A stretch of DNA of 64,000 nt from Amphiscolops sp. MND2022 (GCA_964187785.1 OZ076409.1:7938001-8002000), one strand, 5' to 3'. Counted from the stretch's first letter, positions 1 through 64,000 are shown. The notes: generated by a model not told the origin, from the sequence alone. A program made the numbers and translations.

Positions 1-273
1 TCTTCTGGAATGCTACCAGGGTCATTAACTAAAAAGTGACACGTGCAAATTTCATACCCGAAAATGAATTCGAATTTTTCACCTCTTGAATTTCCTGATA
101 GGAATCTTGACAAAAATTTCATTCTTTTCTATCGGTCCAAGATAATACAAGATCCTATCAAGGGTTTCAAGAGGTAACAGGAATTTGCAAATAAGCCCAA
201 GATCTTGGCAAGAGTTTCAAGATATTTTACACAGGGAAGGAATTCACTTTTTTACTAGAAATCTACTCAAAAC

Positions 274-389
274 ATGGGGTGTACTTCAAGTACAGAAGTT
301 GATCCGGCGCCCGCAATTTACGGACAAGAGAACCCGAACGAACCAAACGCGCCACAGCGCAACCAGAATGCCATGAAAAACTCTAAAAA
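274..389 (+). CDS. First coding exon of a small, probably N-myristoylated/palmitoylated protein (MGCTSSTEVDPAPAIYGQENPNEPNAPQRNQNAMKNSK)
   Basis: Acceptor-like TTTTTACTAG ends at 258, ATG at 274, MGCxxS lipidation motif, perfect GTAAGT donor at 390-395 (phase 2); GC-richer than its flanks. Confidence 0.65.
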
Positions 390-1693
390 GTAAGTAATGC
401 AAAGCAGAAACAAAATTTGACCTCTCTACCTCAGATTCAAACTCACTGACAAAATAGATCAGAAAAAAACTCAATAACTTCTTGATTTTGGACTTTTTTC
501 TGATTTTTAATTCAGAACGGTCAATCGTCATACTTGAAATCAAGTTCTAGGATCGAAAATTTTAACTTTTCAATTTCAACTTTTCAATTTTTTTGACATG
601 AGTCATATTTTCTGGTGCATCGATTATTGAATTTTCCAGCCGTTCTAAACTACCCTAGTTAAAAAAATTCACGCCTTTAGCAAAATTCTTACAAATAATT
701 TTGTGAGATCTTGTAAGAAGATGTATTATTTGACACTAACTCGTTCAAGATTCTTGTGAGATTTGCGAATTTTAGCTGAAAACGGTACAAAAAATGCATA
801 AATTTCACAAAACTTCTGCAAATTTTGCATGAGTCGATTTGAGGAAACTTTGAAAGAACCTTCGCTTTTAGCAACAAAATGACCGTTGAACAAAATGACT
901 GAAACAGCTGAGAAAAAAAAAGAAAAAGTTCATTTCTATTTGCATTGTAATTCAGTACAACAGTGTAGTTCTATGAACAACCAAAGCAGTTTCTGAGATG
1001 AAGCTACACTTTGCATTTATTCATTCGTAACTGTTTTAATTGTTTTGATCTGTTGATACGATTCTTGCCAAAACTTCTACGACGATTATGAAGTATTGCA
1101 AAATCTACCAAGTGCGTACCCACCCAATAGAAAAACATTCTCGTAGCCTGAAGAATGCTCAACAAGAATGTTTGGTGAAAAATACGGGATAAAATATGCA
1201 ACAAGTAGCCCCCCCCCAACGGAATAATTTGCCACGCAATCTCTTCTACTACTACACTATTTTGAAGCTCAAAAGTAGCCAATGCACTATGAAAATGCAT
1301 ACAAGTTTAGAGGAATGAAAGTTTTCACACTTTTTGATTCATCTTATCCCATTTTTGAAGAAAACACCTGACTTATGAACACACTACGTGGCGAATTGAT
1401 TAGTTGTTGAACTAAGTGAAAACCAGCACCTACCCTACCAAGTTCATGTACAAAAACTCACAAAAAATTCCAAAAAAGGAAAAATTTGATTATTTTGACA
1501 ATTTTGGGTCATTTTGAAGCGCTTTACAACAAAAAACTTACATATAGCTCTTCCACAATGCCTACTGGATAGCGGATTCGGTTGATGCTTGCTATTTACA
1601 CCACTAATCTACGAAATAGAACGAAATCTTTACAAAATATGCATGAAAACTTCAAACACTTTCGTATATTTTTAGGGGTATTAAAGTTTTGTA

Positions 1694-2347
1694 TAGTTGG
1701 CCGCAAAAAAAATGAGACTAGGAAAAATGCATATAAAATTTGAACTACTGAACGTATGAACTTAATAAATGTATGCTTTTGAAGATAAATAAATGGACTA
1801 CAAATAGATAGCTTTAAAGTCTAATTTGTTTTCCTTTTGAAGAAATAACTTCGTTTAAACGAACTGAAACTGAATCGATCAAATTGGACCTCATTTCAGA
1901 TGTCAAAATGTGTTGACTTTCTTCAATTTTTTCTCTCAATTGGGGAACAATTTTCGGGGTTTTCTTCTCAACTTCGTTCTTCAATATCTGCCAAACATTT
2001 TCAATAGGGGAAAGATCAGCAGAACTTGGTGGCCATTGCAAAAATTGAATATTGTTTTCAGACAACCAGTTTTTTGTTTTTGCTGACGTGTGTGGGGTGG
2101 CCCCGTCTTGTTGAAGTATCCATCCTTCTTCATATAACGCATCAGCGTAAGGCACGAATTCAGCTAAAATTTGACAGTACTTTTGGCTGTCTATTGTTGC
2201 TTTTCCGTCCAAAATTTTCAAATAAAATCCACGGTAAGAAAGCGCTCCCCAAACCATGATTTTTTGGTTCTCCCCTAAAATGTCTCCATGAGGTTTTACA
2301 AAGCGTTTTAAAACAGGTGGCCAGTCTCATTTTTTTGCGGCCAACTA
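1694..2347 (-). mobile_element. Internally deleted Tc1/mariner (DD34E) DNA transposon
   Basis: TIR TAGTTGGCCGCAAAAAAAATGAGACT from 1694 and its reverse complement at 2323-2347; TA at 1692-1693; encloses a transposase C-terminal fragment. Confidence 0.9.
1814..2257 (-). pseudogene. Tc1-like transposase, C-terminal catalytic half only
   Basis: MVWG, QQDGATPH, WPPSSADLSPIENVW; 34 residues between the second D and the E; the HTH and first catalytic D are missing. Confidence 0.92.
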
Positions 2348-3129
2348 AAACTTTTAGTTGCAATTCCAGTAAAAAATGCGTTTGTTTCTGCCAAAGCGCC
2401 TCCTGGAAAACGAATTCTTTCCTTGTTGAACGTTTGTAACATTCTAAGTCACGTAGTCTGTCGAAAATTTCACGAAAATTCCAAAAACAAACGTTAGAAA
2501 TTGGAAAAGTTAGCTACTTTTGTCCTTTTTGGGGTCATTTTCAGGTCATTCTGGGGTTTTTCGGTTCAACCAAAAAAATCCAAAAACCTCTGCAAATACA
2601 TATCACATGAAGCTAAATTTGAAATGTGAAATATTAGCGGAAAATAATAAAAACGTTAACTTTTCAAGTAAAACCAAAACTAGGCAGTAATAGTTAATCA
2701 CAAGTCTTCAGTTTCTTCCTTTACAACATCAATCATTTCAAAGGCTGACCTGATGGTTCCATGTAGCATTAGTTTAAAGGTCTAGTAATCAGCTTATACT
2801 AATTTGATTTGATTTTAGTCGGCGTTTTAAGAAAAAAAGCAAGACTCCCACAATGGCTGATTTTTTTTCAGTGGCTCTTGTCCGTCCATTTTTACGGAGA
2901 ACAGATGGAGCGCAAATGTTACTCATACGGAAAAGAACGTTTGACCTAGCCAGCTTACTATATTCCAATTTTTAACGTTATATCCGAAGTAAATACTTTT
3001 TGGTTTTTGTTAACTCTGTGCTACGAATACAGTTTTATCGCATACTTATGGCTCACTGGCTTTTTCTAGATAACGATTGATTTTCAGTTTTTATTCATTT
3101 CAAACTCCAAATTCATTCGCAAAACAGTG

Positions 3130-3479
3130 TGTCATCAGTGATGTCCGAGCGGTAACTTATCATGTTCAGAGGAATAGTATTTGGATTGTTTTGTTATTTG
3201 AAGACTTTTAAATTGTTAATAACTTCAGTTTTGTTGTTGGGTCACCTTTCCTGAACTCAGAAAATACAAGTTCTTTATCAGAAAGTTTTGTTAAAGGTGA
3301 AGAGAGTTAGAACAATGTTTATCGTACAATTACTCAAGTTAATTGTCATCAAATATATCAGGTTCTTTATCATCGGCTGCAAATCGTTCTCTGTTCGTCT
3401 TCTGATTGGTCAGACTTTTGATTGGCTGGACTCTGTCTATAACGAAGTTTTGTAAAACTTTCATGATGAAGTCATGACA
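3130..3479 (-). repeat. 3' LTR of the env-bearing element
   Basis: Aligns end to end with 8592-8937, roughly 10% mismatch by eye. Confidence 0.9.
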
Positions 3480-4215
3480 CTCCCAACTTTTGAAGAAAGG
3501 GAGAGTCGCCCGGTAGATATCGTTTCAGGAGAGACGATGCAGCAACATGAAACAAGATAAATGATGATGAACTCGAGAGAAATCAAGTAGAGTCAACACA
3601 AATGCCCCAAAAAAAGAAAGAGAGGGAAAATACATATGAAATAGCGGTGGGAAGCCACTAAAGAAAGAAGAAAAAAGAAGAAATGCGAAAGTGCATGAGA
3701 AAGTTATATGATCGGAAACGGTGATAGATAAACTTAAAGAGGCCCAAAAATAAGCATAGTGGGCTAACGGTGAGTCAATATTTACAAGAAAGAGGTGATT
3801 ACGGGGCCTATTATTTGTAAGTAAATTAGTGCAGCGGCTGTTAACAAAGTAACAGGAAAGGCACGTGCCAAAGTGTGGCTATTGGGTCGCTGATGTCAAC
3901 AAGAGAGTCAACAAAGTGTTGGCTAACGTGGACAGTGAAGTGATGGTCCTTATCGTATTAGTGATGAGCAAATAAAAGACCGGAAGAAGAATAAATTGAA
4001 GCCAGAGAAATTTTATTGATTATGTACGGTGTATATACTGTGAAAGTATACAAGATGCAAATATAAATAAAGGCAAAGAACAGAGAGAACAGGAAATGGG
4101 GGTCAAGATGAACACTGGGAGGTACAATGTTCGAAAAGGAAGATGGGAAGATACTTTTGTTGAGAAGCGCTGGATATTTGCGAAGCAGAAGAAACAAAGC
4201 GTATGTGGATAACAG

Positions 4216-4300
4216 TTGAATGATAAACTGATAAGAATGACTGTCGATTTGAAAGGTCTGTATACAAATATACCAATCAAATCAGCTTTGGAGAGAGCAA
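4216..4300 (+). pseudogene. Short Penelope-like reverse transcriptase fragment
   Basis: MTVDLKGLYTNIPIKSALE matches the D-x-x-x-LYTNIP motif typical of Penelope-like RTs; no other RT motifs found nearby. Confidence 0.45.
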
Positions 4301-4676
4301 AAATTGATTATTCGATACCGGATCTTGGGGGAAGGAGTATTCAGACTCCTAACGACAATGATATACACTTTATTCACAAAGACAACCCTGGTGTTTTGAA
4401 CAAAGAAAATGATACAACAAATAATAAAGGGAAGGGGCAAGAAAAGAGACTTAAAATTCAAGGCACTGTGATGGAATAATAACACAGCACTTTAATCAGA
4501 TGTCTGTCAAGAAAAGAAATTTTGTCGAAGATGTTAGAAGTTGATTGGAAAGCAGTCAACTACTAAAAAGAACAGAGCGGACATTAGTTACTACTGCAGT
4601 AACAGTGGAAACGATATGAAATAGCGTACAAGAGGCACACTCTGTTCTATGGTCCTAAAAAGGAGGGAAAGTGGCT

Positions 4677-7188
4677 TTAAAAGAAAAAGTCCAAGAATTT
4701 ACACAGAGAGAATCTCCGTATAGTGTTGGGTTTCACGGAGGGATTATGTGTGGCTATTCGACATTTATTACGCCAACGAAATTTAGGGTCAGCCCTTATC
4801 GCTTCAATATGGTCAGAAGGGACCGAAATGGCGGGGTGGAGAGGAACTTTTATCTTTTCGTCCTTAGTGTTCAAAGTATGTTTAGAAGGCTTAAATTTGT
4901 GCACTTTGTGATACCGATGGAATATATACATGAATGGTAAATGTAATAGCTTCGAAATTGAAAAACTTGCGAGTCCCGTTATTAGAGTTGTTTTAATTGT
5001 AGGGATATTACTGAACTCGCGTTTAAGAGCGTTTTTCGTCTTTCATTTCCAGGGCAATGGGTTGAGCCAATGTCCGAAGAGCGTCAGGTGGTTGTAGGGG
5101 TTACATGTCAGAATATCCTAAGTCATAATAACCAATGCCATAATAGCCAATGCCAAAATATCCAACGTGACAAAATAGCCAATGCCAAATAGCCAACGTG
5201 ACATAATAGCCAATGTTATAGTGTCACTTTGGCTGTTTTGGTATTGGCTTATTTGGCATTGGCTATTTTGGCATTGGCTATTTTGGCATATTGGATATTA
5301 TGGCATTGGCTATTTTGACCTTGGCTATTTTGACTTTAGTTATTTTGTCCTACCACTGGTTGTAGGGCCGTGGGAGAGATGTATTTCATTTCATGCTTCA
5401 ATGAACGTAGAAGGTCCAGAATGGCTAAAGATTTCGTATTGTATGAGGGTAGTTCATTGAGAGACGGAAGATTACTAAGGACGTCCAACGAGGGAATTGG
5501 AAGATCAACATGAATATTGATGGACGGGACCTTCGAACAAGATTGAAGATCTGAACGAATGAATATTTTACGGCCTCGAAGTTGGTGTCCATACGGTAAA
5601 GTATGTATACAAGTTCTGCAACTAGGGTACACTTTGGCGGATAGATGAGACGTGTCATTGGCCATTGACTCTCGGAGTTCAAAGTCGGCAGTGGCTGAGA
5701 GAATCAGCCAGATTCCAAAGCGCAAATGGACAGCGCGTTCCACAACGGGAAGTTTGTAAGGGATGAAGTCGCAAACCTTCATTGATTGGACCAGATTGCG
5801 TAAGAAGATCAAAGAGAGGCAAGAGGAACCCAGGCCTTCCGTTGCTCAACTCGGTTGGCAGATGCTGTATCGGGATGATCCAATACAGGACGCAAGATCG
5901 TGACGGGTAACACTGGCTGTTTCACGGCCATCCTCGGAAACTGCCTAAAAGTCAGCTTCGAGCGACCAAATCATGGCATAAGAGTCATCAAGTTGAGGCA
6001 TGGGAATCGGAATAGCCTCAAATGTGTCGAGAACAGTTTGACGTGATGCGAGAGGAATGGACATCTTGACCAGAAGACCATCAGGAAGTGCTACTAAATC
6101 CAGGAGAAGACGGGCTTCGTAATGAGAAAGGGTCTTTTGATAGGGAATGGCCCGAGTCAGTCGATTCTTGGCCCTGTTTTGGATGTCCTGAACCCCATTA
6201 AGTACTAATTCCAAAGAGGTACGATCCATTAGAGAGATCGGAACATACTTGTCAAGGAGAGCTGGAATACTGTTAAGGAGGTTTCAACGATATGCAAAAA
6301 GAGCTGACCGGTAGGATTTGTGTTGGAGTAGAAGAGAGAGAGAGAGAGCAACGAGGCAACTGTATCAAAAATAAAATTCATCTGCTGTCTAGTGAAGAGC
6401 AACTGATCTCAATTGCGCATCTCGTGGATATCGCGACAAAAGGTATCAAGTTGTTGAGAGATTGTATGCCAGTTAGCATTCTGTACTTCGGTCATCTGAG
6501 CTTGAAGGTCACGAATTGCCTTCAACTCCTGTCCCACAATGAGAACTTTTTCGTTGGTAGCCGACTTCAGATGTTGTAATTTAGTGGCCAAGTTCTCGGC
6601 CATGTGAAACATGCGGTTGATTGCATTCGCAATTTCCTTTGATTGACAGGTGCCAAAAATTCCGAGCAATCCACAGTCATCACTTCCCATGGCAATTCCA
6701 GTGCCAAAGAGTCCAATAGCTCCAACAGCGACAGCTGCTAGAGGAATAGCACGAAGAGGGCAATCATGTTGAGGAGGAGGCAAAAGATGATGCAAGAATG
6801 AGGCAATTTCCAACTGCAGAGTATTCAAGGCAATTTCTGCTAGGTGTATTTCATTTTGGACTTCCGTGAGGAGCCAATTTCCGTGGAATCCGTCCATAGA
6901 AACATTAGTGAAATTCAAGTAACAATGAAAGGTTGGCATGTCCTACATTGTTGCCAAGAGAGACAAGAGATGGTCAAGATTAGATTTGATGTATACTGCG
7001 AATTTGGGAAATGGAAGCAGAAACTCTACATTGACAAATTTTTGAGCAAATAAGATCTTCTTGTTTTCATGGAAAATTATCCCCTTCTTTAGTGGACCAT
7101 CAGAATCAACAAATGCAGAGATAGAAGACTGAGAATTTCCCGAAAATGGAAGAAAAAGAATTAGTCAAATTCAAGTCGCTTTTAACAT
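4677..7188 (-). pseudogene. env: Frameshifted env-like class I (F-type) fusion glycoprotein
   Basis: Pieces in order: signal-like LILFLPFSGNS, GIIFHENKKILF, degenerate cleavage site followed by hydrophobic fusion peptide (PLR/AIPLAAVAVGAIGLFGTGIAMG), heptad helix, Cys-rich region (5336-5812), hydrophobic segment and basic tail (4677-4931). Interrupted by stops, frameshifts and a foldback insertion. Confidence 0.8.
5098..5356. mobile_element. Foldback/Mutator-like MITE inserted in env
   Basis: Left arm of ATAGCCAATGCC units, right arm of the inverse TTGGCATTGGCTAT units; TGGTTGTAG duplicated at 5089-5097 and 5357-5365. Confidence 0.8.
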
Positions 7189-7966
7189 TTCGGTGTTGAA
7201 CTTAAGAAAGTTGTTGAATATCAAAGTTTATTGTATTTTTGAATGGATTGAATTAATTGAGATTTGGTATTTATCCTTTTATGGAAGCGCAAAGTGGCGT
7301 GTTTGTTAGCATGAATGAGAAGGAGTTCCTTATTGTAGTGGCGAATACCATCGGACGTGATCATGTAAATAAGGAATGTGGTCTTTGAACCACGGTATTT
7401 AAACCGGATGTGGCGTGTTTCATATGTGAACAAACAAAACAAAAGGAGTTCGAATATCATATTGGTGCGGTTGAAAGTAGTCAAAAATCAATTTTTCGAG
7501 CTAGAGAATAGTATGTTCTGCTATTTAGTCGTCATTGTTCCTGATCGGAGTTTTACTGCCTAACAAATCGAAGTGGTTCAAACTTAGACCGTTCGTAGGT
7601 TTTTCAGAAAGTCTAAAGTGATTGTATGGCGGCCAAATTTGTCGATTTTGTTTTGTGCTGTTGCCGCGAGGGCATGTATGTGGAGAGAGAAGGCCAGCTG
7701 CTCTCATTTAGTCCTTTAGTCAACCAGTTTAGAAGTGCAATTGCGTTTGTGAAGAATGAAATTTAGTCCAGAGGGTATAGGAGTTCATTCCCGCGACTAC
7801 TCAGTAAACTGCTTCACAATCCTGAAAACATAAAAGTTTTTCAAAATAACACATTGACATGTCTCCAAATTACATAAAATCTTGAAAACAACTCCCATAC
7901 TCTCTGAACTAAAATTCATAGTTCACAAACGCAATTGCACTTCTAAATTGGTTTATACACTAAAAT

Positions 7967-8573
7967 ATAGCCGCAATTCAACCTTTCGTAAACCTACAGC
8001 CTTTTAAAGGCACAGAAAAAGAAGATATAAACGAATTTTTGCAACAACTCGAAAGTTTTATTCAAGTTGCTGGTGTACCTGATGCAGTTAGACACAGATA
8101 CCTTCACCTTCATTTAAAAGGAGGTGCTCTCACCTTCTTTGATCAACAAGAAGCAGCCATTCGAGAAAATTATGATCAGGCAGTAGCAGCGCTACGTACC
8201 AGACACCAGAATGATCAACGTATCCAACTACAAAAATACTGTTCAGTGCAAGAAAACTGAAACCGTCCGAAAAAAGTGCAAATGACTTTCTTACCGAATT
8301 GCAGAGATTGGCACTTGAAGCCTACCCGAATGTTGCAGCTCGTGCAGCAGCAGGCGGTAGACCTGCAATACTAGCGGAAGACCGTGCTCAAGAACGGAAC
8401 AGACGAGTACGAGAAGCCAAAGCGTCCAGCAGAATGATAGTAGATCGCCTATACCCCGAAGATGACGACACAGCATTCAACGAGGTCAGTACATTTTCAA
8501 CGAAAGAACTTCTCACTGGTATCCAGGAACTATCGAAAGCCCAAACCACGTTAAAAGAAGAGACATGCAAACT
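7967..8573 (+). pseudogene. gag: Gypsy-type gag (capsid) fragment, antisense to the host LTR element
   Basis: VNLQPFKGTEKEDINEFLQQLESFIQVAGV...YLHLHLKGGALTFFD...LQRLALEAYP is capsid-like; frameshifted near 8235; ends abruptly at the PBS. Confidence 0.75.
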
Positions 8574-8591
8574 ATCCCACTCCTGTCACCA
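8574..8591 (-). other. Primer-binding site, tRNA-Leu-like
   Basis: Minus strand TGGTGACAGGAGTGGGAT directly follows the 5' LTR; the plus strand reads ATCCCACTCCTGTCACCA, resembling a tRNA-Leu 3' end with CCA. Confidence 0.8.
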
Positions 8592-8937
8592 TGTCATCAG
8601 TGATGTCCAAGCGTTAACTTATCATTTTTAGAAGAATTGTATTTGGATTATTTTGTGAAGACTTTTGAATTGTTATTAACTTCAGATTTCTTGTTGGGTC
8701 ACCTTTCCTCAACTCAGAAAATACAAGTTCCTCATCAGAAAGTTTTGTTAAAGGTATAGAGAGTTAGAACAATCTTTATCGTACAGTTACTCAAGTTAAA
8801 TGTCATCAATTATATCAGGTTCTTTATCATCAGCTGCAACTCGTGCTCTGTTCGTCTTCTGAATGGTCCAGACTTCTGATTGATTGGACTCTGTCTGTAA
8901 CGAAATTTTGTAAATCTTTCATGATGAAGTCGTGACA
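8592..8937 (-). repeat. 5' LTR of the env-bearing element
   Basis: TGTCA...TGACA ends, adjacent PBS and CAGTG TSD. Confidence 0.9.
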
Positions 8938-11900
8938 CAGTGCAGTTGAAGTTTCAATCTTTCAATTTCCTGGAACAGTAACAGTTAAGCTGTGCATTTG
9001 AACTGTTTTCTAATAACTTGATTCATCCCGAAAAATGGAAAAAAAATTTAAATCACCGGCCTTTTTTAAGTTTCCATTTCCAATTTTATCCCCCAAGTAA
9101 CTGAGGTTCTTACTCAGAGTTCAATTGCACCAGAACTCCAAGTTTTATAAATGGTATATATACTTCTCCAAAAAAGCGAAAACTGCCATAATAATGTCAT
9201 TTTTTGACCATTGTACGTAATTTGTCTTCATTTTTTGCATGTTTTCGTGAACTTGAATATAAAACGTTCGTTTAAAATGAATCATTACTAAGGCTGCTGG
9301 TTTTTAGGTTTTTTGCAGAAGAAACACGAGAACCAAACCAATAGTTTCATCAACTTTCCTTCTCTTAACACAATTTGCGTCAAACTTCTGAAAGTTTGGT
9401 AAATATGACTTCGACAGAATTCGAAATTATTCCATTCAGTTTCCTACTAAAATTTTTGAAAAACAAACAAAAGGTTGGACTGGGAAAGTGCTGAAAAACA
9501 TGAAAGTGGCAATACATTTCAAATTTTCACAGGTTCATGCACGGTTGAACAATTTGTTTATGATGATGTGGTTATGAAGATTAGGACATTTGAAAAGCCA
9601 ATTTTTTTCACATTTGAACGAATTTCCACTTTTTTGTTCATAAGTAAAGAGCGTCAACCCATGAACTGTTGGAGTTGAAAAAGGTTTTTGAGAGAAAACG
9701 CACTTCGCTGGGGAAAATGTTCCAACTGCAAGAAATCAGGCGTTTGTGAATTTGAGCAAGTAACTTCGAAGTCCTTTCGCTTGACCACTTGGCTACAAAT
9801 TTTGGTACCGTTGCTTGCTATGGAGAGTTAATATCCGCAAAAGGCACCAAGTTCGGAGAGCAGAACTGCGTATAGCCTTGCAGAATTTGTAAATTGAACT
9901 TTTTTGCTTTTGCAACTATCTACTTATTAATGCAACTGGTTTACATTTTATGGGTTTTTGAGGCAAATAGTGTCAGAATAGAGTTTTGCAGACATAAACA
10001 ACAAGCAATTAGCAAAGTAACATACCCATGTGAGAAACATGGTTTTTATGAAGGAAAATTTTCATACCATTTCTCGTTTTTCGACCATTTGTTTCAAAAC
10101 TGTACTTTTTGGATGTTTCTTGCGTACTTTTCAAAATTAAATTAAACTGAGCTATTTAGCATCCTCTTGTATAGGGGAACTATGCTTTTTTAAACTTCCA
10201 TGTTTTTCCTGCAAAATCGCAGTTATTTGGCGGTTTGCAAAATTGAGACAGAATATGTTTTAGCTAATTACATGAAGGAAAATATGCAGCTGCTTAGATT
10301 TGATACAGTCTTGGGAATGAAAAGAAGAAAAGCAATACACTTTTAGGAATTTCTCTGTATAATTATTATTATGTGTTATATAGTTCTAAATGCTTATTTT
10401 CGTTCTGTATGAATCGATGTACGAGTATATCAAATTACGACGATTAGAATTTTTGCGTCGATTTCTTGAAATTTGCCAATTCAATGAAAATTTCCAATTA
10501 GTTTGATGTTTCCCGCAGTCTCAAAACCAACGGATTTCACCAGCCTGATAAAATCTTCAGTAATTGGAATCTTTAGCGTTTAGCGTTCATGATTTCAATG
10601 GAAGGAAAAATATGTACTCCAAAACAACTGTTTTACTTCAAAGCTTTTTGTCTGTGGAATTTCGCATCCGTGACTTTGAACCGGGTGTGTCTAGTCCGAG
10701 CAGTACGCAGTACTTCCTCTGTGAACTTTTATGGAAACAGAAGTAAAGAAAAAGGAAAATTTCAAAAGTTGGTTTTAAAAATCGCATATGCCAAGCTTTT
10801 TGTTGAAGACGCTGAGAAGTACTTCATGTTACTTTCATGCATACAATGCTAATTATTTACAGAACATGCAAACCTCCAGAAGTTGGAAAAACCTCCTATT
10901 TGGAAAAACTTTAACTGGCTCCAATGCAGAATCATGTGTTTTAATCAAATCTGAAAAACGTTCTACTACCTCAACGTCGCAATCACTTTCTTTTCACTCC
11001 AGTTTCTCAAGTTTTCGACATTCAATGGTGTATGAAAAAAACTGAACATCAATTTGCAAAAAAAAAGAATTGGACCAAAACAAAACATCTCTGAATCCTG
11101 CTTTAATGCAGATTAATTGAGAATGAAATGAGCAATTATTTTACAGTTTTGTTTGTTGAGCACTTGAAATGTACGTTCGCAAATGATGAGAACATTTTTA
11201 CATTTCATTTTTCATTGTTGTATTTACTCCTGAATTGGCCTGTCAATTTTGTAACAACTGGCATCTAATTCGTAATTTTTGTTCATTTGACATGTTTTCA
11301 TGGAGACTTCAAAGTGTCTGCATCAAGATGCATCAACTGTATTGTATATTTCCCGATAATGGGATTGCTTTCTCTTATTTCATTTCATTTATCATCTGAG
11401 CACGTGAGACACGGTTATTTGCCGCGGAGATGGGATTCCGTTTTCGTTGTTAGAGTTGTTTCAACAGAATTAGCTTATTGAGGAGAGGTTATCGATCATC
11501 TCAAACTTTCAGTTTGTCTTTCCAGTTCCGAAAATTTATAAGATGAAAAAGGAATTCATCTAAAGAAAAATTACAACGACACTCAATGTTTTGGCATTGA
11601 CTGGACGATAAAACGAATAAGAACTAAGCTATCCTCAGAAGAAGAATCACCTGATTCTGAAACTGGTGAAACTTCGTGGCTTACAATTGCCGTCAAGTGG
11701 AGGAGACACCTTTTAGGTAGCTTGATGAAAGTCAACGAAAACAATCTAAATTTTACTGATGGAACGTTACGTGAGAGTTTTTCGAGCATTTTCAATCAGA
11801 ATTTACGTTCACAAAAATACTTACTCTAAAATATAACGTTTTATGTGAAAACAATGTGTGTGGTATTCTTTCGAAGTTTTTTCCTTGAAATTGTCACTAT

Positions 11901-13203
11901 TTGCCCTTTGTTTATTCATATTATAGAGTCAAATTTCCACAGAATTCAAATGACGTTAAATTCGGTTCATAGCAAATGTATTTCTAGAGATGTTTGATTT
12001 TTTTTGGAAAATAGCAAATTGATGACAAAATGTCGAAAACTCCAAGATTTTGGCTATTTTTGATTGCTTTCAGGTATTTTTTGTAGTTTGTAAACGTTTC
12101 TAGTTTGCGCTTTGACTAGAATAAAATTTTCATAAAATTTATATGGTTTTTTGCCCTTGCGGTTAACGCATATATTCAGCGGGAGTTCGTGGGTTCGATT
12201 CTCGCACTAAACCAAACTTTTTATAATTGCACTGCAAAGATAGAGGAAAGACCAAGGGATCCTTTTTTGTTTTCTTGGGCAATATGTGCCTTTTCAATTA
12301 TATTTTTTCCGAAGCCCCCTTCGATTTTTAACAAACAGAAAGCGTTTTGTGAGCAAAGAGGGCTGATTAAATGTTTTTCGGCACTAAACAAGGTATCTTT
12401 GGGAAAAAATAATGCAAATTCTTTCTCGACACAATTTTTGATTTTCCGAGCCATAAGATGACCTCTTTTTTAAAACATCTGTGGAAGTGACCTTCGGTTT
12501 GTTTTTCGAAGTGATTCTCTCGGTCAAACGGCAGAGAAAAAAGTTTAAAATCATGGCCTTATTCGCCAGGTTGAGATATAATAAGGTGATCTGCTTTTCA
12601 AAAACGGCGTTTTTCCGTATACTAACAACCCATATATATATTTTTGCTTATTGATTGTAATTCTTTGACGAAAAACTATTGGGTTGTCATACAAAAGTGA
12701 ACTTGGTGGCTAATGTTTGTGTTATCGAGCATCGTGGATATTCATATCCTCAAATACGTTCAAGGGTTTCACGAAAAAGGGCATAATTCTGTCAAAAAAC
12801 GCTGGTTTTCTTATTTCGAAAAGTGTTTTGAAACATTTTTGTCATCAAACGCTGTGATTGCGCATAGGAAGCAAACATTTCCAAAGTAGAAATTTTCTCT
12901 TCTCTTCGTTTGAACTTGGAAAAGATTCGTTTTTTCTGTGGATGTCCAATTTTTTCGATTCAAGAGCTTAACAAAAAATGTCTGAAACTGATCGAAAACT
13001 TTGTGGGATTTATGAGGCGCCTTTTCAACAAACAACTTGTTTAGGGTCAACAAAATTTTAGGGTCATTTTGGTAATTTTGGTAAACATGCAAAAAAAGAA
13101 GATGCCCGCATGATGCCTGCATCAGCTTTGAACCAGCATCCTCTAAAAAGCCATGGTAACCACTGCGCTCCTAGGAAATGAACAAACGTTGCTGGATTAT
13201 ATC

Positions 13204-14091
13204 GGTATCAGGACATTTCATCCTATGCAATTTCAACCGTTACTATTTCACCCGCTCATAATTTCAACCTTTCGCAATTTCAACGTTTTGCATTTTCAAC
13301 CTTTTGCATTTTCAACCTTTTGCATTTTCAACGTTTCGCAATTTCCACCTAAATAAAGTTCGACTTATATATCATAATTAGTTATATAATTATTTTAGGT
13401 GGTTTTCGTTTTTATAGATTTCAGAGTTCAATCGTTTTAATTTTTACGCCAGGTTGGATACGTTTTGGCTTCTTCATGAATAATTACCAATTACTAAAGC
13501 TGTTTGATTTATTACTAACTATTGTACTGAAATAATGACTTTACCGAATTGGGATCGATTAGCCAAAAATAGTTTAGGTCGAAATTGCGGAAAGTTGAAA
13601 ATGCAATAGGTTGAAATTGTGAGCGGTTGAAATAGCATATATTGAAATTTTGGTGTCCGGACATTACGCCCAAAGACATTACGCCCAAGGACATTACGCC
13701 CAAGGACATTACGCCCAAAGCGGACATTACGCCCAAATGTAAATTACGCACAAAGAAATTACGATAATGTAATCAGCTATGCTCACATACCCCTAGTGCC
13801 CTAAATGCAGGCGCGAAGCGAAGCGGAGCGACGTGCCAATATGGCCATGCCTCAATGTTGCTACTTGGCGAAGGGAGCGAAGCGACCGAGCCATACAACA
13901 AACATGCTAACCTCTTCAAATAATAACCTGAAAAAAATCGCTGCTATTCTCTTTGAATAGCCTAATTTCCTTGGGCGTAATTTCCGTTTGGGCGTAATTT
14001 CCTTGGGCGTAATGTCCTTGGGCGTAATGTCTTTGGGCGTAATGTCCTAGAACCATTGAAATTGCATAGGACGAAATGACGTCATGTAACC
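13204..14091. mobile_element. Foldback-like element with ATTTCAACC-unit arms and a nested insertion
   Basis: Left end GGTATCAGGACATTTCATCCTATGCAATTTCAA is matched by the inverse TTGAAATTGCATAGGACGAAATG at ~14056-14078; the right arm is split by the 13650-14054 element. Confidence 0.75.
13650..14054. mobile_element. Foldback/Mutator-like MITE with GGACATTACGCCCAA-unit arms
   Basis: Tandem 15-bp units at 13659-13740 and inverse units at 13970-14048; ATTGAAATT duplicated at 13641-13649 and 14055-14063. Confidence 0.8.
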
Positions 14092-15702
14092 GATGATCAC
14101 ACTTTGATAGAACCAACAAAAGCTTCTCACTTTTTAAGCACTCAATTTATCAGTTACCTTCCATACAAAATGCAAATGATATCACGGAGCGTCTGATTTT
14201 AGATTTGATTTCAAATCGGTCAAGATCAATGACAGCTTCAGTTACTTCATTACCATGTTTCCCCTCTGATTTACCATCGTATGAATAAACTATCTCTTTC
14301 TCTACTTCATATCCATATTTTCTCTCGGTTCTGAAATAATCCATTTTGCAAGAGTGTAAAAATTCACGGATGCAGAACTTTAACATGCCATTTTCTTTGG
14401 TTGGCATACAGTTAGAAGAAATAATTAGAGGAAGTATTTCAAAACTGTGACATCAAGAAGTCAAGAGATAATCCATAGAATGAATACAAATGTATATAGA
14501 CAACTTCTAACAGTAGATACTTTATTCACAACGTTAATTCCACCACAGTAAATTCAATAAAGTTTCTGTACTGAAAGTTAGTTTAACATAGTCAACGGCG
14601 CTTCTGTTTTTTGAGAAAAAAATCATCACTTTGTTTTTGATTTTGCATTTTAAAGAACGTCAAATGTGGTAACCAAATACGTATTAACCTGGCTAATTGA
14701 GAATCTTGACTTTTTATCGCCTGAAGGACCCAAACGGAAACCAAGAGGACCCTGCGTACTGTAGTTTAGTAAAAGTGTAAACTTCTCAATGGGGTACCTC
14801 TCAGCACCTATGAATGCTCCTAAGATCTCAAACTAGAATCGGTAAAAAATAGATGTTTCCATCTGATCGCTATTGCTGAAAACTTTTTCGGAATGGCCCA
14901 AGTCGGCGCCTTATCTAAAGCTCAAAAATAGCAAAAGGACTTCAAAGTGTCAAGTATTCGGTTCTACAGTACCCGAAAAACCCAAAAGTTGGACCGAATT
15001 GGCGCGCCCTTTTGAATTTGTAACATCCATTCTGTTGCAAAATATCATAAAAATTGAAGCGGGACCCTTTGAAGAAAATTTTCAAACAAAGTCTCAAAAT
15101 GCCAAAACAACTGAAAAGGGGGTATTTTTTCTGAAAAATTGCGATTTTTTAATATCCATTTTGTTGCAAAATATCAAAAACATTGAAGCGGGGACCTTTT
15201 GCAGACATGTAAAAAAGTGTACCCGAGGACGTGGTTCTAGTATCACTTGTTGGAAAAAGATTTTTTGAAAATCCAAAATGTTCTGTAAAACTTGAAACCT
15301 GACCCTAAAGCTTTACATTGGACGGAAATTATGTGAAATTTTGGGTAAAACGATCGATAACGTTATACGAGAAATGAAAGCGTTATATCCGAACTTTGAA
15401 AATGTTACATTAAAACTTTGAAAACGTTTGTCCAAAATTATGCACCTTTTAGATGTTATGTAAGTTCTGAGAAAGATCTCTGCAAGATGAACAAAATGAA
15501 CAAAACTGATAGAAATTGATGAAAGCCGTCACTTTGTCGGTCTTAAAAAAAACGAGAAACGTTTTATTCTGTATACGTTATATCCTGAATTCGTTATATC
15601 CGGTTTGCGTTAAATCCGGTATGGGTTTTGTAAGTAAATCCGAATGATTCAATTCGGGATGTAAACGTATTACATGGAGAAAGAACTACATCTGTGTTTC
15701 AG

Positions 15703-15814
15703 GAAGAAAGTAGACCCGGAGAGGAAGCATCGGCTGATGAGTCTGACTAACACGACAGATGAAACGACTCTGGTCGCATCCACCACCCTGTCCCTAGAGA
15801 CTCAGCAGGCAGCA
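15703..15814 (+). CDS. Probable second exon of the MGC-start gene (KKVDPERKHRLMSLTNTTDETTLVASTTLSLETQQAA)
   Basis: TGTTTCAG acceptor whose phase matches the donor at 390; open and GC-richer. 3' end uncertain: GC donor after 15808, GT donor after 15814, or stop at 15824-15826. Confidence 0.45.
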
Positions 15815-15856
15815 GTGCTCAATTGAATCTTGAACAAGACGAGAACGAACAAGACG

Positions 15857-17683
15857 AGCCACAATTTGTCCGAAAATCTAAAAAGCGACAATTCGTTCCA
15901 AGCGACAATTCGTTCGAAGCGACAATTCGTTCCAAGCGACAATTCGTTCCAAGAGACAATTCGTTCCAAGCGACAATTCGTTCCAAGCGACAATTCGTTC
16001 CAAGCGACAATTCGTTCCAAGCAACAATTCGTTCCAAGCGACAATTCGTTCCAAGCGACAATTCGTTCCAAGCGACAATTTGTCGCAAAATTCAAAAAGC
16101 GACAATTCGTCGCAAAATTCAAAAAGCGACAATTCGTCCCAAAATCTAAAAAACAACAATTCGTCCCAAACTGCAAAAAGCGACAATCAGTCCCAAATTT
16201 AAAAAAACGACAATTCGTCCCAAATTCCAGAAAGCGACAATTCGTCCCCAATTCTAAACAGCGACAATTCGACCAAAATCATTTGATTGCTCAGCTAAAT
16301 CATTTGAAAGATTGTAATCAAAGAATTGAACAAATGAACTAGGATGAATGCATTTAGGCATTAATTTGCAATTAATTTAAGCCCTCCCGTACTGACAACC
16401 CATGGTAACCCACCACTGGCCATCGGTGGACCACCATTACGACGCATAACCCTACACTTTTTGTGCGGCTCAAAGTTGAGCCTATTGAGCAGTGGAATCC
16501 TAGGCCAAGCTTTTAACATGCAAACCGCAAAGTACGGAATCCGCTGCGCGGAATTCAGAGACTAATACCGCAGTGTTTAAATTCTCGAAACTGCGGAATC
16601 CGGGGCCGTGACAGCGGAATCCGGGGCAGTGACAGCGGATTCCGCAGACTAATGCATGCTAGTTTTAAATTGTTTATTTTGTGAAGCGGATTCCGCTGCA
16701 GATGTTATAAAGCTTGTCGTTGAATTCCAGGTCCGCTGTAGCAGTACATCCTGTTAGCAGTCGATTCCGCTCTTTTCAAAAAGTGTAGGGTTGTGCGTCG
16801 TAATGCCGGTGACAACCGGCGGAGGCAATTTTGGACAATCAGTCACTATTTCAACCGGTGGTCTCTGGTGGATTTTTTTTCGAAAAATGAATAGCGAATT
16901 ATGGAAAATTATTGAAAATTATCATTTCATTATGGAATCCGAAGGTTATATTTTCAGAAGTTTACTTCTGCACTCAAAAATGCGATGTAGGCAATGCTGC
17001 AAAACAAATATAGCTAAGGCAAAACAAACAAATTACAAAAGCTGATAGCGCAGTGGTAAATGCGGGAGTGTCAACAAAATTAATACAGGTTCGTGTCACG
17101 ATTTTTGCAATATTTTGTATACAACATGAAAATTTTCTACCACCGGTGGTCCACCCCAGGAAACCACAAAATGTGTCATGGCCACCGCGGTGGCCACTGG
17201 TGGGGCTGCGATGGGAAGTGCGGTGGCCACCGGTGGGTTCGAATTGTTGATTCATTTTGTCTGGGATCAAAAATGGTAAAACCTTCATCACTATTACACC
17301 ATACCCAGAATGCCCTAAATTCAGAAGGGAAGTAAAGCTACGTGACCCGCGGCAGGTTTTGACGAGTGTCACGGAGAGGCACAAACCGCCCCGGAAGGTG
17401 AAAGGCCGAGTAAGTTTCATTTCTGGTTTCTAAATTTATAATGAAAATATCCTTTTCGATCCTGTATAATTCAATTGTAAATAATTTGTTGCATTTTTTT
17501 ATTCTAAACCATTTGGCTCTGGAGAGGCAACTCGTTATCATAAAGGTAATTTATTTCCGGATACATTATTGCAAAATATTAACTGACAACTAATTTGGGG
17601 ACGAATTATAGCTTTCAATCACTGGGACGAATTGTCGCTTTTTCAACATGGGGCGATTTGACGCTTGGGACGAGTTGTCGCTT
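15857..17683. mobile_element. Foldback-like element with 17-bp AAGCGACAATTCGTTCC tandem arm and nested inserts
   Basis: More than 20 units at 15860-16270; inverse GGGACGAATTGTCGCTT units at 17595-17683; same unit family at 55640-56195. Confidence 0.75.
16435..16805. mobile_element. MITE with 29-bp TIRs
   Basis: CATTACGACGCATAACCCTACACTTTTTG (16435-16463) matches the inverse at 16777-16805 with 1 mismatch; internal GCGGAATCC/GGATTCCGC repeats. Confidence 0.75.
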
Positions 17684-17687
17684 TACA

Positions 17688-18125
17688 GAACGTCTCAAGT
17701 CGGCGCCCCGCTTAAGGCTCAAAAACGCATAGTTTTTAAACACCCATGGCTTTTTCAAAGTAAAATCACATAGAAGTGGTTTCTTTTACCTTTTGTCTAA
17801 CTAAAAACATTGGAAAATAGCAAAATTGTGGAAAGTTTTTTTATTTTTTTCCAAAAAAGTGGCACTGTCGAAAAACTTGAAAGGAGACCCTTTTCGATTA
17901 GAGTTTTGAGAAATCGCACAGCACCGGAAAAAATCCTGAGGGGACTCTTTGGTCCCAAATAGATTCGAGGATACGGTAAGTACTTTGAAAACCTCAAAAG
18001 GACTAGCCTTCAGTTTCCTTGTGACCCCTTTTGGATTTAGACGCAAAGTCTGTAAAATGTGAACTATTCAGTGTGAGGTCTGTGCTCTCTTTGTAAAAGT
18101 CTTTTTGTTAAAAAAAGCGCCGACA
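17688..18125 (+). mobile_element. Helentron/DINE-like non-autonomous repeat copy
   Basis: Starts GAACGTCTCAAGTCGGCGCC...AGGCTCAAAAA like the copies at ~14890, 50340-50405 and 50820-50895; ends with AAAAAAAGCGCCGAC, the inverse of the start motif. Confidence 0.45.
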
Positions 18126-18590
18126 AAAAATGCTCAAAATTCCGAAAATAAAATTCGGTTTTTGCAGTTGATTTTACAGTAATTGGCAATGAACATAGTC
18201 GTGACAAAACTCCGTTTCAAAGATTTCAAAATGTTCCGCTTTTCAAAATTTTGACTACTTATTAGTACAAAAATCTTTTGTACTTTTTAGGACAGTCGAA
18301 TCAAATCAATAGTCTCTAACTATCACTTGAAGTTTGAATTGCACCTTCTAAAAGCTTTAGAATCCAAAAACTGATTTTTACATTTTCTTGGTACCATAAT
18401 AAACTTTTTTAGAAACTCTTTGCCCATACATACGCAGCATTCGTGGGGTGGTTTTTAGTCGGATCTTCAACCCTAACTGGACGAGGAATCTAGCGAAAAA
18501 TCTGGTGCTTCAACATTAAGTTGGAAAATTTCCACACTGGTTCCGAACTTTGCGTCAAAACCTTGCACTCATTAATTCATTCAAAGGATC

Positions 18591-19008
18591 GGCTCTTTTC
18601 TACAAATCCCCTCCCCCCCCACCACCAAAATGTTTTTTGGAAAATTAGTGAAAATATTATTTGAAAAAGGCTTAAATACAAACCAGAAAGCTTCAAGTTT
18701 AAATTTATTCTTAGTGTGACAGTTTAGGATTCAGATACAAACTTTGTTCACACTTTTTCCCTATGTAGTCACGCATTTTTGATGAAGAAATCAACAGCTT
18801 CCTGTTTTGAGTCATCAATAAACATTTAATACGAACATAAGTATAGTCAAAATGTGTGAACAATGTTTTGTTCAAGCAAAAAACTATTCCAATAGACGTT
18901 AACTTCCCGTTATGAAAGAAGGTTTTACTTTTAATTAGGCTAGTATAATATTTTTAAGGAAATTTACTTCCAAAAATTTTGGTGGTAGGGGGAAAACAGA
19001 AAAGAGCC
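18591..19008. mobile_element. Merlin-like MITE
   Basis: TIR GGCTCTTTTCT...AGAAAAGAGCC; exact 8-bp TSD AAAGGATC (18583-18590, 19009-19016); relatives at ~35970-36495, ~62685-62967 and 63317-63737. Confidence 0.85.
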
Positions 19009-19103
19009 AAAGGATCAAATGAGATGATGAGGATCATTGATTTGTAGAATGACTCATTCAAATCATCTCTTGAGCACTGCTACCATCAATGATCAACAAA
19101 CAG

Positions 19104-19193
19104 GGCGAGAAGAAAGCGTCCAAGTTTCTGAACGAGGACCAGAATTTTAAGGTCATCCAGAAGGAGCTGTACGAGAAACGTCACAAGCCATGA
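19104..19193 (+). CDS. Probable terminal exon (GEKKASKFLNEDQNFKVIQKELYEKRHKP*)
   Basis: Strong GC3 bias, preceded by CAAACAG (phase-0 acceptor), ends at TGA 19191-19193; linkage to the upstream exons is inferred. Confidence 0.4.
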   Translation, partial: GEKKASKFLNEDQNFKVIQKELYEKRHKP

Positions 19194-21538
19194 CGTCATC
19201 GCTCAATCTAGCTGCATTAAAGCCAAATTCGGACTCTCAGTTTTTCACAAACTCATTCGGTTTTCAATTTGGGGCGGATTGACCAGTAGCCAAACATGCT
19301 TATTTGTGAAAAATTTAAAGTTTTCAGAAGTTGCGTTAGTTTTTGCCCGATTTTATCTAAATAACCTTCCCATCGAAGGCTAAAATGGGGAACTTCAAAT
19401 TGTCGAAATAAGCGTCGAATATTCAAAGCGTCGAAAGCGGTTTACACGCTGTCACGTGACCAATGAGCCAATCAAGTTCCAGTAAACTACAGCAAAAGAG
19501 CGTTCGACCTATTGAATAATCTTCGATTTCAATAGTCACCGGCTAAAATTTACGGAGTTAGAATTTTCCGAGGAATTTGTGACTGATATATTTTAATTGA
19601 CTCCTATTTTTACTGAACAGTTCAATCGAACTAAGTTAAATATTCTCGACGCCATTTGGTATGATTGTTTTACTCTGGTCAATCCTGGGGTTAAAATTCT
19701 ACCATCCAGAATACAGCACCCTTATAAAAGTAAAAGAGTCATTGTTTATGAAATGCACATACAAATTTCTGTTTTGCGAGTAAATTTTGCAAAAATTGGT
19801 TTTACTGTCAAAATTTATGATGATTCGCTTGAGTTGAGAGCTTTTAGAGAATCATTTGTGAAGAATTTCCCAGAAACTTGTCATTCCTGAAGAAACTGGA
19901 AAACGGAAAAAACATGTTCTAAATTAAAAATTTTAATCCACTGGGAATTTGAAAACCTATTCGTGCGTAAATGCAGAGCCCCGCACTAAACCAAAATTTT
20001 TTATGCTTCCACAAAAATAGGGTCCCCTTTGGGGGTTTTCTCCGAACCATGTGACTTTTTTTCCGACTTTTCTTAAGCGAAGGCGCCTTTTTGTTTTTAG
20101 CACGAACAAAGTGTTTTACGAGAACAGAGGCCCCTTATAAAATAACTATAGATTTGCCGAAGTTTCTCTATAAATCGTTTTATGTTTATAAGAAGGAAAC
20201 CCAATATTGTATTGTTTTCCAATTTTTTAAAGGCCAAATTCGTACTGAATTCCAACAAGATTCGACACAAAAAATAAGTAGCAAAAGATTAAAAGCGTAC
20301 ATATCAGACAGCTAAATGAACATGCATTAAGCACCAATTAGTAAACAGTGACTTTTTGAACGAAGAACTAGCTAGGCTTTTTTCAAGGTTGTTTCAAGAA
20401 GACAATGAATAATTTTGCTATTTTACGAGTATAATAGAAATATCAAATTTCGGTGACATCGGGAATCGAACCCGATCGAACGCTTTTTGCAATTTTACTA
20501 TATGAACGGAATAATCCACTAAGTTATTACATCTCTTGAAATGAACTGGTTTTATTTGGCTTTTAATCTTATTGATCAACTAATTGCTTGTCAACACCTT
20601 AGGATTTCTCAGAACTGTTTTTATTGGAATTTACGATTTTTTTGGTCTTTGAAGCTCGATGGTTTAAAAGTGAATCGTTTTTCGAGTCCTCAGTGAAACA
20701 TCTTCGGTTAAGGGTAACCTCGGTGGGACTGACGGAAGTTTTCGCAGATCTCATTTTTCGGCTTTTTTCTGCTCTGTGCATTTTTTGGATTGTTTTTCAC
20801 TTGAAGATCGCTACTTCGGTTTTGTGAAGTTTTTATTCTAGAAAACATGTTTTTAAGCCTAAAGAGTATATAAATTTGGGTTTGTGTGATAAGTTCAGTG
20901 AAGAAAAGTTTATGATAGAAACGTTCAGACATTTTTAAACGTTTTGAGTCATTCATTTGTCTTATTATCAACAAAATTCAAAATAATCAATTCATTTTGT
21001 AGCTTTTTTAACAGGGTACTTTGAGTTTTGCAATGTGCTGAAAAAAGTATTTTCAAGTTTTTGAATATGCTGAAAATGAAAACTTCAACTCCATTGTTGA
21101 AATCATATTAATTCCGAAAAAGGACTAAATTGATCTCAAATTAAAATGCCTCTTCTAATTCATCTATCTTCTAGAGTATAGAATTAAAATAGATTTTCTT
21201 TCCAAAAATAGCTATCTAAAACTGATAGGTATTTCATAAATCAGAGCCAACATAACCTAAGACGGACCTAAAACGGATGCCATTTGTGAATCTTGAGCGA
21301 ACTCAAAAAATTGTCGCAAAGTATCAAAGAGAAACCCGAACATTGTCTCCTCTGCATTTGAAAGCGAAAAGGTTTTAGTCCACGACGGGATCTGAACCCA
21401 AATAAACTTGCTTTCAGCGCCAAAAAAGGTTGACATCCGCGGTAATTGCTTGCTCATGTGGAATGTACTTTCATTTTTATAAATTCAGTAGATCCAGGCA
21501 TACTCTGTTGTGGTAGAAAAAAGTTCAAAAGAATCAAC

Positions 21539-21759
21539 TGTGACACAAGCATCAAAAATGTGTCAATCCAACAAGTGTCAATGATAAACCTTGGCGAATA
21601 ACATGACACAAAACTACCTGCCAATGATCTTACGTTCTGAAGTCATGTAGTTACATATAGATACAAGTTGAAGATAAAGTACAGTCGTTTGATACAGCTT
21701 TGTTACTTTGAACCATTCCAATTTTAATACATTCTTTGAACTTTTCCTGACTTACTTTA
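21539..21759 (+). repeat. 5' LTR
   Basis: Identical to 27265-27485 on base-by-base reading. Confidence 0.97.
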
Positions 21760-21773
21760 TGGCGCAGTCAGCA
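21760..21773 (+). other. Primer-binding site, tRNA-Ser-like
   Basis: TGGCGCAGTCAGCA immediately after the LTR, complementary to a ...GACTGCGCCA tRNA end. Confidence 0.75.
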
Positions 21774-21787
21774 ATCTGATCAAAACA

Positions 21788-23017
21788 ATGGAAAACAACA
21801 ACACCAATCCGAACCTAAATGAAGGTGAGCCGAATATATCGGAACGATCATCCAGAACGAACAACACTACAACATCGTCAGAACGGATGGAGAAAACCAA
21901 ATACAAAATTCCCATACTATCAGACAGGGAAACAGACCTCACCAAAATCAATCCCAAAATGTGGTGGGAGCAGATTTCGGAATACATCCATTTGACATAT
22001 AACCGAAATCTAGAAGAAATCATCGATGAAGGGACAGAATACATGGATCCCCACACAGTCTACCACATTAAAGGTGATGTTATCTGGGCACTTGGCCCAA
22101 AAGCCAAACATGAAATCATGAGAGGTCAATGGGGCCGTGAACTGAAAGAAGTGAATCTTTCCGAACTACTAACCCTGTTCAAGAAAACTTTCCTCCCTGC
22201 AAGAAATATATTTCATAGCCGGGCACAGTTCTTTAACATGAAGCAAGAAGACAATGAAACACTCGATGAATACTGGAAGAGACTCGTAGACATCGAGAGA
22301 AAGTGCGACTTCGGCAACATCACAGCAGAGGAAATCATTACATACAAATTCGCATCAACAATAAAAGACAAAAAGGCCCGTGATAAATTCATAAGAGGCC
22401 CCCTGAAATTACAACTCGTCCTCGACACGATAGAACTTGACAACTACAACCGAAAATACGGGGACAAGAGGCCGAAAAGCAAAAAAGCCCGGAAAGATTC
22501 ATCAAACAGCTCAACATCCACCGAATTGATCGGCCATACCAACCAGTCACGGAAACGCAAAACAAATTTTACCGAGAAAAAGAAATTTCCAAACCGGGAT
22601 TGCCGCTTTTGTGGAAAACCAAACTGGTCAATGGAACATATCTGTCCGGCACGGAAGGCTCAATGCAACAATTGCAAAAAGATGGGACACTTTGCCAAAG
22701 TATGCAAATCCAAGACCGTCAGCCGGATAAAAGAAACGGCTTCATCGGACAGCAGTACCGAACCATGGCCGGAGATTGACCATATTCAGTCCGTCAACGG
22801 TGTGAACCGCATTGACTTTTACAAAGCAATCCTATTGGTCCATGGCCAACCAATAGAATTTATCATTGATACAGGCTCACCCGTGACCATCATACCTCCA
22901 ATTATCACACCAAAAGACATAAAGAAAACGACAAAAACTTTTGTCGACGTGAATAAAAACCCCATCAAATTCAAGGGCGAGGCCATGGTCGAAGTGAAAA
23001 CGGAAAAAAGCAAATAG
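21788..23017 (+). CDS. gag: Gag plus N-terminal half of the aspartic protease
   Basis: Capsid-like FFNMKQEDNETLDEYWKRL; tandem knuckles CRFCG...HIC and CNNCKKMGHFAKVC; protease IDTGS; ends at an in-frame TAG. Confidence 0.95.
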   Translation: MENNNTNPNLNEGEPNISERSSRTNNTTTSSERMEKTKYKIPILSDRETDLTKINPKMWWEQISEYIHLTYNRNLEEIIDEGTEYMDPHTVYHIKGDVIWALGPKAKHEIMRGQWGRELKEVNLSELLTLFKKTFLPARNIFHSRAQFFNMKQEDNETLDEYWKRLVDIERKCDFGNITAEEIITYKFASTIKDKKARDKFIRGPLKLQLVLDTIELDNYNRKYGDKRPKSKKARKDSSNSSTSTELIGHTNQSRKRKTNFTEKKKFPNRDCRFCGKPNWSMEHICPARKAQCNNCKKMGHFAKVCKSKTVSRIKETASSDSSTEPWPEIDHIQSVNGVNRIDFYKAILLVHGQPIEFIIDTGSPVTIIPPIITPKDIKKTTKTFVDVNKNPIKFKGEAMVEVKTEKSK

Positions 23018-26000
23018 ACATTACCTATCCTGATCACAGAGAACAAAAACACACAACCACTGTTGGGATTGGACTGGCTGGATAGACTAGAAATTGGACT
23101 ACAAGGCAGCAAAAAGACAAATGTGATCCGCTATGTGGAAGAAGAAGATAGACGAAAGAAAATTATCAACGAACACGAAGACTTATTCAAAAACAACCAC
23201 ACCATAAAAGACCTAACAATCGACATTCAGCTGAAGAAAGATGTAAAGCCCATACAACAAAAGGGACGACCAGTCCCCATACACTTTCAAAAAAGCGTCC
23301 GAGATGAACTGGAGAAACTTATCAAATCGGGACATATCGAGAAAGCGGACGAGACTACAGAAAATTGTTTTATTTCCCCTGCCGTCATAACCATCAAAAA
23401 GGACAAGTCGGTCAAAATCGCCCTGGATTCAAGAAAACTTAACGAGGCATGCGTAAAGCGAAAAGCAGCAATGCCAAACATGGAGGAATTAATCAGCAAA
23501 ATCTCCGCCAAAATAACTAACGGCGAAGGCGAAATCTGGATGTCTAAAATAGACCTGGACTACGCCTACGGCCAGGCAAAATTAGCAAAAGAAGCAGCCA
23601 AACACTGTGTATTTTCAATAATTGGCGGAGACTTCACTGGTCATTACCGCTTCAAGAAGGGTTTCTACGGATTATCTGACATTCCGACGGTATTCCAAGA
23701 ACATATTGACAACGTGCTAGAATTTAAAACCCCTGTTTGGCTAGATGACATCATTTGCGTGACGAATGGAAGCATTGATGATCATGAAAAAGAACTGCGA
23801 GAAGTCCTGAAGAAACTACAAAACGCCGGATACCGAGCCAGCGAAAAGAAAACGGAATTGTTCAAGAAAGAACTAACCTGGCTCGGCTACTTTATTAATC
23901 AGAATGGCGTAAAACCAATCGAGGACAAAACGGAGGCAATTACGAAATTAGCCGCACCAAAAAACGTGAAGGAGTTAAAATCCTTCCTTGGATCGATACA
24001 ACACTTATCCAAATTCATCAATAATCTGTCAAAGAAAACCGATCGAATGAGGAGATTACTCAAAAAGGATGTCAAATGGGATTGGACAGCAGAAATAGAC
24101 GACGACTTTGAACAACTGAAGAAGGAAATTACGGAAGCCCCGTGTCTTGCCCACTTCGACCCAAAAAGGGACAACTATATCACAACAGACGCTTGCAATA
24201 CTGGACTGGGAGCGACCCTATGGCAAAAGGAAGGTATAGTATTCAGGCCCATAGCTTTTGCCAGTAGATTTTTAACCGACTGCGAAAGAAAATACGCAAT
24301 AAATGAACTAGAGTTACTGGGAGCTTTATGGGGATTAGAGCACTTCCGATATTACGTTTACGGTAAAAGAGTTAATTTGCTAACAGACCACCAGGCATTA
24401 CAACCGTTACTGAAAAAGAATCGGGCACACAAACAATACAGTGCACGGCTAACTCGTTGGTTGGATAGATTGAGCCACTTCGATATTAATATTCAATACA
24501 CGGCCGGTAAAAACATTCCGCTTACGGATTATCTAAGCCGTCATCCGATCGTACCGACCGAAATTGCCGAATTAGAAAACAAAGCGGACGGACAAAACGA
24601 AGCGGAAGCCGACGAAGAGTTCGTCATTAACCAAATATACGGCCTATTTGAATTCAATCGAGAGCGAGGAAGCATAAAGCGATTCACCGAACAACTGAAC
24701 GCGAGAGAAAATTCCGACCAATCACAGCACGACAAAATTTCATGCGAACAGAATTCAAACACTCATTTGTTTAAAACCTCACCGCTGCCAATTAACATTA
24801 TCGATCGCGAATCATCAAATTCAAAAATGGACAAAGTCAATGGCATAGATATGAATTTCATCTTCAAGAAAAGGGGCCATTCCCCAGAAACCAAACGCCT
24901 GTGGATCGAGAGAAATCACTTACTGAAGCCGGATCGGACACGAATTGTCGGGAAAGGCAAAGAAAGTGAACGGATACAGGAGTATCGACCAAATCAGGCA
25001 AGCAGAAAAAGAATCGCAGAAATCAACATCAAAATTTATAACCGCTTCTTCAGATACTGCGAAACGCTCGAGACGACACCCCTGCTAGAATATCAACAAA
25101 ACAACAACGAATCTTGGCCGCACAACAACCAATCGGACGGAGAAAGCGAGACTAGTCACATCAAACGAGACAAGTGCCCCACAAGTGCTCTAAAGAACTT
25201 TAAGAAGCACGAAACCGTAAACTTAATCCGACTCAAACAGACAGCAATAAAGAATACACTCAGCAACGACCAAAATCAAGGCACAGAAGAAACCATCAAA
25301 AGAGTAGAAAAAGATTTCGCACTGGACATCCCACTGCTGGTTGACGAAACAGCACGAGACATAAAGATACTCAATGCAATCGCGGCCATCGAAAACCAAC
25401 AACCGGATAGCATTTTTTATCCCTATCGTCCACACCGGTCACATCTATCCACGAGATTTGGCCTACTGTTCTACAACGACAGGATAGTGATTCCGGAAAA
25501 CATGCGGACAACGGTGATAGCCATGTTACACCACGGACATACATCGGCTGGAAAAATGGAAAAGCTAGCCGAGGCCTTCTGGTGGCCGGGAATGAACCGC
25601 GAAATCCACGAAAAAGCCGAATCATGCCCAAGCTGTAGAGCCGCAGGTAAGAATCTTACTACTCAAATTCCGTCCACGGAGAAAAATAATTTAGACATTT
25701 TACCGGAACCAAATCAAGAAATCCAATTGGATTTCGCCGGTCCAATCAAATCAAAAACACGCGGCGATGTATATATTTTAGTAGCAATTGACCGTTTTAG
25801 CAAATGGCCGACCGCACATATTTGCAAAAGCGCGGATACACGGACCGTCAAGAAATTTTTATCTAAATATTTTACGGACAACGGGATACCAAGGGTTATT
25901 CGAACCGACAACGGAAGCTGCTTTAAAAGCATCGAATTCAAACAGTTCTGTAAAGACCAAAATATTAAACGTATACGGTGCACTCCAAATTTACACACCG

Positions 26001-27136
26001 GCACCGGTCTGGTTGAACGAGCTATCCGGTCAATTAAATCGCTCACCCGAGCAAACATGGCAGACGGCCTAACTTTCGAAGACAGTGTCCAACTAGCAAT
26101 AAGAACAATCAGACAAACGCCGCACAGCAAACTAAAAATGACACCCTTCCAAATGCATCTAGGTAGAAAACCGCGCACCGCTCTGATTAATTTAATAGAC
26201 AAGCCGGAATGTCTACTTGCTAATTGGAAGAAAACGCTAACCAATTACGTTTTAGCCCAACCAACAGAACTACAGGTCGTCACTATCAATGATGCCGGAG
26301 GAGAACTAGCCGACTACTTGGTGTTAAACGAACCAAAGAAGAAAGGACGCTCGGTAAGCCGGGATTTTAAAAACTACCAATTTTATGAGAAAGAAAACAA
26401 ACCGAATTCCATGAAATGTGGTTTTAAAACAAATAAGATTTTAACAGCAGTAGCAGAAACAAAACACACGGTAACTACCTCTGAAGGGAAGATAATACAC
26501 AAAAAACTGGCGTCAAAACCCCTAAAATTTCAGACACCAAGAAAACCCGAAGAACAAAGACGGCCAACCAACAGATGCCGCAGATGCGGGAAATTCAGCA
26601 GTGGCGATCTGTGTGAAACGCATCTACGCCTTGAGGTGGCCAGACAAGACAGTAATAACAACGAACCCGGTACCAGTTACACCGCAATTCCGACCATGCC
26701 GTCAAAGAAACGAACATACAGCCGCGTGATACTGCACGACTCCTCTAGCAACGACTCGGAACCGACGAACGATCAAGCCGATATGACCACCTCAGAAGGA
26801 GAAGCCACCGAAGACATCACACTCAGGGACATGATCGGCCGGGAAGTCGAACGCCTACGGTCGGAAACACCGATGCCGTCCTCCCCAATCGGATGTAGCA
26901 CGGAACTGGTCCCGCCCGAAGACACAGCACAACCGGACACATCCGGAACACCAATCCGGAATCAAGGCACTTCCGGCATAGAAACCGTACATCAGAACGC
27001 CACAGGTAAAGTACGGCTAAAACAAAATGATAACGGGGAAAATAACCCACTAGATCTAACCATAGAGCCACGTAGATCTGAAAGAATAAAAAATGCAAAA
27101 AGAACAGTCAAACTAGGTGGTGTTGAGTATTTTTAA
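23018..27136 (+). CDS. pol: Pol (rest of protease, RT, RNase H, integrase), same frame as gag
   Basis: LLGLDWL; RT motifs SKIDL, FYGL, WLDD, WLGY; RNase H TDAC/ELE/TDH/DYLSR; integrase HHGH...CPSC, LDFAGP, TDNG, GLVERA. Confidence 0.97.
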   Translation, partial: TLPILITENKNTQPLLGLDWLDRLEIGLQGSKKTNVIRYVEEEDRRKKIINEHEDLFKNNHTIKDLTIDIQLKKDVKPIQQKGRPVPIHFQKSVRDELEKLIKSGHIEKADETTENCFISPAVITIKKDKSVKIALDSRKLNEACVKRKAAMPNMEELISKISAKITNGEGEIWMSKIDLDYAYGQAKLAKEAAKHCVFSIIGGDFTGHYRFKKGFYGLSDIPTVFQEHIDNVLEFKTPVWLDDIICVTNGSIDDHEKELREVLKKLQNAGYRASEKKTELFKKELTWLGYFINQNGVKPIEDKTEAITKLAAPKNVKELKSFLGSIQHLSKFINNLSKKTDRMRRLLKKDVKWDWTAEIDDDFEQLKKEITEAPCLAHFDPKRDNYITTDACNTGLGATLWQKEGIVFRPIAFASRFLTDCERKYAINELELLGALWGLEHFRYYVYGKRVNLLTDHQALQPLLKKNRAHKQYSARLTRWLDRLSHFDINIQYTAGKNIPLTDYLSRHPIVPTEIAELENKADGQNEAEADEEFVINQIYGLFEFNRERGSIKRFTEQLNARENSDQSQHDKISCEQNSNTHLFKTSPLPINIIDRESSNSKMDKVNGIDMNFIFKKRGHSPETKRLWIERNHLLKPDRTRIVGKGKESERIQEYRPNQASRKRIAEINIKIYNRFFRYCETLETTPLLEYQQNNNESWPHNNQSDGESETSHIKRDKCPTSALKNFKKHETVNLIRLKQTAIKNTLSNDQNQGTEETIKRVEKDFALDIPLLVDETARDIKILNAIAAIENQQPDSIFYPYRPHRSHLSTRFGLLFYNDRIVIPENMRTTVIAMLHHGHTSAGKMEKLAEAFWWPGMNREIHEKAESCPSCRAAGKNLTTQIPSTEKNNLDILPEPNQEIQLDFAGPIKSKTRGDVYILVAIDRFSKWPTAHICKSADTRTVKKFLSKYFTDNGIPRVIRTDNGSCFKSIEFKQFCKDQNIKRIRCTPNLHTGTGLVERAIRSIKSLTRANMADGLTFEDSVQLAIRTIRQTPHSKLKMTPFQMHLGRKPRTALINLIDKPECLLANWKKTLTNYVLAQPTELQVVTINDAGGELADYLVLNEPKKKGRSVSRDFKNYQFYEKENKPNSMKCGFKTNKILTAVAETKHTVTTSEGKIIHKKLASKPLKFQTPRKPEEQRRPTNRCRRCGKFSSGDLCETHLRLEVARQDSNNNEPGTSYTAIPTMPSKKRTYSRVILHDSSSNDSEPTNDQADMTTSEGEATEDITLRDMIGREVERLRSETPMPSSPIGCSTELVPPEDTAQPDTSGTPIRNQGTSGIETVHQNATGKVRLKQNDNGENNPLDLTIEPRRSERIKNAKRTVKLGGVEYF

Positions 27137-27264
27137 CAGTGATCCATTTAGGAACTGAGTATACATTCACCATTCCAAGGAGATATCCAATTACTCCGTT
27201 TCCACGAATCAAGAACAACCCCCCTCAGCACGACTGGTTTCCCTGAACGTCATGGAGGAGGGAA

Positions 27265-27485
27265 TGTGACACAAGCATCAAAAATGTGTCAATCCAACAA
27301 GTGTCAATGATAAACCTTGGCGAATAACATGACACAAAACTACCTGCCAATGATCTTACGTTCTGAAGTCATGTAGTTACATATAGATACAAGTTGAAGA
27401 TAAAGTACAGTCGTTTGATACAGCTTTGTTACTTTGAACCATTCCAATTTTAATACATTCTTTGAACTTTTCCTGACTTACTTTA
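27265..27485 (+). repeat. 3' LTR
   Basis: Follows the PPT, precedes the TSD TCAAC, identical to the 5' LTR. Confidence 0.97.
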
Positions 27486-30400
27486 TCAACGATTTTGCAA
27501 GATTTGCAAGAGAATCAAGACAGCAGAACTCCAACGTTTTCAACAGGAAAACGGCATCTTTTGCCCTTATTCGAATTGTTATTCAAACTGAATTGCTTAT
27601 CTATGTTCAAGTATACCTGGAACGGCGTTTGTGACCGCGAAACTACTACAGATAAAAAAAGTCGAACTAGACAAAACGTTGTGTACTTTTTGGTTGCATA
27701 CTTTTTAGATGTTGTTGAATACACACATTGCCTCTCTCCCTAGATTGTCAAAACTAATTCATTTCACCTAGGAGTCCGTTTTCTAGAGCTCCGAAGTATG
27801 TAGTGACAAAATGTTCCACAGCACTCTATTGAGGAGCCTTCTCGACACGTTTTTCAGCTCCTTCATCCTTGCAGCATTTGTCATCCCGGCTTATCAATGA
27901 TGCCTTTTAACGGGTTCTGATGCTATGTTCAGCTACTAGCTAATTTAGCGGACTTTCAGGACGTTTTCGGGAGCCCTATGGTGAATCATGAGCGGTAGTT
28001 GACTTGAAACTATCACCTCGCTTATTCCCGCCTTTTTTCTAGTATTTGAGTAGTATGTTGCCCCTTGGCCGTTGTATTTCCGAGTCCCATCGACTTTTTT
28101 TCTACCGGAGGGTATTATTTAGGAAAACCGGCTACCTGTTTGACTGTTTGAAATGACCGCCTATCGGCTCGCACTAAATTCATGGTGTAAGTCTGTTTTC
28201 AAAGGTCTTGCTGTGAAAAATATGTTGAAACGTTTTTCAAAGCTTGGCGGATGCGGCGCAAGGCTAACTGAACCCTTATTACCAATTTTGGAACTAGAAC
28301 TTTACACCTTTCTGGCTCTAATTGGTGTCGACAAAACATTGGGTTTTCTCCAGGGATTTTGTAGCAAGCTCAAAATGCTTTGCTTAGGCAGTTTTTTAGG
28401 GTGTACAGCGTCACTGAAGTGTTTCAAATAGGCTGCCAATAAAATTTACAAAACACACTAGGGTAGCAAAATGCTAAAGACACTCAATTTCCCTATCAAA
28501 ATAGATCAAATCGTAACAAATTTAATAACAAATTTTTCAATTGGCCCCAGGGGCAACCTCTTCTCAAACTTTGATCAAAATTACAGGTGTAAATTTTGTT
28601 TTCGAATCGAACAAAAAATACAAAACTCATAACACCTAACTAATTTTTGACTTTTATCATATTACAATTTTTATCATCCAATGACTCAAAAATCGCTGTT
28701 ATTAACATAAAGAGTCTTGGACAAGCTTTGAGTCTACCTTCGATTCTTTTTTCTTTAAGACACTTTCTGAAAACGCTCTCCATAAAATTTATCACCAACA
28801 GAAGAGATCACAAAATCAGAATTTTTCAACTTTTACTCCTTGGAAAAACATATTTCGGAGCAAGTACAAGATTTTGGTTGATCATTTTTTCGAAACATTG
28901 TTATTCCATAAAAAGTGTTAGTTATAAAAGACAAATCAGTGTCAACGCTACAGAAACAATTATTTGAAAGAGGTTTTTCTTTTGACCAGTAGTTTTCTAG
29001 ATATTGCGTGATAGAGATCAAAATATTCCAAGACTCCTCAAAATACCAAGTGATATTACTTTCAAAATGATTTCCGAGCCAGAAGAATACCGTTGAAAAT
29101 TTGAATAAAAATTGAGCACCTTTTTTATGAAACGAATATAATTTTGGTAATTATATTTTTGGTACCCCGATTGTGTTTGTGATTTCTTGTTTTTTCCTAG
29201 TCAAGTCAGATTGGAGAATTCAAGAGACTTGAGCCTTATGAAGGAAGCAAACACATTCAAACAACACTCTCCCTTTGAAACTTCTCAATGTTTTTTTTAT
29301 TGACGTAACCATCTTAAAATTTAAAATAGTTTTAATTAATTATGAACAGCTCAAAACTGCAATTATTGTGCTGAAGCATCCAGAGAATTGCAACGTCACC
29401 CTCTAATATGCATTGCGTTACTCCCAGATACAATCACGCTATGATTGGAACAAGACTGAGAAATTGATGAAAAAAATTTAATCCAAAGTTTGACGTGTCA
29501 TTGGGCTTGCGATTGTCCTTTTCGTTGTTTCCGCCCGTTTGCATGTACAACGAAAACGAAAGCAGACCAAGCAAGAGACCGAGAGATCGATAGAGCATGA
29601 CAGAAACTGAATACTGATAAAACCTCTGAAAGACTAGTTTTTAATGGATTACAGCAAGACGCTATATATAGTAGCGTAAACCGCGGATGGAGTCTTTCGG
29701 CCTCCATATCTTTGTTTAGTACTTAGAGTCCTAGCTTTTAGCTGTGAGTTTTCTTCTCTTTCGATGTATGATTGTATGGATTTTCGTTGGTTATTGCTGT
29801 ACTTTCTAGCTCGAGGGCTACTTTTGACTTTTTGGACGTAAGGCTACCTGTCACCATGGAATGGCAAATACACCTTAATCTTGGTCCAGTCTATTTGAGC
29901 GGTGCTCCTTGGAGTGTCAGAAAGATTCTCGTTACTCATAGCAGTCACAGACTAGGATGGTAAGTATTCAGATGGAGTGTGGCCTTCCCCACGGTTCATC
30001 GGGACGTATTTTACCCTGGAGACAGAGCTGATTTGCGGCGATGGGAGCCAATCCCATTCTTCAGGGTTCGACACCTCCGTTAATGTGCTAAGCAACCGAT
30101 CACTTTGCCGTTACAAACACTAAGATAATGTATATTTGAACGTCCACTTCAAAATTATATTGCCTACAAACATGTTTTTTTTCAAAGTCGTGGCTCCTGA
30201 CAATTCCCCGAAAAAACTACAAATGAAAACGTTTTTTCTTTATGTTTCGATCGATGTATTCTCAAACGCCAGACATCCCTACTTTCGTTGATTGAACCCT
30301 GAGGGAGGTAACATTGGTCTAAGGTGGCATGTCACTAGAAGTGAAATGTTTGGCAATTTGTTCGTTTACCAAATGACTCGTTTACCAACTCAAAAAACTG

Positions 30401-32030
30401 TAAAATACCTAATTCAAAGAGAAGATTTCTGGCAACTTGGGGATACACCTTGAAGCAGTAGCAAATATCTCTTTTTACGAGGAACGCTTGAAAGTCGCAA
30501 TGGAATTCATCACTGGCAAACTTGTTTCACATTTTTTCGGTCCGCAATTATTAAACTTTCAAATGTGCAAGAAGGACCTTTCGAATCTAAGAGACTAAAA
30601 AACAATTTAAAAAATTTCAGATAATTTCAACTTCTAATCCTCTGAAAAATTATTCCATTGACGAGACTAGTAAAATAACACTCTAGAGGAACCAAAGAAT
30701 AATAAACGAAAATTGGACGAAAACATAATCTAGCCAAAAAAGACAAATTGAAGCAATGTATGGAAAGAACTTTGATAAATTCCAGAACTCTCCGGAGGGA
30801 AACACGTAAGCTTCATTGAACATTTAATGCAACTTGCATTCAGTTCAAAAAATCAACAACCCGCGACTAAGCGCTCCTTGAAAAATTCAGAGTTTTGAAT
30901 AATCTTTGCCTTGTTATGGATATATACTGTTTTAAACATACTACATCTTCAACAACACCTCAAACGTTTGACTGAAATGCTTCACGAGGTATAAGATACC
31001 AACAAGAAAATTCAAAACTGGCAATTTACCGGATTGAAAAGACGAGGCTCAGTCGGCGTTTCCTTCCAAAATTTGCCACTGTCTAATCCTTTAGTCAAGA
31101 GATGCGCTTATAGCATGCGTATTCATGGAAACTTCATGCAAGACTTTGTGTACAATTTCCTGCTTTATACAGTAGGCATGAATTCGCTGCCTCCGTCCAA
31201 GTCCTAAGGCTTCATGCTACAGTCATGCTAAAAACTAATCAAAGACAAAATATATAGAAGTCACGTGATGTTCTTCAGGCTGCGAAAAAAAGTTGAATTA
31301 GGGAAGGACACGGTGAATTTTTTAGTTCGGCATAGTAGAACTTGTACTGGAAACCAATTGCATTTTGAAAACGAATTTATCAGTTATAATCCATCAGCAT
31401 TCAATGTTTTACAAAAAAGTCAAGAAAAAGAAAAAAAGTAAGTCATTTTGCTGATTGTGTGATATGTGAAAAACGACTCGAAATTGGATTCACTGTCACA
31501 CACAAAAAAAACTAAAAACAGCTAAACTTGCAAGAGTGACGGTTGGCAACGCATTAAGTCATTGTATATAGATTTCAAAAAAGTTTCTGGTATTATTGCC
31601 TCCTACGTTCTCAATCCAATGATGTTTTTTGTTTTTTATTTAGTTTTTCAGTGAATTTTGGCGTTTTTCAACCGTTTTGGTAGTTTATCTCGTGAATTAC
31701 ACATTATCAGTGGAGACAAACAAGACAAATTTTGTAGCTTTGTTTCGATTCTTGAAGATTCCATAAATAGCTTTGGTTTCTTTGGGAACAAAGAGCAAAA
31801 AAGTTCAAAACTGAGAACAAATCAAAATTTACTTCGAAAAAATTTAATTGCAAAGGAGTTAGAATTCCCATTTACTTTCGAAGTAGGGGTTTTCCGAATG
31901 AAATTGCCCAACTGAAACTTTTCTGAGCTTTTCAAAATTTTTGCTGGAAAAAGCGAGTGTCTTTAGATTTTAATTTTTTTACAGTACCATATATAGGTGA
32001 ATATAGGTGATGAAAAAATTGATTTAAAAA

Positions 32031-32432
32031 TCACGGTCTAAATTTCATTCTCACTAGTTTATCAAACTGCCGAATTGCTTCTGCTCGCAAAGGAGTTTGA
32101 ACTGATCTGACTTTGTCGAAGTCATATTTATGAGTTCTGTTTGAAATTGTGAGTGAATTGAACGGCAGTCGCAACGCATATCCACATTTGGCGACAACCT
32201 CCTCTCGTTTCGCGATAGACTCTCGCTTCCCATTGGACAACGAGTTGATCCAAGCTTCGTGCATGCAAGACGAGTTCTTTTTGGCTTTCAGAACCTCGGA
32301 GATGGTTTGTGGGTGGTAGTCGAACTGGTCTTGAGAGTTCAAATCGGGTGCAAACGTTCGATTGAACCAAGATTTCACCAGCTCAGAGTTGCTTCTCAGG
32401 AAAGACATCTTGAAAGCAGGTTGGCACTGTTG
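32031..32432 (-). CDS. Paralog A, last exon of putative glycosyltransferase-like type II membrane protein
   Basis: TTTTTTCAG acceptor in phase 0, QQCQPAFKMSF...CGYALRLP...stop; homologous to 53167-53568. Confidence 0.8.
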   Translation of the reverse strand, partial: QQCQPAFKMSFLRSNSELVKSWFNRTFAPDLNSQDQFDYHPQTISEVLKAKKNSSCMHEAWINSLSNGKRESIAKREEVVAKCGYALRLPFNSLTISNRTHKYDFDKVRSVQTPLRAEAIRQFDKLVRMKFRP

Positions 32433-32500
32433 CTGAAAAAAAAACAATTTCGTTCCATGATTAGAATTTTCAAAAATTAATCACAGAGAAATCAGCTTTT

Positions 32501-33142
32501 GGACCATGTGATCTATTTCCCCCCCAAACTGCGGCGGGGGGAAATAATACAGTAGGTTCAAATACTAGTTCTAAACGAATTAAATATGTCGACATAACAT
32601 TTTAAATAGTCAAATACCATTATGTCGACATCGTTGCGTTGAAATTTTAGTCCAATAAAATAATTGATGTCGACATAATCATGTCTTTTACATTGATTGA
32701 CAGTTAAAATCAATCATTATTCTTTGAAATGTGCTTCCAAACGGACATACTTCCATATTTACAAAACTACGAACTTTGCATTCAGCATTTAAAAAATTTG
32801 GGTCTTTTGCCACGAAGTTTAAATTGTCCCATCTGCAAAAATTGTCTGTTCTGGACAAGATATAAAAAAGTCAAAGATGGTTTTTGGCTGGAAGTGTCAA
32901 AATGGAAATTGTGCGAAATTCAAAAGTATTTTTTTCTATTCGCACGGGAAGTTTTTTCGCCCAAAGCAATATTCAGTTATCAAAATGGTTACATTTAATT
33001 TACCTACAAATTTACATTTATTTGTAAGCATATCAACTTGTTTTATTCATTCAATAATTAATATACTTGTGAAAAAGCCGTTTTCGTTTTGGGGGGGGGG
33101 ATTCCTAACAAGGTGTACCTGGGGGGATAGATCACATGGTCC
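32501..33142 (+). mobile_element. Internally deleted Merlin (IS1016/ISXO2-like) transposon
   Basis: TIR GGACCATGTGATCTAT...ATAGATCACATGGTCC; exact 8-bp TSD CAGCTTTT; frameshifted N-terminal Zn-ribbon (GLLPRSLNCPIC...DGFGWKCQNGNC...SIRTGSFF) at ~32729-32990. Confidence 0.9.
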
Positions 33143-34639
33143 CAGCTTTTCTCTATAGAAATCAATTCAAAGTGTGTGTGCGCAAATATTTTCTGAAAAC
33201 TTTTGAGCGTCAATAATGTACACTGCGAATGGAATTTCTGGCACAAAGTTCGAGTTTCTTCCTGTTAAAATGTTTTTGAATTGAATCAGTAGGCTCACCA
33301 AAAAAGTGCATTCAAATTCTCTGGCGATGTGCATCAAAATCTTGACACTAACTGCCTTTATCGAAAGTCAATATGAGCGTTTTCAGAATGTTCGCAAGTT
33401 TTTGGAAACGCTAATGCTTAAAATACTTTTGGAAATTGTGATCAAAATCATCGATGTCAATCTTTCAAAAAACACTTGAATATGAAAGTATGAAGTAGTA
33501 AACAGACGATTAATGTACCTGCCAGAAATTGACATCATATCATTGGTCGTTTCGACCAGTGCAGTTCATATCTTTATCATAGAAAGTTGCTAAAAAGAAA
33601 ACATTATTCAAGCTAACTTGTTTTCATTGTCAACACAAATACTTATTATTTTCCGACCCCACATTTTATATCTGTGGGGAAAATATATATCTGTATAGGA
33701 AAATCATGATCTGTGACCGTTTTTTTTCCAAATTTTGCCAAATCTCCACAATCTTCACCTTTTGATTACTTGACTATTTTATATAGCTACTAGTAACTAA
33801 AATACTCAAGTAACAAATAGCACACAGCGGGAATAATAGCTAGTCAAAAAAGGGAATGAGATCTAAAGGCAATAACATCTAAAATTTCAGGGCGGGAATA
33901 AGATCTAAAATCACTAAATTTCAGATCTTATTCTTTAGATCATATTACCCCTCCCAAAATAGCTATGGCTCAGTTGGTGAAGGCGAACAGGGCGGAAAAT
34001 ATCCCGGGCGTCTTGTTCACTTGCAAACAAAGGAATACTTGCTACAAGATATATCAAATGACTAAATTTCAATTTTGTTGACTTGGCAGAAACGTTTTTG
34101 GGTTTATCTACCCGGATCCAAATTCACAAGGCTTGCCTGCAAGTCCGTGTATGAAATCAAATGATCGACTCATATCCATGCGATTACATGCCTTGAGCAT
34201 AGTTCTGTAGAAACTTTAGAGAAACCAAAACTAAGCTGGATCCTTCCTCTACCGCAGTCTACCGCAAACTTCAAACACAAAATACGATAAACTAGTAAAT
34301 TCTCCGTCCAAGATCTTGGATTTGGATACATTATTCTGCCAGATTATTTTTGTCCGTTCGCGCACAGTTTGTTGAAAAATCTTACACAATATGTTTGATG
34401 TTGCATACAATTTTTGACATGCAAGATAATTTTAATTAAAAATCTGTTCTATAAATCCCAAATTCAATGATTGGACAATTTCTTTATATCACAGGGTTCA
34501 ATATACTTATGCTCGACGAGTAGTTTTGAAGGCATTTGAAATGCAGACTGAAGAGAAAAGCACACGACACGTGTTACTTTCCAAAGCGTTCTCGTTATGA
34601 TTTTTGGTTCAGCTGTGATTTGCGAGGACATTTTGCATG

Positions 34640-35760
34640 TACACTTCAACACAGTGTTTCTGACAGGATTGGGTTGTTGCGAAGTGCGCGAGGCCCAAAG
34701 TTGACGACAATCAAAATGGTTTGGTGCAACGGCTAGTCCAGCTCAAGGGAGACCGACATTTTGCCAGGTTGCAATTCGCGATGCCAAATAGGCAGGCAGC
34801 TGCGTGTTTGAGGCACATCGCTGACCTAAGCCTCCATTAAATGTCGGAAGGAGAGGTAACTGCAATTGGATGTCAGTGATGAGACCACTTATTATGCGTT
34901 CCAAGCAACCGCATAGGTGTTGGTCGAAGACTTTTAAACTCTGTGGTGGTATGGAAGGAAGGCTTCACAAAAAATGGTTGATATTACAGACCCACCAGCA
35001 GTTTTTGAAAATTGCAAACTCAGTTTGGGACTCGTTCGGTTCTGGTAGCATTTCGACAAGGGCAAACACTTTAGGTGTTTTTTCGCGAGAAAACGCTCCT
35101 GTGACCCAAGACAGCCAATGTGTGAACCTAACAGATCAACTTCTGTTGTAGGAGGCGCTTAATGTCGCCGAAGAATTCAGATCGGTTGGTGTCATTGAGC
35201 CAGAACAGTTTGCATTTCAAAACCAGACTGCTTTCCTTCTGGGGATGAAATATCCATAGATTTTACTGAATGAAGGATTCGTCGTCGAAGAACCAAAGGT
35301 GTAACACGAAGCAATGATTTCTGCAACTAGTGTGTTCAGGGCTAACGCAAAAAGGAGTGGACCACGAAGGTCACCTTTTTGAACGCCGCAAGAACCATGT
35401 TTTATGAAGCCATCATAGTCACGTAGGCTTGCGTTGCCATAACAATACACCACCTGTGTTGTATATGCTGGGGAGTTTTGTTTTGACCACCTTTATGAAA
35501 GTTTGCTTGTCTACTAGTATTGCCATGTCGGCTCTATAATCATTTGCTCAAGTAATTGACACTGTGAATTACGCACTCACGAGCAGCTTGAACTCCAACT
35601 CCGACTTGATAGGGGACAAGTAGTGTGCTTGCATCGGAGAGTACGGAACTACATGTAACCTTCAAAACGTTTCGTCTGATAGTCTCCCCCACAGCAATCG
35701 GACGAATCGTGTCACTGTTTTTGTTTAGCGCAATTAGGTTGGCGCCACAGATGTACTTTG
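34640..35760 (-). pseudogene. Decayed CRE-like non-LTR retrotransposon RT
   Basis: Minus-strand remnants ALNKNSDTIRPIAVGETIRR, YLSPYQVGVG, GVQKGDLRGPLLFALAL and WFFDD in the correct order. Confidence 0.8.
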
Positions 35761-35969
35761 AAGCTGCGGAAGCTGCTGTCCCTGACAGGAAAATATGTTA
35801 ATCACTGATGTGATCGAATTTAGGCAATTTTGAGCCACCAGTGGGACGGTGACGGATTGAAAGATAATTGCAAATTTCGTCTGACATTTGCGAGACATGC
35901 AAAATTGTTGCGAAAATTTTTCTGACTTTTTGTTAGGGTAAAAACAAAATACAATTGTCAAAGAAAATT

Positions 35970-36495
35970 GATCCTTTTGTTCCCCCACCACCATTTGTTT
36001 AAATCAGCGAACGTATTACATTGAGAAAGAGTAAAAGCCGCCCAAAAAAGTTAAATTTAAATTCAATTTCACGGTAGCAGCTTAGATTTAAATACAAACT
36101 TTTTTCACGCTAATTTTCCCTATGAAGTCACTCATTCGTAATTACGAAAATGTTTTAGCAAAAAGACTCGAATACAAACCAGAATCCTTCAACTTTAAAA
36201 TAATTTCCAGAGTGACAGTTTAGAATTGAAATACAAACTTTGTTCACACTATTTTTGCCTATGAAGTAACGCATTTTTGAGTAGGAAATCAACAGCTTCC
36301 TTTTTTGAGTCACAAACATCAGTTAATTTTCAACATAATCACAGTCAAAACGCGTGAAAAATGTTTTGTTTAAACGGAAAACTATTTGAAAAGAAATTAT
36401 CTTCATGTTTGGAAAAAGATTTCTAATCAGGCCAGGTTGAAACAATTTTTGAAATTCTCGATTGAAAAAATTGATATTGGGGGCAAAAAGGCTCT
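35970..36495. mobile_element. Diverged copy of the Merlin-like MITE
   Basis: Internal sequence matches 18700-18930 (ATACAAACTTTGTTCACAC...GAAATCAACAGCTTCC); ends degenerate. Confidence 0.6.
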
Positions 36496-36690
36496 GGTAA
36501 AGCCTGAGTGTATATAGGAAACCTTTTAAGAAGCTAAGATGAACTAATATTTATGTTTATTTGTTATTATAGATCGTTATATATAGCATATAGTCTGTGA
36601 AATCTGTGAAAACTTATGTTTGGTAAACTCTGATAATTTCACTTATTAATATTATGAAAGAGCCAGGAAATGTTGTAATGTGGAACTGAC

Positions 36691-36981
36691 CTGTTCCCCT
36701 GAGAACACGAACGAGGTCCGAATAGTGAGGGCTGATGCGGCGTGGTTAAAAGTGTGAAGAGTGTACTTGGGGATACAATGCATGAAGCAGTCTGAGTCAG
36801 CGTCACATCTTTCCAATGCTGACGTCACTAGCTTGAACGCTTCCTCTGTGAAGGAAGATTGGCCGTCAGCCAGAATAACCCAACTGACGTTGAAAAGATC
36901 TGCTGCTGTTTCAATTGCAAGCAACCTTGCAGAATTCACATTCAATATTTCTTTTTTGGCATCGCTTGTTGTCAAATTGGG
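36691..36981 (-). CDS. Paralog A, internal exon with GT-A-like motifs
   Basis: CCAATAG acceptor; ILNVNSARLLAIETA...WVILADGQS; ends GEQ|GTCAGT in phase 0; homologous to 57964-58251. Confidence 0.82.
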
Positions 36982-37689
36982 CTATTGGCAAATTCATTCG
37001 AGTCTTTTAAAGTTATTTTAAACACTAAATGATCTGGGCTTTACAAATTTTCGAAAAAGCGGATTAAAAATGTTGAATCTTTAATATCTCCACAACTACG
37101 CATACCTGAGAAATGAACTACAGCGCGTTTGAAATGTTTGGTACTGGGCTTTCATTTTGGTTAGATGAACCGCTGTTGCTGCGCGCCCCATTTTTCAACA
37201 TTTTGGCTTTTTCCGGTATCGATGCTTTACGGTCATTCCACACTTCATGCGGCCTGCTGCGCAGAGCTTGTAGCAATACCAGGGTATTTTTGGGGTTTGT
37301 TGCACAAGGACTTGTTGTGGTAGGGAAAGTGGTTGCTTTCTCTAGGGGATGGCTAAGCAATCAATTAACGCGATTTTTACTGAACAAAAAATCAATTAAA
37401 GAAATTAGCTGTGAACAAAACAATTACTGCGTTAGTTGCAATTATTTGAAACAATTTTTAAACCTAAAAAAGACAAAAACACATGACACGTCAAGTTGAA
37501 ACGTAATATTTTAATTTGGGTTCTTTGATTGCGCGATATAGTATTGCTTTTTGTTGGATGGAAAATCTGTTGTTCAAGGCTTTCAGGAAGAAGTTTTTCT
37601 GTAATTGGGTAATATATGGCGTACTTTACTCCAAAACCTACATGTAATCGAATTTACTCGTCTAATATTTGTTACCGTTAGTCGCAGCG

Positions 37690-38135
37690 GTGGTTTCCCA
37701 AATGACATAAATGCAAATAACATAAAAATAAATTAATTCCCAGAAAACATAAAAGTACATTGAATTCCCATTTAACATAAAAATGAAATATTATTATAAC
37801 GTAGTCAGATATGTTCACATACCCCTAGTGCCCTAAATGCAGGAGCGAAGCGAAGCGGAGCGACGTGCCATATGGCCATGCCTCAATGTTGCTACTTGGC
37901 GAAGGGAGCGAAGCGACCGAGCCATACAACAAATATGCAAACCTTTTCAAATAAATCAAGTTCCAACATATTGGCTGTAACAATGATTCAGCGCAAGCGA
38001 GAAAATAACGCAAGGTTGAATTTCAATTTTCAACCAATCAGAAGCGCTTAATTGTTTTATGTTTTCTGGGAATTAATTTATTTTTATGTTATTTGCATTT
38101 ATGTCATTTGCATTTATGTCATTTGGGACGTAATC
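37690..38135. mobile_element. Foldback/Mutator-like MITE with ACATAAA-rich arms
   Basis: Arm CCCAAATGACATAAATGCAAATAACATAAAAATAAATTAATTCCCAGAAAACATAAAA is inverted at ~38055-38127; 9-bp TSD GTCGCAGCG/GTTGCAGCG. Confidence 0.85.
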
Positions 38136-38600
38136 GTTGCAGCGTTGAAGCAATTACTGCTTCAGTTATTTTCGTTTCCGTAACTAATTTCCGTTAATTG
38201 ATTGCCGTTAACGGAAATCTATTCAATTGATTGCTAACACCTGTCTATGGATCCAGGACTTTTGAGAAAAATTAGATTTCACCACAAACGGAATTTTGGA
38301 AAAGTAAAACCATTTTTCACAGTTTTGGAGACATATTCAGTTTTTCTAATGCTTGTGCCATTCAAATCAATCTAAGTACCAATGAATTGTTGACAAAATG
38401 CTGGAGTAAATGGGCAACTGGCAAAACGAACCAGAAATTTAACACAAGATGGGGTGGTTTAAAGTACTGCTAGGTTAATTAGGGATAAGGGCTTTTCTGA
38501 AAGATATCAATGATGCTTTAAGAGAAAGAGCAACAATGAAATGTGAGCAATGATGACTTTCAGACGGCAACAGGATGGTTTTTAGCTCATCCAGTAAATT

Positions 38601-39020
38601 GGACCATGTGATAGAAAAAAAGAAACAAGGTCCAAATACCATTATGTCGACATCGTTTACGATGAAATTTCAATCCAATAAAAAAATTGATATCGACATT
38701 ATCCGATCTTTACCATTGCCACACAGATAAATGTTGCTCGTTAGATTTTATGGCGGAGAAAATATGCATAAAAGTAGGGACCTTTCTTTACGATTTTGGC
38801 TTGTTCCAAGCGTGAATTTTCACTACTTTGAACAACAATGTCATAAAATCAACAAAGTTGGGGTAATTTTTTGCTGTAAGCGTCAAAACAGCTCTAAAGA
38901 TAAGCCCTAAGTAGTTGCAACCGCATCAAAGTCTTTCATTTGGTCAAGAAATTTTTTCAAAAAAAAGTGGGTGTTTTCGTGTTGGGCCGGGGGTATTCGC
39001 AACAAGGTGCACCTGGGGGC
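38601..39020 (+). mobile_element. Degenerate relative of the 32501-33142 Merlin element
   Basis: Starts GGACCATGTGAT; shares CAAATACCATTATGTCGACATCG and AACAAGGTGYACCTGGGGG. Confidence 0.65.
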
Positions 39021-39155
39021 TGGTTGGGGTAATAAAAAACTATGATCCAAAAACTAACAAATTAATCACCAATTTTCAACGAATCGACAAAAACCAAAAT
39101 TTGAATTTTCCAACTCCTAGTTATCGTTTTGGGATCTGAATGAATTATCAGGAAC

Positions 39156-39632
39156 ATCGGGATGCTCAAAGGGACTGGGAACTGCCAGAGTCATTTCTTG
39201 ATCCGTGAAAGCAGTCCGCCAAATGTCCTGCATCAAGTCATCGTCCAAAATACTGTGTAGCACCCAAATTCTGTGGAAGTCTTCTGGCAGTTTTTCTCCC
39301 GTTTTCACGGAGTGAACATTGTACAAAATTCGCTGGTTTGTTTGTAGCGGAGGGAAATTGTTGGTCACTATTTTTACGAGTAAGTATTTCGGCGAATAAC
39401 CCATAGGTTGAATAATATCTTTCCGATTTGATGTAGTGTGCTGTGTTTTTCTTTTGTATTCTCCGTACATCCACAGTAAGTGTTTAGGAACCTCTATTTT
39501 TTCATCGAAAAGATCCAAGATTTTTTGTTCACGCTTTGATAATCTGTCGATGATAAAGAAAATGGTGATTGTAAAAAGAATTGAGTAAATCAAGCCTGCA
39601 CTCCGTTTTCTCAAGTAATTCATCTTTACCAT
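39156..39632 (-). CDS. Paralog A, first coding exon (signal anchor, stem, start of catalytic domain)
   Basis: Basic N-terminus then hydrophobic GLIYSILFTITIFFII; KYLLVKIVTNNFPPLQT...FHRIWVLHSILD; donor position uncertain. Confidence 0.8.
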
Positions 39633-41935
39633 GCTGCTTGGATAAGAAAAGTTGAACCATCACAATGCATAAGTTCAGCAATCCGTTTTTTGAAAAAAAT
39701 CCCACGTGAAATCTCTTGTGCATTGCTTTATTCATAAAAAATTAAGAACATCTTCTTGAATAATTCATGATTCTGTAAAAAAAATTTAGATTAAGGGGCA
39801 AAACTAAGCACGGAAACGAAATAATAAAGCGTTGATTGCTGATTCTCATCTCAAGTGCTGCTACTCAAGAAAAAAGATGACACCGAAAACGGTAACTTTT
39901 TATGTTTCTAAAATGTGAGTTGGAACGTCCGTCAAACTAACGGTGAGAAATTTTGGAATCAAATGGAAATATTTATACCTCTTTTTTTTCTGAACATCTC
40001 AAAAACTTCCCGCCTATATCGCTTGACCACCCAGAAACTTTCCGCTATTTTGCCGACAATACAAACTCACACTTGAAAATTATTTATATTGTTAATGTAT
40101 TTATATCTAATCAAATTGATATTGATATACAAATATCTTTCAAATTTTCTGCGTATGTCAAAAATGGTAGGGAAAAAAGGAAAAAGAACGTTGGTACATT
40201 TACAAAAAAAATCAGAAAAAAATACTATTACATGTATATAACAGTGTGTCCATTTTTGCTGCACTTTTTTATTTTTTGAAATCATTTGCATTATATAGAA
40301 AATTTGGCCTAAACGGTTGCAATAATTCAACAGCTCAAAAGGGGTTTTTCAAATGAATATTTCCTCAAAACTCATTATGAAAGGATTGCTGAAAACAGAA
40401 AAAATATATTTTTGTGCCGTGGAACAGATTTTTTTGCATGCTGATTCTCTCAGAAAATAAAATGAGATCAGCTTCATTTCATGGTGAAGAATTCATGTTG
40501 AAGAACATGAAACAATCTTGGCTCGTGAAAAACAATTTGTTTCACATTGCAGCCGATGCGACATTTCAACCATGAAAAGTTAAAATAAAACGCCATGTGA
40601 AAAAATATGTTCCGAACCGATTTACGTTGGTTCCAAAAACTTTTTGTAAGCAGTTTAGTTTTAAAGTAACGTAAATATTCACTAGAACATATATGTTTAT
40701 AAACACATATGGTGAAACAAGCTTTGTGTCCTTAAAACAGATTTTCCTTGATATATCTTTACAAAACAAAAGTAATGAAAAAAAACTTTATTGATAAACT
40801 CATATTGTGAATCTTTTGTGTCCTTAAAACAGATTTTCCTTGATTCATCCTAACAATACAAATGTAGAGATAAAATTATAATCATCAAACGGCAATCGCG
40901 ATAGGGCATGGTCTTTGATAGGCAATTTTATAGACATTGTTCCATACAACGGAACAACTTGTAAAAACCTGTTTGTCAATAAATGAAAAGTATTGAAAAA
41001 TAGGCCGGGGATCAATTTATAGCCATTTACGTCGATATGCTGTTCTTGGCCACTTTCAGCAATGCCCTAGTTGAGACTGCTAGGACATTTTACATGCTGC
41101 AGGCCTGCGTGCAGATTATTTCTTTAGAAAACCTAGAATATTCGGCAAGGTTAATGTGGTAAAACTTGGAGAAATACAGTGCATTTTCCACTAGTACAAT
41201 TCAATTTGAAAATAAAACCCACTTCATTACCGAAACGATCACGTTATAATCATACTTTGATTTTTTCTCAACTACTTTTCTCAAATGGTTTCTCAAACGG
41301 ACGCTAATTTGCAATTTACTACGCAACTGGTGTTATTTTGCATTAAATTTGCGTTACAACTGATAGCAACTTGTTTGCTTTCAAACTTAGAAGTGTAGCC
41401 AAGAAAATTAAAAAAAAGCAATCTTGTCTCATCGTTCAAAACTTCAAATCAGGTATCGGTTTTACTGTGGTTGCGAAATCCAATTGTTTCATCCATTCCT
41501 GAAAAACTGGATTTTTCACCACAAGATTCGATCACAAAAAGTAAAAATGTAATTCTTGCAAATGAATGAGTGGTGTGAAAAGCACCAACTGACTTTTTCC
41601 TAACAACACGAAATTTTTGGTTCATTTTCCTCTGTTTTCTTACTGATAACTGAAGTTTTTTGAGCCTTGGAGTGACGTTCAAGTAATACGTTGAGTGCAT
41701 TCTGACTTCTCAGTCGTGACTTCAAAAAATTTTCCAGAACTTGTTTTAAAATTCGTAAGATTGATTTTAATTCGAATGGAAAAAATTCAAATCTTTTAGC
41801 AACTCGCTCAGGCAAAAATAGCGGGCACGAAACCTGAACGAGCAGAAATGACGGTCAGAAAAACAAGAAAAAATCGGCCTATGAATTTTTGTTTTTTCAA
41901 AACGGGTCATTGTGTAGCAAATCAGTTGTATCTTT

Positions 41936-44900
41936 TGTAACGACAAGCTCTCACCATTGTCGCCGTAACCATTAGAATTGGAGGAACACAAGGTATGAGT
42001 ATTTGCCCGGGACAGGCGCCCATGACCATGAGCTCATTTTGCCTCCTTCGGGTAAAAACTGTCCCGTCAGAGAAGGATTCCGCTTCTTTTGAAGTGCTTG
42101 CCGGCCTGATCCAGTCTTTATTGGCTGTCAGTAGCGCGAATTACGCTTTGTCTTCGGAATTATCACTTAGACAGCCTTTAAAAACGTTCCAAAAGGAAAT
42201 TATAATAAATTTTCGTTATTCAGGGTGACTTGGAGAAAAATATCTAAAATTGCGGAATAAGAACTAATGTTGTCAAAGTAGCCATTAACTTACAATGTAC
42301 AGCAATCTACAGCAATATCGTCCACAACAGCAATTTGGCAACATCCACATTCAGCTCGCAAGATGGGGCACCACAGGCACAGATTTGAGAATTAGACGAA
42401 AAGACTCATTTTTACGGTTTTCGCTACTTAAGGTAGCATACTGCTGAAATCAAGGTTAGCACCTTTGAAAGAGCCTAATTTCAGAGGTTTTTGCAGTCTC
42501 TGGCGTCTGTTCGGGCGGCTGGCCTTATTTTTTTTCTCGATCTTGCTCTTTGTTGTCGAAGTACCTGCCAATTCGTTGAAACAGCGAAAAGAGCAATCAC
42601 ATGCTCAGTGCCACGTCAAACATCTAATTAGAATTTTTGACAAAATTTTCTGAACATGTTCAAGTCCCAAATTCCAATATCGACTGATTTTGCTGTCTCA
42701 GAAGGTGCCGTTACTTCATTTCCCGGGCCTTAGGCATGACGTCCCTGTCATGCGGAGAAGCTGGTATTGAAAACATCTCCACATCATCTTTGCAATCCAC
42801 TGGGATCTCAAACTGGTGATGTTGCAAGGGTCCAGTGGCACTGTCATCTTTCGCTGATTGGGCAACCTTGAGGTCTTGCTTCTTGCAATCCAGAGAACCT
42901 GCATCGTCCATGAACTGTTGAAACAGAGCTAGCTCGAGAGCTAGAAAACAAGTACTCAAAAATGCACTTTCAAACAAATCATAATCTTTAATCTATATAT
43001 CAGTCTAAGAGCATCATTTAATTGGCAAAAGTTTTCTGCACTAAGTTTGGATGGGATCTTGATAGCACTGATGTTTATGTGGTTTAAGAAATTTTTGGAG
43101 CCCTAGGGCTCTCTGGCGCGGTTTCTCTCAAAAACTTTTTTCCACGCCAGTAAAAATTCAGTTTGCAGAACAGTTAAAGCTTGTTTTCAGTAAAAAATTT
43201 TTTTCAGCGGAAAGACCACTGTTTAAAAGGAAAACAGGTAGTTTTTGATATTTTTTGTTCAAAGTTTGGCTAGGTTTGGGCAGCACGCACTGATGTGTAG
43301 CTCCATACCAAAACAAAAATCGGTAGCATCCGTTGAGGAGAGTATGAAAGGCGAATTATCAACTGCATGTGAGATTTAGCACTGAGACAAAAATAGACAA
43401 GATTATGTAATTGAAATTTTCGGAGCTAATGAGTTCCATTAAACAAGTTAATCCGTAGAAAAGCCACTGAATCAAAGGAAAATTGACATTGAAACTTCAA
43501 GGAGTATAACTATAGAGATAACGAAACTAAAGAAGAAACTAAAAAAAAGGTATCTGGCTAAAGTTGCCTTAACGAGGACTTTTGTGTTTGTTTGTTTTTC
43601 TTTGTTTTTTTGTCAGGCCTCACTGATAGCCTTGAAAATGTTATATCAAATAATTTTTACGCGGAAGAAAAAACAAAGTGGAACAAAAAAACATTATCAA
43701 GCTATGATTGTAAACATCAGAATCGATTGAAAGTAATCGATTGCGGTCAGGATTTCATTACTTTAGATTGTGGCAAATTCCGTGGGTGGTCAGCGTGGAA
43801 TGTAGAGAATTAGAGTGTTGTCGCTCCATGAGTCTCCTCGGATCTTAGTAAACTCCCCGGGCCCTAATCGTTGGGCCTTCTTTTTCATATGAGGGTAGCG
43901 AGGAATAGACAAACTTGAATGCCCGACACAAAAATTGCAGAATGATAAGTTGAGCTTCAACGACACCTCCTCACCCCTTGAAAAAAAGGAATTGTAGCTC
44001 GGGGTGTGGATAGGCATGCGGGACATGCAAAAAGCATGAAATATCAGGACATCCAATAAAGAAGAAAATAGAGGCTGAGTCTGTCTCAAGACTGTGATGA
44101 TTGTTCGGTGGACGGCCACGCCCATGTCCCTTCGGTCTATGTAACCATGGTGGTAAGAGGACTGAGCGTGGTGGACGGCCACAGCGACGTCTGCGATGAA
44201 GCGAAAGCAGAACTTTATGCCATGAGAGTTCACCAGAAATCCGCGGTGGTCGACAACGTCTATGTCCAGTCGGTCGAGATTTGGTTGAACCACTATGCAA
44301 CCATTTGATAAAGATTGGCTGGTCCACCTGAATATAATCCTGTAGACCACGTTCAGCAGAAAGTGGCTCAATAGAATATTTCAGCAAACTCGGCTGCAAC
44401 TGCGAAGTGAATAATAGGGACTTTGTTCCATGCAAGTGAGAGTTGCTCACAGAATCCTGCGATTAGGAAATGGAGGGTGAGATTGACATTCGTTCATTTT
44501 TCGTATCACTTGAGTAGAGGTTGCGCTCGAGCAACCCATTGTCACCGGCATGATATTCAGACAAAGTGTCAGCAATACTCATGGTTGTGGTGTCCAAAGA
44601 TATTGTGTCCACCCCCATGCCTTCTGTTGGCTGTGTCATTGGTTCTACTTCGGCGTCGTTTGAAATATTGATAGTGGTACTTCTGAGGTGTATTTGCACA
44701 TCTGCATTCATCGACTGCATTTGTGGTAGCGCTCGAGCTAGCAATTTTTCTGCGTAATCCACTTTGTGCCAAGAAAATTGATATTTCATCCATCTGTTGC
44801 TCCACGGCCTCTAATTGTTGGTCCTGTTTCTGATAAATCTGAATACTGATTTCATGGAGAGAGAATCCTTTCGACGACGATACTGAACTAGCACTGGAAG

Positions 44901-47900
44901 TCCTTAAGTTCATCTCCGGCTCGGTATCCTGAGTGTTAGATGGCATTGAGTCCAGAAAATTGGAGACAAGTTTGAAACTATCCTCCAAAGGCCAGTCTTT
45001 CAACTTCAAATCTTCTAACTTCGTCGATCGGTTCAGTTCATCTACCATTTGGGATTCACTTTGAGGTTGAACTTCATGAACATCATTTGGTTGAGCTGCA
45101 CTGACACCCTCTTCCCCTTTAAAAAAGGAACGGAGGCGGTGGAAGCTTTAGAGATTCCGAACTGCTTCCTGAACCACCTGTTTATCCAACCTCAGTGTCA
45201 GGGTCAAAGTCAAGAGAAGTTCTAGCAATCACAGCGTGCTGAAAACTGTTCAACGCTTTGCACGCTGCTCAGTGGGCTAAACAATGTTGCTCTCGAGCAA
45301 AATGCTGCAGCCAAGTTGGATACTGCGCACCAAACAGACAGTCGAGTGGTTTATTCACCTCTCAACTTCAATGGATTTGGGTAAGTTGTGATTTCCCAAA
45401 AAAGTTCTCTGCAAATTTGACGTAATGTTCGGTGCTTGTGCTACTTGATACTGCCGATTAACACCAAATAGAGGCACCAGAGTGTTCACAAAGGTTTCAC
45501 ACTCGGGCAAGCTGGTCAAAATATTGACACTAGGAGGTTGCTCCTCTCAAAATCTCGTGATATTGGCTAAGTCGGAACACCCAGGGTCTCTTTTGGATAT
45601 CGAAAACCCTGCTCAGGCTCACAACGTAACGTCTAGAGGTTTTCTTGAGGAGAATGTAGTCCAGAGTACGTCGCAGCCACTTCAGACTGTTGAATTGGGC
45701 TTTTTAATATCAAATTTCAAAGTCTCTGAGGAGTCAAAAATTGATGACCCCTACCGGCAATTTTCTTGAACCGTGGGATTTGCCTCGTTTGCATCCAGGA
45801 AGGCCTACTAGGTCCTTTCGGTTAGACAAGAAAGGTTTTTGGTCTCTGCCTTCCGTATAGTGGGAGTACTGAGGTTTTATGTTTTCGTTTTTCTGACGGT
45901 TTTTCGGGATTTTGGCCAAAATGCTTGTCTGGGCACAGTCAAATTCAGTTCTATCAGGTGTACTGGGTAGAAAACCACTCACCCCGTTTATTCAGTCACA
46001 CAAGCTAAAAAAACGACCTCCCTAAGCCGATAACTACCTCCAGTCAGAAACTAGAGTGTTTTTAAACGATTTTTGAAATTTTAAAAATTTTTTGAAAATT
46101 ACTCAAGTGGCTCGTACCAAGACTGAAAACGTAAGATCGGGCTCTAAATTAGCCACGCGGCCCCACGTATAGCCAGGTACACTGTAATAAGCACCAATTG
46201 GCGCTCAAACTATTGAATGAGTTGCAGATGCTGTACAGGCTTTCCGTATCACCGTGTCTTAAGGGGACACAATTTTCACGTGCAACCAAAGACTCTTGTC
46301 CACAATGACGAGCTTGCACGCTCACTTTTTCAGCAACAGTGCACCAAACGACACTGACAACAATGGTCCATAGCAATGTAGTCCCAATATTCCGATGAGG
46401 TGCGGCGACAACTCCCAAAAATGGTCCAACTCGTTACAATACCCAGGATATCACAACTGTAAGTAACAAGATACTATGTCCCAGCAAAGCTGCACATTCA
46501 GTATTGGCCACAATTTGCCCGTACAGATATGAATTCACAATAGGTGTTCAGACCAGAGGTTTTTCACAAGTTTCCAACACGTAAAACTGGGTTTTGTCCC
46601 ACTTTCCAAGTTTTCGTCTCGGAGAGGACTTAAACCAGAATCACGATATGCACGTCTCAAGTTGGTGGAAATCACTTTCAGGGGTCGTAGTGAATTCAAA
46701 TTCACTTAAGCGGTTGTTACTAATCCACTAGTTCAGAAAATGAGTTTAGATTGAAGCTACACCTTCGCTGAGACAAGCACGAGACGTTTACAACAAATTT
46801 TGAACTTTCTCGTAAGGTACAAGAAAAACGCAAGTGAAGCGTATTCGTCACTCAGGGGTCGTATCCGGCTCAAAATTATTCAGGGGACCCTACACACACG
46901 TAGGTACACCGAATTGATCACCGATTTGGGCCCCGAGGCTTGTGCGCTATTTCGACTTGGTACAGACGTGCGGTACACCTACAGACGTGCGGTAGTAGGA
47001 GTCAAAATACACGCTTCTTGCACGATTCTCAAACAGGGGTATGAGCTAGCGGTTCAAAATTCTCGCTAACAATGCACCGACTAACACACGTTACGATGGT
47101 GGGCTGCAATTCGTCCCCACTTTTCGGCTAAAGTGTTCAGGCACTTCCAAAAAATTTCGAAAAATTTGCCTTTTGCACCTCTTTCTGAGCAGTACGTTTT
47201 CGTCAATTTCTCACCAAACACAGCACCGATCGGCACGAAACTTGGTAAGCGTTGCCAGTGGGCACCCACATTGCTGGTTCAGCGGTCTGATGGAAGCCCG
47301 CGAGCTTTCCTAGGGTTTCGACTGAGTACAGACACAATTTCAGCAAAAACATTTTTTTTTTGACTTTTTTTTTTACAAATTGGCTACGACGGTCGACACT
47401 ACAAATGTTACGGCAGGCAAAATAAAGTCAAAGTGTGGCCCTACTAGTAACAGCACTGCCACAACCCCGCAAATAGCCGTGCGCTTGTTAGGTATGAGGC
47501 ACTGTCGGTCCTACAGTTTTGGAAATTTTCGGCTAATTTAGCTCGTTTTGATGTCAAAACGTCAGAGAGCTTTTCTCGACTTTGGTTAGCGCTAGGCTCA
47601 CCAAATTTTCGGCACTGGCGTTTATTTTGGCGGTGGTTACGAAAAAGCAACCAGTTTTTAGCTAGGGTTTGGGAATTAATGACACTACCCTAACAATTGG
47701 AGAATCCGGTTTTGTGGAAATTTGGTCAATTTCAGTGCGTTTTTCAACTATTCTCAGCACTGAAAAAAAGTTTTTTTACTCGGTTCTCACCCTCACACGT
47801 TATTTGTACTATACAAACAGAAAGTGAGAGCTCGAAAGCTCCTAGCTAACGAAAAGACAGAGTGCCCAGGGGGTTTTAATTGTGTACTCAGACACTCCTG

Positions 47901-49838
47901 AAACTGACTAAAAGTCAAGGTTTTTCAAATTTTCTTGTTACGAAAACGTGAAAAACCTACTCAAACGTTAATTTCTGTTCTTTGGAAGGTGTCCCAAGGT
48001 TTTAGCAGCACGGAAGAGGCGATTGCAGTGCTATCCAGCATTCTTCCTGTAGCATTTCATAATGGTTTTTTGTCAATTCCGCCAAAAACCGGGTTTTTTC
48101 ATACAAAATGCGTCCAAAAAGGGACTCCAACGCCTTTTCTGGTGGACAATACATTTTGTAGCAGTACTCTAAAAAGTATGGGCTAATTCCCATACATTTT
48201 TGCAACTGTTGTGTCTATTAACTAGAGCGCTCGCGCTCGTACCAAGAAAAAAACTCAAAAATGCCAAAAATGTCGTTTTTGCTACTTTTGCACCCAAAAT
48301 CGGACTTTTCCCACTGAAAACGGCTGCAAAAGCACACACTAAGTTGCAACAGGGAAAAACTAGCAAGAAAAAACGATTCCCCATCAAAAAATACACAATC
48401 GAAAAAATTTTTCGTATCATACTCCGAAAAACGGATACTTCTGGAATGAGGGGTGGTACCCTGTCTTTTTTCTCAACACCCAGACCAGCCAGAGACAAAC
48501 GGTTTAGACCCTCAGAAACGTCAACCATTGCTCTACGTTTCCATCGAAAACCATCCCTCTAGGACGTCTCCACGAGAAATGGGAGAGGAGAGTCGGGAAC
48601 ACTCGTTTCAGCTCATCTATCAGTCGGATGGAATATGGCGCATCCATCAGTTGAATACCTCATACATAGCCAAAAACGCTGAAATGAGCTACAAAACACC
48701 TGTTACGACAGGCGTAACGGCTTTTTAGCGATTCGCTAAGCCATTACAAAGGTACCCGCTGATGGGAACATGCAATTTTAGACGATACCTGTCAATAAAT
48801 ACCGTTTACTAAAATACCATTGATTTTTGGGAAAGTCACCTGAAAAACGGACAGAAAACCTGTTACAGTAAACCTGTCAATACACCAAGTTTCAAACAAT
48901 GAAGGAAAACTCTATGTAAACATCTCCAACCAGAGCCATGTTGTACTTGGCGTCAATCACCAGAGTGTCGGCTCTTTTAAAACCATTAAGGGAAGCACTT
49001 CGAAGCGATCCTTCTGTGGTCGCCAAAAAAGGATGTCGCAATGTAACGACAAGCTCTCACCATTGTCGCCGTAACCATTAGAGTTGGAGGAACAAAAGGT
49101 ATTGGTATTTGCCCGGGACAGGCGCCCATGACCATGAGCTCATTTTGCCTCCTTCGGGTAAAAACTGTCCCGTCAGAGGAGGATTCCGTTTCTTTTGAAG
49201 AGCTTGCCGGCCTCATCCAATCTTTAATGGCTGTCAGTAGCGCGAATTACGCTTTGTCTTTGGAATTATCACTTAGACAGCCTTTAAAAACGTTCCAAAA
49301 AGAAATTATGTTGAATTTTTGTTTTTCAGGGTGACTTGGGGAATAAAATCTAAAACTGCGGAATAAGATCTAATGTCAAAGTATCCTTTAACTTACAATA
49401 TACAGCAATCTACAGCAATCTCGTCCACAACAGCGATTTTACAACATCCACATTCAGCTCGCAAGCTGGGGCACCACAGGCACAGATTTGTGAATTAGAC
49501 GAAAAGACTCATTTTTTACGGTTTTTGCTACTGCTGAAAGCATACTACTTTAAGGTAGCATACTGCTGAAATCAAGGTTAGCACCTTCGAAAGAGTCTAA
49601 TTTCAGAGGTTTTTGCAGTCTCTGGCGTCTGTTCGGGCGGCTGGCCTTACTTTTTTTCTCGATCTTGCTCTTTGTTGTCGAAGTACCTGCCAATGTAGTT
49701 GAAACAGCGAAAAGAGCAATCACATGCTCAGTGCCACGTCAAACATCTAATTAGAATTTTTGACAAAATTTTCTCAACATGTTCAAATCCCAAATTCCAA
49801 AATCGACTGACTTTGTTGTCTCAGGGGGTGCCGTTACA
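41936..49838 (-). mobile_element. LTR-bounded non-autonomous element (LARD-like) with unidentified ORF remnants
   Basis: ~780-800-bp direct repeats at 41936-42715 and 49042-49838 with TGTAACG...CGTTAC(A/T) ends; tRNA-end-like ATCCTTCTGTGGTCGCCA at 49008-49025; no clean outer TSD. Confidence 0.65.
43971..45120 (-). pseudogene. Frameshifted ORF of unknown type inside the LTR-bounded element
   Basis: Overlapping same-strand ORFs 44569-45048, 44463-44789 and 43971-44450; acidic/Ser-rich region, coiled-coil-like stretch, then repeated GRPP motifs. Confidence 0.45.
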
Positions 49839-49981
49839 TTCAAAACATGCCGAAAGGCTGTTTTTTATCATCCAAAGGATGAAAATAATTTTAGCATTTT
49901 ACTTCTAGGCATTTATCAGGATGAAAATCATTTAGGGCCGAAATTTTTTGATGCTTGCATAAAAAAAGGTCTTCCTCTAGT

Positions 49982-50895
49982 GTTTTTTAGTCGGCGCCTT
50001 TTCCCTTAAGGAAAAAAGCCCGACTCTTACAGTGAGTAGTTTTTTAGTCGGCGCCTTTTCCCTTAAGGAAAAAAGCCCGACTCTTACAGTGAGTAGTTTT
50101 TTTTTTTTCAGTTGACAATCTCACTCTGAGTGGTCCACTTTTCTTACAATTTTTGTTCATCTTTCATATTTGTTCATCTTTCATCTTCGACCCAGCCGGA
50201 GAGCGTGGGTTCGAATCCCGCACTAAACCATAAATTTTTTAATGAGTTTTTCGGCATTGTGCGACCTAAAAAATACTTTTTTTCGAAAAAAAAATCAAAA
50301 TTTTTTTTTGAAAAAAAATTTTTTTTCCAAATTTTTCCAATAGTTGTTCCTTGAATATTTTTGAGCCTAAGATATGGCGCCGACTTGGGACGTTCCCGTC
50401 TTGTTTTTTTTTTTCAGTTGACAATCTCACTCTGAGTGGTCCACTTTTCTTACAATTTGTTCATCTTTCATATTTTCATATTTGTTCATCTTCCATCTTC
50501 GACCCAGCCGGAGAGCGTGGGTTCGATTCTCGCACTAAACCATAAACTTTTTAATGCTTCCAAAAGTACAGGTGAGACCAAAGGGTCCCCCCTTTGGGTT
50601 TTTTTCGGCACTATGCGACTTTTTTCGAAAATTTTTGAAATTTATCAAAGGGTACCCCCTTGCATTTTTTTGAAATTTTCGGTTTGTAGAAAACGGTGAA
50701 TGAGCCTGAATGGCCTCTTTTTTAGTTTTTCGGCATTGTGCGACTTAAAAAATACTTTTTTTCGAAAAAAAAAAATTTCAAAAAAATTTTTTTTTGAAAA
50801 ATTTTTTTTCCAAATTTTTACAATAGTTGTTCCTTGAATATTTTTGAGCCTAAGATATGGCGCCGACTTGGGACGTTCGTTCACGTCTTGTTTGT
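49982..50895 (-). mobile_element. Head-to-tail Helentron/DINE-like units
   Basis: Two ~56-bp tandem copies of a hairpin AGTCGGCGCCTTTT...AAAAAGCCCGACT, then two long tandem units (~50100-50405, ~50405-50895) each ending GGCGCCGACTTGGGACGTTC...TCTTGTTT in T-runs; no TSD. Confidence 0.55.
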
Positions 50896-50955
50896 TTTTA
50901 CTCGCACTGCGCAAGTTTCTGAGTTTTGTTTCAACTAAAGGTTAGTTGATTTTTA

Positions 50956-52097
50956 CCCGGGTTGACCCTCTTACTAGCATCTTGGCTGTCTTGGCTGTCT
51001 TGGCGAGGTCTTGCCAAACTCTTACTACATCTTGACAGCCATGGATCGCATGGCAAGATTTTTACTAGGATCCTACCAAGATGTATCATCATTCCAAGGT
51101 CGAATCTTACTAAGATCGAAAAAATTTTTGGATTTCAAAAATTCGATCAAGGGTGCTGAAAAAAGCTACATTCGTATAATAATTCTTTTGCCGGGTCTTT
51201 ACACGATTTCTCAGCCTGGACCTTGATTTCCTGTAAAGATTCAAATTCCCTGTGAATCCAAACCTTATTCCAGCGGTTTTAGATCTTACAACGGTGAAAT
51301 GAGAACCGACCTACGAGGTTTTGTTTAATTTTTAGGAGGTTTTCGGGGTGAAATTGGCTAAAATATTGACATTTTGAGGGACTTTTAGATCTTAATCCAG
51401 AGATCTGAGTCCTTATCCTAAAGATCAGTGGTGTTAGATCTTAATCCATTGAAATGAGATTCGACGTACACTGTTTTTTGTCCGTTCAGGGGTTTTCTAT
51501 ATGAAATTGGAGAGAATGTCATTTTGAGGAACTTTAGATCTTATGCCATGTATATTCCTAGCAATATACATGGAATAAAATCTAAAATTCCCCAAAACGA
51601 CATTCGATGGATCCGGTTTTCAGTGGTGTTAGATATTAGTGCTGTGATTTCAGTCCTTATTCCAATGGCTTTAGATCTTATTCCTGTGAAACGAAAACCA
51701 AAGTACAAGGTTTTTTCAGGGGTTTTCCTTATGAAATTGAGAAAATATCGTCGTCCTGGTTTGTAGTGGATCATCCAGTAACTTTGTTTTGAGTGATGTT
51801 TAGTTTAATTTTGCATAATGTTTAATTTAATGGTTTTCTGATTCTACTTTTTCTCGATATCAAACAGCAATTTCAAATTTTTTCTTGCAATATTCGGCTT
51901 CTTAGTAAGATTTTTATTGCCATATTGGGCTTCTTAGTAAAATTTTTCTTGGAAACATGGCTCTGTTGAAAAGATCTTACCATGGCATCTTGCAATTCTT
52001 GGCAATATCTTGTCACGATCTTAGCTAAGAGTTTTCCAAGATCTTCGCAAGATCTTGCCAAGATCTTACTAAGATATCCATGGAGGGTCGACCCGGG
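50956..52097. mobile_element. Non-autonomous TIR element with CCC...GGG ends (CMC/EnSpm-like)
   Basis: CCCGGGTTGACCCTC / GAGGGTCGACCCGGG flanked by TA on both sides; subterminal (A)AGATCTT(G) repeats. Confidence 0.8.
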
Positions 52098-53166
52098 TAG
52101 CCACAAAAAAAACGACCGTGTGAAGTACCAAAAAAGATCTGAAGGCTTTTTTGGAAAAGGAAATTTCCCTCGGAAGACTTCGGTTTCTTGAGTTTCTTGT
52201 TTAATGATTAAAACCGCTTTTCGCGTCTTGGGGTGACTTCTGTGAGTGTTTTTCGATATTCTTTGACTGATGAAAGTTTTGTTAATTTAGGGCGTCTTGT
52301 AATGGTATACAAAATCTCACAGAGCCATTTTTTCATTTTTTAGATAGATCCAGAACAAATAAGCCAACTTTTGTAGGAAATGTCGAAATGACAACGGTAC
52401 CAGTTGGAACATTTTGAAAGCTTAGGAATCGCAAATCGTCTAGAAGAGTTGAAAAAACTGTCAGTATATCGGATATAACTGAGTATATATCAATTCTTCC
52501 CATCTTTTTTCTCGGCGCCATTATTAATTGCCAAACCTGAAAGTATTTGTTATCTAATTTCATTATGAAAACGTTAGATCCGATCTGAAAACGCTATATT
52601 CAACAAATATTCCTTTTTATGCCAAATATACCACTTAGCAGAAAATGTTTTGAGAAGTATTTAAATATCAAATCTTTGCAAAAAAGGCATACAAAGTACC
52701 ATAAACTGAGATCTTCCATTTTACACCGCTTTATTTGATTTCATTTGGTATTTACGGAGCTGATCACTTCATTCCAGAGTGAAAAACAATTAAAAGTTCT
52801 GTAGGAATCGAACCCGCGACTTCTTGTTTGTAGTCTGTGGAACTAAGCAGCTAAATTACGCTGACATCCACTTTGCTTTTCGCTTTGAACTGAAAGTTTA
52901 AAAACTTCGCACACTGAAAATTTACTTCTTGTGAAATTTTCTGAAAAAAATACCCTTCAGAATACGAAAATTATTATTTTTTAAATTGATAACTGTTTTT
53001 ATCTTCATGTAACATCGAACTGGATACGCCAGACAAACAATGTGTTCATTGGTTTCCTTGCTTTATGGTTTGGACGACGAAAGTTTCAAACTTCAAGATT
53101 TGACAAAGATAGGGGCATACATCATTGTTTTTATTGGAATGATGCACCGACAAAGAGGTTCATCGA

Positions 53167-53568
53167 TTAAAGCACCAGTTTACTTCGAATAAATTCATCA
53201 AATTGGTCAATAGCTTCTTTACGGAGGGGCTTGTGTATCTCAATTACTTCCTTGTAATCGTACTTATAGGTTCGATTCGATATTGTTCGAAAATTGAACG
53301 GTTGTCTGAGAACATAGCCGCACTTGAAAGCAATTTGGGCTCGTTTCGTGATAGACTCTCGCTTGCCATTGGACAACGAGTTGATCCAAGCTTCGTCCAT
53401 GCAAGACGAGTTCTTTTTGGCTTTCAGAACCTCGGAGATGGTTTGTGGGTGGTAGTCGAACTGGTCTTGAGAGTTCAAATCGGGTGCAAACGTTCGGTTG
53501 AACCAAGATTTCACCAGCTCAGAGTTGCTTCTCAGGAAAGACATCTTGAAAGCAGGTTGGCACTGTTG
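53167..53568 (-). CDS. Paralog B, last exon
   Basis: ATTTCAG acceptor at the same position as in paralog A; QQCQPAFKMSF...CGYVLRQP...stop. Confidence 0.8.
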   Translation of the reverse strand, partial: QQCQPAFKMSFLRSNSELVKSWFNRTFAPDLNSQDQFDYHPQTISEVLKAKKNSSCMDEAWINSLSNGKRESITKRAQIAFKCGYVLRQPFNFRTISNRTYKYDYKEVIEIHKPLRKEAIDQFDEFIRSKLVL

Positions 53569-55639
53569 CTGAAATATTTTTTATCAAGGTCGAAAATGTC
53601 TATAAAATACTAAGTAACAGTACATATCACCAGTTGAAGGCGAAAGCTCTAAAGCATTATGATTTGATTGTACCCGTGGCTGAAAAAATGTCGCATGAAT
53701 CTTTTTTAAAAAAAAACATACATTCTTATCTTCAGGGGGCAATGAGTATAAGTTTTACCATGTTCGATCATTTTGCATCCCCTTCGATTCCATGCGCAGC
53801 TTTGTAAGTAGCACTTTTTTAGCGGGCTCGCATCTTTATACTTGCCGAAAAAAACCTCTCTCTCAGTGAAACAGGAAGTGTGTGTTTTCAGGAAAAATGT
53901 TGAAATTTAAAAAGTGAAAACGCAAAAGACTTTGAACAATTTCCCGAACAATGATTTCATTCGCGATACGTTTCAAATCTAGTCCTGAAACTTCAACAAG
54001 TTGGTTTCAATGTTATTATTTTGGATGAGAAACATCCAGCAACTGTTAGAACTTCCAATTCAGCGGTTTCGAAAGTGTTTTACCTCCAATTCTAAGCTTA
54101 ACAAGAAAAAAGTTGTTTTTGCGGATAAACCAACTCATTGAACATACAGTCACTTTCTCTCGCCATTGGCTCGTTTTTGCTTTATTGCTTCACGGATATC
54201 GACGGAGAAACCAGATTGCAAAAATTCAATTTAGTATGAAGATGATAGGTATAAAATCCATTCGAACACGTTCACTGATTACAATCCACGGTTCCCAATA
54301 ACAAATACCACAACTTAATCCGAGATTCAGCCAGTAACGTTAGACACAATTCAACCTTGGTGAAACACCAACTTCAACAAAGTCACAAGTTCCGAACATG
54401 TCAGTAAACCTGCTCTGAGGTTTCGACAACACAATCTCTTAGAAAGTTATTAAGACTCCGCGAGATTCAACTTGCTTCTAGCTGTAAAACTCAGCCTTCT
54501 TCTCTGAGATGACTTTGATGTTCTCCCGTGACTATGAAGCTTCTCCGCTTCAAACAACGTTCCAACATGCCGGGTTATAGGCATATAGGGTTCTGCGGCT
54601 AACGGTATCTGAGTTACTTAAAATGGGTAACGTTTGTTTATTTACCTGAGGCGGTTCCCTGAATGAGGTACAACTACAACTAAGTCCCTCAAGCAATCCA
54701 CTACATTCGTTATTGCTGTTCGTTTGAGATTTTACGAACCGAAGAGGCCAAATATCTCTAATCGGCCGGGCTCGTGCGTCCAGTCCTTCGTACCTCACAT
54801 ACAAAACAATAATCAACGTAACGTTCATAGTGATCTCTTTAAGCAAGTTTCATATTCGTAACTAGTGAAGATTTACATAACAATTCGGGTTTGTTGACAT
54901 CTTTGGTAACAAAACAATTCGGGTCCACGCTCTTCCTGCACGTGTCTTGGAGTTCTAAAAACATTCGCGAGCCCAATTTTCAACAGGGCCATGAACCTTA
55001 CTTATTCCGAGCGCTGCTGACGCGTCCATAAGTAGTTCGCCCTAGGGCTCCTCCGGAGCTAACTGCTCAGTGTCCAGGGGAGATACGATGTCGGATGTTC
55101 CAAGTCAGAAAAATTGAGGTAACACCTCTAATAAATTCATGCTCATTTCAACAGGATAAAAAAGTGCTTCCCAGAAAAAGGGGATTTTATGCAGTATCTT
55201 TTTTCATACTGAAGTGAAATATAGTAAAATTCACGCTGAGAGATTAGCTGTCTTCAACGATTCGAACAATAACGTCGCTGCTGTCTATCCAACACCTATG
55301 TTTAAAGTGGTGAAAAATATCCTCTACTGAGTAAACACAGCGTTTGCCTAATGGACAATACCAAAACATGATATTATCAGCTCAGAGCTGCTTCTAACAT
55401 ATAGGCGAGTATAGAAACTTAATAAAAAAGAGCGATATGAACTCTAGTCTCCGTGCAACTTATTGGAATTTTTTTGAAAACGCCAGAAAGTTCAAGTTAC
55501 CTTATATTGCAAGGTTTTTTGCAGCTCCTGTTGATACCATCAAGCTCTCTCAACTAAGTATTCATGATGGGCTAGGTTGTGACAAACGCTTTTCTGGTGG
55601 ATTTTAGCATGTAACTGATAATTTGTAAATATTGGACGA

Positions 55640-56195
55640 GTTAGGCGACAATTCGTCCCAACCGACGATTTGTCCCAGGCAACAATTCGTTTCAAATTTC
55701 AAAAATTCGTCCCAAGTGGCAGTTTGTCCTATTTTTAAAAAGCGACAGTTCATCCTATTGGTAAAGAGCGACAATTCGTCCTAAATTCGTTAAATTATTA
55801 GCTATATAACAAAAGTATATCATTTTATAGTTCACCCAGTTGGTTTATTCTACTTTCATTTCACCCACGTTCTTTTCAGCTCAAACTCATTTCACCCCAA
55901 CGTTTTAATTATCAAATGCGTTTTGGACTAATGACTACTGTCACACAATTTCAATCTTGGCACGAAACGAAAAGCGAATTGAACGTATTAACTAACTAAA
56001 AGCAATATTTCCGGATCCATTTTTACGAAGGTGTGATTTGGCTATTAAATTGGGAACGGCTTGCAGTTTTTAATAAATGGTACGAAATGCCCCCTTTTCA
56101 AAATAGGACAAATTGTCGCTTGGGGTGAATCGCCGCTTGGGGTGAATCGCCGCTTGGGGTGAATCGCCGCTTGGGACAAATTGTCGCTATACGCA
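55640..56195. mobile_element. Foldback-like element of the GCGACAATTCGTCC family
   Basis: Forward units at 55645-55785, inverse units at 56105-56190. Confidence 0.7.
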
Positions 56196-56772
56196 TCGGA
56201 CGTGCATGCTCCAAATGTCAATCGACGAGGTAAACCTCGACCAGTTTTCCGTCCATCAATTTCGGTGAGTCGTTGTCGACGAGTTAGCCCCTTACCTAAA
56301 AATTCACTCCGTACATTGTTGAAGTTTGTGAAATTCACTGTACCTTGATCACGCTCATATAAAGTAGCCATATCATTAATAGCAACAGAGCACGCGCAAA
56401 GAGAGCAAATAAGCAAATCTCATTGGCTGATTAAGGTCTCACGCCCTCATTTCATTGACCGAAACCACCAAAAGTGAATAAAAAGTGGCTTATCTTGACT
56501 TTTACAATTTTCATCATTACAAAATCATTACTGTCAAACAAACATTATTGTAAAGTAGATAAAAATTTAAGAAACTTCAATTTTACATTCTACGTTAGAT
56601 ATTCGATTTTGAGATTTGTCTTCTTTAATAAATTTTCGCTTTTAATGATATTACTACTGTATAGAGTGTACATAGACTCACATGAAACCACGTGAGATCT
56701 CTACCATTCACATTATCCCAGTGAGCCAAATTAGGAGGAAACAATGATTGGAAATGCCCTGAGTGAAATCTA

Positions 56773-57937
56773 CCCAGTGTTCCAAGCCATGGTATTCCCG
56801 ATCTCCACGCATTCATAGACTGGTTTTCCAACTAGGGACACGGTCGATAACTGAACATGGTTCAATCGAATTTTTGACATGATATTCTTGGTAAGAACCA
56901 TGACAAACCATGGTTATCTTATCAAGATCTTGCCATGATCGTGACAAGCGTTCCATGTATCATGATTTGCCACGATCTTGACAAGGGTACCATGGTTAAC
57001 CATGATTTAGCAAGATTAACCATGATCATGGCAAGCGTTCCATGGCTTCGAACACTGCCCAGTGTTCGAAGCCATGGTACCCTTGCCAAGATCCATGGCA
57101 AGTTCCTTCCTAGCCTTGCTAAGATCTTGCCATGATCTTGCCATGATCTTGGCAAGGATACCATGACCATGCAAGATCGTGCAAAGGCTAACCATGATTA
57201 ACCATGATCTTGGCAAGGGTTCCATGGTACCATTAGCGAAACTTTTGGAAAATTCAGAGCTCTTATTTTCAAATTGTAACTAGAATCTAAAAATTTATTC
57301 GGACCAAAAAACAGACATGTATAGGGTTAAACAGAAGAAAAACTGATACTCAAGACATTAGAGGAAAAATATTTTTGCTGCGACCATTGTAAGTTTTTAC
57401 CTCGAACTTCAGTAATTAGAACCCGTTACCTCAATAGATAAGGCAACAGCATGATTTGCATAAATGTAAACAAATCATAGCTAGAAAACTTGGTTTTCAC
57501 ACCGATATCGTAAACCCCCAAGTTGCAATAACTTGATTCGGAGTTTGCTTTATATGATAATCTATGATAATAGTAACAATGCCGTGCTCTCAAGTAACAA
57601 AACGCGGTCAATAGGTGCAGCAAATTATTGAGCAAGTTTTTGATAATTTTCAATTAAAAAACTATTTTCGATCAATAAATGTTATGTCCGAAGTTATTAC
57701 AATGGCTAATTCAGAAATTGCAGACGACAAGGACTTTTTGCGAAAAGAATAAATTATGCACAATTAAAACCAGCTTACATGTCTTACCATGGTTATCTTG
57801 TCAAGATCTTGCCATGTTCTTGACAAGCGTTCCATGTATCATGGTTTGCCACGATCTTTACAAGGGTACCATGGTTAGCATGATTCAGCAAGATTAACCA
57901 TGATCATGGCAAGGGTTCCATGGCTTCGAACACTGGG
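56773..57937. mobile_element. Two fused CCCAGTGTTCGAAGCCATGG-TIR elements in a paralog B intron
   Basis: TIR at 56773, inverse ending at 57057, new TIR at 57058, inverse ending at 57937; CCATGATCTTGGCAAG subterminal repeats. Confidence 0.8.
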
Positions 57938-57963
57938 TCCCGATTTTGAAGTTTGGCACTTAC

Positions 57964-58251
57964 CTGTTCGCCAGAGTGCCAGTAAGAATTTCGAATCTCG
58001 AGAAACTCGCTGAAAATGTTTGAGTGTGTTGTGTACTTTGGAATACAGTGCATGAAACAGTCTGGATTGGGTCCACACTTTTCCAGCGCCTTCGGTACCA
58101 GCTCCATTGCCTCTGGGGTCAAATAAGACTGGCCATCCGCCAGAATGACCCACGTGCTATTGAAAAAGGTCAGTGCCGTCTCAATTGCGAGCAGCCGGGC
58201 AGAGTTCACGTTTAGAATGGCCTCTTTCACGCTCTCTGGTGTCAGCTTTGA
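57964..58251 (-). CDS. Paralog B, internal exon with GT-A-like motifs
   Basis: ILNVNSARLLAIETA...WVILADGQS...CFMHCIPKY; ends GEQ|GTAAGT in phase 0. Confidence 0.82.
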
Positions 58252-58519
58252 CTTTTGATAAGAGCATTTGAGTTTTGTTCATCTAAGTTTCTCCAAAAAG
58301 ATGAAAATTGAAAAGATATCAAAAAATACCAGACAACTCGTTGCGTTTTGGAGAAATGAGAAATGAAGACGTTTAGGTATTACCTCGGAATGTATAATTG
58401 TTCTATTTGAGAATGTAAATCATTGTATATCATAGAAAAAATAATTAAAACAAATTGAAAATTTGAAAATATTTAATGTATATAATTGTATATAATGGAA
58501 AATATAGTTGAAACATTTT

Positions 58520-61500
58520 GAAGCAGTTTTTTTCTGTTTGCCATCAATCAATGGAACTGATGGGTCAGCACCAGCTATAACTTTTATGATTCTACCTTGT
58601 GTTTGTATTCGTGTTGGTGAACTATTTATAGTAAGATAGATTGATATTAGAATCATTTGCTACGGCTACCTTACAGCATGAAGTTAGTGCCATAGAGATT
58701 TTGATTCAGAAACCTTCCTTTTTTAGAATCAAGTTGAATTAGAAAATAGTGCAGTCAGCAAATCCTATTTATCAATTGACAATACCATTTTTACGAAAAC
58801 ACAGGAAGTAACGACGATTGAATTAAACAGACATCAACAAAAAATAGTCATGGGAGAATTAATACAGGATACGAATTAATACAGGATACGACAAAAACGG
58901 TTGGATCGGAAACAAAAATTGAATCCAAGCAGACTTCGTATGGGGCATTGGCCTAAAAAAATATACCAGATGACACGGGCAGAACACAAACCTAAAATGC
59001 AATCATGATCTAATATGGCCATTCGACGAACATTTTCTTACGGGACCAAATACCGGGCTGAATTTTTTCGGACAAAATCAACCGACACGTCTGGTAGAGA
59101 TTGATGGAAATTGAAAAAAAAAGCAGCTGAAGAAAAAAGCTCAACTCATGAAACAAAAAGCAACCTCGATACTGTTACACTTGCAGGAGGCCATCGGGAA
59201 ACAAGGAGAAAAACGGAAAGTCCCCAGTTACTTGGAGAAAAAAAATATGTTGATAAAGATTATTTTGTTTTCGTAAGAACCAAAAAAATTGACAAATTGG
59301 TAAACATAGCTTTAGACTCACGAAGATTGAAAAATATCAGAAGAAACAAGCCGAAAGTGGTATTTGCAAAACCAGAGTAAATATATAGTAGGTACCGCCA
59401 ACTTGTGAATACATGTTATGGTCTAGTCGACTTCCCGAGAGCATATCTACAGATATTCTTGACCATCTGCATGAAATTATATTATAGTAGCAACACAGAG
59501 AGTTCACGAAAGAAAACTATTCGAAGTACTGACGAAACTAAGAGGAATTGAACACCGAGTAAGCGAAATACAATCGGATTGTTTTCAAAAAAGATGGCTA
59601 GGACTAGATATTGATTCGAACATATTTGAACCGAACGAAGAAAAAGTGTCAGAACATCAGAACTAAAGTATAAGGAAAGGCGGAGAAGTAAGAAAAACAA
59701 GTTTAGAGATAAATAGAATGTTAGCCGGAGACCTTTGCTTAGCACATTATGCTAAAGACGGATATAAGGCTGTGACCATCAAAACCGGTCGCAGTATACA
59801 ATGTGCCAAAAGCAATCCGACAGCCTAATAAAAGTGATCACTTTCGGATGCAGATACTTAAACGTTTTAGTTCTAGAGGGGAAAAGGTTTCCTTTTTGCG
59901 GACAAGAAACTCGAGAGACCCTAATCGAACGAAACAGATGTAAGAAGAAAAATGTGCAGACCGGTTGGAAAATGTCGATATTGCAGTAAACATATAGCGG
60001 GTAGTGAAGTGAAAACGCGGTAAGGGACGCTCTCAATGAACAAAAACGTATACGATCAACAATATGTACTAAACGTCCTATCTCAACAAGCCGACATGTT
60101 CTTCAAATACGGGAGAATGACTATTTGTATCAAAAACAACACGAATTTTAAAAAGAGTAGAACCTCACGAAAACAGAACGCTAAACCAACCAAAATGCAC
60201 AATTTCATTCCAGAATGAACAAAAACGTGAACAAAGTGAGCGAACTCGTCAATACCAAAACGCGCTTCATTAAAATTCTACCCAATCGAAAAGCTGTCAA
60301 GGTTAACGCTTTTTTAGAGCAAAATGTACCGAGATCTTTTTCACTGTGGGACAACAAGTGAGAGCATTGAGATCATACGGCGAAGAATAAAAAGCACGGA
60401 AACTTTACACTTGGTGGAAAGACGATTAGAGATATCCACGTCAGAAACGGTACATTCAGCAGAAGCACCGAACAATCTCGACAGCGAGGGCAAAATCTAG
60501 ATTATGAGAAGTGGCAACCTTCCAATGGTTGACTTAAAAAACTATAACATGGACGGAACGAAGGGAAACTACGTGCAAAAAAACAGGTGGTCAAAGAAGT
60601 GACGAAAGGGAAAAATATTACCGTAGAATTGATGAAAAAAGCCAAAATGAAAACAAGGACCTGAAAACAATGATCATCAAATGGGAAGCAAACGCAGAAC
60701 TACAGCGGGATAAAAACGCAAGCGAAAGAAACGACCGAGGAACGGCACCTGCTCTTTATAGCCAGGTATTTAACACTCTATCGATGAAGTGGGGTCTAAT
60801 ATTCAACGAGGAGAAAATTCGAGTCTCGGAAGAATCACGGAAGAAACTGCTGGACTCTTTACAATTTCGTCATGCCGGAACAACTAAAATTCTGGCCGCA
60901 GCAGCAAAAAAAAATTGGGAAAAACGGCACCCGAGAATACAAACATGCAAAGCTGTAGTTGAACGTGCAATACAAACGCTAAAGAGTTCAATAAAATGTA
61001 ACTGGAAGATAATTCATGTTGGACCGAAAGTGTGAAAAGGCCGTCAAACGTGATGTGGTATACAAAACATACGGATTCAATTCAACATCATATCAGTAAT
61101 ATTACGACAGATAGCCTGGAACCGAAGTAACCAATCTCAATAAAGACGGCAAGTCTTTTTTCTCTGATTCGTCCGAACTCTTCATTGCAGCGGAAAAGAA
61201 CCAAAAAACACATTATCACGTTTTCAAAAAAAGAGAAGGGGTCATATCCAACTATATGGTATTGGCGTGGACGAAGCCGAAAAAGGTATTGAAGGAAAAA
61301 CAGCCAAGAAATGAAGTTCCGTTAGTGAATACTTTTGAAGAATGTAAAAGAAATCAGAATGAAAATCATCACGAGGAAGATTCCAACAAAAATTTCAAAC
61401 CGCAATAAGCATAATCGAACCCACAGGCAATACTAACATTCGAAGGTGATACTCCGTGATAATCCTAAACTGTACCCGAAAAACTGAGTCTGAATTGAAA

Positions 61501-62150
61501 TAAGAACAGGGGAATAAACGAACAAGACAAAAGCGATTTCGGAATCGAAATCCCCGGCATATCCGAAAACAATGGTTACAAACCAATAACCACCAACCCT
61601 GATGATGAACTAAACTTGTATTGCGACGAAAAGATACCTACCGGTGAGAAAAAAAAGTCGAAAATTGATAACCGAAAGACAAATTACTGGACGCTGGAAC
61701 CGAGAATATCAACAACGGAACAAACACGGGGGAATACCATACACCCGAAGTTTACGGACATAAATTATTTTTCAAAGTGTTTTACGAATTAGACACGTGA
61801 GGCTGCCCAGAAATTTGCCGAAGCTATCGGACTTCCAGAGAGAATGAAGTCCAATGCCGGGACCATCAAAGTTATGAGAAGGAACCCAGAATGGAGAAAG
61901 ATCAGACGGCGAGATACTGTGTCGGGTTTATTCAATTTGCCATCAACCAATGAAACTGAAAAATCTGCACTATCTAGAACTTTTATAAGTCTACTTTGTG
62001 TTTTTCTTTATAAATGTTGGTTATCTATGTATATTAGAATAGTTTGATATTAGAATCATTTGCTACAAAGACGTTACAGCATGAAGTTGCTACAATAGAG
62101 GAGATTTTAAAATATAATCCTTCCGTTTATAGAAACCAAGTCAAAATAGA
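58520..62150 (+). mobile_element. Heavily decayed, internally deleted Gypsy related to the 21539-27485 element
   Basis: LTR-like repeats at ~58520-58745 and ~61917-62150; PBS remnant TAGTGCAGTCAGCA at ~58748; peptides DKLVNIALDSRRL, WGLIFNEEKIRV, VERAIQTLKS. Confidence 0.8.
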
Positions 62151-62270
62151 ACAACACGAAAAAAATTAAACTTGGTTTATTCAGGTAGATTCGTCAACTT
62201 GCTGACAACAGACCAAAATCAAAAACTCAAAGTCAAAATTTGGAGTTTTCAACTCAAATGATCAATTAAC

Positions 62271-62620
62271 AGCTCGATTTGGAGAAATCTCGAAAGGACT
62301 GGGTACCATAAGTGTCATCTCTGCGTCGGTGAAAGCTTTGGCCCATATTTGGTCTGTCAAATTCTTATCCAAGATACTGTGTAAGACCCATATTCTGTGG
62401 AAACTTCCAGGCAACTTCTCAAATTTTTTAATATCTTCGACATTGCGTAACATTGTCCGTTTTGTTTGTAGAGGTGGAAAGTTGTTGGCCACAATTTTGA
62501 CGAGTAAAAATTTGGGTGCAAATTCGGTGGGCGTCAATTCATCTCTATTGTCAAGAAATGTTGTATGTTTGGTATTTACGTTCATTGTGATGAGTTGAAA
62601 TTTATTTCTTATCTCCAATT
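62271..62620 (-). CDS. Paralog B, segment matching the 3' half of paralog A exon 1
   Basis: KFLLVKIVANNFPPLQT...FHRIWVLHSILD...AFTDAEMTLMVPSPFE; both boundaries approximate. Confidence 0.75.
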
Positions 62621-62684
62621 GAGAATATATTGGAAAAAATTGTTGAAAAAAATGGGAACTTTGTCCAAACTGATGAAAGTATAC

Positions 62685-62967
62685 AGATATAAACTTCGTT
62701 GACGCCATTTTTCCCCATGAAGTCACGCATTCTTGATCAAAATTCAACAACTTCCTGTTTTTAGTCGCAAAAAAAAACTTAATTTTCAACATTTTCACTG
62801 CCAAAATGTGTGAAAAATATTTGTTCAAACGAAAACTATCCCAATAGAACTTAACTTCCTGTTATGGGAAAAACTTCACTTCGAATTCAACAAGTTTGAA
62901 ATTTTTTGTAAATTCAAAGAGAACCCCCAAAGAAGTTTGATGGTGGGTGAACAAACATGAAAGAGTC
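62685..62967. mobile_element. Truncated Merlin-like MITE between the two halves of paralog B exon 1
   Basis: Matches 18730-19008 (GAAGTCACGCATT...AACTTCCTGTT...AAAGAG(T)CC). Confidence 0.7.
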
Positions 62968-63028
62968 CAAAATTCACAGTTATATCAAATTTAATTGGCT
63001 GAGAACGTCATAGGGGACGATTTCTCAA

Positions 63029-63301
63029 TCACAGTACTGTATGTCTTGACACCTCAATGAAGGCTGATGAATAATAAAAAAAGACTAATACAATTTCAAA
63101 AGTTGAACGTAAATACAATCGTTTCTCGTCCGCTTCGCGAAAGTGTTGCTGAAATTCTTTAACGCCATTGAAATGAGGCGTTTGGCTATAGGTGCGATTA
63201 GAGGGTTTTTGAAAGTACAAACCAGAAAACAGAAAGTAAAAGCCAGAAAATATAATAATAGCAATCACTGGGCACAGTAAGTTGTATCTTCTCTTGTCCA
63301 T
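63029..63301 (-). CDS. Paralog B, probable first exon with signal anchor
   Basis: MDKRR followed by hydrophobic LLCPVIAIIIFSGFYFLFSGLYF; good ACCAATGG start context; true 3' end unknown. Confidence 0.6.
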   Translation of the reverse strand: MDKRRYNLLCPVIAIIIFSGFYFLFSGLYFQKPSNRTYSQTPHFNGVKEFQQHFREADEKRLYLRSTFEIVLVFFYYSSAFIEVSRHTVL

Positions 63302-63316
63302 TGGTGGCTAAAGCTT

Positions 63317-63737
63317 GGCTCTTTTCTGCCCCCCCCCTTCCCAAAAAATAAAGTAAATTTCTTTAAGTAGAAAAAATCCCTAAAAATTTCAGACGAACCT
63401 AATTCACTAAAAGTAAAACCTTTTTTCGTAACAGGAAGTTAACGTCTATTAGAATAGTTTTTGTTTGTAGAAAACGTTGTTCACACATTTTGACTGTGAT
63501 TATATTCAAATAAACTGTTTTTTTGACTCAAAACAGGAAGCTGTTGAGTTTGTTAACAAGAATGCGTGACTTCATAATCAAAAATAGTGTGCACAAAGTT
63601 TGTATCTCAATTCCGAGCTGTCACTCTGGGAACACATTTAAATTGAAGGTTTCTGGTTTGTATTCAAATCTTTTTGTTATAAGATTTTCACTACTTTTCG
63701 AAACAAAAATGGAGGTTAGGGGGTTTAGAAAAGAGCC
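63317..63737. mobile_element. Merlin-like MITE 15 bp upstream of the paralog B ATG
   Basis: TIR GGCTCTTTTCT...AGAAAAGAGCC; degenerate 8-bp TSD TAAAGCTT/TATAGTTT. Confidence 0.8.
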
Positions 63738-64000
63738 TATAGTTTCCGTAACAAACCAGTTATTTGAGCCAAACTGTGGATCAGGGTCTCAAACAAATCG
63801 TTGATGCAATTATACTAGATTGACAAAATGTTGGCAAAACTATCATTTTACGCTGGGAATGTTGTGTAGAGTTGAATCATGTAGGATCGATCGAAAGTTA
63901 GCAAAGTTATGTAGGATCGAATTGTGTCTTTATTTTGTTTACGATCGAAAGAGGTGGAAATTTCATTACTACCACACCTTTCATAATGTGCCCTGAATAC

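Follow-up and report, generated by a model that had tools for sequence, protein, structure and literature searches.

In the animal Golgi, the CHSY-CHPF heterodimer provides a precedent for glycosyltransferases (GTs) that work with partner subunits. Families of the GT-A fold often vary the xED base and the C-His (PMC7185993), and PMC3961637 describes metal-independent enzymes (Bacteroides BoGT6a, with NXN and Lys231, and GT14) in which DxD is lost and C-terminal Lys or Arg serve the leaving group. Here we describe two genes, A and B, in a 64,000-nt stretch of the Amphiscolops sp. MND2022 genome (GCA_964187785.1 OZ076409.1:7938001-8002000; hereafter the window). By a slight preference, we read them as a tandem pair from a Pfam-less, GT-A-like family that an acoel ancestor acquired from a microbial eukaryote and that has become catalytically dead or re-specified in this pair.

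A and B are tandem minus-strand paralogues with seven exons in total (Table 1), as the original prediction had it. All of the blocks it listed are open reading frames on that strand with the coordinates given, except for one boundary of B: no AG precedes position 62620, which cannot be an acceptor, and the frame begins at 62618. All six core exon blocks matched, collinearly, a family profile built from 40 database proteins with the window's own exons left out (domain E 4e-13 to 5e-4). Predicted splicing of A is GT..AG, phase 0 and stop-free, and gives 389 aa where about 390 had been expected; its first donor is an atypical GTTCCT, taken because it is the sole in-frame donor downstream of the conserved PSPFE. 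For B, two stop-free joins of the first intron are available, 63117/62544 (382 aa), whose acceptor CAATAG resembles that of A, and 63092/62612 (413 aa). The splice predictions also bear out a phase-0 GEQ/QQC intron common to both genes, and the proposed type II signal anchors correspond to a 19-residue hydrophobic stretch at each N-terminus (Kyte-Doolittle 1.93 and 2.33). Judged from sequence, A and B are likely spliced and likely Golgi-anchored. Exon 1 of A is 96.8% identical over 156 aa to P0151, from another assembly; a word-index search for longer proteins with this exon as query yielded 0 of 182 candidates. Copies of a high-copy repeat lie on both sides of the first exon of B. A reading of that exon as the interior of a transposon flanked by inverted repeat copies was rejected, as the only stretch repeated among 40 scored matches is 60 nt long and lies outside the exon.

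Table 1. Predicted exons of genes A and B and candidate gene-conversion tracts, in window coordinates
Feature	Position	Strand	Content
Gene A exon 1	39156..39632	-	Start codon, signal-anchor (residues 11-29), stem, GT-A-like beta1-beta3
Gene A exon 2	36691..36981	-	NVNSARL helix, WVILADGQ (DxD position), beta5; profile E 9e-14
Gene A exon 3	32031..32432	-	QQCQPAF, YHPQTI, CGYALR, C-terminal helix, stop
Gene B first exon	63117..63301	-	Signal-anchor; donor uncertain (63117 or 63092)
Gene B second exon	62271..62544	-	beta1-beta3; acceptor 62544 or 62612
Gene B third exon	57964..58251	-	NVNSARL, WVILADGQ; profile E 4e-13
Gene B last exon	53167..53568	-	Open reading frame and profile match
Candidate gene-conversion tract, A last exon	32204..32432	-	4 differences from B in 229 nt
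Partner tract, B last exon	53340..53568	-	Paired with A 32204..32432

The family to which these genes belong numbers 1,084 representatives at E<=1e-3, of which the best 150 were examined, most of them without a taxon label, and spans bacteria, viruses, algae, apicomplexan transcriptomes and acoels. A likeness to an uncharacterised fungal, algal and bacterial domain had been proposed, and it holds in that bacterial, viral and microbial-eukaryote relatives exist, often fused to alginate lyase (PF05426); the nearest kin, however, are not of the RIxGNDLPPRH type named in that proposal, the closest non-acoel relatives being a single-domain eukaryotic type (apicomplexan transcriptomes, algae). The lyase is fused in 10 of 95 proteins and in 60 of 79 bacterial loci. 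Neighbours in the 13 bacterial loci scanned include GDP-mannose pyrophosphorylase/isomerase (L040), UDP-glucose/GDP-mannose dehydrogenase (L097), a sugar transferase (L046) and GT2s. No known animal GT family could be assigned: no Pfam GT family exceeded its curated cut-off in the six window exons or four paralogues (chance matches only), and 95 proteins gave no GT match on the family domain beyond one sub-threshold Anp1. NCBIfam (best E 0.005, in 3 of 111) and PHROGs gave nothing usable, and tblastn against phages found no match. When JGI metagenomes were scanned for the protein of C. macropyga, 0 of 80 stretches were confirmed, and the ESM Atlas returned unnamed viral and bacterial clusters (0.91-0.96), with leads to GT families below 0.9. 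A PDB sequence match to FlhB was discarded as an artefact of the C-terminal helix.

AF2 models of the paralogue on scaffold C7 (pLDDT 90.8) and of C. macropyga XP_075238688.1 (87.2), to which the window genes are tied by profile match, predict for the family the GT-A fold that had been anticipated, with a Rossmann-like alpha/beta/alpha core. Foldseek placed SpsA first for both (E 7e-6 and 1.3e-6, respectively), and with VIA the C7 model reached Z 13.5 against RmlT (rmsd 3.1, 189 aligned) and the C. macropyga model Z 13.7 against WrtF (rmsd 2.8, 172 aligned); no animal family ranked above the bacterial GT2 rows. In sequence, the family's ARN..W..D aligns with ARN..W..DAD of GmaR (E 0.016) and with the GT2 profile (hhalign 57%, E 1e-4). 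As previously read, A and B have DGQ at the DxD position. The family itself has no DxD: where these two alignments place it, the first Asp is present in 175 of 176 rows, with D-G-N in 148 and D-x-D in 1. Motif anchoring puts K293 (154 of 161 rows) and R340 (143 of 146) at the xED and C-His places, hhalign to GT2 having aligned well in the N-terminal half only; the window genes are without K293. Two motif filters applied to this end retained 0 of 43 and 0 of 39 GT2 domains, and GT6 and GT14 are not among the structural matches listed.

Against this background, the new observation is that purifying selection acts on A and B even though six of the 17 residues that are near-invariant in the family are missing from them. 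Each keeps 11 of the 17; those lost are R80, Q94, N170, R223, E266 and K293 (P0001-domain numbering), with QQCQPAF in exon 3 of A replacing the family Glu by Gln and YHPQTI marking the missing Lys. A and B are 69% identical with saturated synonymous sites, and in the unconverted exon parts pS is 0.76-0.84 and pN 0.23-0.29. The paired tracts of Table 1 are flanked by synonymously saturated exon parts and dissimilar upstream introns, a pattern from which we infer that recent gene conversion homogenised part of the last exons. Uncollapsed haplotypes are ruled out, since the unconverted exons are only 61-65% identical.

Because six near-invariant residues are gone and selection nevertheless persists, A and B are probably pseudoenzymes or re-specified enzymes, and of all copies they are the least likely to be active transferases. 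That they are instead active, with a site remodelled for a new donor or acceptor and a gene origin that is still horizontal, is a reading to which we give well under an even chance. Purifying selection is strong, and the recent homogenising tract spans the altered C-terminal segment; D189, R169 and R340 are retained, and a Glu lies three residues ahead of the lost E266 (SGEQQQCQ). Alterations of the xED base and C-His are, moreover, common in GT-A families (PMC7185993). Yet the six residues disappeared together, with three basic ones among them and also the acidic residue whose conservation is second only to that of D189, and this degree of loss is exceptional: of 158 well-covered rows, 144 lack no more than one of the 17, and only P0035 (8 missing) and P0032 (5 missing) are comparably degenerate.

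The tree (79 rows, 298 columns, LG+G4) separates a eukaryotic type from a bacterial and fungal-like type (100/97). It contains an acoel-like clade (99/93) sister to an apicomplexan-labelled clade (94/91, just below the starred threshold), with algae next; A and B are nested inside the acoel-like clade (99/86, 97/89) on a long branch (1.55). Nearest relatives outside Metazoa had been named as support for a horizontal origin; the sister clade is non-animal by its labels, and the lyase-fused bacterial and fungal-like type that the original prediction had in view is the most distant branch. In AU tests, with groups named after the first tree had been inspected, acoel plus fungal-like was rejected (p=4.5e-5; fungal labels assigned by sequence style) and acoel plus alga-like marginally so (p 0.037). 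Among the clusters looked up, a species name is attached to 2 of 20 in the acoel clade, while for the apicomplexan-labelled clade the figure is 3 of 5 and for alga-like rows 1 of 3: S. roscoffensis XP_063713674.1 and C. macropyga XP_075238688.1 (Symsagittifera, Convolutriloba) in the first, and otherwise Polyplicarium translucidae, GHVS01 and jgi/Mesen1. The host of Polyplicarium is presumably an annelid. GHVS01 is a transcriptome of Rhytidocystis sp., which parasitises the polychaete Travisia (PMC10304595).

We consider an old gene transfer from a microbial eukaryote into the acoel lineage rather probable on this phylogeny. The gene might instead be an ancient eukaryotic one, inherited vertically, lost in most animals, and kept and expanded in acoels and perhaps annelids or others. 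Members of the eukaryotic type occur widely, in apicomplexan transcriptomes, a streptophyte alga and many contigs without a label, and with sparse taxon labels and the best 150 of 1,084 representatives examined, other animals could sit inside or below these clades; annelid host reads may also be present in the parasite transcriptomes, and contamination from Travisia would make the 'donor' clade annelid. Vertical descent is nonetheless unlikely in our judgement: besides the rejected grouping with fungal-like sequences, whose labels are themselves inferred, no animal other than an acoel was named in the 28 clusters looked up or in the 40 matches of another search, and the introns, which sit at different sites in different paralogues, together with the many acoel-clade relatives that are full-length single open reading frames, are as expected for a formerly intron-poor gene. 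Slightly less probable still is a transfer with other partners, either from green-algal or other photosynthetic food or symbionts, or from acoels into an apicomplexan parasite. The AU test against an algal grouping was marginal, convolutid acoels house algae close to germ cells (PMC4183113), and sister clades carry no direction of transfer; but the apicomplexan-labelled clade was sister in the best trees, twice, and neither Tetraselmis nor dinoflagellates appear among the few rows labelled.

Transfer from a microbial eukaryote also accords with the genomic setting. The genome is that of an animal, as the original prediction presupposed, with Wnt genes on scaffolds C3, C4 and C10, and the named Symsagittifera and Convolutriloba proteins in the clade make the host a probable convolutid acoel. 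The family has at least eight loci on six chromosome-scale scaffolds (three on C1, and others on C3, C4, C7, C8 and C9). The expanded, intron-bearing, membrane-anchored version envisaged for an animal is present and integrated in host chromosomes. That the loci are symbiont or contaminating DNA, or the remains of unspliced pseudogenes, is very improbable in spite of the atypical first donor of A and the broken copies on C4 and C9, given a 104-Mb scaffold with transposons around the window and host-like GC (38%), copies on six scaffolds, kilobase introns that carry host repeats, frames intact despite synonymous saturation, and RefSeq models of a C. macropyga relative with multiple isoforms.

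In the history we propose, one intron-poor gene would have entered the acoel lineage from the family's eukaryotic branch, in which apicomplexans are the best sampled sister group, then duplicated, with introns gained independently thereafter. Typical members may transfer sugar from nucleotide-sugars in the secretory pathway, probably metal-free, as D-G-N replaces DxD, with a Lys seemingly at the xED base position, an Arg near the C-His and an invariant E266 that may be catalytic. An Arg/Lys-rich site and the bacterial polyuronate-lyase fusion suggest an acidic glycan that contains uronic acid and may belong to mucus or matrix. A and B, in which the fold would persist together with some of the nucleotide pocket (N166, R169, W184, D189, G190, R340) while E266 and three basic residues are gone, could assist an active paralogue as its non-catalytic partner or glycan-binding subunit, or could themselves be an enzyme of altered chemistry. 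The most specific form of this scheme, a metal-independent, polyuronate-building GT from an apicomplexan-lineage parasite, expanded as a Golgi acidic-glycan pathway with A and B as pseudoenzyme subunit, is a long shot. If true, it would represent a eukaryote-to-eukaryote, parasite-to-animal transfer that created a mucus or matrix glycan of non-animal type, and would show what the uncharacterised domain of 'alginate lyases' in bacteria and fungi does.

To our knowledge, functional and expanded transfers from microbial eukaryotes to animals are rarely documented. In the openly accessible literature searched, no listed paper described the family or horizontal transfer into acoels. A predicted GT-A-fold family of more than 1,000 representatives without a Pfam, NCBIfam or PHROGs model is itself of interest, its DGN/Lys/Arg site is unusual, and A and B add to it a branch of likely pseudoenzymes that is under selection. 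Because its members are found in bacteria, viruses, algae, apicomplexans and acoels, a single assay would be informative for every one of these groups, and because acoels are tractable models of regeneration and photosymbiosis, whether the family acts in mucus, in matrix or in recognising symbionts can be tested directly.

The family can be compared with several known systems. GT2-type GT-A enzymes (SpsA, RmlT, TarS/TarP, WrtF, K4 chondroitin polymerase, the GmaR GT domain) share the predicted Rossmann-like core (Z 12-13.7), and their ARN..DAD aligns with the family's N-x-x-R-N helix and W-x-x-x-D strand; in contrast to them, the family has no PF00535 match, D-G-N for DxD, a Lys apparently at the place of the xED Asp, a structural identity of 7-17% and a type II anchor. 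GT-A enzymes of glycan polymerisation in the animal Golgi (CHSY3-CHPF, LARGE1, B3GalT5, GnT-I) are alike in fold (Z 11-13.5) and share the type II topology, whereas sequence similarity and Pfam matches are absent and the tree ties the family to protists. With metal-independent BoGT6a and GT14, which are not among the structural matches listed, the family would share, by analogy only, the missing DxD, its own site offering DGN with an invariant Lys and Arg. Finally, bacterial and fungal-like 'alginate lyase' (PF05426) proteins are set apart by a long insertion and by fusion to the lyase, the acoel-clade proteins scanned being without a lyase domain, and the unannotated N-terminal domain of those proteins is this same family.

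On the minus strand, every block listed in the original prediction reads as an open frame, and together these blocks form two tandem paralogues, A and B. Both genes carry the expected intron between GEQ and QQC and the expected N-terminal hydrophobic anchor; position 62620, proposed as an exon boundary of B, is not an acceptor, and two stop-free joins are possible for this gene, giving 382 or 413 aa. We infer that the introns of A and B are spliced. A profile of 40 database proteins, from which the window exons were left out, recovered the six core blocks collinearly (E 4e-13 to 5e-4), so a chance match is excluded. No Pfam, NCBIfam or PHROGs model lies over the domain.

Genes, repeats and transposons in the window
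Feature	Position	Strand	Details
Gene A	39632-39156, 36981-36691, 32432-32031	-	GT..AG phase-0 introns; 389 aa
Gene B, last three of four exons	ending 62271; 58251-57964; 53568-53167	-	counterparts of A's exons
Ty3/gypsy-type LTR retrotransposon	21740-27133	+	gag/protease frame 425 aa; pol frame 1,372 aa (RT, RNase H, integrase)
Direct repeats, ~800 bp	41936-42714 and 49042-49837		94-98% identical, 7.1 kb apart, between A and B
Dispersed high-copy repeat, ~270 bp	63420-63690, 62685-62872, 36146-36417		4,860 candidates, 40 scored
DDE_3 (Tc1/mariner-type) transposase fragment	1817-2326	-	
Short tandem repeat arrays	15763-16339; 51996-52082; 56899-57935		

The frames of the Ty3/gypsy-type element are split by one in-frame stop (23015-23017) in the protease region. 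The ~800-bp direct repeats may be LTRs left by an element that has since decayed, and the ORFs between them have no Pfam match. B's first exon lies between two copies of the ~270-bp repeat that are inverted relative to each other, and an 11-bp-unit tandem repeat family occurs both inside the last B intron and downstream of the gene.

Of 310 aligned domain positions, A and B share 215. They represent an old duplication under purifying selection, since pS is saturated (0.76-0.84) and pN low (0.23-0.29) in their exons, one tract excepted. That tract comprises the last exon's initial 229 nt, where the genes differ at only 4 positions although the upstream introns are unalike, a pattern best read as recent gene conversion. 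Across 158 well-covered rows of the family, 17 near-invariant residues (numbered by the domain of P0001, a database member) are all kept in 114 rows, with one missing in 30; A and B lack six (R80K, Q94, N170L, R223T, E266Q and K293), and four of the losses fall beyond the converted tract and so predate the A/B duplication. The pair sits on a long stem branch (1.55) and shares 19-25% identity with the eight relatives compared. A and B are a selected but degenerate offshoot of the family. Since selection maintains them although the putative catalytic Glu and three basic residues are gone, they would most simply be pseudoenzymes or binding subunits, the main rival being that they are re-specified enzymes. 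Two database members of the acoel-like clade, P0035 (8 of 14 conserved residues lost) and P0032 (5 of 17), are independently degenerate, so site loss may recur in the family.

The original prediction had named a non-animal host genome as counting against it; Wnt genes are present (seven matches over the cut-off, on scaffolds C3, C4, C10 and C40), and the host is therefore an animal. The scaffold that carries the window, C1, is 104 Mb long and belongs to a 1.07-Gb assembly. At least eight family loci occur in this assembly: three on C1 (A and B plus one near 95.2 Mb) and the others on C3, C4, C7, C8 and C9. The domain has no intron in the C7 paralogue, one in C3 and about four in C8, and the introns of C3 and C8 sit at other sites than the A and B introns. 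The C4 paralogue (G000:C4:6266463-6269563) is interrupted by stops, and the C9 paralogue (G000:C9:30456431-30458035) is truncated and adjoins retrotransposon/gag-like sequence, with decayed partial duplicates upstream; the family is subject to birth and death of copies. The C3 protein shares 52% identity with P0019, a member of the cluster that includes Symsagittifera roscoffensis XP_063713674.1, and P0036 corresponds to Convolutriloba macropyga XP_075238688.1, for which RefSeq gives several isoforms; the host is therefore probably another convolutid acoel. The family is expanded in convolutid acoels.

A profile search returned 1,084 representatives at E<=1e-3, of which the best 150 were inspected. 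A quick tree (178 rows, after 19 short, redundant or low-coverage rows were dropped) and a careful tree (79 rows) agree. Both A and B fall inside an acoel-like clade (support 99/93), in which a species name was attached to only 2 of the 20 clusters looked up. Its sister (94/91) is a 10-row clade whose named rows are Polyplicarium translucidae (two rows) and GHVS01, a Rhytidocystis sp. ex Travisia forbesii (PMC10304595). These parasite transcriptomes may contain annelid reads. The next branch out is an alga-like clade with jgi/Mesen1, which we take to be Mesotaenium; the bacterial and fungal-like type, whose 'fungal' row labels we presume, lies beyond a 100/97 branch. With groups named after the first tree and no site-mixture model, AU tests rejected acoel plus fungal-like (p 4.5e-5) and, marginally, acoel plus alga-like (p 0.037). 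A horizontal origin of the acoel family is probable, with acquisition from a microbial eukaryote likely; given transfer, the chances that the donor was an apicomplexan lineage are about even. Vertical descent with loss is rather unlikely. Literature searches, mostly at listing level, found no description of acoel horizontal transfer, this domain or gregarines in acoels. For Xenoturbella, 56 candidates for horizontal transfer are reported, with glycosyltransferases unmentioned in the main text (PMC11521371), and S. roscoffensis has mucus bodies and algae near its germ cells (PMC4183113).

The fusion to alginate-lyase-like domains named in the original prediction was borne out, with PF05426 in 10 of 95 and 12 of 40 proteins scanned. 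A purpose-built lyase profile found the fusion at 60 of 79 GTDB loci kept (from 201 confirmed stretches). Neighbours at 13 bacterial loci scanned include GDP-mannose pyrophosphorylase/isomerase, UDP-glucose/GDP-mannose dehydrogenase, sugar transferase and GT2s; several of the 13 have none of these. Four loci in Kushneria, Thioalkalivibrio and Salinicola (L040, L046, L051, L101) each hold 1-3 PF05426 lyase-domain genes, some fused to the GT-A-like domain, with sugar-activation or transferase genes alongside in L040 and L046, and are possibly an undescribed polysaccharide locus type. Most PL5 lyases characterised so far lie within alginate biosynthesis pathways (PMC11890756). In six IMG/VR viral contigs (L114-L119), members stand alone, with no lyase, and their open frames span 287-330 aa.

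Of 176 family rows, 148 read D-G-N at the DxD position and one reads D-x-D; E266, K293 and R340 are near-invariant. Motif anchoring against a GT2 at two family loci (L066, L069) puts K293 in the place of the xED Asp and R340 close to the C-His, placements for which profile alignment gave no confirmation; the roles of xED and C-His are described (PMC7185993), and there is precedent for Lys/Arg in place of metal (PMC3961637). Family members would probably act without a metal, with an acidic sugar as the group transferred or as the acceptor. As for the GT-A fold proposed originally, AlphaFold2 models of two relatives, the intronless C7 paralogue (pLDDT 90.8) and the C. macropyga protein XP_075238688.1 (87.2), support it. 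Foldseek ranked SpsA top for both, at TM-scores of only 0.3-0.4. VIA gave Z 13.5 to RmlT for the C7 model (rmsd 3.1, 189 aligned) and, across 48,161 chains, Z 13.7 to WrtF for the C. macropyga model, tied with RmlT, K4 chondroitin polymerase, CHSY3-CHPF, TarS and SpsA; no single GT-A family stands ahead of the others.
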